From: an uncultured Chloroflexia bacterium
Lineage (GTDB): Bacteria > Chloroflexota > Dehalococcoidia > UBA2979
NCBI GenBank assembly: GCA_963728205.1
Contig: CAVSIV010000001.1
Location: 1,120,001 to 1,184,000, forward strand
Reading direction: 5' to 3'
DNA length: 64,000 nucleotides
Shown here: piece by piece, positions 1 to 64,000 of the stretch
How the letters are laid out: each line of letters opens with the position of its first letter
Position numbering within the stretch: position 1 is the first letter of the stretch
Position numbers and translations under genes: made by a program
Notes under the pieces: model-generated
Told to the model about the DNA's origin: nothing
The model's input: the letters and a program-made list of their open reading frames with translations, nothing else
Database searches by the model: none

Positions 1-109
1 CGGCGGCTGGCGCTGACCCCGGAGGCGGCGCTGACGGCGCGGACGACGACGGCAGCCGCGTCGATACCAGACCTGCGTCGACGACAGACCCGGCTCGACA
101 ACGAACCCA

Positions 110-133
110 AAGCGGCGGCAGGCATGCCGCCGA
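110..133 (+). repeat. REP-like palindromic repeat, copy 1
   Basis: AAGCGGCGGCAGGCATGCCGCCGA; internal hairpin; near-identical to 1397-1421 and 2664-2688. Confidence 0.7.
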
Positions 134-203
134 CGCGGCGAGGCGCGGCAGCGCCTCATCCCACCAGACAACCCACCGGTGATCGAGGCGTGATGGAGGA
201 CCG

Positions 204-1382
204 ATGAAGCTCGCGCAGCGCGTCGAGCAGCTGCCGCCGTACCTGTTCGCGCGGATCTCCGAGCTGATCGCGCAGAAGCGCGCGACCGGCGTCGACGTGA
301 TCTCGCTCGGCATCGGCGACCCCGACCTGCCGACCCCCGGCTACCTGATCGAGACGCTGCAGCGCGCCGCCGAGACGCCGGCCAACCATCGCTACCCGGA
401 GTCCGACGGCCTCCCCGAGTTCCGTCGCGCCATCGCGCGCTGGTACGAGCGGCGCCACGCCGTGACGCTCGACCCGGACGAGGAGATCGTCCCGCTGATC
501 GGGTCGAAGGAGGGCATCGGCCACCTGCCGCTGTGTCTGATCGACCCCGGTGACGTCTCGCTGATCACCGACCCCGGCTACCCGGTCTACGAGATCGGCA
601 CGATGTTTGCCGGCGGCGAGACCGTGAAGCTCCCGCTGAAGGAGGAGGACGGCTGGCTGCCGCGCCTCGACGAGATCCCCGCGGAGGCCGCGCGCCGCGC
701 GCGCATCCTCTGGCTCAACTACCCGAACAACCCGACCGGCGCCGTCGCCGACGTCGGCTTCTTCGAGCGCGCCGTGGCCTGGGCGAAGCAGCACGACGTC
801 GTGATCGCGCACGACCTCGCCTACGCCGACGTCACCTACGACGGCTACGTCGCGCACTCGATCCTCGAGGTCGACGGCGCGCGCGACGTCGCGATCGAGT
901 TCAACTCGCTGTCGAAGAGCTTCAACATGACGGGCTGGCGCGTGGCAATGGCCGTGGGCAACGCGACCGTGATCGACGCGCTCACGCGAGTGAAGACGAA
1001 TCTCGACAGTGGCATTCCGCAGGCGATCCAGGAGATGGCAATCGCCGCGCTCGACGACCCGCGCGACTCGATCGCGGCGCACAACGCGGTGTACCAGCGC
1101 CGGCGCGACCGCGTGGTCGCGGTGCTGCGCGAGCTCGGGCTGCGGCTCGAGCCGCCGCGGGCGTCGCTGTACGTGTGGGCGCGGCTGCCGGAGGGCGAAC
1201 GCTCGAGCGGTGACTTCGCCGCGCGGCTCGTCGACCAGACCGGCGTCGTCGTGACGCCCGGCGCGAGCTACGGAGCGGCCGGCGAGGGCTACATCCGCAT
1301 CTCGCTGACGACGCCGGACGACCGGCTCGAGGAGGCGCTCGCGCGGCTCTCGCGCTTCGCACGCGGCGAGCGACCGCTGTAG
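204..1382 (+). CDS. dapL: LL-diaminopimelate aminotransferase
   Basis: LPPYLF, ISLGIGDPD, LIGSKEG, LNYPNNPTGA, SLSKSFNMTGWR PLP lysine motif; GGAGG RBS. Confidence 0.85.
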   Translation: MKLAQRVEQLPPYLFARISELIAQKRATGVDVISLGIGDPDLPTPGYLIETLQRAAETPANHRYPESDGLPEFRRAIARWYERRHAVTLDPDEEIVPLIGSKEGIGHLPLCLIDPGDVSLITDPGYPVYEIGTMFAGGETVKLPLKEEDGWLPRLDEIPAEAARRARILWLNYPNNPTGAVADVGFFERAVAWAKQHDVVIAHDLAYADVTYDGYVAHSILEVDGARDVAIEFNSLSKSFNMTGWRVAMAVGNATVIDALTRVKTNLDSGIPQAIQEMAIAALDDPRDSIAAHNAVYQRRRDRVVAVLRELGLRLEPPRASLYVWARLPEGERSSGDFAARLVDQTGVVVTPGASYGAAGEGYIRISLTTPDDRLEEALARLSRFARGERPL

Positions 1383-1396
1383 GAAGCAGTTCGACG

Positions 1397-1421
1397 CAAG
1401 CGGCGGCAGATACGCCGCCGA
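1397..1421 (+). repeat. REP-like palindromic repeat, copy 2
   Basis: CAAGCGGCGGCAGATACGCCGCCGA just after dapL stop; one mismatch to 2664-2688. Confidence 0.75.
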
Positions 1422-1520
1422 TGACAACGCGGCCCGCGGGCCGCGGTATTGGCGGCATCGACGTTCACGACAGCGCGCCCCCTCCGGGAGCGTCGACCGA
1501 GCGTCACGCGAGGAGCGACC

Positions 1521-2582
1521 ATGCCGCACGCCATCCGCCCGGCACTCGTCTCCCTCATGACCGTTGCGCTCACTGCGCTCGCGGTCGCCTGCGGCTCCGC
1601 GCGACCAAGCGCGACCGCGACCGCGCCGGCTGCGACGACGACCGCCGCCGCGGTCGCAACCGCGCGTTCCATCGACACGGCGACCGCCGCCCGAACCGCG
1701 AGCCCGGCCGCCCCCGCGCCACCGTCTACGTCCGAGCCCGTGTCGACGCCGCCGGCGCTACCGACTGCCGGCCCGACCGCGGCCGTCGTCGCAACCGGTC
1801 CGAAGTGCGCATACCACGGCGTCCTCCCCGACCCCGTGTGCACGCCGGGCGCGGCGGATCCCGCCGTCACCCAGTCGAACATCGACGCCACGATTTGCGT
1901 CCCCGGCTACGCGAGTTCCGTGCGTCCAAGCTCGCAGGCGGACCGCGACCGGATGTTCCAGCTCAAGCTGCAGGAGATGAGCGACTACGGCGTCGGTGAT
2001 CGGGCGACCGGCGACTTCGAACAGGACCACCTCATCCCGCTCGAGCTCGGCGGCGCGCCGCGCGACCCGCTCAACCTCTGGCCGGAGTCCTTCGATGGCG
2101 GGGACAACGCGCGGAACAAGGACCAGGTGGAGAACGGCCTGCATGACGCCGTCTGCGCCGGACGGGTTTCGCTGGCGACCGCGCAGCACGCCATCGCCTC
2201 CGACTGGCTCGCGGCCTTTGCGCTGTTCGGGACCGCGCCGCCGACGCCTGCGCCGGACGCCGCGACGCCGGGCGCCGCCGGATCCGCGGCCTGCGCCGCG
2301 GCGGCGAGCATCTCGAACGCGACCCCAGCGCGCTTCTCCACCGTCACCGTGACCGGCCGCCTCGCCTGCGGGGGCGCGCCGGCGAGCGGCGTCGCGATGA
2401 CCGCTACCTGGCACTACAAGACGACGTCGCCGACGTGTGCCGCCGTCAGCGGCGACGACGGGACGGCGTCGTGCTCGCGCTCGATCGGCGGCGCGAGCGC
2501 CGGCTACGCCGTTGCCGTCGACGTGTGCTTCGACGCGCCCGATGGCGCGGCCTGCGCGCAGACCGGATTCACGCCGCACTGA
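1521..2582 (+). CDS. Lipoprotein with HNH-like domain and Cys-containing beta-rich C-terminal domain
   Basis: AGGAG RBS; lipobox LAVAC; Ala/Thr/Pro linker; LPDPVCTPGA...EQDHLIPLELGG...NLWPE...KDQVEN. Confidence 0.7.
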   Translation: MPHAIRPALVSLMTVALTALAVACGSARPSATATAPAATTTAAAVATARSIDTATAARTASPAAPAPPSTSEPVSTPPALPTAGPTAAVVATGPKCAYHGVLPDPVCTPGAADPAVTQSNIDATICVPGYASSVRPSSQADRDRMFQLKLQEMSDYGVGDRATGDFEQDHLIPLELGGAPRDPLNLWPESFDGGDNARNKDQVENGLHDAVCAGRVSLATAQHAIASDWLAAFALFGTAPPTPAPDAATPGAAGSAACAAAASISNATPARFSTVTVTGRLACGGAPASGVAMTATWHYKTTSPTCAAVSGDDGTASCSRSIGGASAGYAVAVDVCFDAPDGAACAQTGFTPH

Positions 2583-2629
2583 GGCGTGGCCTGGTCGCTG
2601 AGCGCGCCCGGTTGAAGCCGGCTGTCGCA

Positions 2630-2688
2630 TCGGCGGCGTGTCTGCCGCCGCTTGCGCCGGATTCAAGCGGCGGCAGACACGCCGCCGA
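2630..2688. repeat. Inverted pair of REP-like repeats (perfect 25-bp arms, 9-nt spacer)
   Basis: TCGGCGGCGTGTCTGCCGCCGCTTG (2630-2654) and its exact reverse complement (2664-2688). Confidence 0.85.
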
Positions 2689-2827
2689 CACTGCGAGCGC
2701 CGAGAGGCGTTCCCTCGCTGCCTCCCGGCGTCCGGACCCCGCCCGATCGCTCCGGCGCACCGTATGATGATCGTGTCAACGCAACACCGGCGCGGAGCGC
2801 CGGGACGCCACCGAAGGAGCGCGTTCG

Positions 2828-4111
2828 ATACCTCGAAAGCGGCCGTACCCCACCACCCCCACCGCCGGCGACCGCCACGATCGCCGCGACTCGCACAGCA
2901 CCGCACCTCGCCCCGAGCAGGCCTTCCTCGTCGCGGTCGACGAGCGGAGCGACAGCGGCATGTCCACCGAGGAGTCCGTCCGCGAGCTGGCGCGCCTCGT
3001 GCGCACCGCCGGCGGGCGCGTCGTCGGCGAGACCGTGCAGCGCCGCCCTCGGCCCGACCGCGCGACGTACATCGGCGCGGGCAAGGTCGACGAGGTGAAG
3101 GCCGCGCGCGAGACCACCGGCTACACGATGGTCGTCTTCGACGACCCGCTCTCGCCGTCGCAGCAGCTCAACCTCGAGAAGGCGCTCGACGTGAAGGTGC
3201 TGGACCGCTCGGCGCTCATCCTCGACATCTTCGCGAGCCGCGCGAAGACGCGAGAGGCGTCGCTCCAGGTGGAGCTTGCGCAACACGAGTACCTCCTGCC
3301 GCGCCTGCGCGGCCAGTGGCAGCACCTCGAGCGGATGGAGGGCGCCATCGGGTCCCGCGGTCCCGGCGAGACGCAGCTCGAAACCGACCGCCGGCTGATC
3401 GGCCAGCGCATCGCGCGCCTGAAGAAGCAGATCGAGGCCGTGCGGCGGCACCGCGCGCTGCAGCGTTCCCGCCGCGAGCGGCAGGGGATGCCGGTGGTCG
3501 CGCTCGTCGGCTACACGAACGCCGGGAAGTCGTCGCTGATGCGCGCGCTGGCCGGCGCGAAGGTGCTGGCCGCGAACGCACCCTTCGCGACGCTCGACCC
3601 GGTGACGCGTCGCGTCGGCTCCGGCCGCGAGGAGGCGTTCCTCCTCACCGACACCGTGGGCTTCATGCAGAAGCTGCCCACGCAGCTGATCTCCGCCTTC
3701 CGCGCCACGCTCGAGGAGCTGGAGAAGGCCGACCTCCTGCTGCACGTCGTGGATGTGACGTCTCCGGCGGCGAAGGCGCAGGCGGAGTCGGTGGCGGCGA
3801 CGCTCGAGGGGCTCGGCCTGCAGGACGTGCCGGTGCTGACCGTGCTGAACAAGGTCGACGGGTTGCGACTGCAAGATGGATCGACGGTCACGTCGGAGGC
3901 GGAGCTCCCGCCGGCGCGCGAGCTCAACCCGCTCGGCCCGGACGGCGAGGCGATCTGCACCTCCGCGACCGAGGGCTGGGGCATCGACGCGCTGCGCGCG
4001 CGCCTGCTGTTCGAGTTCTTCGGCACCGAAGCGCGCGACCACGCCGCAACAGTGGCGGCCGCCGGCGCGGCCGAGGATGCCGTGCGCGAACGGCCCGCGT
4101 CAGCGGGCTGA
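2828..4111 (+). CDS. hflX: GTPase HflX (probable ATA start at 2828; first ATG 2960)
   Basis: LILDIFA.RA.TREA.LQVELAQ, GPGETQLETDRR, GYTNAGKS, FATLDP, DTVGF, NKVD. Confidence 0.93.
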   Translation: MPRKRPYPTTPTAGDRHDRRDSHSTAPRPEQAFLVAVDERSDSGMSTEESVRELARLVRTAGGRVVGETVQRRPRPDRATYIGAGKVDEVKAARETTGYTMVVFDDPLSPSQQLNLEKALDVKVLDRSALILDIFASRAKTREASLQVELAQHEYLLPRLRGQWQHLERMEGAIGSRGPGETQLETDRRLIGQRIARLKKQIEAVRRHRALQRSRRERQGMPVVALVGYTNAGKSSLMRALAGAKVLAANAPFATLDPVTRRVGSGREEAFLLTDTVGFMQKLPTQLISAFRATLEELEKADLLLHVVDVTSPAAKAQAESVAATLEGLGLQDVPVLTVLNKVDGLRLQDGSTVTSEAELPPARELNPLGPDGEAICTSATEGWGIDALRARLLFEFFGTEARDHAATVAAAGAAEDAVRERPASAG

Positions 4112-5290
4112 GGCGCCGTCTCGCGCGCACACGATCGCGACGTGGCGCCCGGCGACGCGCGTGAGCGCGACCGTCCGCACCGCCCCGCCGCCGAGCGCGC
4201 GCGTGAGCCGGCGCTCCAGCGCATTCGTGTCGACGGGCGAGCCGCGACGCATCACCTCCGCGCGACCGGCCCCCAGCGCTCGCAGCCGCGTGAGCAGCGC
4301 TCGCTCCGAGAACGGCAGCCACGCCTCGACATGGAAGCGTCGCGCGAACGGCGTGTCGACCGCGTGGTCCGCCGCCAGGTAGGCGATCGTCGGGTCGAGC
4401 TGCCACGCGTCGAGGTCGCGCGCGAGGTGCGCGACGAGCCCGGCGCGGCCGACCGCCGGGTCGGGGTCGTAGAGAAACGTGCCGGGCTCGCCGATGCGGG
4501 ACGGCTCCGGCCCGGTGCCCCCTTCGTCCGCGAGCGACACGCCCGCCGGCAGCACGGTCGCGCGGCGCCGCCCCCGCGCCAGGCGGCCGAGCCACGCGAC
4601 CGCCTCCACGAGGTCGCCGTCGAGCGAGACGAACTCCACCTCCGCGCCCGCCGGCAGCAGCGCGAGGTCGATCCCCGGCGCGAGCTTGATTCCCGCCGCC
4701 GGGAATCGCGCGGCGATCGCGACGGCGACATCGAGCGGCGGCGACCAGCGCCGCGGGTCGAGCGTGCGGCCGCGCGCGTCGCGCCGCGACGGGTCCAGCC
4801 ACGCGGCGTCGCCGTCGGCGGCGCTCACGTCGGCAGCGTCGCCCGCGCGCGTCGCCACGCGCGTGCCGAGCCCGCGCCCGGCGGCGTTTGCCGCCGCCAT
4901 GGCCAGCCGCGCGGGGTCGCGGTCGACCGCGACCACGGGCGCGTGCGCCGCGAGCGCGAGCGCGTCGCCGCCCATCCCGCATCCGGCGTCGACGACGCGC
5001 CGCGTGCCGGCGAAGCGCGCGGCCGTCCAGCGCGCGACCGTCTCGCTCGTCGCCTGCTCGGCGGCCGCGCGGTCGCACCACAGCCGCTCGCCCTCCGGGA
5101 ACTTGCGCGCGGCGACCCGCCGTCCCTCGGCCAGCGCCACGGCGGCGCGCGCCTGCGCGGGCTCGAGCCCGCGCCGCAGGCGTTCGACGACTTCGAGGAG
5201 GGGCGTTCCCGCGGTCAGCGCCGCGGCGGCGTCGGCGGCCGCGCGACCGCCGGGCGGGGTCTGCAGCCAGGCGATGTCGGCCGCGTCCAC
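4100..5290 (-). CDS. SAM-dependent methyltransferase with THUMP-like C-terminal domain
   Basis: EQATSE, VDAGCGMGGD motif I, DPSRR, KLAPG, YDPDPAV. Confidence 0.8.
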   Translation of the reverse strand: MDAADIAWLQTPPGGRAAADAAAALTAGTPLLEVVERLRRGLEPAQARAAVALAEGRRVAARKFPEGERLWCDRAAAEQATSETVARWTAARFAGTRRVVDAGCGMGGDALALAAHAPVVAVDRDPARLAMAAANAAGRGLGTRVATRAGDAADVSAADGDAAWLDPSRRDARGRTLDPRRWSPPLDVAVAIAARFPAAGIKLAPGIDLALLPAGAEVEFVSLDGDLVEAVAWLGRLARGRRRATVLPAGVSLADEGGTGPEPSRIGEPGTFLYDPDPAVGRAGLVAHLARDLDAWQLDPTIAYLAADHAVDTPFARRFHVEAWLPFSERALLTRLRALGAGRAEVMRRGSPVDTNALERRLTRALGGGAVRTVALTRVAGRHVAIVCARDGASAR

Positions 5291-5296
5291 GGCGGC

Positions 5297-6145
5297 TCAG
5301 CGCGACGGGCGGAGCGCGTACGCCTCCGGGTCGCGCAGCCACGGGCGGTCGCGGTAGAGCTCGCCGAGCACCCCGGCGACCTCGCGCAGCACCTGGTCGG
5401 CGGCGGCGAGCACGCGCCGCGTCGCCGCGGCGTCGCCGCCGAGCGCGGCCGCGAGGTCGTCGAGCCACGTCGCCACGCGCTTGCCGATGCGGGTCCCGCG
5501 CGCGACGGCGACGAGCAGATCGAGGGTCGGGTGGTCGCCTTCGTCGTGCACGCACGCGAGCCGGCAGAGCGCCGCCGCCGCCTCGCCGGCGGCGGGGAGC
5601 GCCGCTGCAGCCGGAGCGACACCGATCACCCACAGCGCCCGCACCGCCGCGACGAGCTGCAGCCACAGGGCACGCGTGATGCGCTCCGGGACGTCCTGCG
5701 GATAGCGGCCGGCTGCCGCGATCAGCTGAGCGTGGCGGCCCATGCGGTCGTGCACCACCTGGGCGTGGCGCACCGCCCAGCGCGACTCGAGCGTGCGTCG
5801 CGCCACGCCCTCGAAGGTCGTCGTGGCGTCGATGGTGATCGTGAGGTCGTACCCGTCGAGCGCGTCGCCGGGGCCGCGAGCCCGCTCGCGCGCCACGTAG
5901 ACGCCGTCGCGCTGCAGCGCCGAGCGGTAGGGGTCGGGGAGCGCCCGCGCGAGCGCGGGGTCCACGAGCATCCAGAATGCCGGGACCGCCGGCGCGAACG
6001 CGGCGTCGCCGAGGTCATCGGCCGGCGGGGACGTCAGGAGCAGCGTCGTCCGGTCGGCGATCGATTCGAAGGGTGGGGCGGCGAGGAGCCGGCGACCCCG
6101 CTCGCGCGCCTGCTCCCGCAGCGCCGCGGTGGGGTCGTCGAGCAT
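5297..6145 (-). CDS. Hypothetical protein
   Basis: Protein-like ORF from MLDDPTAAL, tightly packed in minus-strand run. Confidence 0.6.
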   Translation of the reverse strand: MLDDPTAALREQARERGRRLLAAPPFESIADRTTLLLTSPPADDLGDAAFAPAVPAFWMLVDPALARALPDPYRSALQRDGVYVARERARGPGDALDGYDLTITIDATTTFEGVARRTLESRWAVRHAQVVHDRMGRHAQLIAAAGRYPQDVPERITRALWLQLVAAVRALWVIGVAPAAAALPAAGEAAAALCRLACVHDEGDHPTLDLLVAVARGTRIGKRVATWLDDLAAALGGDAAATRRVLAAADQVLREVAGVLGELYRDRPWLRDPEAYALRPSR

Positions 6146-6147
6146 CG

Positions 6148-6363
6148 CTACTCTTCCAGCTGTCCGACGGTCCGCAGCGCGTCCTTCACCTCGTCGGCGG
6201 AGTGGAACATCACGCCCTCGCGCAGGGCGTCGAAGCCGTCGACCACGTCGTCGTCGACGTCGTTCGCGTAGCAGATGTTCAGGAAGTCGGAGCGCGTTGC
6301 CTCGTTGGTGATCGAGAACGTGTGGGTGACGACCGGCTCGAAACCGCTCCACGGTGCGGACAT
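6148..6363 (-). CDS. Small acidic protein, DUF2795-like
   Basis: ATRSDFL...DDDVVDGFDAL...FHSADEVKDAL; family call from recalled pattern. Confidence 0.5.
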   Translation of the reverse strand: MSAPWSGFEPVVTHTFSITNEATRSDFLNICYANDVDDDVVDGFDALREGVMFHSADEVKDALRTVGQLEE

Positions 6364-6471
6364 GCAGAACTCCGTTCCCAGGTGCTGACGGCGCCCGCGG
6401 GCGCGTGACGTAACGGGTGTCGGCCGGGTGCGTCGGCCGGGCGCCACGTTAACAGCGCACCGGCTTCGGGG

Positions 6472-6860
6472 CTACTCGGCGGCCGGCGACGCCGGGGCGA
6501 GCGGCGTCTGCTGATGCAGCACGAGCCGCCAGTGGCCGTCGCGACGCGCGTAGACGGTCGTGACCAGCGCGCAGTACTCGCCGCTGCCGTCGCGGTGCGC
6601 GACGGCGCGATAGGTGAGCGCAGCGGCATCCGCCGCCGGCGTGACGACGCGCGCGTTCGTCAGCCGAACGTCGCTCCACGGCGCGGACGCTTCGACGGCC
6701 GCGATCGTGGCGGGGTAGTCGAGCACGCCGGGCGGCTCCGGGAAGACGAGCAGTCCGTCCGGGGCCATGTGCTCGCGATAGAAGGAGCCGTCGCCGGCGG
6801 CGCGCCAGAATGCCTCCTCCAGGCGACGAGCGTGTCCCGCAGCGCGTGATCGTCGCTCAC
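6472..6860 (-). CDS. NTF2/DUF4440-family protein (one frameshift near 6820)
   Basis: EEAFW..FYREHMAPDG, AALTYRA, TTVYARRDGHWRLVLHQQTP. Confidence 0.7.
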
Positions 6861-6868
6861 GCCGCGGC

Positions 6869-7138
6869 TCAGCCCTCCGTGCCGGTGCGCTCGTTGATCA
6901 CCTCGCGGATGTGGGTGACCCGCTCGACGGCGTCGAGCGCCGCGTCTTCGTCCGCCTCGAGCGACTCGCGCGCACCCTCGACGAGCGCCGCGGCGCCGCC
7001 GTAGGCGATGAACCACTCGAGGCCCTGGAGCAGGGGAATCAGCGGCGCGCGGCTGCTGCGGCGGTGGCGCAGGTACCCCCACACCACGCCCGCGACGGCG
7101 GCGGCCAGTGCGAATCGGAACTGCTGATTGTCGCTCAT
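6869..7138 (-). CDS. Small membrane protein
   Basis: MSDNQQF start with GGGGAG RBS; two hydrophobic segments. Confidence 0.6.
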   Translation of the reverse strand: MSDNQQFRFALAAAVAGVVWGYLRHRRSSRAPLIPLLQGLEWFIAYGGAAALVEGARESLEADEDAALDAVERVTHIREVINERTGTEG

Positions 7139-7257
7139 TGAGGACTCCCCCTGTGCGGACCGCGGTACCGCCATGCTACGGGGGCCCTGCACACCGGTAC
7201 AGGTCAGGCCGGCCCCGGGCACGGGCCGCAGGCGCCGCAGACGCTACACTCCGCGCC

Positions 7258-10200
7258 GTGAACGAGCTGCTCGCCGGCTGGTGGTTCGCGCTCCTCCGCC
7301 TGCGCGCGAGCTGGCGGCTGATGGCCGTGGCGGCGCTGGGCGTGGTCGTCGCCGCGACGCTGCTCGCCGTCGCGCCAATCTACGCGCAATCGATGTCGGA
7401 CCTCGGCCTGCGCTTCCGCCTCGAGCGTGGCCTCCCCACCGCGTCGGACCGCGCCACGTGGCTCGAGGTCGACCACCTCCTGATCGGGGACCCGGTCGAC
7501 GTCCAGACGCGCGAGGCGATCGACCGCGTGACGGCGGCCCGCGTCGGCTGGCTGGCAGCGGGCGGGGAGACGATCACCGAGGAGCGGTCCGGACGCCTCG
7601 ACCTCGGCTTCGTCGGCTACGAGGCGCAGGCGCCGGAACAGCCGGTGGCCGTGACCGGGCAGCCCGCGCAGCCCGTCCGGCAGAACTGGGGTGCGTTCCT
7701 CTACTCGCTCTCGAACTTCGAGCAGCACGTGCACGTCACGGCCGGACGCCTGCCCGGCCCCTCCGCCAACGGCGCCGAGGTCGTCCTGCCCGCTGGCTTC
7801 CAGAAGTTCGCGGCCGTCGGCGACCAGGTGCGCATCGCAGGGCCCGGCTACGACGACTGCCAGCACCTGCCGAGCTCCGACGACCCCCAAATCGCGCAGG
7901 ACGAGGTGCGGTGCCGGCCGACGCTGACGGTGACCACGAGCATGACGGCGACGGTGGTCGGCTTCGTCGCGCCGAACGACCCGCAGGACCAGCGCTGGCA
8001 GCTCTTCGACGGATCGTGGCAGGTGCCCGACGCGCCGTTCCTCCCGCGCCTCAGCCAGTCGACGGGCGAGATCGCGCTCGGCGAGGCCCAGGCAGGCCGC
8101 GGCTCGATGCCGCTGCTCACCACGCGCGACCAGTACTTCGGCGCGTTCGCGCAGCGGCTCCCGGAGCTGCCGACGCGCCACCGCGCCGGCTTCGTGGACG
8201 CGCCGGGCGCGCTGGCGCTGCGCGACGTGCCACGCGCCATCGCGGACCTGCACGCGTGGCGGTCGGACGTCGGCGACACGCTGGGGCTGGTCGCGCCGTC
8301 GCACATGCCGGTGCTCGATCAGCTCGAGCAGTTCCGCAACACGCAGACGTTCTCGCAGGTCCCGCTGCTGCTGATCCTGCTGCAGGTGGTCGGCATCGTG
8401 ATCTACTACGTCGCGGTGGTGATGGGACTGCTGCTCGAGCGGCAGGCGGAAGAGGTCGGCGTCTACCGCAGCCGCGGGGCGAGCACGTCGCAGATCGTCG
8501 GGCTGACGCTGATCGAGGGGCTGGTGATGGCGGTGCCGGCGGCGGTGGTCGGGCCGTGGCTGGCCGCGTGGCTGGTCGGTGCGCTCGGTCGCACGCCGAC
8601 GTTCCACGCGATCACCGGCGGTGCGTCGCTGCCCGTACGCGTGCCGCCCGACGCGCCGCTGCTCGCCGCCGGCGGCGCCGCGCTCGCGCTCGTCGCGATG
8701 CTCCTCCCCGCGCTGGTCGCGGCGCGCCGCGGCATCGTCGACGTGAAGCGCGAGCAGTCGCGCCCGGCCGGACGCGGGCTCGTGCAGCGGTACTACCTCG
8801 ATCTCGCGATCGTCGCGTTCGCGGTGCTGCTGGTCGTGCAGCTGCGGCAGCGCGGCTCGGTGTACGACCCGAACGCGGTCGGCGGCTGGTCGGCCGACCC
8901 GCTGCTGTTGCTGTCGCCGCTGGTGATCACGCTCGCGGTCGCGGCGCTCGTGCTGCGCTTCTATCCGCCGCTACTGCGGATCGCGGTGCGCGGGTTGCTG
9001 CTGCTGAAAGGCACGGCGGTGGCGCTCGGGCTGCAGCGCGCGGGGCGCTCGCCGACCGCGTACGCGCGCCTCCTGCTGCTGCTCGTGATGGCGATCGCCG
9101 TTGGCACGTTCGCGGCGTCGTACGGGCCGACCGTCGACCGCTCGCTCGCGGAGCGCATTCGCTACGAGGCCGGCGCGGACGTGCGCGGGACGCTGGTGGA
9201 CGCGGCGGACCTGCAGCTCCCTGCGAAGCTCGACCGGGTGCGCGGGCTGCCGGGCGTTGCCGACGCCGCGGTCGCATATCGCGGCGCGATCGAGACGCCG
9301 TCGGGGGCGAAGGTCCCGCTGCTCGCGGTGGACCCGCAGCGGGTCGCGTCGATGCTGTGGTTCCGCGGGGACTTCTCGCAGCAGACGCTCGGGGGCCTGG
9401 CGCGGCAGCTGCAGAGCGAGGTGCCTCCCGGCGGCGGGCTCGCCCTGCCCGACGACGCGCAGGCGGTGCGGGTGCAGGTCTACACGGCCGGCGATCCGGG
9501 CCGCGACTATCTCCAGGCGATCCTGCGCGACGGCGACGGACACGCGCACCTCTCCGGCTTCGACACCCCGACGCACAGCGACGACTGGGAGACGCTGGGC
9601 GCGCAGGTCCTGGCGACGCTGCCGCGGCCGGTCACCTTCGTCGGGCTGCGCGTGAACGACCGGCTCGGCCAGAACCTGCGCACCGAGGGCGCGCTCTACT
9701 TCGACAACGTGGCGGCCGTGCGACCGGGCGGCAAGGTCACGGTGCTCGACGACTTCGAGGGGCCGTTCCGCTGGACGCAGTACACGCAGCGCGACGTGAA
9801 CGAGCCGTTCACGCTGTCGACCGACCAGGCAGCGTCGGGGACGCACTCGGCGAAGTGGCAGTGGCAGCGCCTGATCTCGCCGCGCGTGCGCGTGCTGGCG
9901 CTGCAGGATCCCACCGTGCCGCTGGCGGCGGTGATGAACCAGACGGCGCTCGGTCTCTTCGGCACCGCGCAGGGGCGCGAGACCGAGGCCGTGCTCGGCG
10001 ATCTCAAGGTGCCGCTGGACGTGCGGGCGACGTCATCGCTCTTTCCGACGCTCGATCCGGCGCAGGGGTTCGTCGTCGTGAGCCTCGACCAGCTCCGTGC
10101 GCTGGCGTCGACCGTGGGCTTCAAGGACGGCGAGTTCGCCGACGAGCTGTGGCTGAACTTCCAGCCGGGCTTCCCGCTCGCGGATCAGAAGGCGCTCGTG

Positions 10201-10728
10201 CAGGGGCTGACGGATCGCCTCCACTCGCCCCTGCCGATCGCCGAGCAGGTGCTGCACCAGGAGGCGCAGCTCGACGAGGTGGCGGCGGACCCGACGTTGC
10301 AGGCGTCGGGCACGGGGATCCTCGCGCTCGCGTTCGTGTCGGTGCTCGGGCTGTGCACGCTCGGCTTCGTGGTGACGCTGGTGCTGGGCGCGCGCCACCG
10401 CGTGATCGAGTTCGCGGTGCTGCGGGCCGTGGGGTCGTCGGGGCGGCAGATCCTGCGCGCGATGCTGCTGGAGTGGGGCAGCGTGCTGCTGATCGGCGGT
10501 GCGATCGGCGTCCTGCTCGGGCGGCGCGTCGCGGGGGTGATGCTGTCGTTCCTCAACGTCACGGACCAGGGCGCGCGCGTGCTGCCGCCGTTCATCCTCG
10601 AGACGGACTGGCCCGCGCTGGCGCTCGGCGTGGGCTTCCTGACGGTGGCCGTGCTCGTCGGCCTGTGGATCACGTGGGCCGCCGCGATGCGCCGCGCGAA
10701 CGCCGCGACGCTGCGCATCACGCAGTAG
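7258..10728 (+). CDS. Large FtsX/MacB-like ABC permease
   Basis: Two FtsX domains (EVGVYRSRGAS; EFAVLRAVG), multiple TMs, large extracytoplasmic loops; TACACT -10 7 nt before GTG suggests leaderless mRNA. Confidence 0.85.
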   Translation: MNELLAGWWFALLRLRASWRLMAVAALGVVVAATLLAVAPIYAQSMSDLGLRFRLERGLPTASDRATWLEVDHLLIGDPVDVQTREAIDRVTAARVGWLAAGGETITEERSGRLDLGFVGYEAQAPEQPVAVTGQPAQPVRQNWGAFLYSLSNFEQHVHVTAGRLPGPSANGAEVVLPAGFQKFAAVGDQVRIAGPGYDDCQHLPSSDDPQIAQDEVRCRPTLTVTTSMTATVVGFVAPNDPQDQRWQLFDGSWQVPDAPFLPRLSQSTGEIALGEAQAGRGSMPLLTTRDQYFGAFAQRLPELPTRHRAGFVDAPGALALRDVPRAIADLHAWRSDVGDTLGLVAPSHMPVLDQLEQFRNTQTFSQVPLLLILLQVVGIVIYYVAVVMGLLLERQAEEVGVYRSRGASTSQIVGLTLIEGLVMAVPAAVVGPWLAAWLVGALGRTPTFHAITGGASLPVRVPPDAPLLAAGGAALALVAMLLPALVAARRGIVDVKREQSRPAGRGLVQRYYLDLAIVAFAVLLVVQLRQRGSVYDPNAVGGWSADPLLLLSPLVITLAVAALVLRFYPPLLRIAVRGLLLLKGTAVALGLQRAGRSPTAYARLLLLLVMAIAVGTFAASYGPTVDRSLAERIRYEAGADVRGTLVDAADLQLPAKLDRVRGLPGVADAAVAYRGAIETPSGAKVPLLAVDPQRVASMLWFRGDFSQQTLGGLARQLQSEVPPGGGLALPDDAQAVRVQVYTAGDPGRDYLQAILRDGDGHAHLSGFDTPTHSDDWETLGAQVLATLPRPVTFVGLRVNDRLGQNLRTEGALYFDNVAAVRPGGKVTVLDDFEGPFRWTQYTQRDVNEPFTLSTDQAASGTHSAKWQWQRLISPRVRVLALQDPTVPLAAVMNQTALGLFGTAQGRETEAVLGDLKVPLDVRATSSLFPTLDPAQGFVVVSLDQLRALASTVGFKDGEFADELWLNFQPGFPLADQKALVQGLTDRLHSPLPIAEQVLHQEAQLDEVAADPTLQASGTGILALAFVSVLGLCTLGFVVTLVLGARHRVIEFAVLRAVGSSGRQILRAMLLEWGSVLLIGGAIGVLLGRRVAGVMLSFLNVTDQGARVLPPFILETDWPALALGVGFLTVAVLVGLWITWAAAMRRANAATLRITQ

Positions 10729-10784
10729 GTTCGCCCACCCGCGGCGGCGGCGATCCGCTCGCCCACGCCGCGGCGCGGAGGACT

Positions 10785-11282
10785 CTACGGCGGTGTGATC
10801 GGGGGAAGGCCGCGCTCGCGCGGCGACTGCGACGCGCCGATCCCCTGCTCGAGATCGGACGGGACGCGCATGACGCCCACCGGCTGATTGCCGTCGTAGC
10901 GGACGACGATGACGTCGCCGGGGGACAGGGGCGCCGTGAGCGGCGCAAGACGGAAGAACCGCGTGGTCGCGGCGTAGTGCACCGTCGCGACGCTACCGGA
11001 CGACTCGACCGTCACGCTGTGCTGCGCGGCATCGACGGCGGTGACGGTGCCCGTGCGGAACACGTAGCCGCTCAGCGCGGGAGCGCCGCCGAAGCCGGTG
11101 AAGCCGCCGGGCGCGCGCAGCGCGTCGGCGCTGGGGCCGGCGGCGAGGGCCGGCGCGGGGATCACGAGATCCGTGTGCCCGGGCCGGGTCGCCGCGTCGG
11201 CGAGCCGCGCGCCGAGCGAGGCCCCGGCGGCGCCGGCGAGCAGCACGCCGGCGAGCAACACGAACGGCACGAGGCGCCTCAC
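10785..11282 (-). CDS. Membrane-anchored/secreted hypothetical protein (OB-fold-like)
   Basis: Signal peptide; GTVTAVD...LSPGDVIVV. Confidence 0.6.
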   Translation of the reverse strand: MRRLVPFVLLAGVLLAGAAGASLGARLADAATRPGHTDLVIPAPALAAGPSADALRAPGGFTGFGGAPALSGYVFRTGTVTAVDAAQHSVTVESSGSVATVHYAATTRFFRLAPLTAPLSPGDVIVVRYDGNQPVGVMRVPSDLEQGIGASQSPRERGLPPITPP

Positions 11283-11665
11283 GGGGCCCCGCTCACGACG
11301 ACGATGCCGGACACCACGAGGCCCGTCTGCGTCTGCTCACCGCCCACGTTGACGCCGACGCCCGTCGCGAGCGGTGCGGCGTCCGCAGCGACGTGCTGCA
11401 GCTCGACGGCGGGTACGCCGGCCGGCAGCGTCACTGCGACGTCGCCCGCCTCGGTGTGCAGGTGCAGCGTGCCGTTTGCGACCTCCGACACCGTGCCGGC
11501 GACGACTCGCTCGGCGGTCGGAGTACCCGGCGCGCCGGCGACCGTCACGGAGAGCGTGTCGCGCTGCGGCTCGTGCGTGTAGACGAAGCTCGCGACGAGC
11601 GCGCCGACGAAGACCACGAGCACGATGGCGCCGTAGACGAGGGTGGAGCGCTGGCGGAGCGACAT
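11279..11665 (-). CDS. Membrane-anchored hypothetical protein (OB-fold-like)
   Basis: N-terminal TM; VAGTVSEV...LATGVGVNV; 4-bp overlap with next gene. Confidence 0.6.
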   Translation of the reverse strand: MSLRQRSTLVYGAIVLVVFVGALVASFVYTHEPQRDTLSVTVAGAPGTPTAERVVAGTVSEVANGTLHLHTEAGDVAVTLPAGVPAVELQHVAADAAPLATGVGVNVGGEQTQTGLVVSGIVVVSGAP

Positions 11666-11681
11666 GCTCGCAGCGCCGCGA

Positions 11682-12227
11682 CTAGTCGCCGAGCAGGGTG
11701 TCGTACCCGAGGGCGCGGATCTCTTCGACGTACTCGGAGCGCCACCCGGGCGACGGGATGCGGCGCCCCCGCTGGCGGAACTCGCGGTGGTACCGGAGGT
11801 ACTCCTCCTCCAGACGCGTTCGCCACTGCGTCTCTTCCTCGAACACCTCCGGGTCGACGTCCTCGAGCTGGTGCTCGAAGTCGTCCGCCGTGAGGTCGTA
11901 GTCGTCGCGCCAGTACTCGGCGAGGTAGTCGAGCGACTCCTCGAGGTCGCGACGGCAGTCGAGCATGTACGTCTCGAGGACCTGGCCGGCGTCGACGGGC
12001 GTGCCCGGCAGCGCTTCGGCGCGCGCGCAGGAGGCGCACAGCGTGATCAGCTTGCGAGCGTCGCACTCGTCGCCGCGCGGGCAGTGCCGGTGGCGGGGGG
12101 CGAAGGCGTTCAGGCTGGGCTTCCGCGAGTAGCCCACGATCAACTCGTCCTGATCCTGCCCGCAGCGCGGACAGGTCAGCTTGTCGACGAAGATGTCGTT
12201 GATCGCCTGTTCCCAGTTGATCTGCAT
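11682..12227 (-). CDS. Hypothetical Zn-binding protein with acidic helical C-terminus
   Basis: CPRC, HCPRGDEC, LCASC; GGAG RBS before MQINWEQ. Confidence 0.7.
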   Translation of the reverse strand: MQINWEQAINDIFVDKLTCPRCGQDQDELIVGYSRKPSLNAFAPRHRHCPRGDECDARKLITLCASCARAEALPGTPVDAGQVLETYMLDCRRDLEESLDYLAEYWRDDYDLTADDFEHQLEDVDPEVFEEETQWRTRLEEEYLRYHREFRQRGRRIPSPGWRSEYVEEIRALGYDTLLGD

Positions 12228-12354
12228 CTCCCGCTCCTCCGGCTCTTCCGATCGTACGGGGGCCGGTAATCCTGTCAATTTCGCGGTGCCGCGTAACGGC
12301 GACGTTGCGGACGTGTCGGCGGCATGCGCGATGCCGCCGGCGCGCGGCGCTGCC

Positions 12355-12840
12355 TCACAGATCGTCGGCGTAGCCGCCGGCCTGGCCGGGCATCTCCTCG
12401 ACCTCGATCGCGAGGCGGCGGATGTGGGTGTGTCCCTCGGAGCGCAACGCCGACGCGACCTCGCCCCAGATCCACTCCGCGATCAGCTCGGCGGTCGTGT
12501 TCGCGATCGGCAGGGCGACGACGTCCGACACGGGGAAAACATAACGGCGACTCCCGAAGCACAGCGACCAGGCGCCGTCGCTCTCCTCGATCTGGATCAG
12601 CCGCGAGTCGCGCTGGAGGAGGAAGGCGTGATCGAGGCGGTCGCAGGTCTCGCGCACGATGCGCTTGAGCGCGGAGAAGTCGATCACCCAGGCGTCAGGC
12701 GTGAGATCGCCGTCGACGCGCGCGCGGGCTTCGTAGTTGTGACCGTGGAGGGGTTCGAGCTCATCGCCGAGGGTCGCCATGTGCGACGCTGCGAAGCGCA
12801 GGCGCACGCCCTCGACGGCCACGTGACGCTGGACGCTCAC
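12355..12840 (-). CDS. queD: 6-carboxytetrahydropterin synthase (PTPS family)
   Basis: FAASH, LHGHNY, IDF..LK, LDH, NTTAELIA, VEE. Confidence 0.8.
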   Translation of the reverse strand: MSVQRHVAVEGVRLRFAASHMATLGDELEPLHGHNYEARARVDGDLTPDAWVIDFSALKRIVRETCDRLDHAFLLQRDSRLIQIEESDGAWSLCFGSRRYVFPVSDVVALPIANTTAELIAEWIWGEVASALRSEGHTHIRRLAIEVEEMPGQAGGYADDL

Positions 12841-13804
12841 CGCGTGCCTCCCGGTCGGCGGGCCGCTCGGGCGGCGCCAGGGTGAGGATACGAGGGCGCG
12901 CGACGGCTGTGTCGCGCGCCCTCGAGCGTGGCTGGATCTTCATCCCGGCGAGCAGCTCGTCGACCGTGTGCGCCTTCGCGCCGGCGCGTGTGCGAGCCCG
13001 CTCCAGGCGCTCGTGTGCCGGGACGCTGTCGGGCTTGCGGTAGAGCAGGCCCATCGGGATGCTCTTGCCGCGCGCCAGCGCCATCGCCGCCATGAAGTCG
13101 CTCGGGTCGTGGTCGTCGGGGATCGGCTTCGCCGCCGGCTCGATGCCCTCCTTCGGGTTGCCCTTGAGCAGCGCGTACGTGTCGTTGTAGGTGGTGCACG
13201 GCGACTGCACGTGCACGATTGAGAAGCCGGGGTACGCCATCGCGTCGAGGATGGTCTGCTGCAGCTCCTTGACCTGCGACGACATGCCGGTGGCGATGTA
13301 GCCGACGCCGGCCGCGAGGTAGGTCTCGAGCGGGCTCATCTTGTCGTCGAGCTTGCCGTACGGGGTCGTCGGCGTGACGACCTCGAACTCGGTGGTCGGC
13401 GATGCCTGGCCCTTGGTGAGGCCGTAGACGCCGTTGTCCATGACGACGGCGGTGACGTCGAGGTTGCGCTTCGCCTGCGGGCCGATGTGCTCGGCCCCGA
13501 TGCTGAGGAAGTCGCCGTCGCCGGAGACGACCAGTACGTTGAGGTCGGGGCGCGCGGACTTGATGCCGTAGGCGATCGGCAGCGTGCGGCCGTGGATGCC
13601 ATGGATGCCGAACGGCTGCGGGCCCTCCTGCAGGTGCACGAGGTTTCCCGAGCAGCCGATGCCCGCGACGATCACGTTGTGCTCGACCGACTCGTTGCGC
13701 GCGGCGCAGCGCTCGACGAGCGCGCCCTCGATCGCGCGCTTCACGCCGAAGTCACCGCAGCCGGGGCACCACTTGAAGTCGTAGACCGGGTTGCGCTTGC
13801 TCAT
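12761..13804 (-). CDS. korB: 2-oxoacid:ferredoxin oxidoreductase beta subunit (true stop probably near 12935)
   Basis: WCPGCGD, GIGCS, IHGR, GDGD...DNGVYGLTKGQ.SPT TPP motif, SPCTTYN; tail overlapping queD is low-complexity. Confidence 0.9.
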   Translation of the reverse strand: MSKRNPVYDFKWCPGCGDFGVKRAIEGALVERCAARNESVEHNVIVAGIGCSGNLVHLQEGPQPFGIHGIHGRTLPIAYGIKSARPDLNVLVVSGDGDFLSIGAEHIGPQAKRNLDVTAVVMDNGVYGLTKGQASPTTEFEVVTPTTPYGKLDDKMSPLETYLAAGVGYIATGMSSQVKELQQTILDAMAYPGFSIVHVQSPCTTYNDTYALLKGNPKEGIEPAAKPIPDDHDPSDFMAAMALARGKSIPMGLLYRKPDSVPAHERLERARTRAGAKAHTVDELLAGMKIQPRSRARDTAVARPRILTLAPPERPADREARGERPASRGRRGRAPALRSVAHGDPRR

Positions 13805-15516
13805 ACTCGCGCCAACTTCCCGCTGGTAGCCTGCATTTCCTGCTGGATGGACGCCATCAGGCCGTTCACCTTGAACGGCAGGCCGGTGTACTGCCTGATG
13901 GACCGGGCGTTGACGCCCTGCTCGCGCAGGTACGCCGAGAACTGTCCGAGGTAGTTGAGCTCCGGGACGAGGACCAGCTCCTTCGCGCGCAGCTCGTCGA
14001 GCAGCCCGGCGGGGAACGGGTTCAGGTACATCGTGTAGTACCAGCCGAGATCGGCGCCGTCGGCGGTCAGCCGCTCGTACGCCTCGCGGGCGGAGCCCTT
14101 CGAGCCGCCCCACGGCATCACGACCACCGACGCGCTCGCGCGCTCGGCCTCGTACGTGCCGGTCTCGAGCGCCTTCAGCTTGTTGAACCGGCGCTCGGTC
14201 ATGCGGATGTGGACGTCGGGCAGGTGCGTGGTGTCGCCCTGCTCGTCGTGCTCCGAGCCGTTCGCGACGTAGGCGCCCGGGCCGCCCGGCACGGGGAACG
14301 GGGAGCCGCTCTCGCCCTCGTAGCGCAGGTTGCCGCGCGACCCGTCGGACACCGCGCGGTGCTCGACCTTGACGCGCGAGACATCGGGGCGCGGGATGTC
14401 CTGAGACCGTTCGGCGATGGACGCCTCGGTCAGCAGGATCACGGGGCCCTGGTAGCGCTCGGCCCATGCGATGGCCTCGGCCGCTGCGAAGAACGCCTCT
14501 TCGACGTTGCCCGGCGCGATCACCGGCAGGCGCATGTCGCCGTGCCCGGGGTTCATCGCGACGATGAGGTCGGACTGCTCGGTCTTCGTGGGGAGGCCGG
14601 TCGCCGGCCCGCCGCGCTGCACGTTGGCGACGACGAGCGGGATCTCGGCCATCCATGCGAGCCCGAGTCCCTCGCCCATGAGGCTGAGCCCGGGGCCGGC
14701 GGTGGAGGTCATCACCTTCTTCCCGGCGAAGCCGACGCCGAGGATGCTCGTGATCGACTCGATCTCGGAGGAGGCCTGCCCGACGAAGTGCTCGGGGCCG
14801 GTGAGGTTGGCCTCCATGTAGGTCAGCATCGTGGTGGCCGGCGAGATCGGGTAGCCGATGAAGCAGTCGAGCCCCGCGGCCATCGCGCCGAGGCACGCCG
14901 CCTCGAAGCCCTTGATCAGGATGCGCTCGGCCGTCGCGGTCGGCGGCTCGTCGAGCTCGCTGCCGAGGCTGAGGCCGCTCTTCGCCGCCTCTTCCGCGCC
15001 CATGTGCAGCGCCTTGATGTTGCCCTCGATGATCCGGTCGTCCCCGGGCCGGCCGCGGTCGAACCGAGCACGCACGAAGCCCTCGAGGTACTTGAGGGGG
15101 AACCCGGCGAGGTGCGCGACCGCGCCGATCACGATCATGTTCGCGGCGCGCGGGTTGCCGCTCTCGCGCGCGAGCTTGTCGGCCGGGATGCCGACGGTGT
15201 TCGTGCCGTCCTCCAGCTCGAAGTCCTCCGAGTTGTAGATGACGACGCCACCCTCGCGGAGCTCCTCGACGTTGTGGTCGTACGCGTAGCGGTTCAGCGC
15301 GACCAGCACGTCGAGGTAGTCGCCCGACGAGAGGATGGGCTCGGTGGCGATCCGTGCCTGGCCCCAGGCGGGCCCGCCCTTGATCTGCGACGGGTACGTC
15401 GCGAAGGTCAGGACGTGATACCCGACCTGGGCGGCGGCGGCGGCCATGATCTCCGAACCGCCGACGACGCCCTGTCCGCCCTCACCGGCGAAACGGACGA
15501 CGAGATTCTTGCTCAT
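13801..15516 (-). CDS. korA: 2-oxoacid:ferredoxin oxidoreductase alpha subunit
   Basis: AGEGGQG, GYPISPAT, TAGPGLSLM, VQRGGPATGLPTKTEQSD, ELNYLGQ. Confidence 0.92.
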   Translation of the reverse strand: MSKNLVVRFAGEGGQGVVGGSEIMAAAAAQVGYHVLTFATYPSQIKGGPAWGQARIATEPILSSGDYLDVLVALNRYAYDHNVEELREGGVVIYNSEDFELEDGTNTVGIPADKLARESGNPRAANMIVIGAVAHLAGFPLKYLEGFVRARFDRGRPGDDRIIEGNIKALHMGAEEAAKSGLSLGSELDEPPTATAERILIKGFEAACLGAMAAGLDCFIGYPISPATTMLTYMEANLTGPEHFVGQASSEIESITSILGVGFAGKKVMTSTAGPGLSLMGEGLGLAWMAEIPLVVANVQRGGPATGLPTKTEQSDLIVAMNPGHGDMRLPVIAPGNVEEAFFAAAEAIAWAERYQGPVILLTEASIAERSQDIPRPDVSRVKVEHRAVSDGSRGNLRYEGESGSPFPVPGGPGAYVANGSEHDEQGDTTHLPDVHIRMTERRFNKLKALETGTYEAERASASVVVMPWGGSKGSAREAYERLTADGADLGWYYTMYLNPFPAGLLDELRAKELVLVPELNYLGQFSAYLREQGVNARSIRQYTGLPFKVNGLMASIQQEMQATSGKLARV

Positions 15517-15695
15517 GACGGCAGGCCTTCTCAGGCTCGCCGGTCGCGTTCGGAACCTCGGTTGCCGTGGGGCGCGACAGGGCGCAACAGAGTCGCCTGG
15601 CGGACCCGGGGCCGGGGCTCACGCCCGCGAAGGGCGGGCAGCTCCATCTCTTCCCTACGCCACGTACGGGCCGCAGCGGAACTCACACTTCGAAC

Positions 15696-15714
15696 AGAAG
15701 TGATTATCAATCTC
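15696..15714 (-). promoter_or_regulatory. Fur-box-like operator upstream of korAB
   Basis: Minus strand GAGATTGATAATCACTTCT, 13/19 to GATAATGATAATCATTATC; AT-rich patch in divergent promoter region. Confidence 0.4.
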
Positions 15715-15837
15715 GCGCACCCGTACGCTCAATTCCGCATTCTCCCCTATCTTAACAGCGGCCGCTCGGCTGTCCGGCGGAGGCGCGTGCGCGCCGGGTC
15801 CGCTATTGGTATCCCGCAGGTCCGCGAGGAGGCGCCC

Positions 15838-16071
15838 GTGGTCAAGGCCTACGTCCTGATCGTCACATCGCCCGGCGCCACGCGCCGGGTCGCGCTCGCG
15901 CTCAAGGACATCGCGCACGTGACCGAGGTCCACGAGGTGATGGGCCCGTACGACATCGTCGCGGTGATCGAAGCCGAGCAGCTCACCGACGTCCCGCCGA
16001 TCCTCGCCGAGAACATCCGCACGCTCGACGGCATCCAGTCGACGACGTCGCTGGTCGCGTTCCCGATCTAG
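15838..16071 (+). CDS. Lrp/AsnC ligand-binding domain protein (no HTH)
   Basis: VKAYVLI, EVHEVMGPYDIVA, IRTLDGIQSTTS; GAGGAGG RBS. Confidence 0.85.
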   Translation: MVKAYVLIVTSPGATRRVALALKDIAHVTEVHEVMGPYDIVAVIEAEQLTDVPPILAENIRTLDGIQSTTSLVAFPI

Positions 16072-16076
16072 CGCGC

Positions 16077-17384
16077 CTACCCGCCGCCGGCCGTCTCCGC
16101 GGTCGCGCGCGCCGCCTCGAGCGTCGGCATGGCGCGCAGCTCCGCCGAGACGAGGTACAGCGACGCCGCGAACGCCGACACGAGGAGCGCGCCGAGGGCG
16201 ACCATCAGGCGGGTGCCGATCAGCTCCGCGCCGGCCCCCGCGACGAAGCCGCCGACGGACGTGAGGAACCACGTCATCGACCACACGCCCATCACCCGGC
16301 CGCGCAGTTCGTTCGGCACGAGCACCTGCAGCGTCGTCATCCCGAGGTTGAGGTAGACCGACGACACGAAGCCGGCGCAGAACAGCAGCACGAGCGAGAG
16401 CGGCAGCCACTGGCTCATGGCGAAGGCGGCGACGACCAGGCCGTACAGCGTCGCCGCGCCGATCATCAGGGGCCCGCGGTGCTGGCCCCCGCCGACGCGC
16501 ACGATCGACAGCGTGCCGAGCAGCGCGCCCACGCCGGTCGCCGCGCCCATGAAGCCGAAGCCCTGCGAGCCGACCTTGAGGATGGTGTTCGCGAAGACCG
16601 GCAACAGGATCTCGTACGACATCCCGAAGATCGAGCTGAAGAACGACAGACCCATGACGGCGAGGAAGAGCCGGTTGCCGAAGATGTAGCGCAGTCCGGA
16701 CAGCATCCCACGGCCGGGCGTCCCGCCCGACGCGCGCAGCGCATCGGGCGACTCATCGAGCGGACGGAAGCGCAGCCGCCCGAGCAGGAACGTCGAGACG
16801 GCGAAGCCCACCGCCGTGACGAAGAACGCCTGGCCGGTGCCGATGATCGCGATCAGCACGCCCGCGCTGGCGGGGCCGACGATACGCATGCTGTTCCAGA
16901 TCGCGCTGTTGAAGGCGACGGCGCTCGGCATCGCCCGCATCTCGATCAGCCGCGGCAGGATCGCCTGCAGCGGCGGATTCCCGAGCGACGTCAACGTCCC
17001 CGACACCAGCGCCCACGCGATCACGAGCCAGATGTTCACGACCCCCGTGAGGATCGCGATCGCGAGCCCGAAGTGCGCGACCGTCGAGAGCCCCTGGCTG
17101 ACGACGAGGAGCCGCTTGTTGTCGACCCGGTCGGCGAGCTCGCCCGCAGGCACGCTGAACAGGATCGACGGCATCGCCACGCAGAGCTCCACCGTCCCGA
17201 GCCAGAACGGTGACCGATGGAGCACGGAGTAGACGAGCCACCCCGAGCCGAAGATGCGGAACTGCAGCCCGAAGACACGGGCGATCGACGCGAACCAGTA
17301 CTGGCGGTACGCGGCGTACGAGAACGCGCCCCAGCGCGGGGGTGCAGACGAGGGGGGCGAAGGCGAAGGCGAGGCGTCGCTCAC
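16077..17384 (-). CDS. MFS transporter (MFS_3 / H+ antiporter-like)
   Basis: About 12 TMs; AGELADRVDNKR; VPNELRGRVMG. Confidence 0.88.
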   Translation of the reverse strand: MSDASPSPSPPSSAPPRWGAFSYAAYRQYWFASIARVFGLQFRIFGSGWLVYSVLHRSPFWLGTVELCVAMPSILFSVPAGELADRVDNKRLLVVSQGLSTVAHFGLAIAILTGVVNIWLVIAWALVSGTLTSLGNPPLQAILPRLIEMRAMPSAVAFNSAIWNSMRIVGPASAGVLIAIIGTGQAFFVTAVGFAVSTFLLGRLRFRPLDESPDALRASGGTPGRGMLSGLRYIFGNRLFLAVMGLSFFSSIFGMSYEILLPVFANTILKVGSQGFGFMGAATGVGALLGTLSIVRVGGGQHRGPLMIGAATLYGLVVAAFAMSQWLPLSLVLLFCAGFVSSVYLNLGMTTLQVLVPNELRGRVMGVWSMTWFLTSVGGFVAGAGAELIGTRLMVALGALLVSAFAASLYLVSAELRAMPTLEAARATAETAGGG

Positions 17385-17391
17385 CGTCGGG

Positions 17392-18231
17392 TCACCGCGC
17401 GTGCGCGCCGAGGAACGCGTCGGCCGCGGCGAGCCACTCGTGCTCCATATCGAGGTAGGTCGAGTGGCCGGCCTGCTCGAGCGTCACCGATCGTGCGGTC
17501 GGGATGGCCATGTCCATGTCCTGGAGCGTCTGGGCGTCGAGCACCTGCGAGCGCCCGCCGCGGATGAAGAGGATGGGGCGCGAGATGGTGCGCGCCTCGT
17601 CCCACAGGTCCTCGGGTTCCCAGTGCAGCGGCGCGCTCGGGTCGTGCTTCGGCTGGAAGCCGCCGTCGACGGCGCGCAGCGTCTCGCGCGCCATCTGCTG
17701 GTGCGCCCACTCCGGCGTGAGCGGCGATGTCTCGCGGCGCGGCGCGATCCAGTCCTCGACGGTTGCGAACGTGCGATGGCGCCCGCCGGGATACTGCGCC
17801 GCCCGGTCGACCTCCGCGGCGCGCGCGATCGCGGGCGGGATGTCGTTCGCGATCGCGCAGATCACACGGTCGGGATGGCGCGCGGTGTAGGCGATCGTGT
17901 GATGCCCGCCCATCGACTGTCCGACGAGGACGAAGCGCTCGAGCCCCAGCGCGTCGACGAACTGCTCGAGGTCGGACATGTAGTCGGCGGTGCGGTAGTG
18001 GTCGGCCGGCGCCCACTCCGAGTCGCCGTGGCCGCGCTGGTCGAGGGCGATCACGCGGTAGCGCGTCGCATAGTGCTCCGCGACGCGACGCCAGCCGCCC
18101 CAGGCGCTGGTGAGGCCGTGGAGCATGAGCATCGTCGTGGCGCCGGGGGAGGGCTCGGCATACTCGACATAATGGAGATGCAGGCCGTTGATCTCGGTCT
18201 CGTGGCTCGCCGGCTCGACCGCGGTCGTCAT
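17392..18231 (-). CDS. Alpha/beta hydrolase
   Basis: LHG, DQRGHGDS, GQSMGG nucleophile elbow, AGH. Confidence 0.88.
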   Translation of the reverse strand: MTTAVEPASHETEINGLHLHYVEYAEPSPGATTMLMLHGLTSAWGGWRRVAEHYATRYRVIALDQRGHGDSEWAPADHYRTADYMSDLEQFVDALGLERFVLVGQSMGGHHTIAYTARHPDRVICAIANDIPPAIARAAEVDRAAQYPGGRHRTFATVEDWIAPRRETSPLTPEWAHQQMARETLRAVDGGFQPKHDPSAPLHWEPEDLWDEARTISRPILFIRGGRSQVLDAQTLQDMDMAIPTARSVTLEQAGHSTYLDMEHEWLAAADAFLGAHAR

Positions 18232-18375
18232 GGCCTCGGGTCCCCTCGTGCGCGGACTGGCGTCGTCGGATGGGCGCGACTCTACCAGAGGCCGGCGGCC
18301 GCCGGGGCCGCGATCGTGCCGCGCGTGCGTATGCTCCGCCGCACGAGGCGGCGGGCGGCGACGAGGAGGACGCGA

Positions 18376-18855
18376 ATGGCTGTGACGCTGGAGGCGGAGG
18401 ACCGGGCGCCGGCGTTCTCGCTGGCGGACCAGGACGGGAAGACGCACCGGCTCGCGGACTACGCCGGACAGACGGTCGTCCTCTACTTCTATCCGCGCGA
18501 CAACACGCCGGGCTGCACGGCGGAGGCGTGCTCGTTCCGCGACGAGTTCGCGGACATCAGAGATGCCGGGGCGGTCGTACTGGGGGTGTCGACGGACGAC
18601 GCCGCGTCGCACCGCAAGTTCCGGGAGGAGCACGGCCTCCCGTTCCCGCTGCTGGTCGACGTCGACGCGAAGGTCGCAACGGCCTACGGGGCGTGGGGCG
18701 AGAAGACGCTGTACGGGCGCAAGAGCATCGGGATGACGCGGTCGACGTTCGTGATTGGGCCCGACGGGCGCCTGCTCAAGGTGTGGAAGCGCGCGAAGGC
18801 CGCGGACCACGGGGCGGCCGTGTTGAAGGCGCTGCGCGAGGCGAAGGCGGGCTGA
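18376..18855 (+). CDS. bcp: Peroxiredoxin BCP
   Basis: YFYPRDNTPGCTAEACSFRD, GVSTD, RSTFVI. Confidence 0.92.
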   Translation: MAVTLEAEDRAPAFSLADQDGKTHRLADYAGQTVVLYFYPRDNTPGCTAEACSFRDEFADIRDAGAVVLGVSTDDAASHRKFREEHGLPFPLLVDVDAKVATAYGAWGEKTLYGRKSIGMTRSTFVIGPDGRLLKVWKRAKAADHGAAVLKALREAKAG

Positions 18856-18966
18856 CGGAGTGCCGGTGTGGTCGCGGAGGCGGTCGCCGGGCGAGGGCGT
18901 CGGCCGGCCAGGCGCCTCGAGTGAAGCGACATAACCGGCACGACTGCTGCATCATCACTGGTTGCG

Positions 18967-19209
18967 TTAGGCAGCGAGAGCGATCGGGATCTTCTCGACG
19001 TAATCGAGGACGACGCGACCGCCGCAGCGGGAGCAGCGGAGACCCTGGGCGGTCTCGACGGCGTGCTGCGGGAGCGGTGCGCCTTCGCGTGGCATGACGT
19101 GGATGTCGCCCTTGCCGTGGGTCTCGGGGTGCGATTCGAAGTCCCCGAGGTACCGCGAGCAGGCGAAGCAGTGCATCTCACCGCGCAGGACGTGGACGTA
19201 GCTGGGCAT
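18967..19209 (-). CDS. Small zinc-ribbon protein
   Basis: CFAC...CSRCGG; GAGAGG RBS; C-terminus IALAA. Confidence 0.75.
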   Translation of the reverse strand: MPSYVHVLRGEMHCFACSRYLGDFESHPETHGKGDIHVMPREGAPLPQHAVETAQGLRCSRCGGRVVLDYVEKIPIALAA

Positions 19210-19772
19210 GGGGGCGTTCCTCTCGGGCCTACAGTACCCGGGTAGGGTATGAGTCGACGTGGAGACTATACCCCTACCCGGTATCGATTCGCAAGGGTGT
19301 CCGGCGGAGGGTGAGCCGGCGGTGACGGCGGGCGGCCGCGCCAGGGCGAGAGCGGCGGGTCTGGTCCGGCACCGCGCGGCGCCCCGGTGCGGTCGGGACG
19401 CGGAAGGCTGAGGACAGAGGCGGCAACGCGGGTGGGCCGCGCGCTGCGAGCGGCGCGGAGCGGCGCGAGCGGTCCATGCTCGCGGCGGGCCGGGCTGCCG
19501 GAGGTCGCGGGCGGGGCCGGGCGCACCCGGATGCCGTGCGGGCGAAGCGCGACGGTTCGGCAGCGGGACTCCATGCCGGCCGGGGGCGTCGTCCGGACCT
19601 CCCGACGTACTTCGCACTATTGCAGTTATGTGCGAACGAACCGAGAGCGCTACGGTGCATGCGCCACACGCGGGGCGGCGAGCCCAAAGCTCCTCCATGC
19701 TAGACTGCGCGGACTCCCACGCACGTTTCCGGTCGGCGGACGCCGCAAATCGAGTTCCGCGAAGGGGTTCCC

Positions 19773-21125
19773 ATGAAGGCGGACGCGGCGCAGAAGGCGC
19801 TGGTCGGCTTTGTCGTCGCGCTGATCGCCGTGCTGCTCGTCGCCATGGGGTTCCTGGCGCGCGCGGTCACGGAGCCGCAGGCCGCGACGGTCGCGCAGGC
19901 TCCGGCGGCCGCCAGCGCGACTGCGCCGGTCTCGGCCACGACGCCGCCGGGCTCCGTCGACGGCCGCACGCTCGACGAGATCATCGGCATCCTCAAGACG
20001 GACTTCGTCGACCCGACGCGCGTGAACTCCGAGTACCTCTACGACGCCGCGATCAACGGGATGTTCCAGGCCCTCGGCGACCCGCACTCCACCTATCTCG
20101 ACCCCCAGACCTACACCGTCTCCAAGAGCGACTTCTCCGGCACCTTCCAGGGCATCGGCGCCACAGTGGCGCAACAGGGGAGTTATGTCGTGATCGTGCG
20201 CCCCCTGCCCGGCACGCCCGCCGCGCAGGCCGGCCTCAAGGCCGGCGACGTCGTCCTCAGCGTCGACGGCGCGGACGCGCAGGGCTGGACCGTCGAGCAG
20301 GCCGTGATCAAGATCCGCGGACCGCGGGGCACGGCGGTCGCGCTCAAGGTGAGGCACGTCGACGGCAGCGAGCAGACGCTCTCGATCGTGCGCGACGAGA
20401 TCCAGGTCGACTCCGTCACCACCGACCCGCCGACGGGGCCGCTGGCGACCGCGGACGGCACCCCGATCACCGACCTGGGTTACGTGCGCATCCGTCAAAT
20501 CACGCAGTCGACGCCGCAGGAGGTCCAGGCGGCCATCCAGCAGGCGACGAAGGCCGGCGACAAAGGCCTGTTGATCGACCTGCGCGGCAACCCCGGTGGG
20601 CTGCTGAACGAGACCGTGCAGCTCGCGGACATGTTCCTCGACAAGGGCACGATTCTCTCGCAGCAGGACCGCGACGGGAACGAGCAGTCCGCCTCCGCCA
20701 CGCCGGGGACACTGACCGACGTCCCGGTGGTAATCCTGCAGGACGAGTTCTCGGCGTCCGGCGCTGAGGTCTTCGCCGCGGCGCTGCAGGAGAACGGCCG
20801 GGCGACGGTCGTAGGCACCAAGTCCTTCGGTAAGGGCACGGTGAACCATCTGCGCGAGCTGTCGAACGGCGGAGCCGTGTACGTCTCGATCGGCCGCTGG
20901 CTGACGCCGCTGCACAACCAGATCGAGGGCCACGGCATCACCCCGGACGTGCCCGTCACCCTGACGACGAGCGACATCGAGTCCGGGCGCGATGTCACGC
21001 TGTTCCGCGCCATCGACGTCCTGCGCGAGGAGATCGCGACGGGCAAGCAGCGAATCATCGCGCCGGTCACGCCGACGCCGGTGACGACTGGGACCGCGAC
21101 CGCGACCGCTGCCGCCACGCCCTGA
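19773..21125 (+). CDS. ctpA: S41 carboxy-terminal processing protease (PDZ)
   Basis: N-terminal TM, LGDPHS, FQGIG PDZ, IDLRGNPGG, SASGAE, GTKSFGKG, GITPD. Confidence 0.9.
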   Translation: MKADAAQKALVGFVVALIAVLLVAMGFLARAVTEPQAATVAQAPAAASATAPVSATTPPGSVDGRTLDEIIGILKTDFVDPTRVNSEYLYDAAINGMFQALGDPHSTYLDPQTYTVSKSDFSGTFQGIGATVAQQGSYVVIVRPLPGTPAAQAGLKAGDVVLSVDGADAQGWTVEQAVIKIRGPRGTAVALKVRHVDGSEQTLSIVRDEIQVDSVTTDPPTGPLATADGTPITDLGYVRIRQITQSTPQEVQAAIQQATKAGDKGLLIDLRGNPGGLLNETVQLADMFLDKGTILSQQDRDGNEQSASATPGTLTDVPVVILQDEFSASGAEVFAAALQENGRATVVGTKSFGKGTVNHLRELSNGGAVYVSIGRWLTPLHNQIEGHGITPDVPVTLTTSDIESGRDVTLFRAIDVLREEIATGKQRIIAPVTPTPVTTGTATATAAATP

Positions 21126-21234
21126 CCCGCTATCCTCTAGGCGGGCCCCTGCCCCATCGCACGCATCTCGTGCCTGTGCCCAATAGAATTATGTCGCGTA
21201 TGGCTGCGCGACGACCGCCCGAGAGGACGCGCGC

Positions 21235-21714
21235 GTGGCGAAGGCGACGAAGGCACCCGCCCGCGGCGCCACCATCACGGCGAACCGGCGGGCCGGCTAC
21301 GAATACGAGATCCTCCAGCGCTACGACGCCGGCATCGTGCTCCTCGGCTCCGAGATCAAGTCGATCCGGGCCGGCAAGGTCAACCTCGGCGAGGGCTACG
21401 CGCGCCTGAAGGACGACGAGATCTTCCTGTATAATGTGCACATCGCCCAGTACGGGCCCGCACGTGAGAATCACGAGCCGACGCGACCTCGCAAGCTCCT
21501 GCTGCACCGTCGAGAGCTCGACCGGCTGCGCCAGGCGCTCGAGGAGCAGCCGAGGACCACGGTGATCCCGCTGCGGTTGTACCTTCACAACGGACTGGCA
21601 AAGCTCGAGATCGGGCTCGCGCGCGGTCGTCGTCAGTACGACAAGCGGCAGGCCATCAAGAAGCGCGAGGCCGACCGCACGATGCAGCGTGCGGTGCGCC
21701 ACGCGCAGCGCTGA
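21235..21714 (+). CDS. smpB: SsrA-binding protein
   Basis: NRRA, AGIVLLGSEIKSIR, RPRKLLLH, GRRQYDKR. Confidence 0.96.
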   Translation: MAKATKAPARGATITANRRAGYEYEILQRYDAGIVLLGSEIKSIRAGKVNLGEGYARLKDDEIFLYNVHIAQYGPARENHEPTRPRKLLLHRRELDRLRQALEEQPRTTVIPLRLYLHNGLAKLEIGLARGRRQYDKRQAIKKREADRTMQRAVRHAQR

Positions 21715-21766
21715 CTCGAGCAGCAACCAGTTCGTGCCGACTCTGTTGAGTGAGTCGCTCTCTCGT

Positions 21767-22124
21767 GGGGACGACAGGATTCGACAGGTGCGCACGGACG
21801 CGGATTGCGGGTCGAGGTGCCATCACCCTCGTAAATCAGGTGGCAAAAAGTAACTGGCGAAACTCAACTCGCCCTCGCTGCTTAATTAAGTAGCGACGTG
21901 GCGCATGGTCTCCTCCCGACGGGCCATGTGCCGCGACGTTTAGTCGGGATGCTCGGCGCAGGTGGGCTGCAGGCCTGCGTTCGAAAAGATCACTGCCGCT
22001 GGCCACACTCGCCCTCGGTCGACGGAGGGGCTGTGGCGAGATAAACATCCGCCGGCTACACCCGTAGTAGATTCGCGACGCACGTACGCTGGACGGGGAG
22101 TTCGATTCTCCCCCGTCTCCACCA
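21767..22124 (+). ncRNA. ssrA: tmRNA; tag (A)GETQLALAA at 21856-21885
   Basis: 5' GGGGACGACAGGATTCGAC; 3' T-arm GTTCGATTC and ...TCTCCACCA; tag ORF ending LAA-TAA; adjacent to smpB. Confidence 0.95.
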
Positions 22125-23589
22125 ACTCCAAACCCGACATAATCTGCCGGGTCTCTTGCGCTGTGAGGAGCACTGCCCTGGAGTGCTCCGTCCGCCGGAC
22201 GGCATGATCGAGCAGGCTGCGGAAGCCAGCCGTCGGCGTGATCGCACCGATCCGCTGCGACTCGATATCCACGTAGACGCGTTCGACGAGCGGATTGAGC
22301 AGGATCCGCTGCTCATCGCATGTTGCTCGCTCCCAGAGTGCCGGCATGTCCCCGAAGATCTCGGCGGCCTCCTCGTACGAGAGTCCGCTCAGCATCGTGG
22401 CGTTTCGCAGCTGCTGATCGAGCATCTTGCGAAGCCCCAGATACTCCCCTTCGCTGAATCCTCCGTCCGCGTACGCCCGGGCCAGCCGGCGTCGCCGCTC
22501 GTTCAGCTCGCCGATGTCTGGACCCTCGTACTCACGCGATGCGAGGTCGGCCATGCGCTCCCGCCAGTCCGGCTCGAACTCAATCGACCGCCAGATCTCG
22601 GCGATCTGCCAGTCGAGCCGCTCGGCCGACAGGCTCCGTCCGTTCGTCTGGCAGTGCACGCCGTGGCGCTCCCGGTAGAACGGATTCCCCAGCCCGTTTC
22701 GTTCCGAGTGCACCTTGCTTCCGCAGCGTCCGCAGTAGAGCCGGCCCTGGAGCAGTCCATGGCGCCCGGACGTCGAGCGGCGTGAGCGCGCTGGGCCGCG
22801 GCGCGCCTGAACCTCCTGGTACAGGCTCTCCGTGATCAGCGGCTCATGTAGGCCGCGGATCTCCTCCCCGCGATAGCGCACCAAGCCCACGTAGAACCGG
22901 TTGTTGAGCATGTCCTTCACCGCGAACGGTGTGAAGAGCGGGTTCTTCCCGCGCGGCCGGTACCCCTCCAGGTTGAGCCAGCGCGAGATCTCGCCGTGTG
23001 AGGCGCCCGTGGTCCGGCGCTCGAAGGCGATGCGCACTGCCCTGCGCTCGTCGGGATCGGGCACGGGCACCGCGCCGGCGCTGGCAGTTACGTAGCCGAA
23101 TGGGACCGGTCCGATGGGCAGGCCCTTTTCCGCGCGTTCGCGCTGTCCCTTGCTGACGTGCACGGCGAGTTGGTCGGAGAAGAACTCGGACACGCCGCCG
23201 ATCATCGTGAGCATGAGCTTGCCGGCGGGCGTCGTGAAGTCGATGTTCTCGGTGACGCTTGCAAAGCCGACCGTCGCCTCGCCGAGCCGTTGCAGCGCCT
23301 GCCGCTGAACGCCGACGTTTCGCGCCCAGCGATCGATGGTGTGGACGATGACCACGTCGAACGCGCCGCGTGACGCGTCCTCGAGGAGCGCGACGAGCTG
23401 CGGTCGCCGCTCGATCTTCTCGGTATGCGCGCTCACACCCTCGTCGGCATAGACGTGCACGAGGTCGAAACCCTGGCGCTCGCAGTACCGGGCAATCTCG
23501 CGCCGCTGCGCCGCGAGCGAGTGCCCTTCGGTCTGTTCCTCCGTCGAGACGCGCACATAGCCAGCCGCGCGCTGCTGCCGCTTATTCAT
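21940..23589 (-). CDS. Large serine recombinase (ssrA-specific integrase, DsiB-like); C-terminus encoded antisense to tmRNA
   Basis: YVRVSTEEQ catalytic Ser, RPQL, DRWAR, PFGY recombinase domain, CGRCG Zn ribbon; ...LVETGENRTPRP is antisense tmRNA 3' end. Confidence 0.92.
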   Translation of the reverse strand: MNKRQQRAAGYVRVSTEEQTEGHSLAAQRREIARYCERQGFDLVHVYADEGVSAHTEKIERRPQLVALLEDASRGAFDVVIVHTIDRWARNVGVQRQALQRLGEATVGFASVTENIDFTTPAGKLMLTMIGGVSEFFSDQLAVHVSKGQRERAEKGLPIGPVPFGYVTASAGAVPVPDPDERRAVRIAFERRTTGASHGEISRWLNLEGYRPRGKNPLFTPFAVKDMLNNRFYVGLVRYRGEEIRGLHEPLITESLYQEVQARRGPARSRRSTSGRHGLLQGRLYCGRCGSKVHSERNGLGNPFYRERHGVHCQTNGRSLSAERLDWQIAEIWRSIEFEPDWRERMADLASREYEGPDIGELNERRRRLARAYADGGFSEGEYLGLRKMLDQQLRNATMLSGLSYEEAAEIFGDMPALWERATCDEQRILLNPLVERVYVDIESQRIGAITPTAGFRSLLDHAVRRTEHSRAVLLTAQETRQIMSGLELVETGENRTPRPAYVRRESTTGVAGGCLSRHSPSVDRGRVWPAAVIFSNAGLQPTCAEHPD

Positions 23590-23790
23590 CCCCACTCCCC
23601 TGCCCGCGCGCCTGCCGTTCGCGTTCCCAGATCGCGCGCGCCACCCGAGCATATTCCCGGCAAAGATACTCGAGGGCGGGCGGCAGCTCCGCCGTCCGCC
23701 CGGCCCGGCGCCGGCCTCGCCCCGTCGCGCGAGGCCGTGACCCCGCCCGAGGCGACTCATTATGTCGCGTAGCCCGGTCCACGCCCAGCC

Positions 23791-23991
23791 CTACCCGGCC
23801 GCCCTGTCGTCAGGGATGCCTGCGGCGCGGAGCCGTTCTTCGAGCGCCGCGCGCGGTACTCGGATAAGCCGGCCAAGCCGAACCGAGGGAATCTCACCTC
23901 GGGCCACGAGCTCGTAGGCGAGGTTGCGCCCGATGCGGAGCAGCTTCGCCGCCTCGGGCACCGTCAGCAACGTTCCAGCGTCGTCCATCAT
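23791..23991 (-). CDS. Excisionase-like HTH_17 protein
   Basis: LLTVPEAAKLLRIGRNLAYELVARGEIPSVRLGRLIRVP. Confidence 0.88.
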   Translation of the reverse strand: MMDDAGTLLTVPEAAKLLRIGRNLAYELVARGEIPSVRLGRLIRVPRAALEERLRAAGIPDDRAAG

Positions 23992-24022
23992 GCTTCCTCG
24001 CTTCGTCGTGCGCGCGCGTGCG

Positions 24023-25815
24023 TCATCCGCCCACCTCTTCCAACTCCATTCCGAGCAGCCGGACCCGCGCGCCGTCCTCTGCCACGCCTCTCCAGATCGG
24101 GCCCATGAGACCTGCCGGGTGCCCCGAGCCGGGAGCGAACCTCCATTCGCTCGTGATCAGCAGCCGCAGGCGATGCCCCTCGCTGCGTGCGGCGTCGGCG
24201 ACGCGCTCCTCCGCCCGGTCATCGGCACACACGAACAGCACGACTGGCCTGGTCTCGAAGTCGCGTTCCCACACCCGATCCTCGAAGTACTTGCGGTACC
24301 CCTCGAACTTCCCGCGGTAATCGCCAGCGTCGAGCGTGCCCCGGTCGTACTCGAACAGGAACGGAGTGCGCTCACCGCCGATCGCGAGCACGCCCGAGCC
24401 GTCCGGCCGGATGAACCACCACCGCCCGTCGTGCCGGAAGCGTCGCGTCGAGCGCGGCTCGTTCCACCACGCCGCCAGCCGGCCGCCGCCTCGCCGCGCG
24501 TCGCTGGCGAGTCGGGCGAGCGTGCGGTTCACGCCGCGCGTGTGGGCCCCATGCCGAAGCGCTGCCGCGTCGTGATCTCCGTCGAGCACCGTGACGCCGC
24601 CGTGTCTCGCGAACCGGCTCGCCGGCGTGACTGCGCGCGCGGAGAGCAGGCGCATCGCGAGTCCGCTCAGGAGCAGGCCTGTCGCCTCGTCGCCGACGGG
24701 CGCCGTGGCGACGGCCCCGCATCGCGTGAGCCACTCGACGTGCCGCCGGACAACGCCCTCCGCCTCCGCTGTGATGGCGCTCAACTCGTCAGAGGTCACC
24801 AGTGGCTGGGCGGCGATCCACTCGAGGAGCGACTTCTCCTCCGCGCTCGTGGCGGAAGCGATCGCGGCGATGCGCTCCCCTGTGCTCCGTGCTCCACCGA
24901 CCGCCGCGCGCGGCGCCCAGGACCGCAGCGACTCATCGACCGCGTGAAGAGTGCCGAGGGTCGCATTGGCAGGTACGCAGAGCGGCGGGATCGCGGGCGC
25001 GTCGCCCCACCCGAGCGCGGCGCTCAGCGCTTCGCGCCGAGCCGACCCGGGAGCGTGCCACGCCGGTGCCTGCGGATCCGGGCAGCACGTCCCACGCCGT
25101 GCGCGAGCAGCGCGTCGAGGTCCGCCTCGCGCGCTACGGGCAAGCGAGTCTTCCCAGACGCGCCTCCTCGCGATCGCCCGCCGCGACGACCAGGATCACC
25201 GGGAGCCCGTCAGCGCCCCACGCCTCGGCTGTGGAGGCAGCGACGGTGCGCCAGCGCGCAACACGCGCGCGGCGGTGGACGTCCGGCGCCTCTGCGCGAT
25301 CCCACGCGACGAAGAACGGAGCCCACGACCTGCCGGCGCGCACGCACCCGTAGGCCTCGACGCCCGGGAGCCACCAGCCGGTCCGCGGCCGCGCCGGCCA
25401 GCGGCAGCGAGCGCGCATCGGCGAGCTCGTCGCCCGCGTCGCGGGCGGCCGCGGCGACGTTCGCGAGGAAGCGGTTCACGGCCGCCGTGATCTCGACGCG
25501 CGTGGCGCGTTCTAGCAGCTGCGATCGCCGCACCGCCGCCCGCTCAGGGAGCTGCTCCGCCGGCACGCCCGCGGCCTCGGCGAGCGGGGCCAGCGCGCCG
25601 GGACGGAGGTACGAGAGCCGCCGCGGCGCCAGGCCCGGGGCGCCGGGCACGATCCAGTCCGTCCAGCACCGCCGCTCGAGCTCGAGACGCGCGGCTCGCA
25701 CGTCCTGCTCGTGGACGCCGAGGAGTCCCGCCAGCTCGCGATCGCCGAGGAGCGGCAGGCGCGCCACCCACGCGAGCGCCGGCGCGAGGCGCGCCTGCGG
25801 ATCGCGGCCGCTCAT
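24023..25815 (-). CDS. Replication-relaxation (Replic_Relax) family relaxase, tandem domains, frameshifted
   Basis: C-terminal unit H..GVN, RPDGSG...FLFEYDRGT...KFEGY; N-terminal degenerate unit ...FFVAWDRA; each unit begins with wHTH-like W.A..PL...EL. Confidence 0.7.
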
Positions 25816-28297
25816 TGGTCTTCCTCCTCGGAGTCCTCCGTGTCCTTCGCCGGCGGATCGGTGGGCGCGTTGCCCGCACCCGGTCCGCCCTGGCCGTCCC
25901 ACTCGTCCTTGCGATTGCGCGACCGCCCCTTCGGACCGCGGTGCTCGTCGGCGTCCTGCGGCGACCGCTCGCGCAGCACCTGCGAGATCTCCTCGAGGAC
26001 CTCCGCGCGGGGGCGTCCGAGCCGCTCGTGCGAGCGCGCCGCGATCGCCTGCGCCCGCGCGGGGTCGAGCGAGGGCGGCGGGTTGACGGCGAACGAGAAC
26101 ACGGGCGGCCGCCGGTGCCCCTCCGACCAGCGCGCGTAGCAGGTGTAGTCGTCGAGCGAGACGAGGTCGGCGACCTCCACCGGCTCGCCGAGCTCCGGCA
26201 CGAGGTGACGCGCGTCCTCGGCGCTGACCTGGAAGACGGTGAGGCCGTCGCTGTTCCCGAGGATCGTGGGGACGAGGTTGCGGTCGACGTCATCGAGCTT
26301 GGCGAGCGACTGCGTGACCAGCACGAAGTGCGCGCCGTACTTGCCGAGCTCCGAGAGCATGCGCTGGTAGTCGACCGCGGAGAGCGTGGTGGACTCGTCG
26401 ATCAGCGCGAGCAGCGGGCGGCGCTCCGCGGCGGGCAGCGCCACCTGTTCCTCGACCAGCAGGCCGAGCAGGTTGAGGAGCGTCGCACCGACGAGCGAGG
26501 CGGCGCCCTCGCCCAGCGTCCCCACCGCCGTGTTGATCACGAGCACGCCGCCCTCGCGCAGCACTGAGCGCGGATCGAACGTCGAGCGCGCCTGTCCGAG
26601 CACGAGGCGCGAGGCGAGCGTGGTGGTGAAGCGTCCGATCTTCGAAGTGACGGGGTTCGCGGTCTGCTGCTGCAGGGTCCTGCCGGCGCGGTCGTAGTTG
26701 TCGCGCCACCAGGCGGGCAGCGCAGGGTCCTCCACGTGACGGAGCACCTCGCGCCGCAGCCGCGCGTCGGTGAGCAGCGGCGCGACGTCGAGCAGCGTGT
26801 ACTGGTCGGTGAGCGCGCGTGTGCGGTTCGCCTCGATCAGACAGGAGACCGAGGTGCGCAGCGCGCCCTCCATGCGCGGGCCCCAGTTCGCGGGCCACAG
26901 CCGGTTGAGCATGGTCACGACGTGCTCCGTCGTGCAATCGCGGTCGGGGAAGAGCGCCTTGTCGAGCAGGTTGAGGCCAATCGGGTGCTCGTCGTGCGCG
27001 AAGTCGAGGTACGTGGTGCGGTCGGCGAGCGCGTCGGGCACCGCCTCGAGCACCGCCTCGGCCAGGTCCTGGTGCGGATCGACGACGACGAGCGCGGTGT
27101 CCGAGATACCCGACGCCGCGCGCTCCATCACGCCGGCGGCGATGTGCCGCAGCAGCGTCGACTTGCCGCGGCGGGTCTTGGCGACGATCAGCTGGTTGGC
27201 GCGCAGCAGGTCATCGGGCATGCAGACGGCGGCGTCGGTGGCGTCGGCGCGTCCCACGGCGACGCCACTCACCGCGTGTCCCGGCTCGGGCGCGATGCGG
27301 CGCGCCGTCATCGTCCGCGTGCCGCCTCGCGCATCGACCTGGAGCGGGAGGTGCCAGAGCGCCGCGGCCTCGGCCGCGTTCAGCAGCAGCGGCTGCTCGG
27401 CTCCGCGCGCGCGGCCCGGGCGCAGTCCGCCGCCCGCGGCGTCGTCGAAGGCTGCGTACGCGGCGGCAACCGGCTCGCACAGAGCGCGAAGCCGCGCAGC
27501 CGGTCGCCGTGCGATCGCCTACGGCGATCACCTCGAGGCGGGCGCGGAACAGCGGCGCCGCGAGCTTCGCCTCGACCGTGCGCGCCGCCAGCGGCTCCGG
27601 GCGGTGCAGCAGGCGAAGTGCCGTCGCGCCGACCAGCGGCACGCCCACGAACACGCCGGCGCCACCGGCGAGCAGCGGGAGCCACGCTCCCGCGTGGTAC
27701 CAGTGCCAGGCCTGCAGGCCGCCGAGGCCGACCGCCATCGCGGCGGCGATCGGGACGGGACTCGGTCCCCGGTCGTACGCGTAGCCGCTCTCGCGCCAGC
27801 GTTGTTCGCGATCCCCGCGGCGGCCGATCCGCTCGTGCCGCGTGCCCGGGCGCCGGCCCGAGCGCGAGCCTGCAGACGATCCGCTCGTTCCCGCGCGGCT
27901 GCGCGGCAGCAAGCACGCCCGTCAGCGGGTCGGCCTCGTGGCGCCAGTCGGCGTGCAGCGGCAGCGCGGTCTCGCGGGGCGCGCGCAAGACGACGGCAGC
28001 GGTGCGCTCGCCCGCGAGCACGCAACCCGGGTCGAGGTCGGGGCGGGCGGGATCCAGCGGCTCGATGCCGGCCTGCGGGTAGGCGGCGAGCACCTGGTCG
28101 AGCGCCGCCGCGAGCGCCGGCTCGGACTGGGCGGCGACGTACCAGCGCGGCCCGGTGCGCGCGATCACCATCTCGAGCCACCCCCGCGCATCCGGCAGGG
28201 CGGCCAGCGCCGCGCGCATGCCCGCGAACTCCGGGTCGGGAACCCGCGGCGGGATCACCTCCGCGACGAAGCGCCGATCAGATCGCCGGTGCAGCAT
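25812..28297 (-). CDS. Type IV coupling protein (VirD4/TraD-like), frameshifted
   Basis: Walker A AKTRRGKST, Walker B LALIDES, LGKYG..FVLVTQ, ILGN, DA..L; TM pair in N-terminal part. Confidence 0.8.
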
Positions 28298-29336
28298 CGC
28301 GCTGCCTCCCCTCTGCCTCGTCGAGCAACCGGAAGAAGGTGTCGCGTCCGTCCGGGTGGACGCCCAGCTCGCTGGGGTCCTTCACGCCGTCCGGTAGGGA
28401 GACGATCCGTGCGCGCTCGCCGAGCGCGGTCGCCAACTGCGCCGCGGCCTCGCGCCCCGCGTCGTCGGCGTCGAGCACGAGCACGACGGAGCGCGCGCGG
28501 CCGAGCAGCCGCAGCGTGTCGCGGCCCGGCTGTGTGCCGAGCAGCGCGCAGGCCGGGAGTCCCCAGCTCACCAGCGTGAGCCAGTCGAACGGTCCCTCGG
28601 TGACGAAGACGCGAGCATGGCCGCGGGCGCGGTCGTAGCCGAGCAGCGGCCGCGGAAGCGAGAGGCCGCGGTACCGCGGCTGGCGGCGGCCGTCGAGCGC
28701 GCGGCCGACCATCCACCCGCAGTGCGCGCCGCGGAGGTCCGGTACGACCACCCGCTCGGCCATCGTCTCGGCGTCCGAGCGGAAGAGCAGGCCGAGCTCG
28801 CGCGCGCGGTGCAGCGAGAGGCGCCGGCGCCGCAGGTACGGCACGAGCAGGCGCCCGTCGCTGTATCCGACACGGCAACGTCGGGCGACCCACTCGGGGA
28901 TCCCGCGGGTCTCGAGGTAGGTCAGGATCCCGGGCGTGCGCAGCAGCGTCTCGTGGTAGAGCTCGCAGGCCGCCGTGAGGATCAGGCGGTCGTCGAGCGA
29001 GAGGCGCCGGGGCGCGGCCTCCGGCGGCGGGGCTGTCGGCGCGGGCGCGGCTTGCGCCGCCGTCGCCGATTCACCGCCGAGCCGCTCCACGGCCTCCCGG
29101 AACCCGATGCCTCGGCGCGGCGCACGAAGTCGATCACGTCGCCGCCGGCGCCGCAGCCGAAGCAGTGGAACGACTGCGTCTCGGGATACACGGCGAGGCT
29201 CGGGCGAGCGGTCCTCGTGGAACGGGCAGCGCCCGACCAGGCGGCGGCCCTGCGGACGCAGCCGCACGCCGTGCTGCTCGGCGACCGCGGCGATGGGTTG
29301 GCGGCGCTTGAGCTCGTCGAGGTCGACGCGGCTCAC
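28278..29336 (-). CDS. DNA primase (CHC2 zinc finger + TOPRIM), copy 1, compensating frameshifts
   Basis: GRCPFH...[15 protein letters not shown]; VTEGPFDWL; LDADDAG; GVKDPSE. Confidence 0.85.
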
Positions 29337-31141
29337 GGCGCCGCCTCCTCAGCCTGGCCGGCGAGGTACTGGGGGTCGGACCGGCAGTAGCCGTCCTCGA
29401 GTTCGCTCGCCTCCACCGAGAGGGCGATGTGGTTCCCCTTCGCGAGGAACAGCGCTTCGCCGCGCCGGCACGAGAGCAAGAACTCCCGCTCGCCCGCGGA
29501 CAGCCCGAACGTCTCCGCGACGATCCCGATGGTCGAACTGTCCTGGCGCAGAAGGAGCTGCACGGAGCTGTTCGCGAGGACGGTGTGACCCTCCGGCGAG
29601 TGCAGGAAGTCCTCGACGTCCTGCGTCACGGTCGTGAGGCCGAGCCAGCGCTTGCGCGCCTGCCGGGCCAGCTGCGCGAGGAAGCGGGCGCCCTCGCGGT
29701 AGCGCATGAGCGACCACGCCTCGTCGATCAGCAGCACGCGCGGTCGCGGTCGCGCGCGCACCTCGCGCCAGACGTGGTCGGCGATCAGGTACATGGCGAG
29801 CGGCCGCAGCTCCTCCTCGAGCTCGCGCACGTTGAAGACGACGAACGGGCGGTCGAGCCGGGCCGTCGTGCGCTCCGAGAACACGCGCCCGAGGCTGCCG
29901 TCGACGTAGCGCGCGAGCCGGTCCGCCAGGCCGTGCGGCTCCCCCGACTCGCGCAGCACCGTGAGCAGGTCGCGCAGCACGGGGGCCGGCCGGTCGTGCG
30001 TCGCCGGGTCCTCGGTGATGCCGGCGCGCCGGTACGCGAGATAGAGCGCGGCGTCGAGCACGCCCTGCTCGCGGCGGTCCAGGCTCTGCCCCGGTTCCGC
30101 GAGCATCAGCGTCAGCAGGCCCTGCAGCGCGAGCACGCGCTCACCGAGCGGATCGCGCGCACCGTCGGGCCCGCCGGCCGGCAGGTCGAACGGGTTGATG
30201 CGCTGCGGCGAGGTGCCGGAGAGGCGGATGATCTGGCCGCCGACGGCGTCGCAGATCCGCCCGTACTCATCCTCGGGGTCGATCACCAGGTACTCGATGC
30301 CCCGCAAGAGCGCGCGCAGCGCCTCGACCTTGCAGGCGTAGGACTTGCCGGCGCCCGACTTCGCGAAGACGACCTTGTTGGCGTTCTCCTGGTCCTGCCC
30401 GAAGGGGTCGAAGACGACCAGCGAGCGGTTGTGGACGTTGGTGCCGTAGAGGATCCCGCGCTCGACCGCGAGCTGGCTCGAGGCGAAGGGGATCATCGTC
30501 GCGAGGCTCGAGGTGTCGAGGTTGCGCCGGCGGCCGAGATGGTCCTGGCCGGCGGGCAGGCAGGACAGGAGGCCCGGCATCATCTCGAAGAGCGCCGGTC
30601 GGGCGCCGGCCATCAACCCGCCGAGAGCGCCGGTGACACGCGCCGTGGCACGGTCCAGCTCCGAGGCGGTGCGCGCAGCCACGCGCAGGTAGAGGCTCGT
30701 CGAGAAGACGCGCTCGTCTCCGCGCTCGAGCGCCTCGCGCAGCCGCTCGACGTCCTCGTAGGCCACCTCGCGCTCGACGGAGGCGATGCGCCCGCCGCGC
30801 GCGTCGAGCAGGCGCGAAGACTGCAGCTCGACGAGGCGGCGGGTGAGCGCGCGGATCACCTCCTGCGAGTCGAGCGGATCGAGATGCAGGCTGAGGTCGA
30901 GCGGCTCCTCGAAGTCGACCAGGCGTCCGAGCCAGTTCGGGCTCACGTGTCGCGGGTAGTCGGTGAGGGCGAGCACGCGCGAGGGCTGCCCGTCGACCGC
31001 GACCTGCGTCCGCGTCTCCTCGATCGCCGCCGGCGCGACGAGGTCGGCGGCGGAGCGCTCGCCCGGGGCGAAGCGGTCATAGCCGCGGGAGCGGTGCGGT
31101 GCAGCCGGTGCCCGGCGATGGCGATGCAGCGGGCTACGCAC
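29333..31141 (-). CDS. VirB4-like conjugation ATPase
   Basis: AKSGAGKS, IDPEDEY, INPFD, LIDEAW, ARKRW, TQDVEDF. Confidence 0.9.
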   Translation of the reverse strand: MRSPLHRHRRAPAAPHRSRGYDRFAPGERSAADLVAPAAIEETRTQVAVDGQPSRVLALTDYPRHVSPNWLGRLVDFEEPLDLSLHLDPLDSQEVIRALTRRLVELQSSRLLDARGGRIASVEREVAYEDVERLREALERGDERVFSTSLYLRVAARTASELDRATARVTGALGGLMAGARPALFEMMPGLLSCLPAGQDHLGRRRNLDTSSLATMIPFASSQLAVERGILYGTNVHNRSLVVFDPFGQDQENANKVVFAKSGAGKSYACKVEALRALLRGIEYLVIDPEDEYGRICDAVGGQIIRLSGTSPQRINPFDLPAGGPDGARDPLGERVLALQGLLTLMLAEPGQSLDRREQGVLDAALYLAYRRAGITEDPATHDRPAPVLRDLLTVLRESGEPHGLADRLARYVDGSLGRVFSERTTARLDRPFVVFNVRELEEELRPLAMYLIADHVWREVRARPRPRVLLIDEAWSLMRYREGARFLAQLARQARKRWLGLTTVTQDVEDFLHSPEGHTVLANSSVQLLLRQDSSTIGIVAETFGLSAGEREFLLSCRRGEALFLAKGNHIALSVEASELEDGYCRSDPQYLAGQAEEAAP

Positions 31142-31817
31142 GGCCGGCCTCCAGCGCGCGCCGGGGGCTCAGCACGACGGCGCCGGCCGACGGGCGCTCC
31201 ACGTGCGTGGGGACGGAGGCGGCGCCGAGCGCGTCGCGCCACAGCGTGATGAGCGCGTTGGCGTCGAGCCGCTCCGTCGAGACCCCGAAGGCCACGAGCG
31301 CCTGCGCCACCTCGTTGCAGCGGAACGCCAGCCGGCGGCGCGCGGCGACGAGATCGCTCTGCGCGTGCCGGGCGCTCCGGCGCCGCCAGGGGAGCGGGGT
31401 CCCGCGGCGCTCCGCCCCGGTGTCGGCGCCGGCCGGCACGATCACGTAGAAGCGGCGATCGAGGAGCGTGCGCTCGCGCGCGATCCGCCGCACGAACGTC
31501 CGATGGTCCCGTGCCAGCGACGCGAGCGCCTCGTTCTCGGTCGGCCCCGCAAGGCCGTCGAGGTAGGCCTCGACGTCGGTCGGCACCACGCGCACGAGCA
31601 CCTGCAGCGGGTACGTGAGCGCGTTGAGGAAGCGGCGGTAGCCGGCGACGATCGCCTCCTGCTCGGCTTCTGCCTTGAGCGCGAAGTTGACGCTGCCGGC
31701 GCGGAGCACGGCGCGGTAGTCGCCGCCGCGCAGGCGCACGACGTCGCCTTCAATCTCGTCGAGCGGCAGCAACTCCTGCGCGCTCGCCGGTCGCCGTCGG
31801 CTATTGCGTGGATGCAT
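31134..31817 (-). CDS. VirB4/PrgI-associated conjugation protein
   Basis: DYRAVL...SVNFALK...EQEAI..Y..FLNAL..PLQV; RRFYVIVP. Confidence 0.7.
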   Translation of the reverse strand: MHPRNSRRRPASAQELLPLDEIEGDVVRLRGGDYRAVLRAGSVNFALKAEAEQEAIVAGYRRFLNALTYPLQVLVRVVPTDVEAYLDGLAGPTENEALASLARDHRTFVRRIARERTLLDRRFYVIVPAGADTGAERRGTPLPWRRRSARHAQSDLVAARRRLAFRCNEVAQALVAFGVSTERLDANALITLWRDALGAASVPTHVERPSAGAVVLSPRRALEAGRA

Positions 31818-32202
31818 CTGTATCTCCTTTCGCCGCGTGCCCGGAGTCAGCGGTCGACCGAATCGGCTCCCGCAGCACGACCTCCTGCGGTTCATGCGTC
31901 AGGCCGCGCACGTCGCGCGGCCGCCACACGGCGACACGCGGCATCGCGAAGTAGCGCAGCAGCACGAACGCCCAGTCCTCGAGGGGGCGCCCGGCGGGCT
32001 GCCAGAGCACGAGCACCGCCGTGGCGACGGTCGCGAGCGCGGCGGCCACGAGCCGCGCGCCGAGCGGCAGCGGCAGGTTGCTCACCGCGCTGTAGGCGAG
32101 CGTCAGGCCGACCGCGGCGGAGAGGAGCTGCCGCATCGTGAGGCCGGCGAAGGCGCGGTCGGCGACGTTGAGATGGGTGGGGATCTCGTGGCGGCCGCTC
32201 AC
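31801..32202 (-). CDS. PrgI-family (VirB3-like) protein
   Basis: HEIPTHLNVADRAFAGLTMRQ, two TMs, GRPLEDW. Confidence 0.8.
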   Translation of the reverse strand: MSGRHEIPTHLNVADRAFAGLTMRQLLSAAVGLTLAYSAVSNLPLPLGARLVAAALATVATAVLVLWQPAGRPLEDWAFVLLRYFAMPRVAVWRPRDVRGLTHEPQEVVLREPIRSTADSGHAAKGDTDASTQ

Positions 32203-32429
32203 GTGATCGCCCCCTTCACGACGCCGGCGATCGCGCGCGCGAGCAGCACGATCACGAGTCCGGTGAGCGCGTTGACGATCGCGGACTTCGCCGACTCCGC
32301 CTGGCGCGGCGAGCCCGACGCCGCCATGTACATGAAGGCGCCCCACATCACGAAGAAGGCCGAGACCGCCACCGCGATGCCGGTGCCGATGTCGATCAGG
32401 TTCGTGAAGAGCGTGTTGATCTGGTCCAT
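32199..32429 (-). CDS. TrbC/VirB2-like pilin
   Basis: 76 aa, two hydrophobic helices, WGAFMYM..SG.P...ESAK.AI.NAL.GL. Confidence 0.75.
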   Translation of the reverse strand: MDQINTLFTNLIDIGTGIAVAVSAFFVMWGAFMYMAASGSPRQAESAKSAIVNALTGLVIVLLARAIAGVVKGAIT

Positions 32430-32441
32430 CTGGTTCTCCGA

Positions 32442-32966
32442 TCAGCGGCCGCCGGATGCGGCCACGGCAGGTTGCTGTCCCAGCAGCTGGAAGTCGGCGA
32501 CGAGCCAGCGCCCATCCGTGCGAACGAGCCCGAGGCTCACGTCCTGCGTCACTTGCTGGTGGACGAGCGCGCCGGACGCCGGGTCGCGCCACTCCCGGTC
32601 CTGGGTGGAGCGCACGGTTGCCGCCGCGTTGCCTCCCGACAGCGCGGTGACCGTGACCGACTCGACGCGCGAGGAGCTCGTGCGCTCGGCGGCGATGGCG
32701 GCGGGATCGACCGCGGCTTTCGCGACGGCGTGCTGGAGGTCGCCGGTGCTCAGGTCCGCGAGCCGCGCCGCGTACGCGCCGGCGTCCCGGAAGTCGAAGT
32801 TGCCGTACGCGGCGACGAAGGAGCGGGCCGCGGCCTCGACGGCTGCACGGTCGTCCCGGCGCGCGGCGAGCCCCGACGCGCCGCTCCAGCCCGACGCGGC
32901 CGCGATCGCGAGCAGCACCGCCGCGATCGCGAGCAGCGCGTACGCGGCGCCTCGCCCGCGGATCAC
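32442..32966 (-). CDS. Bitopic NTF2-like (VirB8-like) protein
   Basis: N-terminal TM; AARSFV.AY..FD; LVRTDGRWLV. Confidence 0.55.
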   Translation of the reverse strand: MIRGRGAAYALLAIAAVLLAIAAASGWSGASGLAARRDDRAAVEAAARSFVAAYGNFDFRDAGAYAARLADLSTGDLQHAVAKAAVDPAAIAAERTSSSRVESVTVTALSGGNAAATVRSTQDREWRDPASGALVHQQVTQDVSLGLVRTDGRWLVADFQLLGQQPAVAASGGR

Positions 32967-33555
32967 GGGGCCACCGCCACGGGCGACGGCCGGGAGGACC
33001 CGGCCACGGGCGTCGGCGTCGCGCCGGCGCCCGCGTACAGGCTCGCGCGTGCCAGCACGGTGCGCGACGTACGACCACGAGTGGTTGTAGGCGTAGACCG
33101 CGCCGGGGAGGTCGGTCGCCGCGCCCGCCGCGGCGAGCAGCCGCGCCATCGCCGGGATCGCGTCGCGGAAGTCGTACGGATCGCCGCCCCGTCCAAACAG
33201 CGCCCACGTCGACGGCAGGAACTGCCCGTAGCCGACGGCGCCTGCCGACGAGGTCGCCATGTTGGCGCCAAAGCCGCTCTCCACCGAGGCAATCGCCGCG
33301 AGCACCGGCCACGGGACGCCGGTCTCTGCGCTCGCGTCTTGCATCACCGCGAGCTGCGCGGACGGGATCGCGGGCGCCGACGTCGCGTGCGCGCCCGGGA
33401 TGCCGGGGATCAGCGACGCGACGAACGCGGCGATCGCGATCACGACCAGCAGCACGGGGACGAGCACGACCCCGGCCAGGGCGCCGGACGAGGCGGAGCC
33501 CCGCGCGCGGCAGGTCCCCGAGGACAGATGCGGCGACGAGCGTGGCCTGCAGCAT
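32963..33555 (-). CDS. Lytic transglycosylase (VirB1-like), frameshifted
   Basis: VPWPVLAAIASVES, SSAGAVGYGQFLPSTW, AVYAYNHS. Confidence 0.8.
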
Positions 33556-33557
33556 CG

Positions 33558-34732
33558 TCACGCTCCCCCCGCGCCCGCGGCGCCTGCGCCGCCGGAGCCC
33601 AGCCCACCGACGAAGCGGCTGAGGACCACGAGCGAGACGACGTTGCGCGAGGCCCGCGTGGCGCACCTGCCCGTGCAGGAGCGTGGGCACCTTGAGCGTC
33701 AGCCACGCGACGGCCATCCCCAGCATCAGCGTGAGCAGCGCGTTCGAGACGCTGCCGGGCGTGAGCTCGACCATCAGCGCGGCGCCGAGGCGCAGCACGG
33801 CCACCTGCACCGCCTGCTGGAAGACCGTGATCCCGAAGAGGTGCGCCCACCAGCGCGTCCACCCCTGGGTCTGGGGCAGCACCCAGAGCAGCACCATCAC
33901 GGGCGACAGCACGATCAGCACGTCCAGCAGCGCGAGCCGCATCAGCATCTGGAACACGAGCAGCAGCGCGACCACGACGTAGGCGATCGCGACGATCACG
34001 AGCGCGATCCCCTGCTGCTCGACGCCGGCCTGGTCGTAGCCGGGCAGCCCGACCTGCCCGACGCCGCCGGCGAAGGCGTTGTTCATGTCGATGAGGACGT
34101 GCGCGAGCTCGAGCGTGAGGTTGACGGCGAGCGCGGCGAGCAGCACGCGCGGCAGCAGCTCCATCACGCCGTGGTAGGGAGCGCGGATGTGGTCCTTCAC
34201 GACGACGTTGAAGCCGCCCCACATCACGACCAGCGCGAGGCCGGCGTTCGCGAGGGCGCGGCCGAAGTCCCAGAGCGTGCGGACGGTGCTGCTCTCGTAG
34301 GTGCCCGCGGCCGGCGTCCGCGTGACGAAGTTGAGCGACGAGCCGCCGAGGCCCATCGCCCAGTCGATGAAGCCGCGCATCGCCCCGCAGCAGCGCGCGC
34401 CCCAGCGCCGTGACGACGCCGTCGAGGATATCGCCCGCCCACTGGCGAGGATCGAGTCCGCTCAGCAGGCCGCCCGGGTTGGGCATGTTCGGCCCGGCGG
34501 CAGGGGCGGTGTTCACCCGGCTGGCGGAGAAGGGGGTCGCCGTGGAAGCCGCTGCCGGCGTCGGCGCCGCGTTCGCGGCGACGCTCGGCCGCGTCGGAGC
34601 GACCAGGGGCGCGCCCGCGCCGATGAGGGCAGCGAGCGCGTCCGGTGCCTGCTGGGCGCGGGCGGGTGCGACGAACACGAACCAGCAGACGAGGGCGGCG
34701 CAGACGCCGAGCAGCGGACCTCGCACGACCAA
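33558..34732 (-). CDS. VirB6/TrbL-like polytopic membrane protein, frameshifted
   Basis: Signal peptide, multiple TMs, LLPR.LLA..AVN, R...L.VL..LSP...LPQT..W. Confidence 0.7.
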
Positions 34733-34789
34733 GTCCCTTCTGCACCGCGTCCGCCTCGCCGATGGGCGGGGATTCGCGGTGCGGGGACT

Positions 34790-34881
34790 AGCGTCGCGTC
34801 ATGAGGTCCAACTCAAGTCCAAGATCGCACCCAGATCGCACCAATCCATACCAAGATCAGTCCAAGATCGCACCAACGCGC
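34790..34881 (-). promoter_or_regulatory. 11-bp-phased direct-repeat array plus -10-like box for conjugation operon
   Basis: Seven units ~(A/T)CCAAGATCGC on + strand at 34807-34881; GAC-N10-GACGCT on coding strand. Confidence 0.7.
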
Positions 34882-35124
34882 TAGCTTCCGCGGGAGGCGC
34901 CTCACGGCACCAGGGCGGCGCGGATTCTCGATCCGTGTACGTTCGGCCGGACAAAGCAGGCGCAACGCCGCCACCCACCTGCTCGCCTCCGCTTTTGCGG
35001 CGGACGGCATCGCGCGTGTCCAGCGGTCAGCGCTTGGTGGGACAGCGCTCGCTCGCCCGACATGCCGGATACTTACTCAATTGTGAGGTGATCAGTCAGC
35101 GTCAGGACCGGTTGGCTGCTAGGA

Positions 35125-36654
35125 TTAGATGATCCCCTCTTCGCGTGCCTTGGACATGGCCGCCACCTTCCCGGAAACGCCGAGCTTGTCGTACAGCCGA
35201 TATGCATGCGTCTGAACCGTCCTCCATCCAACGCCGAGGAGATCAGCGGTTTCCCGGTAGCTCAACCCCTCCGACAGATGCGTCAACACCTCCACCTCAC
35301 GAGGCGTCAGGTTGCGGCCATGGCCGGCTGCCCGCTCTAACGCCACGGAGCGTACTGCGGCATAGCTGTGCGGCAGGGGGTCGATGGCGCGAGCGGATAG
35401 CGCCTCGCGCCCGGCGCGACGCAGCAAGATCGCCTCGCGCTCGGAGCGCGCCGTCCCCGCGAGCGCCAGTATCTCGGATAGTTGAACGCGGGCGAGGGCA
35501 GCCTCCAGATTGTACCCGGCAGCATCTGACCAACGAATCGACCGCCGGAGCGAGGTAACCCCACCCCGCCGATCTCCGTTCCGAATCTGGAGCAGGCCGC
35601 GGACTCGATCAGCTGAAACCGGCCACTCCATCGTTGATCGCACGTGGCGCGGCAATGCAGACCGAAGCCACTGCTCCCAGCGAACCGCTTCCGCCTGGGT
35701 ACCCGCGATAGCGACCGCCTCGGCACCAGCGAGGGCCGAAGGGAGCGACATGAGCGTCAGCGCAGGGGGAGGGTGTGGGCAATCGGCTACTGACTCTTGG
35801 CGATAACCGTCAATGAGGGCGCTGAATGACTCAGCGTTGGTCGCGTCGCGGTTTGCACCCGCCTCAACTGAGCGCAAGTGCCCAACCAGTTCTCGCGCCT
35901 CCTCCCAGTGAGCACCCACCACCGCCCGTCGAATCGCAAGCAATAACTCCCGCCAGCGAGTCAGGTAGTTACGGGACGCGAGCCGAGCGTGGCCCCCCGA
36001 TGGGCAGTCATTGATGCTCTGGAGAGCGGAGTCAAATGCGCGAGCGTCGTCCAGACGCCACTGACTGCCTGACTGTTCTGCCTGGACTCGCAGGGACTGT
36101 GCCCACGGACGGGCCCGCAACTGATCCCCTCGCGCCACCAACCATGGGACGAACCAGCTCTTCAAACCGCTCGCGAGCCACTCGTACCCGCTCCGCTCCG
36201 CTAGTCGAATGGGTTCGACGAACAGGTCGAGGTCAGCATCCTCAAGCAAGAGGCACGCAACGGTCGCAGAGTAGATCTTGTACTCGACGTCGGCGCGAGC
36301 GCTGCTAGCCGGGCATAGGAGTGCTGCGGCCCCCTGCAACGATTGGCGAGCGCCCCCGGGATCCCCGCTAATTGCCTCGTACGCCGCCTTCACGCACAGC
36401 AGGTGCATCACCGTATCGGGGACATCGCCAGCCATCCCGAGGCCAAAATCGAGTTGCGCCACCGCTTCCGGGAAGCGACCCTCGGCGTCCAGTCGGACAG
36501 CGGCGAGCATCGCGAGTTCCGCAACCTGGTCCGGTCGCTGCGCGCCGTAGGCTTCCGCGAGCGCCTGCTCGTAGATAGCCCGCCACTCCGCGCTCGACAG
36601 AGCGCCGGCACGGCGAAACTGCTCCCGAACTCGATCGACCAAGCTGTGCATCAT
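35125..36654 (-). CDS. LuxR-family regulator with helical-repeat N-terminus
   Basis: C-terminal LTPREVEVL..LSEGLSY.E.A..L....TVQTH...LY.KLGV. Confidence 0.82.
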   Translation of the reverse strand: MMHSLVDRVREQFRRAGALSSAEWRAIYEQALAEAYGAQRPDQVAELAMLAAVRLDAEGRFPEAVAQLDFGLGMAGDVPDTVMHLLCVKAAYEAISGDPGGARQSLQGAAALLCPASSARADVEYKIYSATVACLLLEDADLDLFVEPIRLAERSGYEWLASGLKSWFVPWLVARGDQLRARPWAQSLRVQAEQSGSQWRLDDARAFDSALQSINDCPSGGHARLASRNYLTRWRELLLAIRRAVVGAHWEEARELVGHLRSVEAGANRDATNAESFSALIDGYRQESVADCPHPPPALTLMSLPSALAGAEAVAIAGTQAEAVRWEQWLRSALPRHVRSTMEWPVSADRVRGLLQIRNGDRRGGVTSLRRSIRWSDAAGYNLEAALARVQLSEILALAGTARSEREAILLRRAGREALSARAIDPLPHSYAAVRSVALERAAGHGRNLTPREVEVLTHLSEGLSYRETADLLGVGWRTVQTHAYRLYDKLGVSGKVAAMSKAREEGII

Positions 36655-36665
36655 CGCAGACCACC

Positions 36666-36689
36666 TGACTTACCCGGGATCGTAAGTCA
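36666..36689. promoter_or_regulatory. Palindromic operator TGACTTAC-N8-GTAAGTCA
   Basis: Perfect 8-bp inverted repeat between divergent luxR-like gene and 36768 ORF. Confidence 0.55.
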
Positions 36690-36767
36690 ATCGACTGACG
36701 ACGGGGGGCACGTACTTCGCCATGCTGCCAGATACAGCGCAGCGGGCGGTAGCGAGAGGGTGAAGCC

Positions 36768-37181
36768 ATGGTCGTCCCAGAGTGTCTGCTATTGACGGAG
36801 TTCATCACAGACGTCCTTCGGGAGGACGAGGCGCTGCGAGCGCGGTTGCGGGCAATGCTGACAGCGGGAGCCTCATCCGGCGAGTTGACTGAGGCGCTCG
36901 CCGGGCACGCGGATGAGGGAACGGCCGAGACTATCCGGCACGAGTACTACGAGCTCCCCGAGTCGACCGTGGCGACGATCCTGACGGCATGGATGGCTGC
37001 TGAGAACGCGGGGCGGCCCTTCGTCCTCCGGTCGTCACCACCAGCCGAGCCGATTGCGGCGGCGCGCAAGCGCCGCGTCGAGATCTCGATCGCGATGGAC
37101 GAGGATGGCGTGGTAGTGTCCCTGTCCCACGTCTGGGATCGGCACGCCGATTGCTATAAACCGGTGATGACAGCGGCGTGA
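36768..37181 (+). CDS. Hypothetical protein
   Basis: Protein-like ORF with GAGAGG RBS. Confidence 0.6.
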   Translation: MVVPECLLLTEFITDVLREDEALRARLRAMLTAGASSGELTEALAGHADEGTAETIRHEYYELPESTVATILTAWMAAENAGRPFVLRSSPPAEPIAAARKRRVEISIAMDEDGVVVSLSHVWDRHADCYKPVMTAA

Positions 37182-37254
37182 TTTGAGTCTAATGCCGCCG
37201 CAGCAGTTCTGGTGGCAGGACCTTGGAAGGGGCCGGTCAGGATGCGAGTGATCG

Positions 37255-37551
37255 ATGCCCACCGAGCCTTCGCGCGTAGTGCTACCAAGGATCACGATGC
37301 GCCGCGCAACTATCCTGCGGGACATCGCTGCCGGCTTGACGCTCCGCGAGATCGCGGAGACACAATCCCTCTCCTTCAATGGCGTGCGTAGCCACGTGGA
37401 GGATCTCAAGAACATCACGGGGTGCACATCTGTCCGGCAGCTAGGTCAGTGGTGGCGTGCGCACCGAGCTGAATGGATAAGACTAATGAACATGTGCGCC
37501 CGCGATTCGGAGCACGATCGTTTGATTCGAAGGAGGAGGCGGCTGCGTTAA
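37255..37551 (+). CDS. Small LuxR-type HTH protein
   Basis: ILRDIAAGLTLREIAE...S..GVRSHVE.LK. Confidence 0.7.
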   Translation: MPTEPSRVVLPRITMRRATILRDIAAGLTLREIAETQSLSFNGVRSHVEDLKNITGCTSVRQLGQWWRAHRAEWIRLMNMCARDSEHDRLIRRRRRLR

Positions 37552-37599
37552 GTGACAACGACCGGTCCAATCATCCGCGACTATCCGCCAACTGATCAC

Positions 37600-37870
37600 G
37601 ACTGAAGCAATTGATGATGACCTTCAACCCCTCGGCTTGGTTCGCTGCATGACTTGCACGTCTCGGAGAACCCTACGCCCGCGCGTCGCTTACACCAGCT
37701 TCCGGACCGCGACCTAGTGCGACGTCCCGGTGAGCGGACAGTTGAACTCTGCGATCCGGATCTGTAACGCAAGCGCGGACAGCACGGGGGCGCGGCGTCT
37801 CGCTCCGGATCCCCCGATTGGCGCAAGCGAACAGCGCCCGCCTTTCGTCGACGGTGAGGAGGGCCACGAC
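37600..37870 (-). pseudogene. Possible decayed tyrosine recombinase fragment
   Basis: Across frames LTVDE...LF, RD.A, IRIAE-like box I pattern; very degraded. Confidence 0.25.
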
Positions 37871-37919
37871 ACCGTCCCTGTACTCTGTCTTCCTTCGAGG
37901 GACCGCAATCTGAGGGTGG

Positions 37920-38900
37920 TTACTTATGGTGATCACGGCGTCGTTGACGGCGATGGCGGTGCGAGACGAGCTCGTAAAGAGGTCCTCGGCCTGGGTCACG
38001 GTGTGCTCATGCGCATGCCGAAGTCGTCGCGGATGAGCAGCTCGGGCGAGAGGTGGCCACGCAGCCTGGGCTGCCAGCTGTGTGGTCGGCGCGGCCACCG
38101 GCGAGATCGACGAGCAGCGCCTGGGCTGGTGAAGAGCCGACCCTAACGGCAGGCCGCCACGCCGAGGGCCTGCGCGAAGAAGGTCTTCCCGACGCCGGTG
38201 GGCCCGCAAACCAGCACGCTGGGGTGCTCTTCGAGGTAGCGGCGAGCGGCGAGTTGCCAGAGTTCGGCCTTCGGGATCTCCGGGTTGTAGCTGAAGTCGA
38301 AGTCGCGCAGGTCGTACGCCTCGTCGAAGCGCGCCCGGCGGATGCGGCTCGCCATCCCGGCGGCCTCGCGGCGCCTGAGCTCGTCGTCGAGCAGCAACTC
38401 GAGGAACTCCACCGGGTCGAGGCCGCGCGCGCGTCTCCTCCACCCGCGCGGTGTTTCGCCTCCGGCATCCCGGATAGCTGCGAGCCGCAGGCGTGGCGCC
38501 AGCGCCCGACACCGCTCATCGCGCACCTGCCGTCGCGAAGGCGGCCGGTCCGCGGAGGTAGGCATCGGCGGCGTCCGGACCTGGAGGCTGGTCGGGCGGC
38601 TCCGCGAGCCCGCGCTCGAGCAGGCCCCGCACCGTGCGGAGCCGCCCGTCGCCCGGCATCCAGCGCCGGCCGGTAAGCCTGCTCCAGCCCCTCCTCGCCG
38701 TCCCAACGATCAGGCGCAGCACCTACCTGCACCTCGCGGAGGTGGTGCAGGGCGTGCGTCTCGAGCACCGCGCCGACCAGCTCCCGGTCGCGGTCTCGAC
38801 CACACGGGCGCGACGCAGGCAGGCCCGCGGGGTGGCTCAGGTCTTCTATACTCGCCGCCGTCTGCACAGGGGCCCGATCTTCTTCAAACGCGACAACGCG
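37920..38900 (-). pseudogene. IS21-family relic (istA 3' part and istB), multiply frameshifted
   Basis: IstB: LRL, EFLELLLDDE, DFDFSYNP, GPTGVGKT, LLI.DDFGMR; IstA C-terminal LEQA..AL..GD...RTV.GLLE. Confidence 0.8.
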
Positions 38901-39171
38901 ACGGCCGATTGAACCGAAGCAACTCGACCTTCTCCAGACTCAGAGCGAACTACCGAACGCCGCGGCGCTGGCCGCTGCGGAAGGCCGGCTGACCCACCGA
39001 TGCCCCCCGAACCTGCTCCGCCACGTCCCCCTGCAAATCGGGACGCGGCTCTCGACGAAGACCAGATCGTGCGTGAAGAACCGGCGATGGACCTCACCTT
39101 TCGCGCGAGCCCGACCCACGCCCGACTCTGGCTAGCAAACCGTCTTCGGGCCCGCGCCGCCTGTCGCGCGG

Positions 39172-40110
39172 CTATCTAAAAGTCCGTCCTGACCGCTCAC
39201 CAGGGCGGTGAAGCATGGCGGACCGCCCGAGCAACAGAAGCGCGAGCGCAACGACGCCCAGCAGCGCTCCTCCCGCCAAGCTCGCGCGGCCTTCGTCTAC
39301 TAGGCCAGCATTCCCTGTGGGTGCGGGAGTGGGAGCGGGTACGGAAGTCACGGTGAACTCGACAGGCGCTCCGACGGGAGCGGCATCCGGCTGCGCGGCG
39401 CGCCTCACAGACAGTTCGAAGTGGGCACCGGAGTCGCAGGTGTCAGCAAGCGACGCACGAGGAATCTCATACTTCAAGGCACCATCGGGCGGAACGGCAA
39501 GCCCCGCCGAGATGAACTGGCCGGCGTCGGGTTGGTCGATTCGGCGAAGGAAGAAGCGCACCTCCAGCCCGGACGGAAAGCCACGAGTAGTCGCTGCGAA
39601 TGACGCGGTACACGGTGCCTGCATTGGGCTAAGGAACAGTTCGGCAATAGGAGTGCAGGATCCCTGTGGTTCGATCTTGCGGTCCGCTAGAAGAGAACAA
39701 ACCGACGGCGGGTAGAGTTGATCGCTCGGCACTACCTGGTACCCAGCGAATGCAATCGTACGGCCTGGCTGAAAGGCCGGATGGAACGGGCGAAGTACGC
39801 CGCGAAAGTCGACGAATGTCAAACTGGCGCCAGCCTCGTGACACACATCCGGTTGGCTTGCCTGGCCGACTTGGATCTCACTGTAACGAGTCAAATCTAT
39901 CTCTGTGCAAAATGTGTCATTAGCGAAGATGAATACGCCTCCTCCAAGAACGGACCCGGCGTCGCCACTTACAAGCGGGAACCCAACCTCTGCCGGTGGA
40001 GGGAACGTGATCGTCGCCCGTTGCTCGGCAGGGGCTTGACCCACAGCCGCAGTAGTGGTGAGAACCAAACAAACTGTGACTAAGGCAATCGCAAGTCCGC
40101 CACGCAGCAC
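39172..40110 (-). CDS. Secreted surface protein with sortase-like C-terminal sorting signal
   Basis: Signal peptide; PAPTGNAG + TM + basic tail. Confidence 0.65.
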   Translation of the reverse strand: MLRGGLAIALVTVCLVLTTTAAVGQAPAEQRATITFPPPAEVGFPLVSGDAGSVLGGGVFIFANDTFCTEIDLTRYSEIQVGQASQPDVCHEAGASLTFVDFRGVLRPFHPAFQPGRTIAFAGYQVVPSDQLYPPSVCSLLADRKIEPQGSCTPIAELFLSPMQAPCTASFAATTRGFPSGLEVRFFLRRIDQPDAGQFISAGLAVPPDGALKYEIPRASLADTCDSGAHFELSVRRAAQPDAAPVGAPVEFTVTSVPAPTPAPTGNAGLVDEGRASLAGGALLGVVALALLLLGRSAMLHRPGERSGRTFR

Positions 40111-40194
40111 TGGTTCCCCGCTCTCACCTTCACCCGCTGAAAGAGCAGACGCGGGCTAGCAAGACGCCCCCGCCCGCCTCCGAAGAAATTGGCT

Positions 40195-41097
40195 CTACTG
40201 TACCACAACAGTCACGTTCGCATTGTCTCCATATGGCTGGTGAAGATTATCAGCGTAGCCCCGAGGGAAGACGCCGAAGGTCCAAGTGCCTGAAGGTTGT
40301 CCCGTCCACGTTCCTCCGCTCGAGTTCTTCGTGGTGGCACCAACATATGTCCAGCTGGAGCCCGTCCAGCGCCAGATACTGAAATCAGCCTCATTGTGGA
40401 CGTTCGAGGGATCCCACGAGAGCGATACCCCACCGGCATATGGCGACGAACCACTAAGGCTCGAAACGGCGTCGATGTGGTACGCGTTGTGGTAATTCGT
40501 GAGGTCCAGCGTTTGTGGCGTCGTGTACCAGCAAGTTTCTGTCGTGTCCATCAGCGTGGCACCTGCCGGGCAGCCAGAGTAATCCGCATGACCAAAGACG
40601 TGGCCCAACTCATGCGTCACGTCGCGTGACGTGTGGGCCGCCCCATCTGCCCAGCAGGATCCACCACAACCGAACAAGCTTGGATTGACCCAAACCGTGG
40701 TCGGGTTATTGAGACTGTAAGAAGGATCCCCGGTCGTGCTCGTTGGTGCCGTGCACATGTGCGCGCCAGACGTGCAGTTTGAAGAGAACCCGCTGGTCGT
40801 GACCGTCACGGATGCCGGACAAGTGACGGAGCTCAGGGCCGTGAAACCTAGCGCGGAGTTCCACCGTGAGACACCCGTCGAGGTCGAACTTGTGAACCCG
40901 CTGCTGCAGACCGTGACTGCGGTTCCGCCGATCAGGCCCTGCTGCAGGCCGTAGTTCCAACCAGCTATGAGGTGGCCGTCAGTGTGATCAGCGTGCGCGA
41001 CCTGCTGGCCAAAGAAGCCGGCCATGAAGCCGCCTGACATCACGACGAACACCGCTAGAAGCAGTAGCCAGCGATTTCGGAACTGCGAAGTGTTCAC
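40195..41097 (-). CDS. Secreted metzincin zinc metalloprotease with FN3-like C-terminal domain
   Basis: Signal peptide ending AHA; HELGHVFGHAD; Met-turn TLMD; VSLSW...FSIWR...WTFGV. Confidence 0.75.
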   Translation of the reverse strand: MNTSQFRNRWLLLLAVFVVMSGGFMAGFFGQQVAHADHTDGHLIAGWNYGLQQGLIGGTAVTVCSSGFTSSTSTGVSRWNSALGFTALSSVTCPASVTVTTSGFSSNCTSGAHMCTAPTSTTGDPSYSLNNPTTVWVNPSLFGCGGSCWADGAAHTSRDVTHELGHVFGHADYSGCPAGATLMDTTETCWYTTPQTLDLTNYHNAYHIDAVSSLSGSSPYAGGVSLSWDPSNVHNEADFSIWRWTGSSWTYVGATTKNSSGGTWTGQPSGTWTFGVFPRGYADNLHQPYGDNANVTVVVQ

Positions 41098-41579
41098 GGC
41101 GTGCTCCTGACTGAGGATGTAACATCGTCGAAGAGCTCGCCAGGAAGGCTTCCATTGGCCCCTGGAAGCCTGTCGACCTCTGTACCCTTGGCCCCGTCAA
41201 TTCGAAGCAACGCGCCAGTCTGAGGATCCTCGAAAATGAGCAAGAGGAGGCCGCCAGGATCGTTGACTGTTGCGACCTTGTAGGCGAGCTCGCCGCCGGC
41301 CGGGACCGTCAGATACCAACCCGTTCCGTCCACGCGATACGTCCCGGATCCGACCTCATCACCCCAGCGAACAATGGGGACTCCCCTCGCATCGAACTTC
41401 GGCGGGGATGAAGAAGGGCCCGGGGGAAGCGGCGGCAGGGCAGTGGGCCCCAGGGGTGGCGGGGTTGCGGACGGCGGGGGCGCACCAGCGCCAGGGGCGC
41501 CAAGTGCAACGCCAGCGCCGACGCTTAGGGCTGCTACCAGGACAAGGCCCGCTACGAGCGCGATAGGATTCCTTCTCAA
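41094..41579 (-). CDS. Secreted hypothetical protein, Pro-rich linker
   Basis: Signal peptide; GAGGAG RBS; 4-bp overlap with protease gene. Confidence 0.65.
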   Translation of the reverse strand: MRRNPIALVAGLVLVAALSVGAGVALGAPGAGAPPPSATPPPLGPTALPPLPPGPSSSPPKFDARGVPIVRWGDEVGSGTYRVDGTGWYLTVPAGGELAYKVATVNDPGGLLLLIFEDPQTGALLRIDGAKGTEVDRLPGANGSLPGELFDDVTSSVRSTP

Positions 41580-41834
41580 CGCGTTTGCTCCTCACCTACG
41601 GTTCGGGTGTCGCCTTCATCGTCTTAGATCATGCTTCGGCGCCCCCCTCTACTTCGCACTACGCACTACACCGTCGCTTCTATCTGTAATACGTGAACAC
41701 GAATAAGACCCAATGCGTACCGTAATTGTGATCGGTCGATCTTGCGCTCTCCTCCTCGACGGTCGCGGGGTAGTAGTCGAGCTGCGCCTCCGCCCGGGGC
41801 CGTGCGGTGTCTCTAGCACCCGACACCGCGCCCC

Positions 41835-42500
41835 GCTCGTCGAGAAGCCGCGCTGGTCCCCACGCTCGAGCACCGTGCGGAGCCACTCGGCGTCCTCGTA
41901 GGCCACCTCACGTCCGATGGATGCGGTGCGACCGCCGCGTGCGCCGAGCAGGCGCGAGCACTCCAGCTCCACGAGGCGGCGGGGGAGGCCGCGATCACCT
42001 CATTCGAGCCGCGGGGCTCGACGTGGGGGCTGAGGTCCGAGCGGGGTCCTCGAAATCGACGAGGCGGCCGAGCCAGTTCGGGCTCACGTGTCCCGTGCGG
42101 TCGGTGAGCGCGAGCATGCGAGGGATGTACGTGCATCGCGACGTACGCTCGCGTCTCCGGGCTCGCCGCCGGCGCGACGAGGTCCGCGGCCGAGCTTGGC
42201 GAGCGCGAAGCGACCGCGATAGCTGGAGCGGGCGGGCGCGGCCATCGCCTGGTGAGGGGCGACGCAGCCGGCTACGCACTGCCGGCCTCGAGCACGGGCC
42301 GGGAGCGCGTCATGATCGCGGTCGCCCACAGGTGTGCCGCCCGCGCGGGCGGCGAGGCGACGCCCACCGTTCCCCGCCAAAGCGCGAGGGCGTCCGCCGT
42401 CTGCCGCTCCATCGACACCCCGAGGGCCGCGAGCGCCTGCGCCACGTCGTTGCAGCGAAACGCGAGCAACGGTCGCGCGGCGGCGAGGTCGCTCTGGGCG
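41835..42500 (-). pseudogene. Decayed second copy of virB4 5' end and upstream gene 3' end
   Basis: Colinear nucleotide similarity to 30695-31363; HVSPNWLGRLVDFE, REVAYED, LAFRCN.VAQAL retained. Confidence 0.85.
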
Positions 42501-42519
42501 GCGGGCGTCGGCGCGAGCA

Positions 42520-43062
42520 GTCCCCTTTCTACACGGCTTCCGCCTACATCGCGGGCACGCGGGTGACGGCGCGGGAGATTGCCGCCCTCTACCGGCACGG
42601 TTTGACCGGCGAGCGGATCGGCGAGGAATTCCCGGACGTACCGCTCAGCCACATTCATGCGGCTGTCGCCTACTCCTCGCGAACCGTGAGCGGATCGATG
42701 CCGATCTGAGCGCCGAGACCGCTTCTGTCTCGATGAAGACGTGGGTCGCGCGCTCCTGCTCGCGCTTCGTGCGAATGGGATCGACGTGCTCTCGATGGTC
42801 GGGCGGACAGCGCGGGCAGCCGGGCGCCACCCAACTCGCATTCGCGACGGCCAGTGGTCGCGTGCTTGTGACGCGCAACGTCAGCGACTTCGCCGTCCAC
42901 CGGGGGGATGCTGACGAGTGGGCGCACCAAGCCAGCATCATCGCGATCTCCCGCCAGCGATTCGCGGCCGGGCTCCACGCGGCCGCACTCGCCCGCCTCG
43001 CCGCTCGCTTCACCCCGGAAGAGACGACCGGGGGCATGAAGTACCTGAGCAACTGGCGGTAG
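42520..43062 (+). pseudogene. DUF433 antitoxin / DUF5615 PIN toxin pair, truncated and frameshifted
   Basis: IAGTRV...I......G...E.I.EEFP......IHAA.AY; QLAFA...GRVLVTRN..DF. Confidence 0.7.
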
Positions 43063-43175
43063 TGCGAGGTGGCACCGGACGCCGCCGCCTGGATGCGTCG
43101 CATCCCGTCGTCACTACAACCCGGCGAGGGAATTCCGCCGTGCCCCTTGGCATCGGGAGTACTTGGCAGCAACGT

Positions 43176-43994
43176 ATGGACCGGATGAGCGCGACTCGCG
43201 CGAGCTACGACGCGGACCCGCAGTCCGAGTGGGAACGCTTGGACGGACGGGTGCAGAACCGGATCGAGTATCTGGTAACCATCCGCCGCGCTCGAGCGGC
43301 ATCTGCCGCCACCAGCAGCGCGTGTGTCCGTGCTCGACGCCGGCAGCGGGCCGGGCCGATACACCATCGACCTTGCGCGCCGCGGCTACAGCGTGACCTT
43401 GCTCGATCCGAGCCCGCAGGTGCTCCGTCTCGCTCGTGAACGGGTCGCGGCGGCGGGCAACATGGTGTCCGCCCGTGTCATGGGGATGGTTGAGGGATCA
43501 ATCACCGCCCTCCCAACATCGACGGATCGTACGTTCGATGCCGTGCTCTGCGTTGGAGGTGTGCTCTCGCACCTGCTCGACGCGCGCGAGCGTCTCGCCG
43601 CGCTGCTCGAGCTGCGCCGGGTCGCTAAGCCCGGAGCGCCGATCGTCATCTCCGTGTTGAACCACCTCGCCTCGTACCGGGCGGCGGTGCTTTGGCCGGG
43701 ACTGTGGGACACCTGGGATCCGGCTTTCCTCGGCGACACTCGCACCGCGCCGATTGCGAATGGCGCCCTCGTGTATGAGTTCTGGCCGAGGAATTCGCCG
43801 CCGTGCTCTCTGAAGCAAGACTGACCATCAGAGACGTATACGGCTGTCAGAGCCTGGCAGCACATCTCCCGGCAGCGCGTGGAGACTCTGATGGCGGATC
43901 CACGACGCTGGACGCAGTGCCGCAGCGCGCTCCTCAGCAGAGCCAACGATCCGGGCGTCGTCGGGCTATCTTGCCATCTCATCGCCGTCACTGA
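43176..43994 (+). pseudogene. Class I SAM methyltransferase, frameshifted
   Basis: EWERL, VLDAGSGPGRY, FDAVLC.GG.LSH, RV.KPG. Confidence 0.7.
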
Positions 43995-44020
43995 AGCGAC
44001 GACATAAGCGGCACCGTCGC

Positions 44021-44497
44021 TCAGCGGAGCAAGGCGACGACGCCCCCGAGCGCGAGCCAGGGCGCGTATGCGATGAGGATCCTGGCGCGCTCCCGGCGGA
44101 GGACCAGGATGATGCTCGCGGCGATGCCCCCTGCGATCGCGGTTACGATGCCGGCGACGACGATGCCGCGTATCCCCACCACCGCGCCCACGAGCGCTGC
44201 CATCTTTACGTCGCCCCCACCGAGCCCGCCCCGACTCAGCCCGCGGATGAGCAAGGCGACGCAGAACGCGATGAAGGCAGCGGCCACGCTCGCCAGGAGA
44301 TCACCGTGTGGTCGCACTACCGAGAATACGAGCGCGAGGACGATCGCCGGATAGACAACAGCGTTCGGGATCCGCTGGTAGCGCAGGTCGCACCACGCGA
44401 GCCACACGAGGCCCCCGCCGAACAACACGATCGCCGCGGTCTTCCAAGGGTCTCCGCTCGCGGAGGCCTCGAGCATCTTCAGCGCGCTACTCGCCAT
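44021..44497 (-). CDS. Prepilin peptidase A24 (TadV/CpaA-like)
   Basis: CDLRYQRIPN and GLGGGDVK catalytic Asp motifs; IAYAPWL. Confidence 0.88.
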   Translation of the reverse strand: MASSALKMLEASASGDPWKTAAIVLFGGGLVWLAWCDLRYQRIPNAVVYPAIVLALVFSVVRPHGDLLASVAAAFIAFCVALLIRGLSRGGLGGGDVKMAALVGAVVGIRGIVVAGIVTAIAGGIAASIILVLRRERARILIAYAPWLALGGVVALLR

Positions 44498-47400
44498 CCC
44501 GCTCGCCGTTCAACAGCTGCGCGAGCAGTTCGCTCGTCTCTGGCGACGGCGCCGCGCCGGGGTCGTCGAGCTCGCGCTGGACCGCCTCCGACAGTGCTCG
44601 GTAGGCCTTGCGTGCGCCGGCGAGATCCCCGTCGTCCGCGAGGGAGCGCATCAGCCTGCGTGTCGTCCCCTCGTCGATTGGCTCGACCGCCAGGATCGCG
44701 CGGTAGAGCCCGGCGGCGCGGTCATGCATGCCGAGGCGCTCCGCGATCACGGCGCCCTTCCGCGCGGCCTCGAACAGCTGACCTCGATACGTCTGGCGGT
44801 AGTCATCGACCCAGCTGAAGAACTCGCCGCCGAGGAAATCGCCCTCGTACAGGCTGACGGCGCGTTCGTACTCGGCCAGCGCCTCGGCGTCCCGCAGGTA
44901 GGCCGCGCGCCTGATCGCACCGTCGAAGACGTCGAGATCGACGTCGAACTCCTCCGCTGCGAGGTGCATGCGTTGCTTGACGACGACAACCGACCGGAGC
45001 CGCTTGTTCCCTGACGCCTTGCGCAAGGTGGAGCGGAGCATGCTCACCGCGTTCGACATCAAGTGTCTCGTGCTCGCATCCCAGCTGTAGTCCGGCCACA
45101 GCGCTTCGACGACCTGCTCGCGCCCCACCCACTGACCGCCATGAGCGAGCAGGAACGCCAGCAGTTCCCGCGCCTTGAACAGCGTCCATTGCTCGACGGG
45201 TTCGTCCCCGGCGAAGACCGCGAAGCGGCCCAGGCACTGCACGCGGATACTCGCCTCCGAGCTCGCTACGTCCGTGGCCTCTCCGCTGGCCTCACCTCGT
45301 CCAAAGAGCGCCGCCTGCCTCGCGCCCGCGAGCCTCGGCCCGGGCGCGGCTTCTGCCCCAGGGCGACTCTCGCTGCCGACTTCCGCGGCCGTTGCGGCCG
45401 TCGCGACGAGTTCATCCCTCGGCTCGCTGTCGTTCCCGCAAGACGCCTCACTGCACGGGGGCTCGTCGGCCACGAGCTCTTCGCCCAGCGCTGCTTCGCC
45501 GTCCGCGCGCTCCGCCAACTCGCGGCTGTCGGGAGTCGCGTCGTGGGAGCCACCGTCGGCCGTCCGATGGAGTTTCAGGCGTCGGTTGGTGCAGATCCGG
45601 AGCGTCGCCAGCCAGCGTGACGCCGGCGGGTCTGCGCGCCCTCCTCGCCTGGTTGGCGGGCTTCCTCACTGCTCGCCTCTGCCCTCACGTCGCAGTCGTC
45701 GCGGTCCGCTTCGTCGGGCCCCGTGTCGATCCACCGGGTCCTCTGAACTCGGGGCCGATGACCCGTCCGGTGGCGTGCTGCTTCCTGACTCGGGTTCCGG
45801 CTTGACCGTCGACGTCGCGCCATCGCTCCTGGTCGCTAGCAGGCGCCAGCTCGGGCGGCCACAGCGCCCAGCGGCTCTGCGCCGGCCGCGAGGCGCGGCG
45901 ACGCATCGCGGCGGACGGCGACGGGATGAAGGAGCAGCGGCTGCTCGCGACCGAGGGTGAGCGCGATCGGTCCGGCCTCCTCGTCGGCCGTCTCGTCTTC
46001 GGCTTCGTCGTCGGACGTGCGGAAGTTCACGGCGGCCCGCCAGATCGACGCACGCGCTGCCGCTTCCTCGGCTGGCACACTCACCACCGCGAACACGTCG
46101 GCTCGTGACGCGTCGCTCAGCACCGCCTCGAGCGCGGCATCGCGGTCCGCGGGCGGAGCATGCGACCACGACGAGCGGCCGGTCCCCGCCGCCACTCCCC
46201 CGCGATCGCACGAGCTCGCTGAGCTCTTCGACGAGCTCGCTGGCATCGATAGGCGGCGCCCCGCCGACGTGCGGCACGTCGGCCGCTTCGCCGAGAAGCG
46301 CTGCGGCGCCCGTGTCCAGGCGGACGCTCAGCTCCTGCGGCTGATGCGTCGTGGTGAGCGTGGCGAGCCAGGCTCGCAGGAGCTGGCGGCGTTCGAATCT
46401 CGCTGCCGGCGACCGCGACGGTGCCGGCCGCAGCGAGGTTCAGGTACACCGGCCCGTCTCGTCGGCTCCGACGGGTACGACGAGCGCGGCCGGGCCACCG
46501 CCTCCGAGCCCCTCGTCGAGCATCGCCGCGAGCCGCTGGAACCCGTCGACCGTGAGCGCCGCCTGCGTCCGCCCAATCACCTCGGCGTCAATCTCGCAGC
46601 GCAGTCGGCGTTCGAGGTCGTGGCGCTGGCCGACGAGCGCCTCGGCGTCTCCGTCCGGGCACTCCACCGTGAACTCGAGCCGGCTGCCCGCCTCGTGCAC
46701 GAGCAGCGGCCGCGCCCTGGCGAACCCGTAATCAGCGAGCGCGCGGGCGACCGCCCGGGTCGCGAGCGTCACGCGTCCGGCGTCACCCGCGCCTCCGCGT
46801 CCTCGGCCACGCAAGAGAGGCGCCCCCTCGCGCACGAGCCGCCGCACGAAGACCGCGGTGCCGCCGATGAGGATGAAGCCGGCGACGGACACGAGCACCG
46901 CGGGCGCGACCGATGGCCACTCCCAGCCCCGGCTGACATGCGCTTCCCCGCCACTCTGCGCGTGCGTCGCCCCGCCCGTCGCCCGTGAGCGCGTGGCGAC
47001 TTCTGCGGTAGCGGTCGGAGTGGGACTGCGCGCCGGCGCGACGTCGTTCGGCGACGCGCTCGTCACGTTCGCGGGCAGATCGAGCGTCCACCCCGGGAAG
47101 ATGAGGTTCGGATCCGTGAAGCGGCGGCCGTCGGGCATCTCGCGCCCGCGGTTGGCCTGCCAGATCTCCATCCAGCGGAAGCCGTCGCCGAGGAACCGCG
47201 CAGCGACGCCCCATAGGCTGTCGCCCGGGCGCACGCGGTAAGTGGTCGCGGCGGCGGCCGTGCTGACGTTCCCCGCGGGTAGCGGCAGGCGGAGCACCCA
47301 TCCCGGCTGGATCAGTCGCGGGTCGTCGAACCGCTCGCCGTCCGGCATGAGGCGGCCGCGGTTCGTCTCGACGATGTCGACGAACCGGCTGCCGTCGCCG

Positions 47401-48026
47401 TACACGCGTCGGGCGATGTCCCAGAGGAAGTCGCCGCGCGCCACGGTGTAGTCGAGGAAGCGTGGCTGTTGCGAGAGTTGCGCGTCGCTTTCGGCCAGCG
47501 GCAAACGCCCGACGGCACCGCCCGTGGCGCCAGCGCCAGCGTGGCCGAGATCGTCGTCGGCGCCGGCGCGGCGGTTGCGCGCGGCGCCGTTGGTGCCCAG
47601 CTGGCGACGAGGAGAGTCGCCGCGACTCCGCCGTCCACCAAGCGCCTCACTGCCGGAATCGTCACCAGCTCGCTCAGACTGCATCCCGACGCGCGCCCAG
47701 CTCGCGCCACCACTCAGCGCGTCGAGCGTCGCGACCACGAATCGCAGCGCGGTGGTCAGTGCGAGGTATCCGAGCGCGAGCCACGCAATCGTCGTCGCGA
47801 CCGTGATGATGTCCGCGTCGCTGAGCTGGGAGCCGGCCAGGACGTGACGGATGTACTGCCAGTCCGGCGGGGCGGCGGCGAACCGCGGTGTCCCGGTCAT
47901 CCTCCAGAGGCCGAGGGCGAGCAGCGACGCCAGGGCGAGCAGCGTCACCATGCCCAGCGCGCTCGCGGCTCTCGGGGCCGGGTCCGCCGTTCGCATGGAC
48001 GGGTGCTGCCTATGCGTAGTCGCCAT
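44487..48026 (-). CDS. Transmembrane LysM-LysM...wHTH-BTAD (SARP-like) protein, split by frameshifts
   Basis: N-terminal TMs; two LysM (YTVARGDFLWDIA...LIQPGWVL; YRVRPGDSLWGVA...LIFPGWTL); TM; VVPVG..YLNL..AG domain; LGRF.V, KARELLAFL, EALWP, VDLD.F, LY.GDFL, EP.DE, PSPET. Confidence 0.75.
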
Positions 48027-48045
48027 CGCGGGCTCCGACTCCGTG

Positions 48046-48965
48046 CTACCGCGCGGCGGTCAGCACTGACTGCACCTGCTGGACCGGGTAGTCGCGCGCG
48101 AACGACCGCGAGACGGAGGCGAGCGGTGCCCAGGAGCCACCATTGACGCGGTAACGCGCGCTGAACGTGATCTCGAGCCGCACCGTGTAGGCGCCGCTCG
48201 CGGCCAGCGAGGACTGCTCATACGTGTGTCGAATGTCGCTCTCAGCCGGATAGGCCTGGCCGAGCGATTGGGTGGCGAGCGTCGCCCCGTCGCCGAAGCT
48301 CCACTGGTAGCTCTGCGGCGCGATCTCGACCTCCACCGTCGTAAGACCGAGCGTGCGCGATCCACGCAGCCCTGAGCCGTCGTAGCCCTCGACCCAGAAC
48401 CACGAGGGCATCGCGACGAGCCCGGTCGTCGGGTTCATGCCGACTTGGATCGGCGGGAGCGGCACGATCCCGAAGACGGAGTCCACGAGCGTCGCGGGAT
48501 CAACGGCCGGCGCCGGCCCCGCGACCTCCGAGACGCTCGGTGTAGTCGCGCCGGTCGGGACCCACGCGATGCCCGCCGTACCGTCGGTACAGCTCACGAA
48601 CCACGGCGTGCTATTTGGGTGCGCATCCGCGCCCTGCCGGAACCAGTGCGTGTCCGCGATGCCGATGTTCATCGGCGCTGCGTCGCACGCCGGTCCTTGC
48701 GTGCCGTTGACCCGTTGCGTGGAGCCGCCATCGGCGTGGCGCCCGGGCCGTGTGCTGGCTTGTTGGATGTAGATCGTCACGCCGTCGATCCGCTCGCCAC
48801 ATGAATCCGCCCTTGGTTGGCGCCAGGAGTTCCGCCGAGCCGATTTGTAGGGGCCGTCTGCAGCAGCGGTCTGCGATCACCAGTGCCATCGCCAGCACCC
48901 CGAGCGCACGAGCCTGCGAGCCGACCGGCGGCGCGCGGCACTCACTCCTCGCGCACGCTGCCTAG
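48046..48965 (-). CDS. Secreted Tad-associated protein with PKD-like C-terminus, frameshifted
   Basis: P..GLV..P.WFWV, YQWSFGDG, HTY..SS, W. Confidence 0.6.
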
Positions 48966-49532
48966 GAGTCGACCTTCCAGAGGCCATCGACCTCGGACGA
49001 GCTTGAAGGTGTCCCGCAGCGACTGCGCTGACTTCCGATTGCCAGTCGGAGGGTTCTTCGTGACCGCGTCGACACGTAGCTGTTGTTCACGTATTGGTCG
49101 ATGACCGTCGGCGCTGTCCTCCGGCAACCTCGAGGCCACTGACGGAAGTCGTGCTTGACGACGACGCGCATCGGCGACGCCCTGACCTGCGCAGAGTCGC
49201 GAATCTCGTCGAGCGATCCGCTGGAGGCGCGTCTCCGGTCAGCTACCGCGTGGACGGTGCGAGCCATCGAGATCGGAGCAAGGCGCTGCTGTAGGCGCCC
49301 CAGTAGGCGAGGTACGCCCGCGAGACGCCGCGCGGAGCTCGTCGACCGTCGGAGTTCCCGTCGATGCCGGCATGTCGGCGGGTTCTGGCGTCGGCGGTAC
49401 GCGAGGCCGTAGGAGTCGTCGCACTCGCTTCACCGTCGGGCGTGCATCGCCCCCACCGCAACCCGCGATGATCGCGCACATGACTGCGACCACGACCAGC
49501 ACGACCCATGAGCGAGTGCGGCGCATCGACAT
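48962..49532 (-). CDS. Tad-associated lipoprotein, frameshifted
   Basis: Lipobox IAGC; AYLAYW; LV.G.WKV C-terminal NTF2-like strand. Confidence 0.55.
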
Positions 49533-49534
49533 CG

Positions 49535-49973
49535 CTACCGTCCCGTCGTGATCCCGGCACGCGGCCGCGCGCTCGCCTGCGCCTCAATCGACACGCCGTC
49601 GATGCCGAGCACGCGCAGGAATGCGGTGTGCGCCGAGCGCTTCACGTCGACGATGACGCCGTCCGCCGTCGCGTCGATCGCGTAGTCGGCGGTGCTCGTG
49701 GCGAGGTAGTCCGTGGCAGCCGCGCGCGCCGCTGCCGGGTCGAGCACGACGTTCGAGCCGTTCGATGCGCGGTAGGCGTCCTGGTCGATCTGCATGGCAC
49801 CCGCGGCCGCCGCGGCGTCCGCGAGGCCCTGCAGATCCCGCCGCTGCACGAGCACCATGCCTCCGTCCGCGACCAGGCCCGCGACGGCCACGAGCCCGAG
49901 CATGAAGATCGCTACGAGCACCATCGCCTGGCCCGCGCTCCTCCCGGTGCAGTCCTTTCAGCCATCGGGTCAC
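49535..49973 (-). CDS. TadG/TadE-like pseudopilin (frameshift near 5' end)
   Basis: GQAMVL...GLVADGG...LQGLADAAA.AGA. Confidence 0.78.
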
Positions 49974-50419
49974 GGCGCCGCCGCCGTCCGGCTGCGATAG
50001 AGGTCGACGCGCTCGGCCTGCGTGCTCGACACCGTCACAGCGAGCGTCCCGAGCAGCGGCAGGTCGCCCAGTCCCACCCGGTAGGATGCGCCCGCGCTCA
50101 CCGTCCCTCCCCTCGCAAAGCTGCCGGCGTCGATAGTGAGCCCGACCTGGTCGGGCGAGAGCCCATAGCCGCCGGCGACCTCCCGCGCTCGTGCCTGTGC
50201 CGCGTCGATGCCATCCGCTGCGGACGCGGAGGTCGCGAGCGTCCGCGCCGCCTCGCGCGCGACCGCGTGCACGCCAATCTCCGCCCGCGCCACGCGCCCG
50301 ACCATGACGACGACGAACGCGATCACGAGCACGACGGGGAGCACGAGCGCGGCCTCCACGAGCGCGCCCCCGGACTCGTCGGCGAGCATCCGCCGCAGCG
50401 CGGTGAGGTCATGGACCAC
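49970..50419 (-). CDS. TadE-like pseudopilin
   Basis: DESG/GALVEAALVLP...AREAAR. Confidence 0.82.
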   Translation of the reverse strand: MVHDLTALRRMLADESGGALVEAALVLPVVLVIAFVVVMVGRVARAEIGVHAVAREAARTLATSASAADGIDAAQARAREVAGGYGLSPDQVGLTIDAGSFARGGTVSAGASYRVGLGDLPLLGTLAVTVSSTQAERVDLYRSRTAAAP

Positions 50420-50832
50420 TGCGGAATCCCTCCTTGCGCACCTCCGACGTCGCGTCAGATCGGGATCGCCAGCCTCGTCACCCACGGGATGAAGAGCGGG
50501 TACGTGCCGCGCGCCTGCGTCACCACGACGTCCCCGCGGTCTTCGGTCGTGACCGTGAACGCTCCGCTCGTCGCGCCGAGCCCGGCCTGGAGCACCGACT
50601 GCGTGCGCGTCGCGCCGTCGGTGAGCGAGCCGCCGTCGGCCGCGGCGATGCGCGAGCCCTCGGCGGCGGCGGTCGCCGCGACGTTCTCGGCGTGCTGCAC
50701 GAGCGCGAACTGCACTGCGCCGAGCAGCGCGATCAGCAGGACCGGCAGCGCGATCGCGAGCTCGACCGTGCTCGCGCCCGACTCGTCGCGCAGCCAGCCC
50801 GCGCGCCTAGATGCTGCCGAGCGCCGTGACAA
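50409..50832 (-). CDS. TadE-like pseudopilin (start uncertain, frameshift near 3' end)
   Basis: DESG/ASTVELAIALP...AAEGSRIAA. Confidence 0.8.
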
Positions 50833-50992
50833 TGTTGCCGAACACTCCGGCGATCGTCGTGCCGAGCGTCTGCACGGCGGCCAGGGCCACGACCGCGATC
50901 AGCGCGGTGACGATCGCGTACTCGACCATCTCCGCCCCTCGTTCGTCTCGGTGGAGTGCGCGCGCTGCCGCCAGAACCAGCTCGAGCATCAC
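50807..50992 (-). CDS. flp: Flp type IVb pilin
   Basis: DERG/AEMVEYAIVTALIAV Flp motif; strong GAGGAG RBS. Confidence 0.9.
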   Translation of the reverse strand: MMLELVLAAARALHRDERGAEMVEYAIVTALIAVVALAAVQTLGTTIAGVFGNIVTALGSI

Positions 50993-51018
50993 GTCCTCCT
51001 CTCCTCGTCACATGGGTT

Positions 51019-51957
51019 TCAGCGCAGGCCGAGCAGCTCCACCCCGGCGGGGTAGAGCAGCACGACCAGGAACACCGGGAAGATGAAGAGCGCGACCGGG
51101 AACAGCATGCGCACCGCCCCCTTGCCGCCCTCCTCGATGAGGTCTGTGCGCCGTCGCTCGCGCACGGTCTCCGCGAGCGCGAGCATCGCCGGCGCGAGTG
51201 GGAGCCCCTGCGCGTAGGCGAGGCGCCACGCATCGGCGAGCGAGCGCAGCTCCGCGATCCCCTCGCGCTCGGCCAGCGCCTGCAGTCCGTCGGCGTAGCT
51301 GCCGGTCCCGAGCCCCGCCTCGCGGACCACGCCGCGCAGCGCGTCGCCCAGCACGCCGGTGAGCTGCCGGCCGGCCTCGACGAGCGCCTGCTCCGGCGAG
51401 AGCCCCGCGCTGGCCGCGATCACGAAGAGGTCGAGCGCGACCGGCAGCTCCGCGCCGATCGCCCGGCGGCGCTCGCGCAGGCGGTCGTGCAGCATCCAGC
51501 TCGGGGCCGCGAAGCCCGCCACGAACCCGCCGGCCCACCACCACACGGGCCAGGTGCCGAAGGGGTGCACGCCGAGCAGGTTCATCGCGGGGAACGCCGC
51601 CGCCGACCACGGCGCCGCACGCCGCCTGCTGCCCGCGGAACTGTGCCGGCCGTCGTCCCCGGCCAGGCGAGCGCGAGGCGACGATCGAGGTCGCCGGCCT
51701 CGAAGCCGAGGCGGCCGGTCACGCGCACGAGCAAGGCGCCGGCGTCGTCGAGCACGGGCCGCAGCACGCGCTCGAGCAGCGGCGAGCGGAAGCGCGGCGG
51801 CCGCGCGGCGGCCTGCGTCGAGCTCCATCCGGCCCTGCGCCGAGAGCCGCCGCAGCCGCTCCTCGAGCGCCGGGCGCGGCCGCCCCAGCGGCTGCGCCAT
51901 CACGAGCAGCCACAGCCCGGCGCCGAGCGCGCCGCTGAGCAGGAGCGCCGGGGTCAC
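51019..51957 (-). CDS. tadC: TadC (T2SS F domain), frameshifted
   Basis: ELP.ALDL....SAGLS..QAL, G.PL...L, MLFPV..FIFP. Confidence 0.82.
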   Translation of the reverse strand: MTPALLLSGALGAGLWLLVMAQPLGRPRPALEERLRRLSAQGRMELDAGRRAAAALPLAAARARAAARARRRRRLARARDRPPRLRGRRPRSSPRARLAGDDGRHSSAGSRRRAAPWSAAAFPAMNLLGVHPFGTWPVWWWAGGFVAGFAAPSWMLHDRLRERRRAIGAELPVALDLFVIAASAGLSPEQALVEAGRQLTGVLGDALRGVVREAGLGTGSYADGLQALAEREGIAELRSLADAWRLAYAQGLPLAPAMLALAETVRERRRTDLIEEGGKGAVRMLFPVALFIFPVFLVVLLYPAGVELLGLR

Positions 51958-52809
51958 CGGAGCACCCGCCAATCGGTGGGCAGCGCCGCCGCCCGGCGCA
52001 TCAGCGCGTAGCCGGCCGCCACGCTCAGCAGGCAGAGCGCGAGCACCGCCTGCCCCCCGGGGGACGAGAAGACGTCGAGGTAGCCGGGGTTGCTGGCGCG
52101 GATCGTCACGATCAGCACGAGCGGCAGCGCCGCGATCACCCGCGCCGAGAGCACGTGCTGCGCCTGCTGGGCGCGCACCTCGCGCCGCACCTGCAGGCTC
52201 GCGCGCACCGAGCGCCCGAGGCCGTCGAGCACCGCCGCGAGGTTGCGGCCGCCAAGCCGGTAGGCGGTGAGCAGGGCCGCGACCAGCACGTCGAAAAGCG
52301 GGTCGGCCACCCGGTCACGCGTGCGCCGCGCCGCCTCCTCGAATCCCGAGAGGCGGGCGTCGCGCTCCATCGCCTGGAACTCGCGCCGGAGCGCCGCGGG
52401 GCCGGTGCGCCCGAGCGCGTGGATCGCCTCCTCGAGCCCCAGTCCCACGCGCACGGCGTCGCGCAGCGCGGCGACGGCCTCGCCGACGGCTTCCTCGACC
52501 TCGGCGCGCTCCCGCGCCGCGCGCTGGCCGAAGTACCAGGAGGGGAGCCCCAGCCCGACCGCGGTCGCGGCGAGCGTCACCACGGGCCAGCCGAAGCACG
52601 CCTGTGCGATAGCGCCGGCGACCGTGCCACTGGCTGCGCTCGCCAGCGCGAGCTCGCGCAGGCCCACACCGGGGACCGCCCGAGCGCGCCAGCGCGTCGC
52701 GCAGCCGGCGGCGCGCCGCGTCTCGCTCGCCGCCGCCCCGCCGCCCGGTGGCGGCGAGGTAGATCAGCAGCACGCCGGCGCCGAAGGTCATGCTCAGCAG
52801 GACGTTCAC
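51954..52809 (-). CDS. tadB: TadB (T2SS F domain), frameshifted
   Basis: LRDAVRVG.GL.EA, GG.NL..VL, SARVIAALP, PGY...F....GQ. Confidence 0.82.
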
Positions 52810-52829
52810 GGCTCCCTCCTCAACGCCCC

Positions 52830-52942
52830 ATGGTCCCCGCGGCAGGTCCCAGTACGGTCCAAGACCGCACTCAGATCGCACCAATCGCTCCAAGATCGCG
52901 CCAGGATCGCACTCACCCGGCCAGGAACCCGCCGAAATCGCA
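52830..52942 (-). promoter_or_regulatory. 11-bp-phased direct-repeat array plus -10-like box, internal promoter of tadB
   Basis: Units TCCAAGACCGC, ACTCAGATCGC, TCCAAGATCGC, GCCAGGATCGC etc. at 52847-52942; GAC-N10-GACCAT on coding strand. Confidence 0.7.
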
Positions 52943-52951
52943 CGGCGCGCA

Positions 52952-54221
52952 TCAGCCGCCCCGCTCCGGGCCCGGGTAGCCGGCCGCGAGCAGCCGCGCC
53001 TCGCGGCGCGCGCGGATGCCCGTCCAGCGCAGCACCCCCTGGTCGAGCGCGAACAGCTCGTTGCCGGCCACGGCCTCGCCCTCCATGCCCGTGACCTCGT
53101 AGACGCTGGCCAGCACGCGGCGCCCCGACGGGGCGAGCTGCAGGTGCAGCACGAGCTGGATCGCCTCGGCAATCATCTCGGTGAGCGCCTGGGCGGGGAG
53201 CGCTTCCTCGGCCATCAGCGCATAGGTGCGCAGCTTCGTGAGCGCCTCGCGGGGGCCGTTGGCGTGGATCGTGCACATCGAGCCCTCGTGGCCCGAGTTC
53301 ATCGCGGTCAGCATGTCGAGCGCCTCGCCGCCGCGGACCTCGCCCACCACGATCCGGGTCGGCCGCATGCGCAGCGCGTTCTGGACGAGCGCGCGGATCG
53401 CGATCGCGCCGGCGCCCTCGACGTTCGCCGGGCGCGCCTGCAGCGCCACGCAGTCGGGCAGCACCGCCTCGAGCTGGAGCTCGGCCGTCTCCTCGATCGT
53501 CACGACGCGCTCCTCGAGCCCGGAGATCGCCGAGGCCGAGGGCGTTGAGGCAGGTGGTCTTGCCGCTGCCGGTGCCGCCGGAGATCAGCATGTTCAGCCC
53601 GGCGCGCACGGCCGCCTGGAGGAAGACCGCGGCCTCCGGGGGCAGCGTCTCCAGCGCGACCAGCTCGTCCAGCGAGCGCGCGCGCAGCAGGAACTTGCGG
53701 ATGGTGACGTGCGTGGCGCCCGAGGTGAGCGGCGCGATGACCGCGTTGAGGCGCGAGCCGTCGGCGAGCCGGGCGTCGACCATCGGGCTCGTCTCGTCGA
53801 GCCGGCGCCCCAGCGGCCCGATCGCGCGTCGCACGAGCTGCAGCAGCTCCGCGTCGTCCTCGAACACGACGTCGGAGAGGCGCTTGCGGCCGCCGGCGAT
53901 CGCGAACACGCGCTCGGGGCCGTTGACGATGATCTCCTCGACCTCGGGGTCGTCGAGCAGCGGCTGCAGCGGCCCCAGGCCGAGCAGGTCGTCGAGCACC
54001 CGGCGCACGAGCGCCTCGGGCTCCCCGACCGGCGGCTCGCCGAGCGTCGCGGCGCGACGATTCGCGGCGGCGATGCACTCGAGCACGAGCCGGCGCGCCG
54101 CCTCAAACTCCACGGGTCCGGGCGCGAGCAGCGCCTCGACGTCGAGGGTGCGCCGCAGCTCGGCCTGCACCTCGCCGCGGATCGCCCGCTCCCGGGCGTC
54201 GGCCGCCGCGAGCGTCACCAT
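52952..54221 (-). CDS. tadA: CpaF/TadA pilus ATPase (frameshift near 53535)
   Basis: [64 protein letters not shown]. Confidence 0.9.
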
Positions 54222-54222
54222 C

Positions 54223-55395
54223 TCAGTCGGCCCCCGCCAGCCGCGGCACGAGCGGCTCCGCCACCGCGTCGCGACGCGCGCACCGCCGCGAGGCCGTCGG
54301 GCAGCGCCCGCAGGTCGCGTGCCGCGCGCCCGCCGCACCGGGGCAGCGGGAGCTGCCGATCGATCGCTCGCCGCGCGGCCTTGCGGTCCTCGCGCACGAC
54401 CGCCACCACCGGCATGCCCAGCACGCGCTCGATCTCGTTCGCGGTCGTAGTGCTCGCGTCCCTCCAGGCGGTTCACGACGGCGGCGAACGCGGTCCCGTC
54501 GGGGACGTCGTCCGCGATCCACCGCAGTCCGACCCGCGCATTCCAGACGGAGACGAGAATCGGCGCCGGTCACGAGCAGCACCTCGTCCGCGCAGTCGAG
54601 CACGCTCAGGTCCGCCGGCACGCCGGTGTCGACGACCACCGTCTCGAAGCGCGCCCTGAGCGCGTTCAGCACCCCGGCGAGCAGGTCCCGGGCGCGTGCT
54701 GAGCGCCAGCTCGGGCCGCTCGAAGCCGGCGAGCACCGCGCACCCCGGGCCTTCCTGCAACTCGTCGGTCACCTGCGCGCCGGGCGCCGCGAGGCCCACG
54801 AGGCCGCGCCGCGGATCGAGGTCCAGGTGGGGCGCGACGTTCCCGGTGCGGAGGTCGGCATCGACGAGCGCGACCGACCCGCGCTCGCCCGCGAGCGAGG
54901 CGAGCGCGATGCGCGAGCGTCGTCTTGCCGGTCGAGCCCTTTCCGCTCACGACGGCGACGACACGGCCGCTGCCTTCGCGGTCTTCCCGCGTTCGCGGTT
55001 CGGCAGGCGGTGCGTCCGCCACGGTTGGCCGTGCACCGCGGCTCTCCGCAAGGCGAAGCGCCGACGCGATCTCCCCGCCGCTGGAGGTGGCCGGGAGGAC
55101 GCGCGCGAGGGACGCGAAGGCCTCCGCGTCCGCTCCCGGGGGCGTGAGCGCCACCACCGGCAGCCGGCGTTCGCGCAGCGCCGCGAGCGTCGCCGGGCTC
55201 AACTGGTGCAGGTCGGTAGAGACCAGCGCGACGTCCACGCCCGGCGCCCGCGCCTGCTCCAGCAGGTCGGCCGCGCTGAGGCAGCGGGTGACCACCGTGA
55301 CGCCCTCGCGCGGAAGCTCTCGCGCCAGCCGACGCTCGAGCGCGCGGTCGCCGACGGCGAGCAGCGCGCGGATCGCGAATCGCCTCGCCGCTCAT
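54223..55395 (-). CDS. CpaE/TadZ-like (receiver-like + MinD ATPase), frameshifted
   Basis: [27 protein letters not shown]. Confidence 0.75.
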
Positions 55396-56086
55396 CGTGC
55401 GTCCCCTGCGCGGCGGCTGCGAGCTGCGCAGCAGCGAGCGTGAGCTGCGCGTTCACGACCGCGTCGGCGAAGCGCTCGGCGTCCGCGCCAGGGATGAGGA
55501 GGGTCACGTTGCTGACGCGACCGCTCGCAGCGGCTGAGTCGTGCGCGCCGAGCGTCACGCTCGAGGTCGCGCGCGACACGTCGTAGACCGTCGCGTCGTC
55601 GAGCAGCGTGCTGCTCTGGCTCTGCGGCTGGCCCTTGTCGGTCGTCGCGACGACGGTCACGTGATCGCCCGGGTGGAGCGCCGGGTAGACCGTGTCGGCG
55701 TTCACCGGGACGGTGACCGCGAGCTGGTCGGCGCCGATGGTCGGGACCGAGCCCAGGTCGGGTCGCAGCACGAGCGCGCCGGCGGGGATGGCCTGCTGCG
55801 CGGTCTGCCCGACGAGCGCCGCCAGGTCGGGAGCGGCCACCGCCAGCGCGGCCGGCGGCCCGTCGAGCCGCGCCTGCGCCGTGGTCAGGTCGTCGCTGCT
55901 GATGACGTGCCCCGCCGGGATCGCGTGCGCCGCGATCACCACCGGCTGCGTGATCCGCGCCTGGTCCGCGAGGCGCACGCCGCCGATCACCGCGGCCGCG
56001 ACGAGCACCACGCCCACGAGGAGCCGCACGTCCACGTGCGGCAGCGCTGCCGTTCGCCATCGCCGCCCGGAGGTAGTGATCGCCAT
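55392..56086 (-). CDS. CpaB/RcpC SAF-domain protein (3' end approximate)
   Basis: TM then VVIAAH.IPAG..I..DDL, L.PGD.V.V, VTL. Confidence 0.82.
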
Positions 56087-56095
56087 CGCCCTGCC

Positions 56096-56374
56096 TCAGC
56101 CTTTGAACTCGTGCCCATTGCGCGCGGGATGTGCCCGCGGTCCCCACCGCCGCCGCGCCACGAACCGCTCGCCGTCTGCCCAGCGCTGCTCGACCTGCTT
56201 CAGCCACGCGCCGAGGAACGACGCGGCCTCGTCTGAGTCGGCGAAGCGACGCTCGGTCTCGGGGTGGCCGTTGCCGGGGTGGCGGATCAGCACACGCAGG
56301 CGCCGTTCCTGGTCGGGCTCAATCCAGGCGCGTACCACCAGCCAGTCGATGAGCGTGCGCGGGTCGCTGGTCAT
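56096..56374 (-). CDS. Small hypothetical protein, first gene of tad operon (probably leaderless)
   Basis: LVVRAWIE...; TAGCGT -10 7 nt before ATG. Confidence 0.65.
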   Translation of the reverse strand: MTSDPRTLIDWLVVRAWIEPDQERRLRVLIRHPGNGHPETERRFADSDEAASFLGAWLKQVEQRWADGERFVARRRWGPRAHPARNGHEFKG

Positions 56375-56381
56375 GCCGGCG

Positions 56382-56412
56382 ACGCTACCCGACGCGCGTC
56401 TCAAGTCGCGCC
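56382..56412 (-). promoter_or_regulatory. Tad operon promoter: repeat-unit variant plus -10 TAGCGT
   Basis: GGCGCGACTTGAGAC-N10-TAGCGT-N7-ATG; same spacing as the other three sites. Confidence 0.6.
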
Positions 56413-56639
56413 ACAGGTCTTCGCCGCACCGCCCTTCGCGGGTCGAACGGCGATCGCTCGAACGCCGACTCCCGACCGATCCGGATTCGCAACGGCGTCG
56501 CGCAACTTCGGCGCGAATTGAGACGGGTCTGCGATGCCGCCACCGCAACAACGCATGCAATGCGCGCGTTGGACGGAGCAGACGCAGGTCTGCCGCGTCG
56601 CCGAGACCGGCGGCGGCGCGGCGTGCGGGGGACCCTCCG

Positions 56640-57425
56640 GTGACCGCAGAGCCGAGCACAGCACCGCGGCCTGGCCGCCTTCAGCAGGCGCGTACCCCGC
56701 GCTGGCGCGTGTGCCTGCTCCCCGCCTTCGCCCTGCGGGCCGGGGAAGTTCCGGTCAAGGTGCCCGCGGCCGGGCGCCGCCTCGCCACTTTGCTCGCGCT
56801 CTACCCGGGACCGCTGACGGCACAGCAGGCGGCGTCGATGCTCTGGCCCCGCCTGTCCGAGCGCCAGGCAGCGTCGAGCCTGCGGACCGCGCGCTGGCGG
56901 GTGCGCGCAGCGAGCCCCTCGCTCCTCGTCGACGACCCGTCAGGGCTGCGGCTGCATCCCGACGTCACGGTGGACGCATGGGAGCTCGAAGCGCTCGCGC
57001 TCGACATGACCGAGCGTCCCGCGGACGTGATCGACACGGATCCGCGCCGGTTCGCGGCCGAGCTGCTGCCCGACTCCCGCGACGACTGGGTGCTCGCGCA
57101 GCACGCCCACCTCCGTGAGCTCTGCCTGCGCGCGGTCGAGGCGCAGGCGCGCCACTACCTCGCCTCGTCCGACTACGGCTCCGCGAGCAATGCCATCTAC
57201 GTGGCGATCACGATGGAGCCGGAGCGCGAGAGCGCTACGCGGACGCTGATGGAGATCGATCTCGCAGAGGGGAACCAGATCGACGCAGTGCGCGCCTATT
57301 TGCGCCTCGAACAGCGACTGGCGAGGGACGGCACCGCGCCGTCCAATGCGCTCCGCGCGCTCGTCGCACCGCTGCTCGACCAGCTCGCCCCCGGCGCGGC
57401 CGAGCGACTCTTGCGCTGGAGCTAA
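56640..57425 (+). CDS. SARP-like wHTH-BTAD transcriptional activator
   Basis: RL..LLAL, A.MLWP, SLRTA.WR, V.VD..E, ELLP...DDWV, EP.RESA...LM, PS. Confidence 0.82.
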   Translation: MTAEPSTAPRPGRLQQARTPRWRVCLLPAFALRAGEVPVKVPAAGRRLATLLALYPGPLTAQQAASMLWPRLSERQAASSLRTARWRVRAASPSLLVDDPSGLRLHPDVTVDAWELEALALDMTERPADVIDTDPRRFAAELLPDSRDDWVLAQHAHLRELCLRAVEAQARHYLASSDYGSASNAIYVAITMEPERESATRTLMEIDLAEGNQIDAVRAYLRLEQRLARDGTAPSNALRALVAPLLDQLAPGAAERLLRWS

Positions 57426-57523
57426 CGGCCTCTCGTGCCCAGGACAGACGAACTCCGCCGGAACAGATGCGTTGCCGATCCACCCATCTGCTCTCGACGA
57501 GCGGTGAAGCGAAGAGCCCACCC

Positions 57524-57563
57524 TTGACGCCTCCGCGACGCGGTGTACTGTACATATAGTACA
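57524..57563 (+). promoter_or_regulatory. Sigma70-like promoter with palindromic operator
   Basis: TTGACG-N16-TACTGT overlapped by TGTACT-N8-AGTACA (57544-57563). Confidence 0.55.
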
Positions 57564-57587
57564 TTCACTGTATGAGGGGGGTGGCTT

Positions 57588-58037
57588 GTGGAAGAGATCG
57601 ACTTCACGCTCGACGGCGACCGGTACCACTTGAGCCGGGAATCGGTGATCCGCGCGATGCGGAAGCAGACTCCCGGTCGCATTCAGACCTACGCCGTTGA
57701 CGTCGAGGGCGTGCGATTCCCTGTGAAGCAGGTCCTAGCTCAGGCCCTCCAAATCCCGGTAACCACGTTCGTGTCCACGAGAGCGCAGGATCTGCTCGAG
57801 AAGCTCGACTTCAAGGTCATCAATGTCGAGATGGACGACGCGAGTTCCGGTGTCGATACACCAGAGGGACAGCGAGCGCTCGCCCTGCAGCTCGCCGTGG
57901 AACTTCTGAAGATGCGATCAGACGCGCAAGCCGCCGACGCCGTCGCTGCGGCTTCGGACTTCCTGCGCTGGTTGACAGCCTCGTCAGCGGCGGTGCCCAA
58001 CCCGAACTCGCTGCCGAAGCCACGCGCGGCGTCCTAG
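57588..58037 (+). CDS. Hypothetical protein, SCO5918 / McrA-head-like domain
   Basis: Y.V.V.G.RFPVKQV......F....A...L.KL.F pattern; family call from memory. Confidence 0.55.
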   Translation: MEEIDFTLDGDRYHLSRESVIRAMRKQTPGRIQTYAVDVEGVRFPVKQVLAQALQIPVTTFVSTRAQDLLEKLDFKVINVEMDDASSGVDTPEGQRALALQLAVELLKMRSDAQAADAVAAASDFLRWLTASSAAVPNPNSLPKPRAAS

Positions 58038-58212
58038 CGGCCACGTGGGTAGGCCCTGGCACTCCGTTCTGCGACCACCGCGCATGCGAGCTGGCTGCGG
58101 TCGTGCGTGCACAAATCGGCGGTGCTGCAAACCCCGTCACACAGTACGACCGCGACTTGGGCCTGACTGAGCACGAGCGCGTCGACCCGATCGGATGGTC
58201 CGCCGCTGGGAA

Positions 58213-58497
58213 CTACTGCTTTGGCCGTCGCCCTCGGCGAGCGGCTGATGCGCTCTTCTTCCACACCAGTGTGCGCTGATGCCCGTCCGTCCAACTCGAA
58301 CGAACGTTGATGCCGAGTTTCGCGGCGGCATCGGCAAGCCGTCGCTTCACGGTCGACGCAACTTCCCCTCGCTCGAGTGCGATCTGTCCCGCGTCAGCGG
58401 CGCGCAGAGCATCGAGATATGGCTTCCGTGCTGCGACCGCGGAACGCTCTCGTCCGATGCTGACTTCCTCTGGCTTCAACTGGACGAACTTCGGCAC
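58213..58497 (-). CDS. Small basic putative DNA-binding protein
   Basis: GEVASTVKRRL..AA..LG; RRGRRPK AT-hook-like tail. Confidence 0.6.
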   Translation of the reverse strand: MPKFVQLKPEEVSIGRERSAVAARKPYLDALRAADAGQIALERGEVASTVKRRLADAAAKLGINVRSSWTDGHQRTLVWKKSASAARRGRRPKQ

Positions 58498-58634
58498 GAA
58501 CTTCCCTCGTCTCTTCCAGCCGGGATTCCAGTGACGATAGCGTCCTCCTGGCCGGCCGCGAACGCCACTCTCCGAAACACATGAGTTCGCGCAGCAATCC
58601 GTATCGCCCATTGAAGCCGAGGGAGGGCTCTCAC

Positions 58635-59802
58635 ATGCCACAGGGACGCTCGTTCACGCGCGAGGAACTGCATGCCTTCGTGTGGTCCGAACCGGTCAGC
58701 AAGAATCGCGCCGCGCTTCGGAACCTCCGGCGTCACGCTCGCGAAGATCTGTGCCGGCGCGCGCATCCCGGTGCCGCAACGCGGGTACTGGGCGAAGCGT
58801 CAGTTCGGGAAGCACGTCGAGCCCGATCCGCTTCCTCTGCGCGCGCCCGGTCAGTTCGCACGGGTCTACGTTGGCTCGCGGAGGCCCGGCCGTTCGTTCC
58901 CCACGGTCGACGACCAGCAGCGCGCGCTGGTCGCGCCGGAGTTCCCCGACGACATCGTCGAGCTCACCGCGGCCGTTCGCCTGCGCGTTGGACGCCCACG
59001 CGCGCCGCGTCTCGAGCACCGTACGCACCCGCTCATCGATCGGTTGCTCCAGGAAGAGCGGCAGCGGCAGGGCGACGCCACGACCCCGACGTACATGCGC
59101 CGCGAGCCTCGGTTCGCGTCACCCCTCGACCGGCGCCGACTGCGCATCGTGAACGGCATCTTCCTCGCCGTTTCCCGCGTCGACGCGCGTCCCGGGCTCC
59201 AGGACTTCGGCGAGCTGCGCTTCGGGGTCACCGTGAGCGACACGTGGGTGCCATTCGTCATCGAGCGCGCCGCCTCACACAGCCGGCGGACCTCTGAGGC
59301 GCACGCGTCACTCGAGCTGCGCATCGATGTGCGCGACGTCTCGCACGACCTCGGTGCGTGGGACGAGCGGGAGCGCCCACTCGAGGAGCAACTCGGCGAC
59401 ATCGTCACCCGCATCGTCGTCGCTGGCGAGATCGTCTACCGCCACTGGGAGCGCGAGGTCTACGACTACACCGTCGCCGAGCGGCAGCGCCGCCGCGACG
59501 AGGCGGTGCGGATCGAGCGCGAGCGGCGCGAGGCCGATGACCGGGCACGCGTCAAGCGGCTGCTGCGAGAGGCGGGGTGCTTCCGCGACGCCGCCGTCAT
59601 CCGCGACTACGTCGCCGCCGCTCGAGCGGCGCACGCGGACGCCGCGGAGCCCGTCGACCGCGAGCGGTTCGAGGCGTGGGCGACTCGGGCGCTCACGCAG
59701 GCCGATCGCCTTGATCCCGTTACCTCCGGCGAGTACCTGCGCGAATCCGACAGCCCTGTGAGCGGCGATCGTGTGAGCGGCGAGCACCTGCCGTTTGCCT
59801 GA
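58635..59802 (+). CDS. Mobile-element-associated protein with N-terminal HTH (frameshift near 58705)
   Basis: TREEL..VWSEP...A..G.S...LAKIC....IP.P.RGYWAK; C-terminal WA...ADRLDP. Confidence 0.65.
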
Positions 59803-60042
59803 GCGACCGGGATCCTCCGCGCGGTGAGCGGCGCGTGGCGTGCGCGGTGTGGGCGAGCGGCTCTCGCACGAAGCGTGTGCGTGTCCAGATCACCAATCAT
59901 CCGAGGGCAATTTCGCTCCAACTTCGCACCAACCCGGCGACGAAGCTGCGCGAATGCGCCCGTTCCGCGTGACCGACCGCCGGACGGCCGCGCGCTCCAG
60001 CCTCTCCCTGGCTCATGGGGCGCTCGCGCGGACCGATCCGAA

Positions 60043-60118
60043 GTTGGCGCGAATCTGGATGGGTTGGCGCTATCTGGGTGCGATCTTGGACCGATCTGGG
60101 ACCTCCGCTGCGTAGCGT
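60043..60118 (+). promoter_or_regulatory. 11-bp-phased direct-repeat array plus -10 TAGCGT for rightward operon
   Basis: GCTATCTGGGT GCGATCTTGGA CCGATCTGGGA C; reverse complement of the 34807 and 52847 arrays; GAC-N10-TAGCGT. Confidence 0.7.
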
Positions 60119-60523
60119 CTTCCTCGTAGTCAGTGCGTTTCGCCGGTACCGCCGCTCCCAGGAGCAGAGAAACCGACGCGGATCGCTCATCCGGCATGCC
60201 GGGGCGGATCGCCTCCACGAGGAAACGAGCAACGCGCTCTCCCCACCCGACAGCGAATCGAGCCGACAGCAAGCAAGGGATCCGTAGGAAGGAGGACTCG
60301 GAGACCGATTTCTGACCAGCGAATACGAACGACGAGAGGAGCAGGCAAGAGACAAGGACTCCCACGCAGCCCGGGCCAGGCGCCCGGATCGACATCGACA
60401 ACGACGTGATCGCGTGGCTCGGGCACGAGCGGAGGCCCGTGCGCCTGCACGAGATCGCGCCGGCAGAGGAGCTCCGACGGCATCGCCTCGGAGCTTCTCC
60501 GTTCCGGAGAGGAGACGACGGAC

Positions 60524-60649
60524 GTGAACCGACGACATGACGGGCGACGACGTGACCGACGACAGCGACGGCTGCTGCGCGTGGTCGCCGCTGCCGGCAC
60601 GGCCACCTGGGTCGCAGCGCTGGTGATGAAGGTCGTGACGCTGCGGTGA
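60524..60649 (+). CDS. 41-aa basic membrane peptide
   Basis: GAGGAG RBS, GTG; MNRRHDGRRRDRRQRRLLRVVAAAGTATWVAALVMKVVTLR. Confidence 0.45.
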   Translation: MNRRHDGRRRDRRQRRLLRVVAAAGTATWVAALVMKVVTLR

Positions 60650-60676
60650 CGCAGCACGCCGGAAGGGACTGGACCG

Positions 60677-61291
60677 ATGGCCAGTAGAAGGAGAACACGG
60701 GGGCGGCGCGCGATCGCCCGTGCCGCAACGGTGCTCAGCCGGGCGCGGTCCGCCTGCCGTCGCACCGCGGCGTCGGCGGCGCGCGCAATCGTCGGGCGGC
60801 TGCGGCCGTGGAAACCGGCGGTCGCGGTGGACGTGCGCGGGCAGCGCGGCCGCCGCCTGCGCGGAACGGTCGGGCGCGTCACGCGCGAGCACCTGCGCGC
60901 CCTCGGCGTGCAGCCGCCCGCGCACCTGCTCGTGGTCGTGCAGCGCAGCGTCGCGGACGGCGACCGCCCGCTCGCGGCGCTGCTGCAGGTCTTCGACGAC
61001 GGCGCTCGACGCCGGCACGTGCTGTTCCTGGCGCTCTCGTCCGGGAACCGCCAGCTCAGCGACGACGACGTCGTGGCGACGCTGCGCCAGCAGCTGCACC
61101 AGGTCGTGGGCGACGAACTCGGGACGCTCCAGCTCAGTGCGCCGGTCGAGCCGGTGCGTGCGCCGCAGCCGGCGCCGGTCGTGCCGATCCGGCGCGAACC
61201 GGAGCCGCCGCCGTTCGACGACGCACCGCCGGCGGCAGAGGCATTCGACGCCTACGACGGCGACGCGTTCGCCGTCGGGGCACAGCGATAA
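60677..61291 (+). CDS. Hypothetical protein
   Basis: Protein-like ORF with GAAGGGA RBS. Confidence 0.6.
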   Translation: MASRRRTRGRRAIARAATVLSRARSACRRTAASAARAIVGRLRPWKPAVAVDVRGQRGRRLRGTVGRVTREHLRALGVQPPAHLLVVVQRSVADGDRPLAALLQVFDDGARRRHVLFLALSSGNRQLSDDDVVATLRQQLHQVVGDELGTLQLSAPVEPVRAPQPAPVVPIRREPEPPPFDDAPPAAEAFDAYDGDAFAVGAQR

Positions 61292-61301
61292 GGAAGGGAC
61301 G

Positions 61302-62291
61302 ATGACACAGACACAGGAACTGGTGCTCACCAGCCTCGGTGAGCTCGCACGGGTCCGCGACCGCTTCGCCGACGCGCGGGTGCCCGACGCGATGGCGCTC
61401 GTGCCCGTGGTCGCGGCCAGCGGTCCGGAGGAGATCGCCGCGCTCGCGCGCTCCGCGCGGCGCGCGCTCGATGAACTCGAGGCGCTCGTCGCGAGCGACC
61501 GCCAACGTCGGCGCGAGGCCGAGCAGTGCCTCGCGCGCTGGCAGAGGCTGCGCGACGAGAGCGCGCGCGTCCGCGGCATCGCGGAGGAGATGCGCGCCGC
61601 GGCCGAGCGGGCCACCGGTCTCGGCACGGCTGCGCTGGACGACGCAGCCCGCCGGGCCGCGGAGGGCGTCGCCGCCACGGCGGGTCGCCTCGCGACGCAG
61701 GCCGAGGTGCACGCCGAGACGCTCGCGAGCGAGGCCGACCGCCTCGCCGAGCGCGACGACGTGAGCAGGCTCCTCGCGGAGGAGCGGACGAAGGAGGTGG
61801 AGACGGAGCTGCGTGAGCGGCTGGCGCTGGCCGGGACATACCTGGACGGCGGCAGATACAACGAGGCCCGGCGACTGCTGGATTCTCTTGGCGGACAACT
61901 CAGCAGCGTGCCGGACCTCGAACGAACGTTCGAAACGCTACGACGGCGCGACGAGGCCGTCAAGGTTCGGACCGCCGAGCTGGCGCTGCGCGAGGCGCGG
62001 CGCTGCCACCGGCGCGAACCCGCGCGCGCGCTCGACCTCATCGAGCCGCTCGCGCTCGACGAGCTGCCCGACGAACTCGCCCGTCACCTCTACGGGCTCT
62101 GGCTCACCGCCTGCCGGCGGCTGGGCCTGATCGCGGCGGTTCACTACCGCGCCGGCTTCGGCCGGGGCGCGGTGCTGGTTCCCGCGTCCGACGGCCGCTG
62201 GGAGGTCGTCTCCGCCGTCGGGCTGCGCGGCTGGCAGCGCGGCGGACGCTTCGCGCCCCAGGCATTGCGGGGCGCACGCCCGCTCGCCTGA
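61302..62291 (+). CDS. Hypothetical coiled-coil protein
   Basis: AAGGAAGGG RBS, MTQTQELV; long helical region then small beta domain. Confidence 0.7.
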   Translation: MTQTQELVLTSLGELARVRDRFADARVPDAMALVPVVAASGPEEIAALARSARRALDELEALVASDRQRRREAEQCLARWQRLRDESARVRGIAEEMRAAAERATGLGTAALDDAARRAAEGVAATAGRLATQAEVHAETLASEADRLAERDDVSRLLAEERTKEVETELRERLALAGTYLDGGRYNEARRLLDSLGGQLSSVPDLERTFETLRRRDEAVKVRTAELALREARRCHRREPARALDLIEPLALDELPDELARHLYGLWLTACRRLGLIAAVHYRAGFGRGAVLVPASDGRWEVVSAVGLRGWQRGGRFAPQALRGARPLA

Positions 62292-62307
62292 ACCCATCGA
62301 GACATCC

Positions 62308-62419
62308 GCGCAGACCTGTCCTCTTCGGGGCCGCCTTCGGGCGGCCCCGACATCGTCGCGCCCGAAATCGGGGGTGACGCGCGCCCGCATCCGGGCGCGC
62401 CGAGGCAAGCAGGTTGCGC
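62308..62419 (+). ncRNA. Candidate four-way-junction structured RNA or ssDNA element
   Basis: Closing stem plus three hairpins, one with an 11-bp stem and C(UUCG)G loop. Confidence 0.5.
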
Positions 62420-62436
62420 AGTGAACGGAGAAAGAC

Positions 62437-62754
62437 ATGTTCGACGAGAAGAGTCGCTTCGGAGCGGCGGCGGTGGGCGTGTGGGAGCGCTCGCACCGCG
62501 AGTACGCGGGCTGGCCGCCCGCCGAACAGGCGGTCGCACGGGCCGCCATTGAGTCGCTGTCCGCGCAGCTGGCGGAGTGCGCCGATGAGCACGGGCTGCA
62601 CGAGCAGTACTGGGCCTTCGGGGATCCGCTGGGACAGGTGCTGCAGGCGCAGCTCCCGCCGGGGTTCGACCCCGAGCGGCTGCTCACGCTCGAGGAGGCG
62701 TGCCTCTGGCTGCGCCTGCTCGAGCTGCGGGGGACGCCGCCCTGTTCGACGTAG
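62437..62754 (+). CDS. Hypothetical protein
   Basis: GGAGA RBS; protein-like ORF overlapping primase start. Confidence 0.6.
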   Translation: MFDEKSRFGAAAVGVWERSHREYAGWPPAEQAVARAAIESLSAQLAECADEHGLHEQYWAFGDPLGQVLQAQLPPGFDPERLLTLEEACLWLRLLELRGTPPCST

Positions 62755-63801
62755 CCGCAATCCGCGCCCAGCACCCGATCGCCGAGACGGTGCGCGGCGC
62801 CGGCATCGAGCTCACGCGGAGCGGGCGGCGCCTGCTGGGGCGCTGCCCGTTCCACGCCGACCGCGATCCGAGCTTCGTCGTCTACGCGGACACGAGCAGC
62901 TGGTTCTGCTTCGGCTGCAACGCCGGCGGCGACGTCATCGACTTCGTCGGCCGGCTGCGGGGCACGCCGTTTCGGGAGACGGCGGAGCGGCTCGCGACGA
63001 GCGCGCCCGCGCCGCCCGCGAACGTTGCGCCCCTCCGTCCGCGCCGAGCGCCGCCGGCGCTCGACGCGTGCGCGCTCGCGGTCGTCGAAGCCGCGACGGC
63101 GTACTACGAGCTGGCGCCGGCCGACCGTGCCGCGTGGTCGTACCTCCGCGCTCGCGGAATCGACGTGGCGACCGCGCGCCGGCACCGGCTCGGCTACGCA
63201 CGGGGCGGGCTCGCACGCCATCTCCACGACCGCGGCCTGAGCCAGGACGTGGCGCGGCAGCTCGGGCTGCTCTCCCGCGACCGCGACGCCCTGGCCGGAC
63301 GGCTCGTGGTGCCGAACCTCGACCGCCGCGGACGGGCGCGCTGGCTGACCGCTCGCGCGCTCGGCGCGGGCGAGCCGCGCTACCTCAACCTGCGCGCGCC
63401 GGTGCCGCTGCTCGGCCTGGCGCGCACGCGCGGCGTGGCGCCGCGCGGTCGTCGTCACCGAGGGACCGTTCGACTGGCTCACGGCCAGCGGCTGGGGCCT
63501 CCACAGCCTGGCGCTCCTCGGGACGCACGTCTCGCTCGACGCGCTCGCGGCGCTCCGCTCCTTCCGGCGCGTCTACGTCGCGCTCGACGCCGACGAGGCC
63601 GGCCGCCAGGCGGCCGCGCGCATCGCGGGCGAGCTGGGCGAGCGGGCGGTGGTCGTGACGCTCCCACCCGGGGCGCACGACCTGAGCGAGCTCGGAACGC
63701 GGCGCGATGGCCGCGCGGCGTTTCTCCGCTCGCTCTACCGCGCACGCGCACGGAGGCAGGGATCGTGGTCGAGATCCGCGGGCAGCGCCCGCGCCGCCTG
63801 A
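62742..63801 (+). CDS. DNA primase (CHC2 + TOPRIM), copy 2, frameshift near 63435; start reads CTG
   Basis: Manual translation: GRCPFHADRDPSF...[15 protein letters not shown]; VTEGPFDWL; LDADEAG; DLSEL. Confidence 0.82.
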
Positions 63802-64000
63802 GCCGCGCCGCCCTCGAGGCGCTGCGGCAGCCGCTCGCGCCGGAGCTCGTCTCCGAGCGCACCACCGACGACGGCGAGGTCCTCCGCTACCTGGAGGGCT
63901 GGCGCGTCATCGAGCAGGCCAACGCGATCTTCGGCCACGACCGCTGGGGCGTGGAGCTCGTGGGCGAGGTCGCCTACCGCGCCGTCCCCGCGGCCGGCCG
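63765..64000 (+). CDS. Rad52/Rad22-family single-strand annealing protein (truncated by window end)
   Basis: GGAGG RBS, GTG; manual translation LRQPLAPELVSER...YLEGWRVIEQANAIFGHDRWG. Confidence 0.8.
   Translation, partial: MVEIRGQRPRRLSRAALEALRQPLAPELVSERTTDDGEVLRYLEGWRVIEQANAIFGHDRWGVELVGEVAYRAVPAAG

Follow-up and report, generated by a model that had tools for sequence, protein, structure and literature searches.

The element and its operons

The window, by which we mean the whole 64-kb stretch of DNA analysed, carries a region that had been taken to be an ICE. The genes found there agree with a chromosomally integrated ICE of the T4SS type, since a recombinase at a tmRNA, Replic_Relax, a coupling protein, VirB4, a pilin, PrgI, SLT, a TrbL-like protein, tad genes and a primase/Rad52 gene are all present. 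The tmRNA lies at 21767-22124, and the gene for a large serine recombinase (21943-23760) overlaps its 3' end. Conjugation genes were recognized by matches to Replic_Relax, TraG-D_C/TrwB, TraG P-loop/AAA_10, T4SS pilin, PrgI, SLT and TrbL_4, of which the Pfam matches of the relaxase and the coupling protein are weak. The tmRNA 3' end has no second copy inside the 64-kb window, and the far end of the ICE presumably lies beyond base 64000. Three operons of the element are considered here:

21943..34745, minus strand: ICE transfer operon, downstream of array 1, ending at the serine recombinase
44024..52809, minus strand: tadB-onward operon, downstream of array 2
60731..64000, plus strand: primase/Rad52 arm, downstream of array 3, continuing past the end of the window

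The transfer operon encodes, in order, the TrbL-like protein (with a signal peptide), SLT, the T4SS pilin, PrgI, VirB4, a primase, the coupling protein, Replic_Relax and the serine recombinase. The second operon runs tadB, tadC, flp, tadE/G, a PKD protein, a LysM membrane protein, o45839, SARP1 and a prepilin peptidase, and the third o60731, o61323, o62437 and a primase-Rad52 fusion. Three regulon genes of the window copy are frameshifted, including those for the TrbL-like protein (near 34440) and tadB (near 52680); this copy may be decaying.

Phased arrays and promoter geometry

Upstream of each operon lies an array of direct repeats:

34808..34881, minus strand: array 1, 6-7 units of about 11 bp of the TGCGATCTTGG type, towards the T4SS operon
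52847..52942, minus strand: array 2, about 8 units, within the 285-bp tadA-tadB gap
60043..60102, plus strand: array 3, 5-6 units, towards the primase/Rad52 arm

The earlier note had described these three arrays as phased at 11 bp, each pointing at its own downstream operon, and both their positions and their orientation were borne out. Tandem Repeats Finder reports period 11 at 34819-34876 (5.4 copies) and 52859-52912 (5.1 copies) with an identical consensus, and at 60072-60103 (2.9 copies) in array 3. All four exact copies in the 64 kb of the 11-mer given in the earlier note fall within arrays 1-3. A two-unit pattern has 9 matches against 1.42 expected, eight of them inside the arrays, and none of 100 shuffles gave at least 9. 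In the 66 nt upstream of the spacer, self-matches at lag 11 number 31/55, 34/55 and 32/55 at arrays 1, 2 and 3, respectively, against a background of 15.7 +/- 3.7 in the window; at most 0.04% of scored windows reach these values. A weight matrix built from arrays 2 and 3 alone recovers array 1 with a score of 31.0, the top non-array site scoring 17.3. One array architecture is common to the T4SS/transfer operon, the operon from tadB onward and the primase/Rad52 arm.

The architecture is kept in relatives. Thirteen syntenic relatives of the ICE were found, all in Chloroflexota MAGs, and an array with the same ten-base spacing stands at the same place in 9/9 of those covering the tadA-tadB gap and in 6/6 of those covering the primase-arm promoter. 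The loci of the relatives stop short of the T4SS side; array 1 was examined in the window only. The lag-11 score places 7/9 of the relatives' tadB arrays among the best 0.7% of windows, and the remaining two, at 4-5% of windows, have units of 21-22 nt. The primase-arm arrays reach the top 2% in 3/6 cases. Compound units of 21-22 nt occur in L008, L009 and L006.

The repeat unit varies by lineage around a GGA core common to all of them, and it co-varies within each element. In 5/5 elements having both arrays, the two are identical at 22-28 of 33 anchored bases, whereas 59 pairs across lineages have a mean of 14.1 (sd 3.1) and a maximum of 20 of 33. Since the arrays of one element match each other better than any cross-lineage pair, the sequences point to a single element-specific DNA-binding protein that reads the arrays. 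Three MAGs hold two elements each, of different lineages; in two of these three MAGs the arrays of both copies were seen, and their units differ.

Each array is followed by a putative -10 hexamer:

34790..34795, minus strand: -10-like hexamer GACGCT, 10 nt past the last GGAC of array 1
52830..52835, minus strand: -10-like hexamer GACCAT, followed by 20 nt with GGAGG and then the tadB GTG at 52809
60113..60118, plus strand: -10-like hexamer TAGCGT at array 3

The earlier note had proposed that GAC, ten bases and a hexamer recur at four operons. All four instances are in place, but the pattern alone is uninformative, the window having 18 occurrences with 35 expected. One layout is common to 18/18 promoters examined (arrays 1-3 of the window, nine relatives at the tadA-tadB gap and six at the primase arm): blocks of 11 nt that close with GGA(C/G/A/T), a spacer of ten variable bases and an nAnnnT hexamer, a rule that is partly circular because the -10 hexamers were picked by the analyst among nAnnnT candidates. 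A constant distance from the hexamer to the start codon or leader is free of this circularity: the tadB start codon lies 17-21 nt past the hexamer at 9/10 sites, and the start of the primase-arm leader 14 nt past it at 7/7 sites. Inspection of the aligned promoters revealed no TTGACA-like hexamer 16-18 nt from the -10 hexamers, and a consensus scan for sigma-70-type promoters gave none in 52000-61000.

This geometry agrees with that of published SARP promoters. In the available text of PMC10936776, the direct repeats at SARP sites have a spacing of 11 or 22 bp, with 8 bp between the 3' repeat and the -10 element, and the afs box consists of two 11-bp repeats at -40 to -19. The arrays are likewise direct repeats of these spacings. 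Those of the window end in a conserved GGACCT, and if this is taken as the close of the last repeat, the distance to the putative -10 is exactly 8 bp.

Typical iterons are longer than 11 bp. Because the arrays consist of direct repeats in tandem, belong to a mobile element and in one case adjoin the primase arm, they could be imagined to serve as iterons or as centromere-like partition sites and not in promoters. They do not, however, form a single rep/par-linked cluster independent of promoters; there are three to four clusters per element, each oriented to an operon and one within the tad operon, at a fixed distance from the -10 and from the start codon or leader. We consider this explanation extremely improbable. 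The cores of the units also resemble -35 motifs (TTGGAC in the window, GGAAC in L007), with GGA in all lineages, and the units might be rows of -35-like elements read by a housekeeping or alternative sigma factor. However, a distance of 16-18 nt to the -10 is missed by the nearest cores, which lie 10 and 21 nt away; outside the core the unit is lineage specific and co-varies within the element, which a host sigma would not dictate; and no sigma factor gene was seen among the ICE genes. We consider direct reading by RNA polymerase very improbable.

Two further promoter regions and a leader belong to the same neighbourhood:

56374..56412, minus strand: promoter of o56099-cpaB-tadZ-tadA, with TAGCGT at 56387-56382, then 7 nt and ATG at 56374
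59885..59940, minus strand: divergent short array of 2-3 units, then 14 nt, with GATGAT at 59901-59896
60133..60245, plus strand: conserved non-coding leader, starting 14 nt past the -10 hexamer

The tad start had been counted as a fourth member of the regulon, with a shorter variant of the array at 56397-56412. This did not hold: the site is not an array, since its lag-11 score of 17/55 is matched by 39% of windows, and it matches arrays 2 and 3 no better than background does (14/33). It has one degenerate unit at most and lacks the lineage-specific unit. The tad-start promoter is of a different class, conserved and of leaderless type, and would be controlled separately from the arrays. The divergent array, which points away from array 3 and is antisense to the SARP2 side, would probably be a site of the same activator as arrays 1-3. 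Its spacing of 14 nt rather than 10 is at odds with one rigid geometry. The leader is a candidate structured RNA.

The two BTAD proteins and the reading of the arrays

The element encodes two BTAD proteins:

56640..57422, plus strand: SARP2 (wHTH and BTAD), divergent from the tad start
44490..45518, minus strand: SARP1 (Trans_reg_C and BTAD), near the end of the tad operon

That both are wHTH-BTAD proteins was upheld, as their profiles align with AfsR and EmbR across the full SARP domain. Profile alignments of the two to AfsR (8hvr_I) gave E-values of 1.1e-13 and 3.9e-8. Sequence identity to AfsR and EmbR is low, at about 21-23%. BTAD (PF03704), which follows directly on the winged helix, is matched by SARP1 at E 5.7e-15 and by SARP2 at E 2.4e-10 and 4.2e-11. 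The winged helix of SARP1 matches Pfam Trans_reg_C (E 2.6e-6). That of SARP2 has no Pfam match and is recognized by its profile, which aligns with AfsR residues 36-281 and EmbR residues 8-254, by the strand-helix pattern of the model and by a match of the N-terminal domain of the model to the PhoB effector domain on pho box DNA (1gxp; rmsd 2.8, 86 columns). The SARP2 model has a pLDDT of 93.2, and its top six PDB hits in Foldseek are EmbR and AfsR initiation complexes (TM 0.68-0.72).

We favour, as somewhat better than an even prospect, the idea that the arrays are the predicted sites of one ICE-encoded SARP and form a class-II-type activation regulon. SARP as the binder, activation rather than repression, and the positions of the transcription starts are what we infer from this geometry. 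Protomers of an OmpR-type winged helix and BTAD protein would be aligned on one DNA face at 11-bp steps. The two promoter-proximal units would fill the place of the missing -35, at about -40 to -19, and the bound protein would bring RNA polymerase to a weak nAnnnT -10, like class II activators and AfsR. In this way a single protein would jointly induce the T4SS/transfer operon, the pilus half of tad, from tadB on, and the primase/Rad52 arm together with its leader RNA. Against a SARP it counts that the arrays have 5-8 units whereas 2-3 repeats are usual, and that SARPs have been described in actinomycetes whereas the relatives here are Chloroflexota MAGs.

The arrays might instead be operators of an element-specific repressor or silencer, a SARP or not, that coats the promoter until the ICE is induced. 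The sites do overlap the promoter, have many units, and share one unit type at several operons per element, and the element encodes conserved small proteins of no assigned function. Repression would not require a lineage-invariant spacing to the -10, though, and promoters without a -35 of their own need an activator anyway; moreover, BTAD proteins are known as activators (available text of PMC10936776). A repressor seems unlikely to us.

The binder could also be another protein of the element. A LuxR-family protein (35128-36654) with a GerE helix-turn-helix (E 4.4e-11) is encoded on the same strand 245 bp upstream of array 1. Proteins of the GerE type, though, usually act as dimers on inverted repeats rather than on direct repeats of 11 bp. 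Direct repeats of this length are classically read by the SARP fold, as the PhoB match indicates (see also the available text of PMC10936776). One of six conserved small proteins, o56099, o54476, o45839, o60731, o61323 and o62437, could be the real binder. Pfam gave no match for o56099, o45839, o60731, o61323 or o62437, and none for o54476, which was scanned only as an overlapping 149-aa ORF in another frame (54226-54672) and a 108-aa ORF (54476-54799). That the LuxR-family protein or a small protein, rather than a SARP, reads the arrays is in our view distinctly unlikely.

If a SARP is the reader, we lean slightly towards SARP2 rather than SARP1. The SARP2 gene is present in 11/11 relatives reaching its position. 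The SARP1 position falls at the outer end of the relatives' loci, and the gene was seen, partly, in L004 alone; of its seven relatives in the database besides the copy in the window, none is linked to one of these loci. Between loci, array similarity follows identity in the recognition helix of SARP2 (Spearman 0.63) more closely than identity in the whole DNA-binding domain (0.38) or the BTAD domain (0.44), which is a hint only since the pairs are non-independent. If SARP2 reads the arrays, the sites of SARP1 would be the conserved elements of GCAAC type found at the tad start.

A wider scheme, a private two-SARP switch amounting to an orthogonal SARP master regulon for conjugation outside Actinomycetota, is tentative and, with all its parts taken together, doubtful. 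The conserved tad-start promoter would be under one SARP, for which a coupling to the LysM membrane protein is possible; the other would read the long arrays, which would have diversified together with its recognition helix, so that related elements could share a cell without cross-activation; and the same activator would fire the leader RNA and an antisense promoter aimed at the regulator gene.

Relation to known systems

The SARP promoters of Streptomyces (AfsR at afsS; ActII-ORF4, RedD and DnrI types) share with the present system the winged-helix and BTAD proteins, repeats of 11 or 22 bp, a fixed short distance to the -10, which is putative here, and the replacement of a poor -35 by repeats (available text of PMC10936776). 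They differ in having 2-3 units rather than 5-8, and in that their targets are antibiotic clusters, whereas here they are ICE operons for conjugation, the pilus and replication. The context is thus neither an actinomycete host nor a secondary metabolite cluster, the relatives being all Chloroflexota.

Multi-unit pho operators are known. The pho boxes of PhoB/PhoP (OmpR family) likewise consist of more than one direct repeat of 11 bp, and the fold that recognizes them is the same winged helix. Unlike PhoB/PhoP, the SARPs here have no receiver domain or phosphorylation and carry BTAD instead.

SARP1 has counterparts on actinobacterial plasmids. A Cutibacterium acnes plasmid and plasmid A of Microbacterium sp. 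No. 7 have the same tad order ending in LysM, a SARP1-like part and prepilin peptidase, and a table in PMC3666418, in the text available, lists a 'LysM, BTAD' protein at the C. acnes tad locus. In these plasmids the LysM and SARP1-like parts are fused (tblastn 29% identity, E 1e-7; Pfam reports LysM only), and there is no internal array because tadA and tadB overlap. Upstream of the Microbacterium tad operon is an 11-bp phased repeat, the top lag-11 window in 28.7 kb (27/44 against 11.6 +/- 3.1). Neither SARP2 nor the primase arm was seen in the actinobacterial plasmid stretch examined.

SetCD of the SXT/R391 ICEs, with which AcaCD of IncC plasmids is grouped, is likewise an element-encoded master activator, with boxes at many promoters abutting or overlapping a missing -35, back-to-back divergent promoters and element-specific motif polymorphisms (available text of PMC4344509). 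SetCD and AcaCD differ in being FlhDC-like heteromers that use a single long box in Gammaproteobacteria hosts, and are not winged-helix proteins on 11-bp arrays.

To our knowledge, SARPs have been studied almost solely as switches of actinomycete antibiotic gene clusters. Our literature search found nothing on the regulation of gene transfer in Chloroflexota, about which little seems known. Here, SARP architecture and promoter geometry appear to run the conjugation, pilus and replication modules of a Chloroflexota mobile element. The lineage-specific units offer a natural set of matched activator/promoter pairs suited to orthogonality tests, and the fixed geometry allows exact predictions of transcription starts and of the effects of spacing mutants. 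Regulons under an ICE master activator such as SetCD are known, and so are SARP direct-repeat promoters; a combination of the two, away from the antibiotic clusters of actinomycetes, appears not to have been described.

Phased repeat arrays and the operons that they face

Three long arrays of 11-bp-phased repeats lie in the integrative conjugative element (ICE) carried by the window, and the gene context agrees with the earlier note in that every array faces an operon.

Phased arrays in the window
34808-34881, minus strand: array 1, facing the T4SS/transfer operon
52847-52942, minus strand: array 2, facing tadB onward
60043-60102, plus strand: array 3, facing a leader and the primase/Rad52 arm

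Tandem Repeats Finder reported period 11 at all three places (34819-34876, 52859-52912 and 60072-60103), with an identical consensus for the first two. The 11-mer that the earlier note had proposed as the unit has four exact copies in the window, all inside the three arrays, and a two-unit pattern has nine matches against 1.42 expected, eight of them within arrays. At lag 11, the three arrays have 31-34 self-matches of 55; the background of the window is 15.7 +/- 3.7. When arrays 2 and 3 alone were used to build a matrix, it scored array 1 at 31.0, and the best other site reached 17.3. Most arrays escaped a strict k-mer chain detector, which was not used for the results.

Read toward the downstream genes, the terminal units of the three arrays (TGCGATCTKRG, TGCGRTCTTGG and ACnnnnnTKGG) end alike. 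They are followed by ACCT, eight bases and then a -10-like hexamer, GACGCT, GACCAT or TAGCGT, which we picked among nAnnnT candidates; GGACCT closes each array 8 bp short of the hexamer. No TTGACA-like hexamer was found 16-18 nt upstream of the -10-like hexamers, and a consensus scan of 52000-61000 gave no sigma-70-type promoter.

The window has a G+C content of 71.5%. A large serine recombinase gene overlaps the 3' end of the tmRNA gene, so the ICE sits at ssrA. Dehalococcoides, too, has islands with serine recombinases at ssrA. Neither a second copy of the tmRNA end nor an att repeat was found elsewhere in the window, the far att end presumably lying past base 64000. The minus-strand genes that follow encode Replic_Relax, a coupling protein, a primase, VirB4, PrgI, a T4SS pilin, SLT and a TrbL-like protein; the gene for the last starts near 34745, immediately downstream of array 1. 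Rightward of these transfer genes come a LuxR-family gene, a decayed stretch holding an IstB fragment and a second VirB4 piece, a complete minus-strand tad locus, a divergent BTAD gene (SARP2) and two cargo-like genes. Four plus-strand genes lie past array 3; the last, a primase-Rad52 fusion, continues beyond the window. Array 2 occupies the 285-bp tadA-tadB gap; the true start codon of tadB is the GTG at 52809, 20 nt past the hexamer and preceded by GGAGG. This gene content marks the region as an ICE with operon-facing arrays.

Landmarks of the element
21767-22124: tmRNA gene, its 3' end overlapped by the large serine recombinase gene (to 23760)
36700-44000: poorly coding stretch, with the IstB fragment at 38146-38706
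41835-42500: partial duplicate of the VirB4 region at 30695-31365, 71-87% identical

Frame changes occur on the minus strand in the TrbL-like gene (about 34440), tadB (about 52680) and tadA (about 53525). Among the relatives described below, tadA is in one frame in L007 (coordinates checked), and the tadB match begins at residue 1 in L004 and L007. The frame changes reflect either decay of this copy of the ICE or assembly indels.

Conservation and co-variation of the arrays in related elements

A genome scan with an alignment of CpaB and its three database relatives returned 15 loci, of which 13 (L003-L015) are syntenic with the window; all 13 bear Chloroflexota or Dehalococcoidia MAG labels. 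These relatives suggest Chloroflexota as the host phylum of the window. L016 (a Mycobacteriales MAG, 28% identity) and L017 (Hyphobacterium) were left out as distant. A DNA search of 52700-60300 against plasmids gave generic cpaF genes only. Because the fetched loci extend 10 kb either side of cpaB, the T4SS-side array is described from the window alone.

By tblastn, and in the orientation of the loci, the common gene order is the primase-Rad52 arm, a variable stretch, and SARP2 divergent from o56099-cpaB-tadZ-o54476-tadA; after a gap of about 290 bp it continues with tadB-tadC-flp-tadE/G-PKD-LysM-o45839. In 9/9 loci covering the tadA-tadB gap, a phased array in the gap precedes a hexamer, then the ribosome-binding site and the start of tadB. 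In the primase arm, units, ten bases and TAGCCT or TAGGCT were found in all six loci that hold the arm, and in all six a strongly conserved non-coding stretch begins 14 nt past the hexamer. By lag-11 periodicity, seven of the nine tadB arrays rank within the top 0.7% of windows and two at 4-5%. For the primase arm, the background fraction was below 0.4% in L003 and L007, 1.8% in L008 and 10% in L014; the periodicity in L004 and L006 was not significant because their arrays are short.

The sequence of the unit differs between lineages, and the only feature common to all is a GGA core ending each block.

Array units by lineage
Window: GATCTKGGAC
L003: AGGAAG
L004: TGGGRCG
L006, L008, L009: GTGGAG/GTGGAC with a second half-unit, giving a 21-22-nt period
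L007: GGAACG
L011: GGGAGCG
L012-L015: CTGGAY

Within one element, the tadB and primase-arm arrays carry one unit, with anchored identities of 28, 24, 22, 26 and 23 of 33 (n = 5 elements); array pairs between lineages (n = 59) averaged 14.1/33 (sd 3.1, maximum 20). The ten-base spacer varies freely in sequence and is constant in length. Such co-variation would be expected if one element-encoded protein reads both arrays, the protein and its sites changing together.

In each of three MAGs, two elements from distinct lineages occur together (L009 and L011; L008 and L013; L010 and L015). In two of these pairs the co-resident units differ, GTGGAG facing GGGAGCG (L009/L011) or CTGGAC (L008/L013); the third pair is assigned by SARP2 lineage only, because L010 does not cover its arrays. 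Co-resident elements with differing units could have insulated regulons, and errors of MAG binning are possible.

The tad-start promoter, the divergent array and the leader

The earlier note had counted a fourth site (56397-56412, minus strand), at the start of the tad operon (o56099-cpaB-tadZ-tadA), among the arrays. Its GAC-N10-TAGCGT is present; the array variant did not hold up, its periodicity (17/55) and its identity to the arrays (14/33) being those of the background. The GAC-N10-(T/G)AnnnT pattern is rarer in the window (18) than in shuffled sequence (35 expected). A different layout appeared at the tad start.

Predicted tad-start promoter
56374-56387, minus strand, and the equivalent place in L003-L011: o56099 promoter, hexamer 7 nt before the ATG

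An nAnnnT hexamer lies exactly 7 nt before the o56099 ATG in 10/12 sites, the window counted. It is TAGCGT, TAGGGT or TACGGT (TAnnGT) in nine of the twelve and CAGATT in L004, and it is absent from L013 and L014. A TGCAAC-like element stands 10-11 nt upstream of it in most lineages, independent of the array unit of the lineage. This spacing is the layout of a leaderless transcript, and the site is predicted to be a promoter of a separate class. None of the 12 sites showed periodicity with a background fraction below 0.19. Having neither periodicity nor the lineage-specific unit, the tad-start promoter was therefore excluded from the array regulon. Short GCGnnGCAA-type repeats, picked by eye in the SARP2-o56099 intergenic region, were statistically weak (best-window background fractions 0.004-0.24); they sit further upstream of this promoter and are kept as a lead only.

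The window and 6/6 relatives covering the place (7/7 elements) also have a short divergent array, located on the opposite strand some 170-200 bp upstream of array 3.

Divergent array
Window 59885-59940, minus strand: lineage-specific units, hexamer 59901-59896
L003 8537, L004 6353, L006 2477, L007 6684, L008 4663, L014 8494, plus strand: the same array in relatives

It is built of two to three lineage-specific units, 14 nt (often ending GCCCTCG) and a GATnAT-like hexamer. No conserved ORF was found downstream of it. The array points into the 3' end of SARP2 in L003, L013 and L014 and may thus give rise to an antisense transcript; its direction in the window is antisense to the SARP2-cargo genes.

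The conserved stretch past array 3 is non-coding.

Leader
Window about 60133-60245, plus strand: about 110 nt, non-coding, 14 nt past the -10-like hexamer of array 3
L003 7960-8057, L006 2109-2229, L007 6350-6478, L008 4296-4416, L014 8153-8257, minus strand: the leader in relatives

It is 76-82% identical in the five relatives (blastn). A consensus fold of six helices and 29 pairs has 95.5% of its cells paired, against 35-44% in slid controls, and five pairs carry compensatory changes. No Rfam match was obtained at E up to 1. For the primase/Rad52 arm, it is a candidate new leader RNA or sRNA.

In the window (60560-60690, plus strand) and in L003, L004, L006, L007, L008 and L014, a small ORF with a GGAGG-like site in front of it stands immediately ahead of o60731; the product in relatives has an arginine-rich start and then a hydrophobic tail.

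Candidate activators and comparison with known systems

The best reading of the arrays is a regulon of class-II-type activation, for which we infer binding, activation and start sites. SARP protomers would bind the phased units along one face of the DNA, the proximal pair taking the place of the -35, and RNA polymerase would be recruited to three targets: the T4SS operon, the genes from tadB onward, and the leader with the primase arm.

Two winged-helix and BTAD proteins encoded by the ICE are candidates for reading the arrays.

Candidate regulators
44490-45518, minus strand: SARP1, with Trans_reg_C and BTAD domains
56640-57422, plus strand: SARP2, with a BTAD domain

Profiles of both proteins align over the whole SARP domain of AfsR and EmbR; with phmmer, the single sequences had no match among PDB sequences, matches being given by the profiles only. 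The predicted model of SARP2 (pLDDT 93.2, pTM 0.84) has EmbR and AfsR in transcription initiation complexes as its six best PDB matches, and its N-terminal part matches the PhoB effector domain on pho-box DNA.

SARP2 may be the reader of the arrays, being specific to this element family and encoded by a gene that has the tad start on one side and the divergent and primase-arm arrays on the other. Across six lineages, array similarity between loci correlated with identity of the SARP2 recognition helix (Spearman 0.63) more than with that of the rest of the protein (0.38 and 0.44), and these values come from non-independent pairs; the co-variation is suggestive. Against plasmids, tblastn of SARP2 found relatives of 28-38% in unrelated contexts (contractile-tail genes, arsenic genes), and therefore the SARP2 alignment was not used for the genome scan.

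SARP1 is the other possible reader. Its gene stands at the end of the operon that array 2 would drive, which would give positive feedback. Its relatives stand beside LysM proteins in tad loci of actinobacterial plasmids and of the Mycobacteriales MAG (L016), and therefore SARP1 may be an older, tad-specific regulator. A Chloroflexota plasmid match to SARP1 (H54) was rejected as a large TPR protein in an unrelated context. Plasmid A of Microbacterium sp. No. 7 (L018) has a tad gene order like that of the window; it encodes one 1137-aa LysM protein with a C-terminal SARP1-like part (11343-14756), whereas LysM (46443-48026) and SARP1 are separate in the window. A 'LysM, BTAD' protein is also listed in a C. 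acnes plasmid table of PMC3666418. The LysM protein of the window has three hydrophobic segments flanking its LysM domains and appears to be membrane-spanning. These are hints that SARP1 may act jointly with the LysM protein. The Microbacterium tad operon is preceded by CGCAATA-type units in 11-bp steps (L018 1455-1521 and 1662-1680), with inverted copies nearby. The units form the top lag-11 window of the 28.7-kb stretch and are similar to the GCAAC-type elements that the Chloroflexota elements have at their tad start.

In open-access and bioRxiv full texts, we found no SARP-type regulon that is carried by an ICE or linked with a Tad pilus and T4SS, and no arrays of 5-8 units diversifying between sister elements; the 'BTAD' text matches in PMC12075869 proved to be article codes of journals among its references. 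ICE master activators with boxes at many promoters are already established, as is SARP promoter geometry. Passages of PMC4344509 describe SetCD boxes that abut a missing -35 or overlap it, as well as divergent promoters arranged back to back. For SARPs, passages of PMC10936776 describe direct repeats spaced by 11 or 22 bp, a distance of 8 bp from the 3' repeat to the -10, and an afs box of two 11-bp repeats at -40 to -19. With a transcription start about 7 nt past the hexamers, the two proximal units of the arrays in the window would likewise fall on -40 to -19.

Follow-up and report, generated by a model that had tools for sequence, protein, structure and literature searches.

The window, which is the whole stretch of 64,000 nucleotides that was analysed, contains the operon of a Tad (Flp) pilus on its minus strand. 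The second-to-last gene of this operon, located between the minor pilins and the prepilin peptidase, encodes a protein with LysM domains and the DNA-binding module of a SARP-type activator, and is called the LysM-SARP gene here. The initial annotation had already placed it at the end of the Tad operon on the minus strand from 44487 to 48026, and this was right, a start ATG being found at 48026 and the stop at 44487-44489. As read from the sequence, the Tad operon is part of a conjugative-type element integrated beside the tmRNA gene; no copy of the tmRNA 3' end was found at the far side of the element within the window. The genes of the locus are as follows.

21767-22124 (+): tmRNA, integration site of the element
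21767-34717 (-): rest of the element, with serine recombinase, relaxase-like, coupling protein, primase, VirB4-like, pilin, SLT, and trbL-like genes
35128-36669 (-): LuxR/GerE-type regulator, immediately upstream of repeat array A
44021-44497 (-): prepilin peptidase (A24, Pfam), last gene of the Tad block, with an 11-base overlap with the end of the LysM-SARP gene
44487-48026 (-): LysM / FtsK-like / SARP gene, whole, with at least six frameshifts (tblastn and frameshift-aware alignment)
48046-56095 (-): Tad operon, with cpaB, cpaE, cpaF, tadB, tadC, flp, two tadE, a tadG-like gene, a small open reading frame, and a PKD-like gene, several of them frameshifted
56601-57422 (+): small soluble SARP-like regulator, divergent from cpaB

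In the map of open reading frames the LysM-SARP gene appears in pieces. Full-length homologues of 1,083-1,199 amino acids matched the entire region 44487-48026 in tblastn with changes of frame, so that the pieces are parts of one gene, as had been proposed when they were joined in the initial annotation, and the homologue-guided reading yields one protein of about 1,150 residues. Frameshift-aware alignments were made with the homologues P0005, P0003, and P0001, and all three that were tried place shifts at about 47680, at 47475-47523, at 46456-46462, at about 46398, and at 46151-46160. Two to four more frame steps are located in the linker at 45865-45513, where the region is poorly conserved and the positions vary by homologue. 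The shifts, at least six and of the one-base type, are more numerous than the open reading frame map suggests, and the 528 amino acid open reading frame conceals a compensated pair (at about 47680 and about 47500) which scrambles the third membrane helix. An apparent in-frame stop at 46440-46442 sits within the short shifted stretch of 46398-46460. Recoding of this stop was considered and rejected, as the homologous reading crosses the site in another frame. The frameshifts are restricted to the integrated element and may represent either assembly error or real decay. As written, the window copy of the gene cannot make the full protein. As the window has broken copies of this gene and of many of its neighbours, functional claims must rest on intact relatives. 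LysM and BTAD are found in one gene in the homologues, the gene being a single open reading frame in six of seven Dehalococcoidia loci and in dozens of database proteins; the relative L004 has an in-frame TGA within its first LysM domain.

Domains and predicted topology of the protein

The protein begins with three membrane helices, followed by two LysM domains and a fourth membrane helix. An FtsK/EccC-like domain comes next, then about 140 residues of disordered linker, and the C-terminal end is formed by a winged helix with a BTAD domain. The order listed in the initial annotation (N-terminal membrane helices, two LysM domains, a membrane helix, a cytoplasmic domain, and a winged helix with BTAD) was reproduced by Pfam, AF2, and hydropathy. 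All parts are on the minus strand.

47590-48026 (-): N-terminal membrane module (hydropathy of alignment A1, AF2 helices of P0005, frame-1 homologue match)
47283-47453 (-): LysM domain 1 (NCBIfam best stretch, residues 192-248)
47073-47240 (-): LysM domain 2 (Pfam LysM best stretch, residues 263-318)
46845-46900 (-): fourth membrane helix, between the LysM domains (outside, by prediction) and the cytoplasmic part (homologue alignment, hydropathy, AF2)
45905-46793 (-): FtsK/EccC-like domain without the Walker A lysine, with three frameshifts and the apparent stop 46440-46442 (profile and fold searches)
45246-45904 (-): linker, poorly conserved and probably disordered, with an apparent stop at 45666-45668 and at least one frameshift (AF2 pLDDT, frameshift-aware alignment)
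45000-45245 (-): winged helix-turn-helix of OmpR type (Pfam Trans_reg_C; Foldseek AfsR and EmbR)
44511-44942 (-): BTAD (TPR-like) domain (Pfam BTAD, profile positions 1-146 of 146)

The open reading frame piece at 46443-48026 matched Pfam LysM in two stretches with an E value of 2.1e-14. An AF2 model of the homologue P0005 has helices at residues 24-44, 70-105, 124-142, and 381-405; its pLDDT is above 90 for the LysM domains, for residues 421-715, and for residues 860-1115, and below 50 for residues 716-858. While the first two membrane helices are clear in the window, the third is readable solely in the shifted frame from about 47680 to about 47500. This third helix, which is weakly hydrophobic in alignment A1, is required for the LysM domains to be located outside. 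In the same alignment the mean number of lysines plus arginines around the fourth helix is 8.0 after versus 1.1 before it. From this asymmetry and the AF2 helices the two LysM domains are predicted to be extracytoplasmic, with the winged helix and BTAD on the opposite side of the membrane, as the initial annotation had it.

For the central domain of the P0005 model, Foldseek searches of the PDB yielded FtsK motor domains (6t8b, 2ius; E about 3e-10), and also TcpA and EccC/EssC. A PDB profile search yielded EccC (4n1a and 4nh0, E 3e-4 and 7e-4), and PF01580 scored above the cut-off at the matching place in four distant relatives. A G-K-[ST] P-loop was found at the aligned central-domain site in none of 120 proteins; the sole match to this pattern among them is at residue 814 of P0116, a protein which has no central-domain match. 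The Walker A site in the window reads ...AGSE..RRQ..., and the closest group lacks an acidic residue at the Walker B position. The fold of the domain, its membrane anchoring, and its DNA-transfer context resemble FtsK/SpoIIIE, TcpA, EccC/EssC, and Streptomyces TraB. In contrast to the translocases FtsK/SpoIIIE/TraB, however, the Walker A lysine is missing in all members examined, so that the protein cannot be a translocase and is not a motor, and the domain is most like the inactive EccC/EssC domains. The initial annotation had rightly recorded a cytoplasmic domain here but had not recognised this fold without a P-loop, and the FtsK/EccC-like nature of the domain without the Walker A lysine is new here. 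When the central domain alone was used for searching, no other architecture was found, all 21 matches having LysM and BTAD. Look-alikes in the Atlas were FtsK_SpoIIIE clusters, with scores (0.83 and 0.81) too low to be taken as more than a lead.

In the piece at 44490-45665 Pfam finds Trans_reg_C (E 3.2e-6, 27.6 bits versus a cut-off of 26.2) and, directly after this winged helix, BTAD (E 7.7e-15). By Foldseek the C-terminal module matches EmbR (2ff4) and AfsR, the latter in structures of transcription initiation complexes (8k60, 8hvr), with E of about 2e-10 and target TM-scores of 0.5-0.7, and the C-terminus has the SARP fold that had been named from the sequence at the outset. SARPs, which also include ActII-ORF4 and DnrI, activate transcription by binding direct repeats with a phasing of about 11 bp where the -35 region would be. 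As in AfsR and EmbR, an OmpR-type winged helix is followed by BTAD, and the candidate sites are direct repeats with 11-bp phasing at the place of the -35 region. Unlike in these, the SARP module is joined to four membrane helices, LysM domains, and an FtsK-like domain and accounts for the last quarter of the protein, the genes concerned are pilus and transfer genes of a mobile element rather than an antibiotic gene cluster, and the arrays contain 5-7 units.

The protein had been described as ToxR-like, which stands only in principle: like ToxR, TcpP, and CadC, it is predicted to carry a sensor outside the cytoplasm and an OmpR-type DNA-binding domain inside, joined by a membrane span in one polypeptide. 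In these three proteins the DNA-binding domain is N-terminal and there is one membrane helix, whereas the LysM-SARP protein has the winged helix in its C-terminal part, at residues about 860-960 of about 1,115, four predicted helices, and about 450 residues between the membrane and the DNA-binding part. The likeness that was seen is one of layout; in sequence, CadC gave a weak PDB profile match with E of 0.12. FimV/HubP, which combine LysM and a membrane helix with a cytoplasmic TPR hub of type IV pili, are similar in having LysM outside and a TPR-like part inside and in their association with a type IV filament system, but FimV has neither a winged helix nor an FtsK-like domain, and the NCBIfam matches of the window protein contained no FimV model.

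Relatives and repeat arrays

Of the 70 first matches, 61 combine LysM with BTAD, and these 61 are 973-1,287 amino acids long. When the best 150 library representatives were compared with a profile of 1,114 positions, at least 47 matched it from end to end, and 1,861 proteins reach E<=1e-30 with this profile. The genome scan was dominated by generic LysM matches, full-length relatives accounting for 9 of 80 loci. In the relatives the gene is always close to the end of a Tad operon. Upstream Tad genes were found in all six relatives scanned with Pfam, and downstream TrbL/pilin/VirB4 genes in four of these six. An equivalent gene position occurs on a Chlorohelix plasmid and on a Streptomyces linear plasmid. 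On the Streptomyces globisporus plasmid NZ_CP108666 the gene for a LysM protein of 1,144 amino acids follows TadE/G genes; in contrast to the window, no arrays were seen in five intergenic gaps of that locus. A connection of LysM-BTAD genes with actinobacterial tad-like clusters had been pointed out in the initial annotation, and such genes are indeed real at actinobacterial plasmid tad loci, but the relatives found are mainly Chloroflexota (Dehalococcoidia) and not only Actinomycetota. Table 2 of a paper from 2013 (PMC3666418) lists PAGK_2369, located in a plasmid tad locus of Cutibacterium acnes and named TadB in this table, which by its automatic domain labels shares with the window gene the LysM and BTAD pair and the position after tadE genes. 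The family is conserved and uncharacterised, the domain pair having been listed once, in that plasmid table, and no DNA-binding, topology, or expression data for any family member were found in the literature.

Three arrays of direct repeats are located in the window.

34800-34876 (-): array A, 11-bp period, directly upstream of the trbL-like gene with which the type IV secretion block begins
52859-52912 (-): array B, 11-bp period, in the gap between cpaF and tadB, upstream of the genes from tadB to the LysM-SARP gene
60065-60103 (+): array C, with repeat units shared with arrays A and B, upstream of genes of unknown function

They align in register with a mean column identity of 69%. The motif TGGNNCGATCT with at most one mismatch is not enriched overall (23 matches versus 16.9 expected; 23 were reached in 7 of 100 shuffles), the striking feature being the clustering of its matches at arrays A, B, and C only. 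Arrays in the cpaF-tadB gap recur in five of seven relative loci, with locus-specific units at a spacing of 11, 22, or 33 bp (±2, a few irregular); in L002, which has the LysM-SARP gene, no repeat unit was seen in this gap. The trbL-like gene is preceded by an array in all four relatives which have that gene in range, the array of L007 being weak. Arrays with an 11-bp period before operons, as noted at the outset, are thus present in the window and in relatives alike. Counted from the start of the last unit, a conserved TAnnCC hexamer comes after 20-21 bases in the window, L001, and L003, less clearly in L005 and L007, and all five have a GGAAGG-like ribosome site and a start codon further on. 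For L004 and L006 similarity of the recognition helix parallels similarity of the units, a comparison which is confounded by relatedness.

No locus was picked up by a generic lag-11 self-match scan (31 of 44), and lag-11 statistics did not cleanly separate the arrays from background. A phased k-mer-pair score had strong peaks solely at array A, at the L004 gap, and at a 7-8-bp CTGACCG microsatellite in L006; elsewhere the 11-bp phase scored no better than other lags. Because generic scans separated the arrays poorly, the arrays were called from locus-specific core motifs, from the rows of Tandem Repeats Finder, and by inspection. A scan for k-mer clusters was dropped, as it was overwhelmed by GC-rich repeats.

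Proposed role and alternatives

Little is known about the control of pilus and transfer genes in conjugative elements of single-membrane non-Firmicute bacteria (Chloroflexota, Actinomycetota). The family described here is a concrete candidate, with a wall-binding ectodomain and a SARP activator in one protein and candidate operator arrays at operon starts. With a probability of about one half, the LysM-SARP protein is a membrane-tethered one-component activator which acts on the pilus and transfer operons of the element via the arrays; at the level of sequence, the recurrence of arrays at two fixed places in relatives supports this assignment. The SARP heads would bind the direct repeats of 11-bp period standing in for the -35 region. 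Targets would be the trbL-like/type IV secretion operon, the sub-operon from tadB to the prepilin peptidase, and the unit at about 60.07 kb. As the second of these includes the LysM-SARP gene itself, positive autoregulation would result, and the feedback suggested in the initial annotation is possible, array B being located upstream on the matching strand with no minus-strand terminator predicted between it and the gene. The LysM domains would couple activity or position of the protein to peptidoglycan, and the dead ATPase domain would be used for oligomerisation or docking. If true, this would be the first SARP shown to act from the membrane, and its FtsK-type ATPase domain would be a further one put to non-catalytic use.

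It is less probable that the protein belongs to the Tad/type IV secretion apparatus, as a structural or anchoring component, and is not a transcription factor, although its place as a conserved late gene of a pilus operon, in the interval between minor pilins and prepilin peptidase, and its resemblance to FtsK, to the coupling protein TcpA, and to EccC would fit this. LysM would then anchor the machine in the wall, the FtsK-like domain would form a ring or dock on the ATPases of the machine, and the winged helix and BTAD would either hold the DNA of the element at the repeats, comparable to Streptomyces TraB, which binds both repeats (clt) and the wall, or serve as a TPR-like scaffold comparable to FimV/HubP. 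Conservation of LysM and the N-terminal module beyond the regulatory part points in the same direction (N-terminal part 77, central part 73, and C-terminal part 107 of 120 proteins). A translocase is not compatible with the missing P-loop lysine, however, the C-terminus matches SARP activators bound in RNA polymerase complexes, and the arrays precede three operons, with hexamer, ribosome site, and start codon coming after them, rather than marking one site that resembles a transfer origin. Another regulator might bind the arrays instead, namely the small SARP or the LuxR-type protein, with the LysM-SARP protein having other targets or titrating or antagonising the array-binding regulator. The small SARP is divergent from cpaB in the window, L002, L003, and L007 (L001, the upstream flank of which ends inside cpaE, was left out of this comparison) and is distantly paralogous to the C-terminal module, with which it shares 27% identity (E 4e-4). 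The LuxR-type gene is located upstream of array A and ends 250 bases from it. In L004, L005, and L006, on the other hand, the LysM-SARP protein is the sole one with winged helix and BTAD within ±10 kb and arrays are nevertheless present. LuxR/GerE proteins usually bind inverted repeats, while direct repeats with 11-bp phasing are the SARP/OmpR mode, and we consider assignment of the arrays to either of the two regulators rather unlikely. The initial annotation had proposed that the LysM domains detect peptidoglycan of a recipient drawn in by the Tad pilus and that the arrays are then switched on. General architecture and co-location with Tad and transfer genes are what speaks for this, but LysM domains on the outer face of the membrane would be immersed in the cell's own wall and meet it first, the LysM pair is flanked by short linkers, for which AF2 gives about 40 and about 55 disordered residues, and no feature to tell self from non-self was found, so that recipient sensing is not supported and appears very improbable.

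For the membrane-tethered activator a more detailed arrangement can be imagined, which is speculative and itself unlikely to be correct. The dead FtsK-like domain would form a ring, like FtsK and EccC, from which some six SARP heads would reach the arrays of 5-7 units by means of their long flexible linkers. The promoters of the pilus and transfer operons would be held at the membrane, next to the machine anchored in the wall, and fired there, and a change in the wall sensed by LysM would be turned directly into expression of transfer genes. If true, mobile elements of Chloroflexota and Actinomycetota would share a SARP of a new class, wall-coupled, oligomeric, and tethered to the membrane. 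The change in the wall might be remodelling by the SLT/NlpC hydrolases of the element itself, or contact.

A gene broken by frameshifts and its intact relatives

The initial annotation had read 44487-48026 on the minus strand as frameshifted pieces of a single gene, and this is borne out by full-length homologues which align throughout. In the window, which has a G+C content of about 70-75%, a minus-strand frame running from 48059 to 44490 has no stops other than 46440-46442 and 45666-45668, and a mechanical list gives ORFs of 528 aa (46440-48026) and 343 aa (44487-45518). By Pfam, the first piece carries two LysM stretches (E 2.1e-14), the last has Trans_reg_C (27.6 bits, cut-off 26.2) and a BTAD covering the full profile (E 7.7e-15), and the middle pieces have no match; NCBIfam added only similarities to LysM-type and BagI/FevR SARP families, all under cut-off. 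Full-length database proteins of 1,083-1,199 aa cover the entire region with frame changes. Frameshift-aware protein-to-DNA alignment against three homologues placed five shifts common to all three (about 47680, 47475-47523, 46456-46462, about 46398 and 46151-46160) and two to four more frame steps at varying positions in the unconserved linker 45865-45513. The "stop" at 46440-46442 sits in a 60-base stretch where the homologues use a different frame, and a compensated pair of shifts hidden within the 528-aa ORF puts a charged stretch in place of the third membrane helix. Judged by these alignments, damage to this LysM-SARP gene exceeds what the ORF map reveals.

A search of a 50%-identity library with the 1,114-position profile returned 1,861 proteins at E<=1e-30; of the 150 best library proteins, no fewer than 47 match it over its whole length. 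LysM and BTAD occur together in 61 of the first 70 long matches (sizes 973-1,287 aa), among which the named members are Chloroflexota, Dehalococcoidia and Anaerolineae MAG proteins; the family labels in two sources are SARP activator or YgaU/SARP. Among 120 long LysM proteins the profile of the N-terminal module was matched by 77, that of the central domain by 73 and that of the wHTH-BTAD by 107, the last including Streptomyces proteins with LysM as sole Pfam domain. A genome scan listed 80 loci, nine with full-length relatives and the remainder with generic LysM matches. Full-text searches of main article texts found no functional study of the family.

Loci with full-length relatives
L001-L007: Dehalococcoidia MAGs
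L019: Actinomycetota MAG
L026: Actinomadura

Six of the seven Dehalococcoidia loci have a single uninterrupted ORF. The exception is L004, with one TGA (L004:10688-10690) at a conserved R/Q codon within the first LysM domain; this is a short-read MAG, and the gene is thus interrupted in a second genome too.

In the relatives the genes run in the order Tad operon, LysM-SARP, prepilin peptidase and trbL-like/T4SS genes. Tad genes lie upstream in all six loci scanned with Pfam, four of which also have T4SS genes downstream. The Tad operons of a Streptomyces globisporus linear plasmid and of a Chlorohelix plasmid likewise end with a large LysM protein. In a 2013 table "LysM, BTAD" is given for PAGK_2369, which follows the tadE genes on a plasmid of Cutibacterium acnes (PMC3666418), and a 2017 paper describes tad together with VirB4/TcpC/FtsK-like genes on such plasmids (PMC5696575).

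Predicted architecture of the protein

An AF2 model of the homologue P0005 was built from a 52-sequence alignment (mean pLDDT 75.5, pTM 0.44).

Segments of the P0005 model (residues)
24-44, 70-105, 124-142: helices
187-250, 258-321: two LysM folds
381-405: helix
421-715: confident alpha/beta domain
716-858: region of pLDDT <50
860-1115: confident domain

Alignment hydropathy puts strongly hydrophobic segments at residues 31, 77-92 and 391 (P0005 numbering), with a mean of 1.1 K+R just before the last and 8.0 just after it. The predicted topology is N-in with four helices, LysM outside and everything beyond residue 405 inside, the outside location of LysM depending on the third helix, which is weakly hydrophobic.

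Foldseek with this model gave 54 PDB matches (E<=0.001), which fall into two groups, one at the C-terminus with AfsR (8k60, 8hvr) and EmbR (2ff4), the other in the centre with the FtsK motor domains 6t8b, 2ius and 2iut, the TcpA coupling protein, EccC/EssC and HerA/VirB4-type ATPases. The family profile also matched EccC 4n1a and 4nh0 (E 3e-4 and 7e-4), and PF01580 scored above cut-off in four distant relatives; the FtsK-like identity of the cytoplasmic domain, which had been missed in the initial annotation, is supported by these three lines. Atlas look-alikes agree, as a lead only. G-K-[ST] was absent from the aligned Walker A site in all proteins examined, and the one occurrence of that pattern in the 120 proteins falls at residue 814 of protein P0116, which has no central-domain profile match. 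From the missing motif the central domain is read as an FtsK-like fold that would have no means for ATP hydrolysis.

Repeat arrays and their candidate binder

Tandem Repeats Finder gave three period-11 arrays in the window, which align in register with 69% mean column identity.

Arrays of period 11
34819-34876: array A, 5.4 copies, upstream of the trbL-like gene
52859-52912: array B, 5.1 copies, cpaF-tadB gap
60072-60103: array C, 2.9 copies, upstream of plus-strand genes

Array C faces plus-strand genes without Pfam matches (60065-62291), including one for a long alanine/arginine/glutamate-rich, probably helical protein (frame 60639-62291). In the relatives, arrays recur in the cpaF-tadB gap and upstream of the trbL-like gene; their units are specific to each locus and share a TTGG/TGGG/TTAG start. 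The cpaF-tadB array is present in five of seven (L001, L004, L005, L006, L007); none was seen in the L002 gap, and L003 has no such gap. The array upstream of the trbL-like gene occurs in all four relatives with that gene in range, that of L007 being weak (2.1 copies, different unit). In the window and in L001 and L003, a conserved TAnnCC hexamer lies 20-21 bases after the start of the last unit of the trbL array, an arrangement less clear in L005 and L007; a ribosome site and start codon follow in all five loci. No 11-bp array stands in front of cpaB in the window. Directly upstream of cpaB in L006 (1791-1955) is a long CTGACCG-type microsatellite of 7-8-bp period, unrelated to the 11-bp arrays.

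SARP/OmpR-type activators bind direct repeats with 11-bp phasing beside a -10 element, and the LysM-SARP is the sole wHTH-BTAD protein within 10 kb either side in L004-L006. Because of this binding mode and co-occurrence the arrays are assigned to the LysM-SARP protein as candidate sites. They might instead be bound by the LuxR-type protein encoded at 35128-36669 or by the small SARP of 56601-57422, the latter being present also in L002, L003 and L007. A membrane-tethered SARP tied to the arrays, as originally suggested, is plausible; the accompanying proposal that it senses the wall of a recipient cell found no support.

The element and the origin of its frameshifts

The element starts right at the tmRNA gene, towards which a large serine recombinase gene on the minus strand is directed (21767-23790); within the window, its other end is not marked by a repeated tmRNA 3' end.

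Gene order
21767-22124, plus: tmRNA gene, preceded by housekeeping genes and SmpB, left of the element
minus: serine recombinase, Replic_Relax protein, coupling protein, primase, VirB4-like ATPase, T4SS pilin, SLT, trbL-like gene
34900-44020: about 9 kb of lower-GC, mostly non-coding DNA between array A and prepilin peptidase, holding the next five features
35128-36669, minus: LuxR/GerE regulator
38146-38709: IstB fragment
41835-42500: partial second copy of virB4-region DNA (30695-31365), 80-87% identical
DUF433 ORF
43279-43821: methyltransferase
minus: prepilin peptidase, LysM-SARP, PKD-like gene, tadG/tadE genes, flp, tadC, tadB, cpaF, cpaE, cpaB
56601-57422, plus: small SARP, divergent from cpaB

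Frameshifts against the relatives' proteins
LysM-SARP: at least 6
cpaE: 4
tadC, coupling protein: 3 each
trbL-like gene, primase: 2 each
cpaF, tadB: 1 each
virB4, cpaB, PKD-like gene: 0 each

Nine chromosomal genes (about 14 kb, within 1-21.7 kb) give complete single-ORF Pfam matches and seem intact, so the shifts are specific to the element (25790-55400). Every one of them acts as a single-base event, which would fit consensus errors where the region is poorly covered or heterogeneous. Decay of the element is about equally probable; the IS fragment, the partly duplicated DNA and the inserted junk would fit it. The interval from the trbL-side array to prepilin peptidase measures about 2.7 kb in L001 versus about 9 kb in the window.

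The PKD-like gene (48046-48876) precedes LysM-SARP and has a weak PKD match; relatives keep it at about 300 aa, and Pfam finds nothing in those copies. Immediately upstream of cpaB, on the minus strand, is a small conserved ORF (about 56099-56318), which L007 has too.
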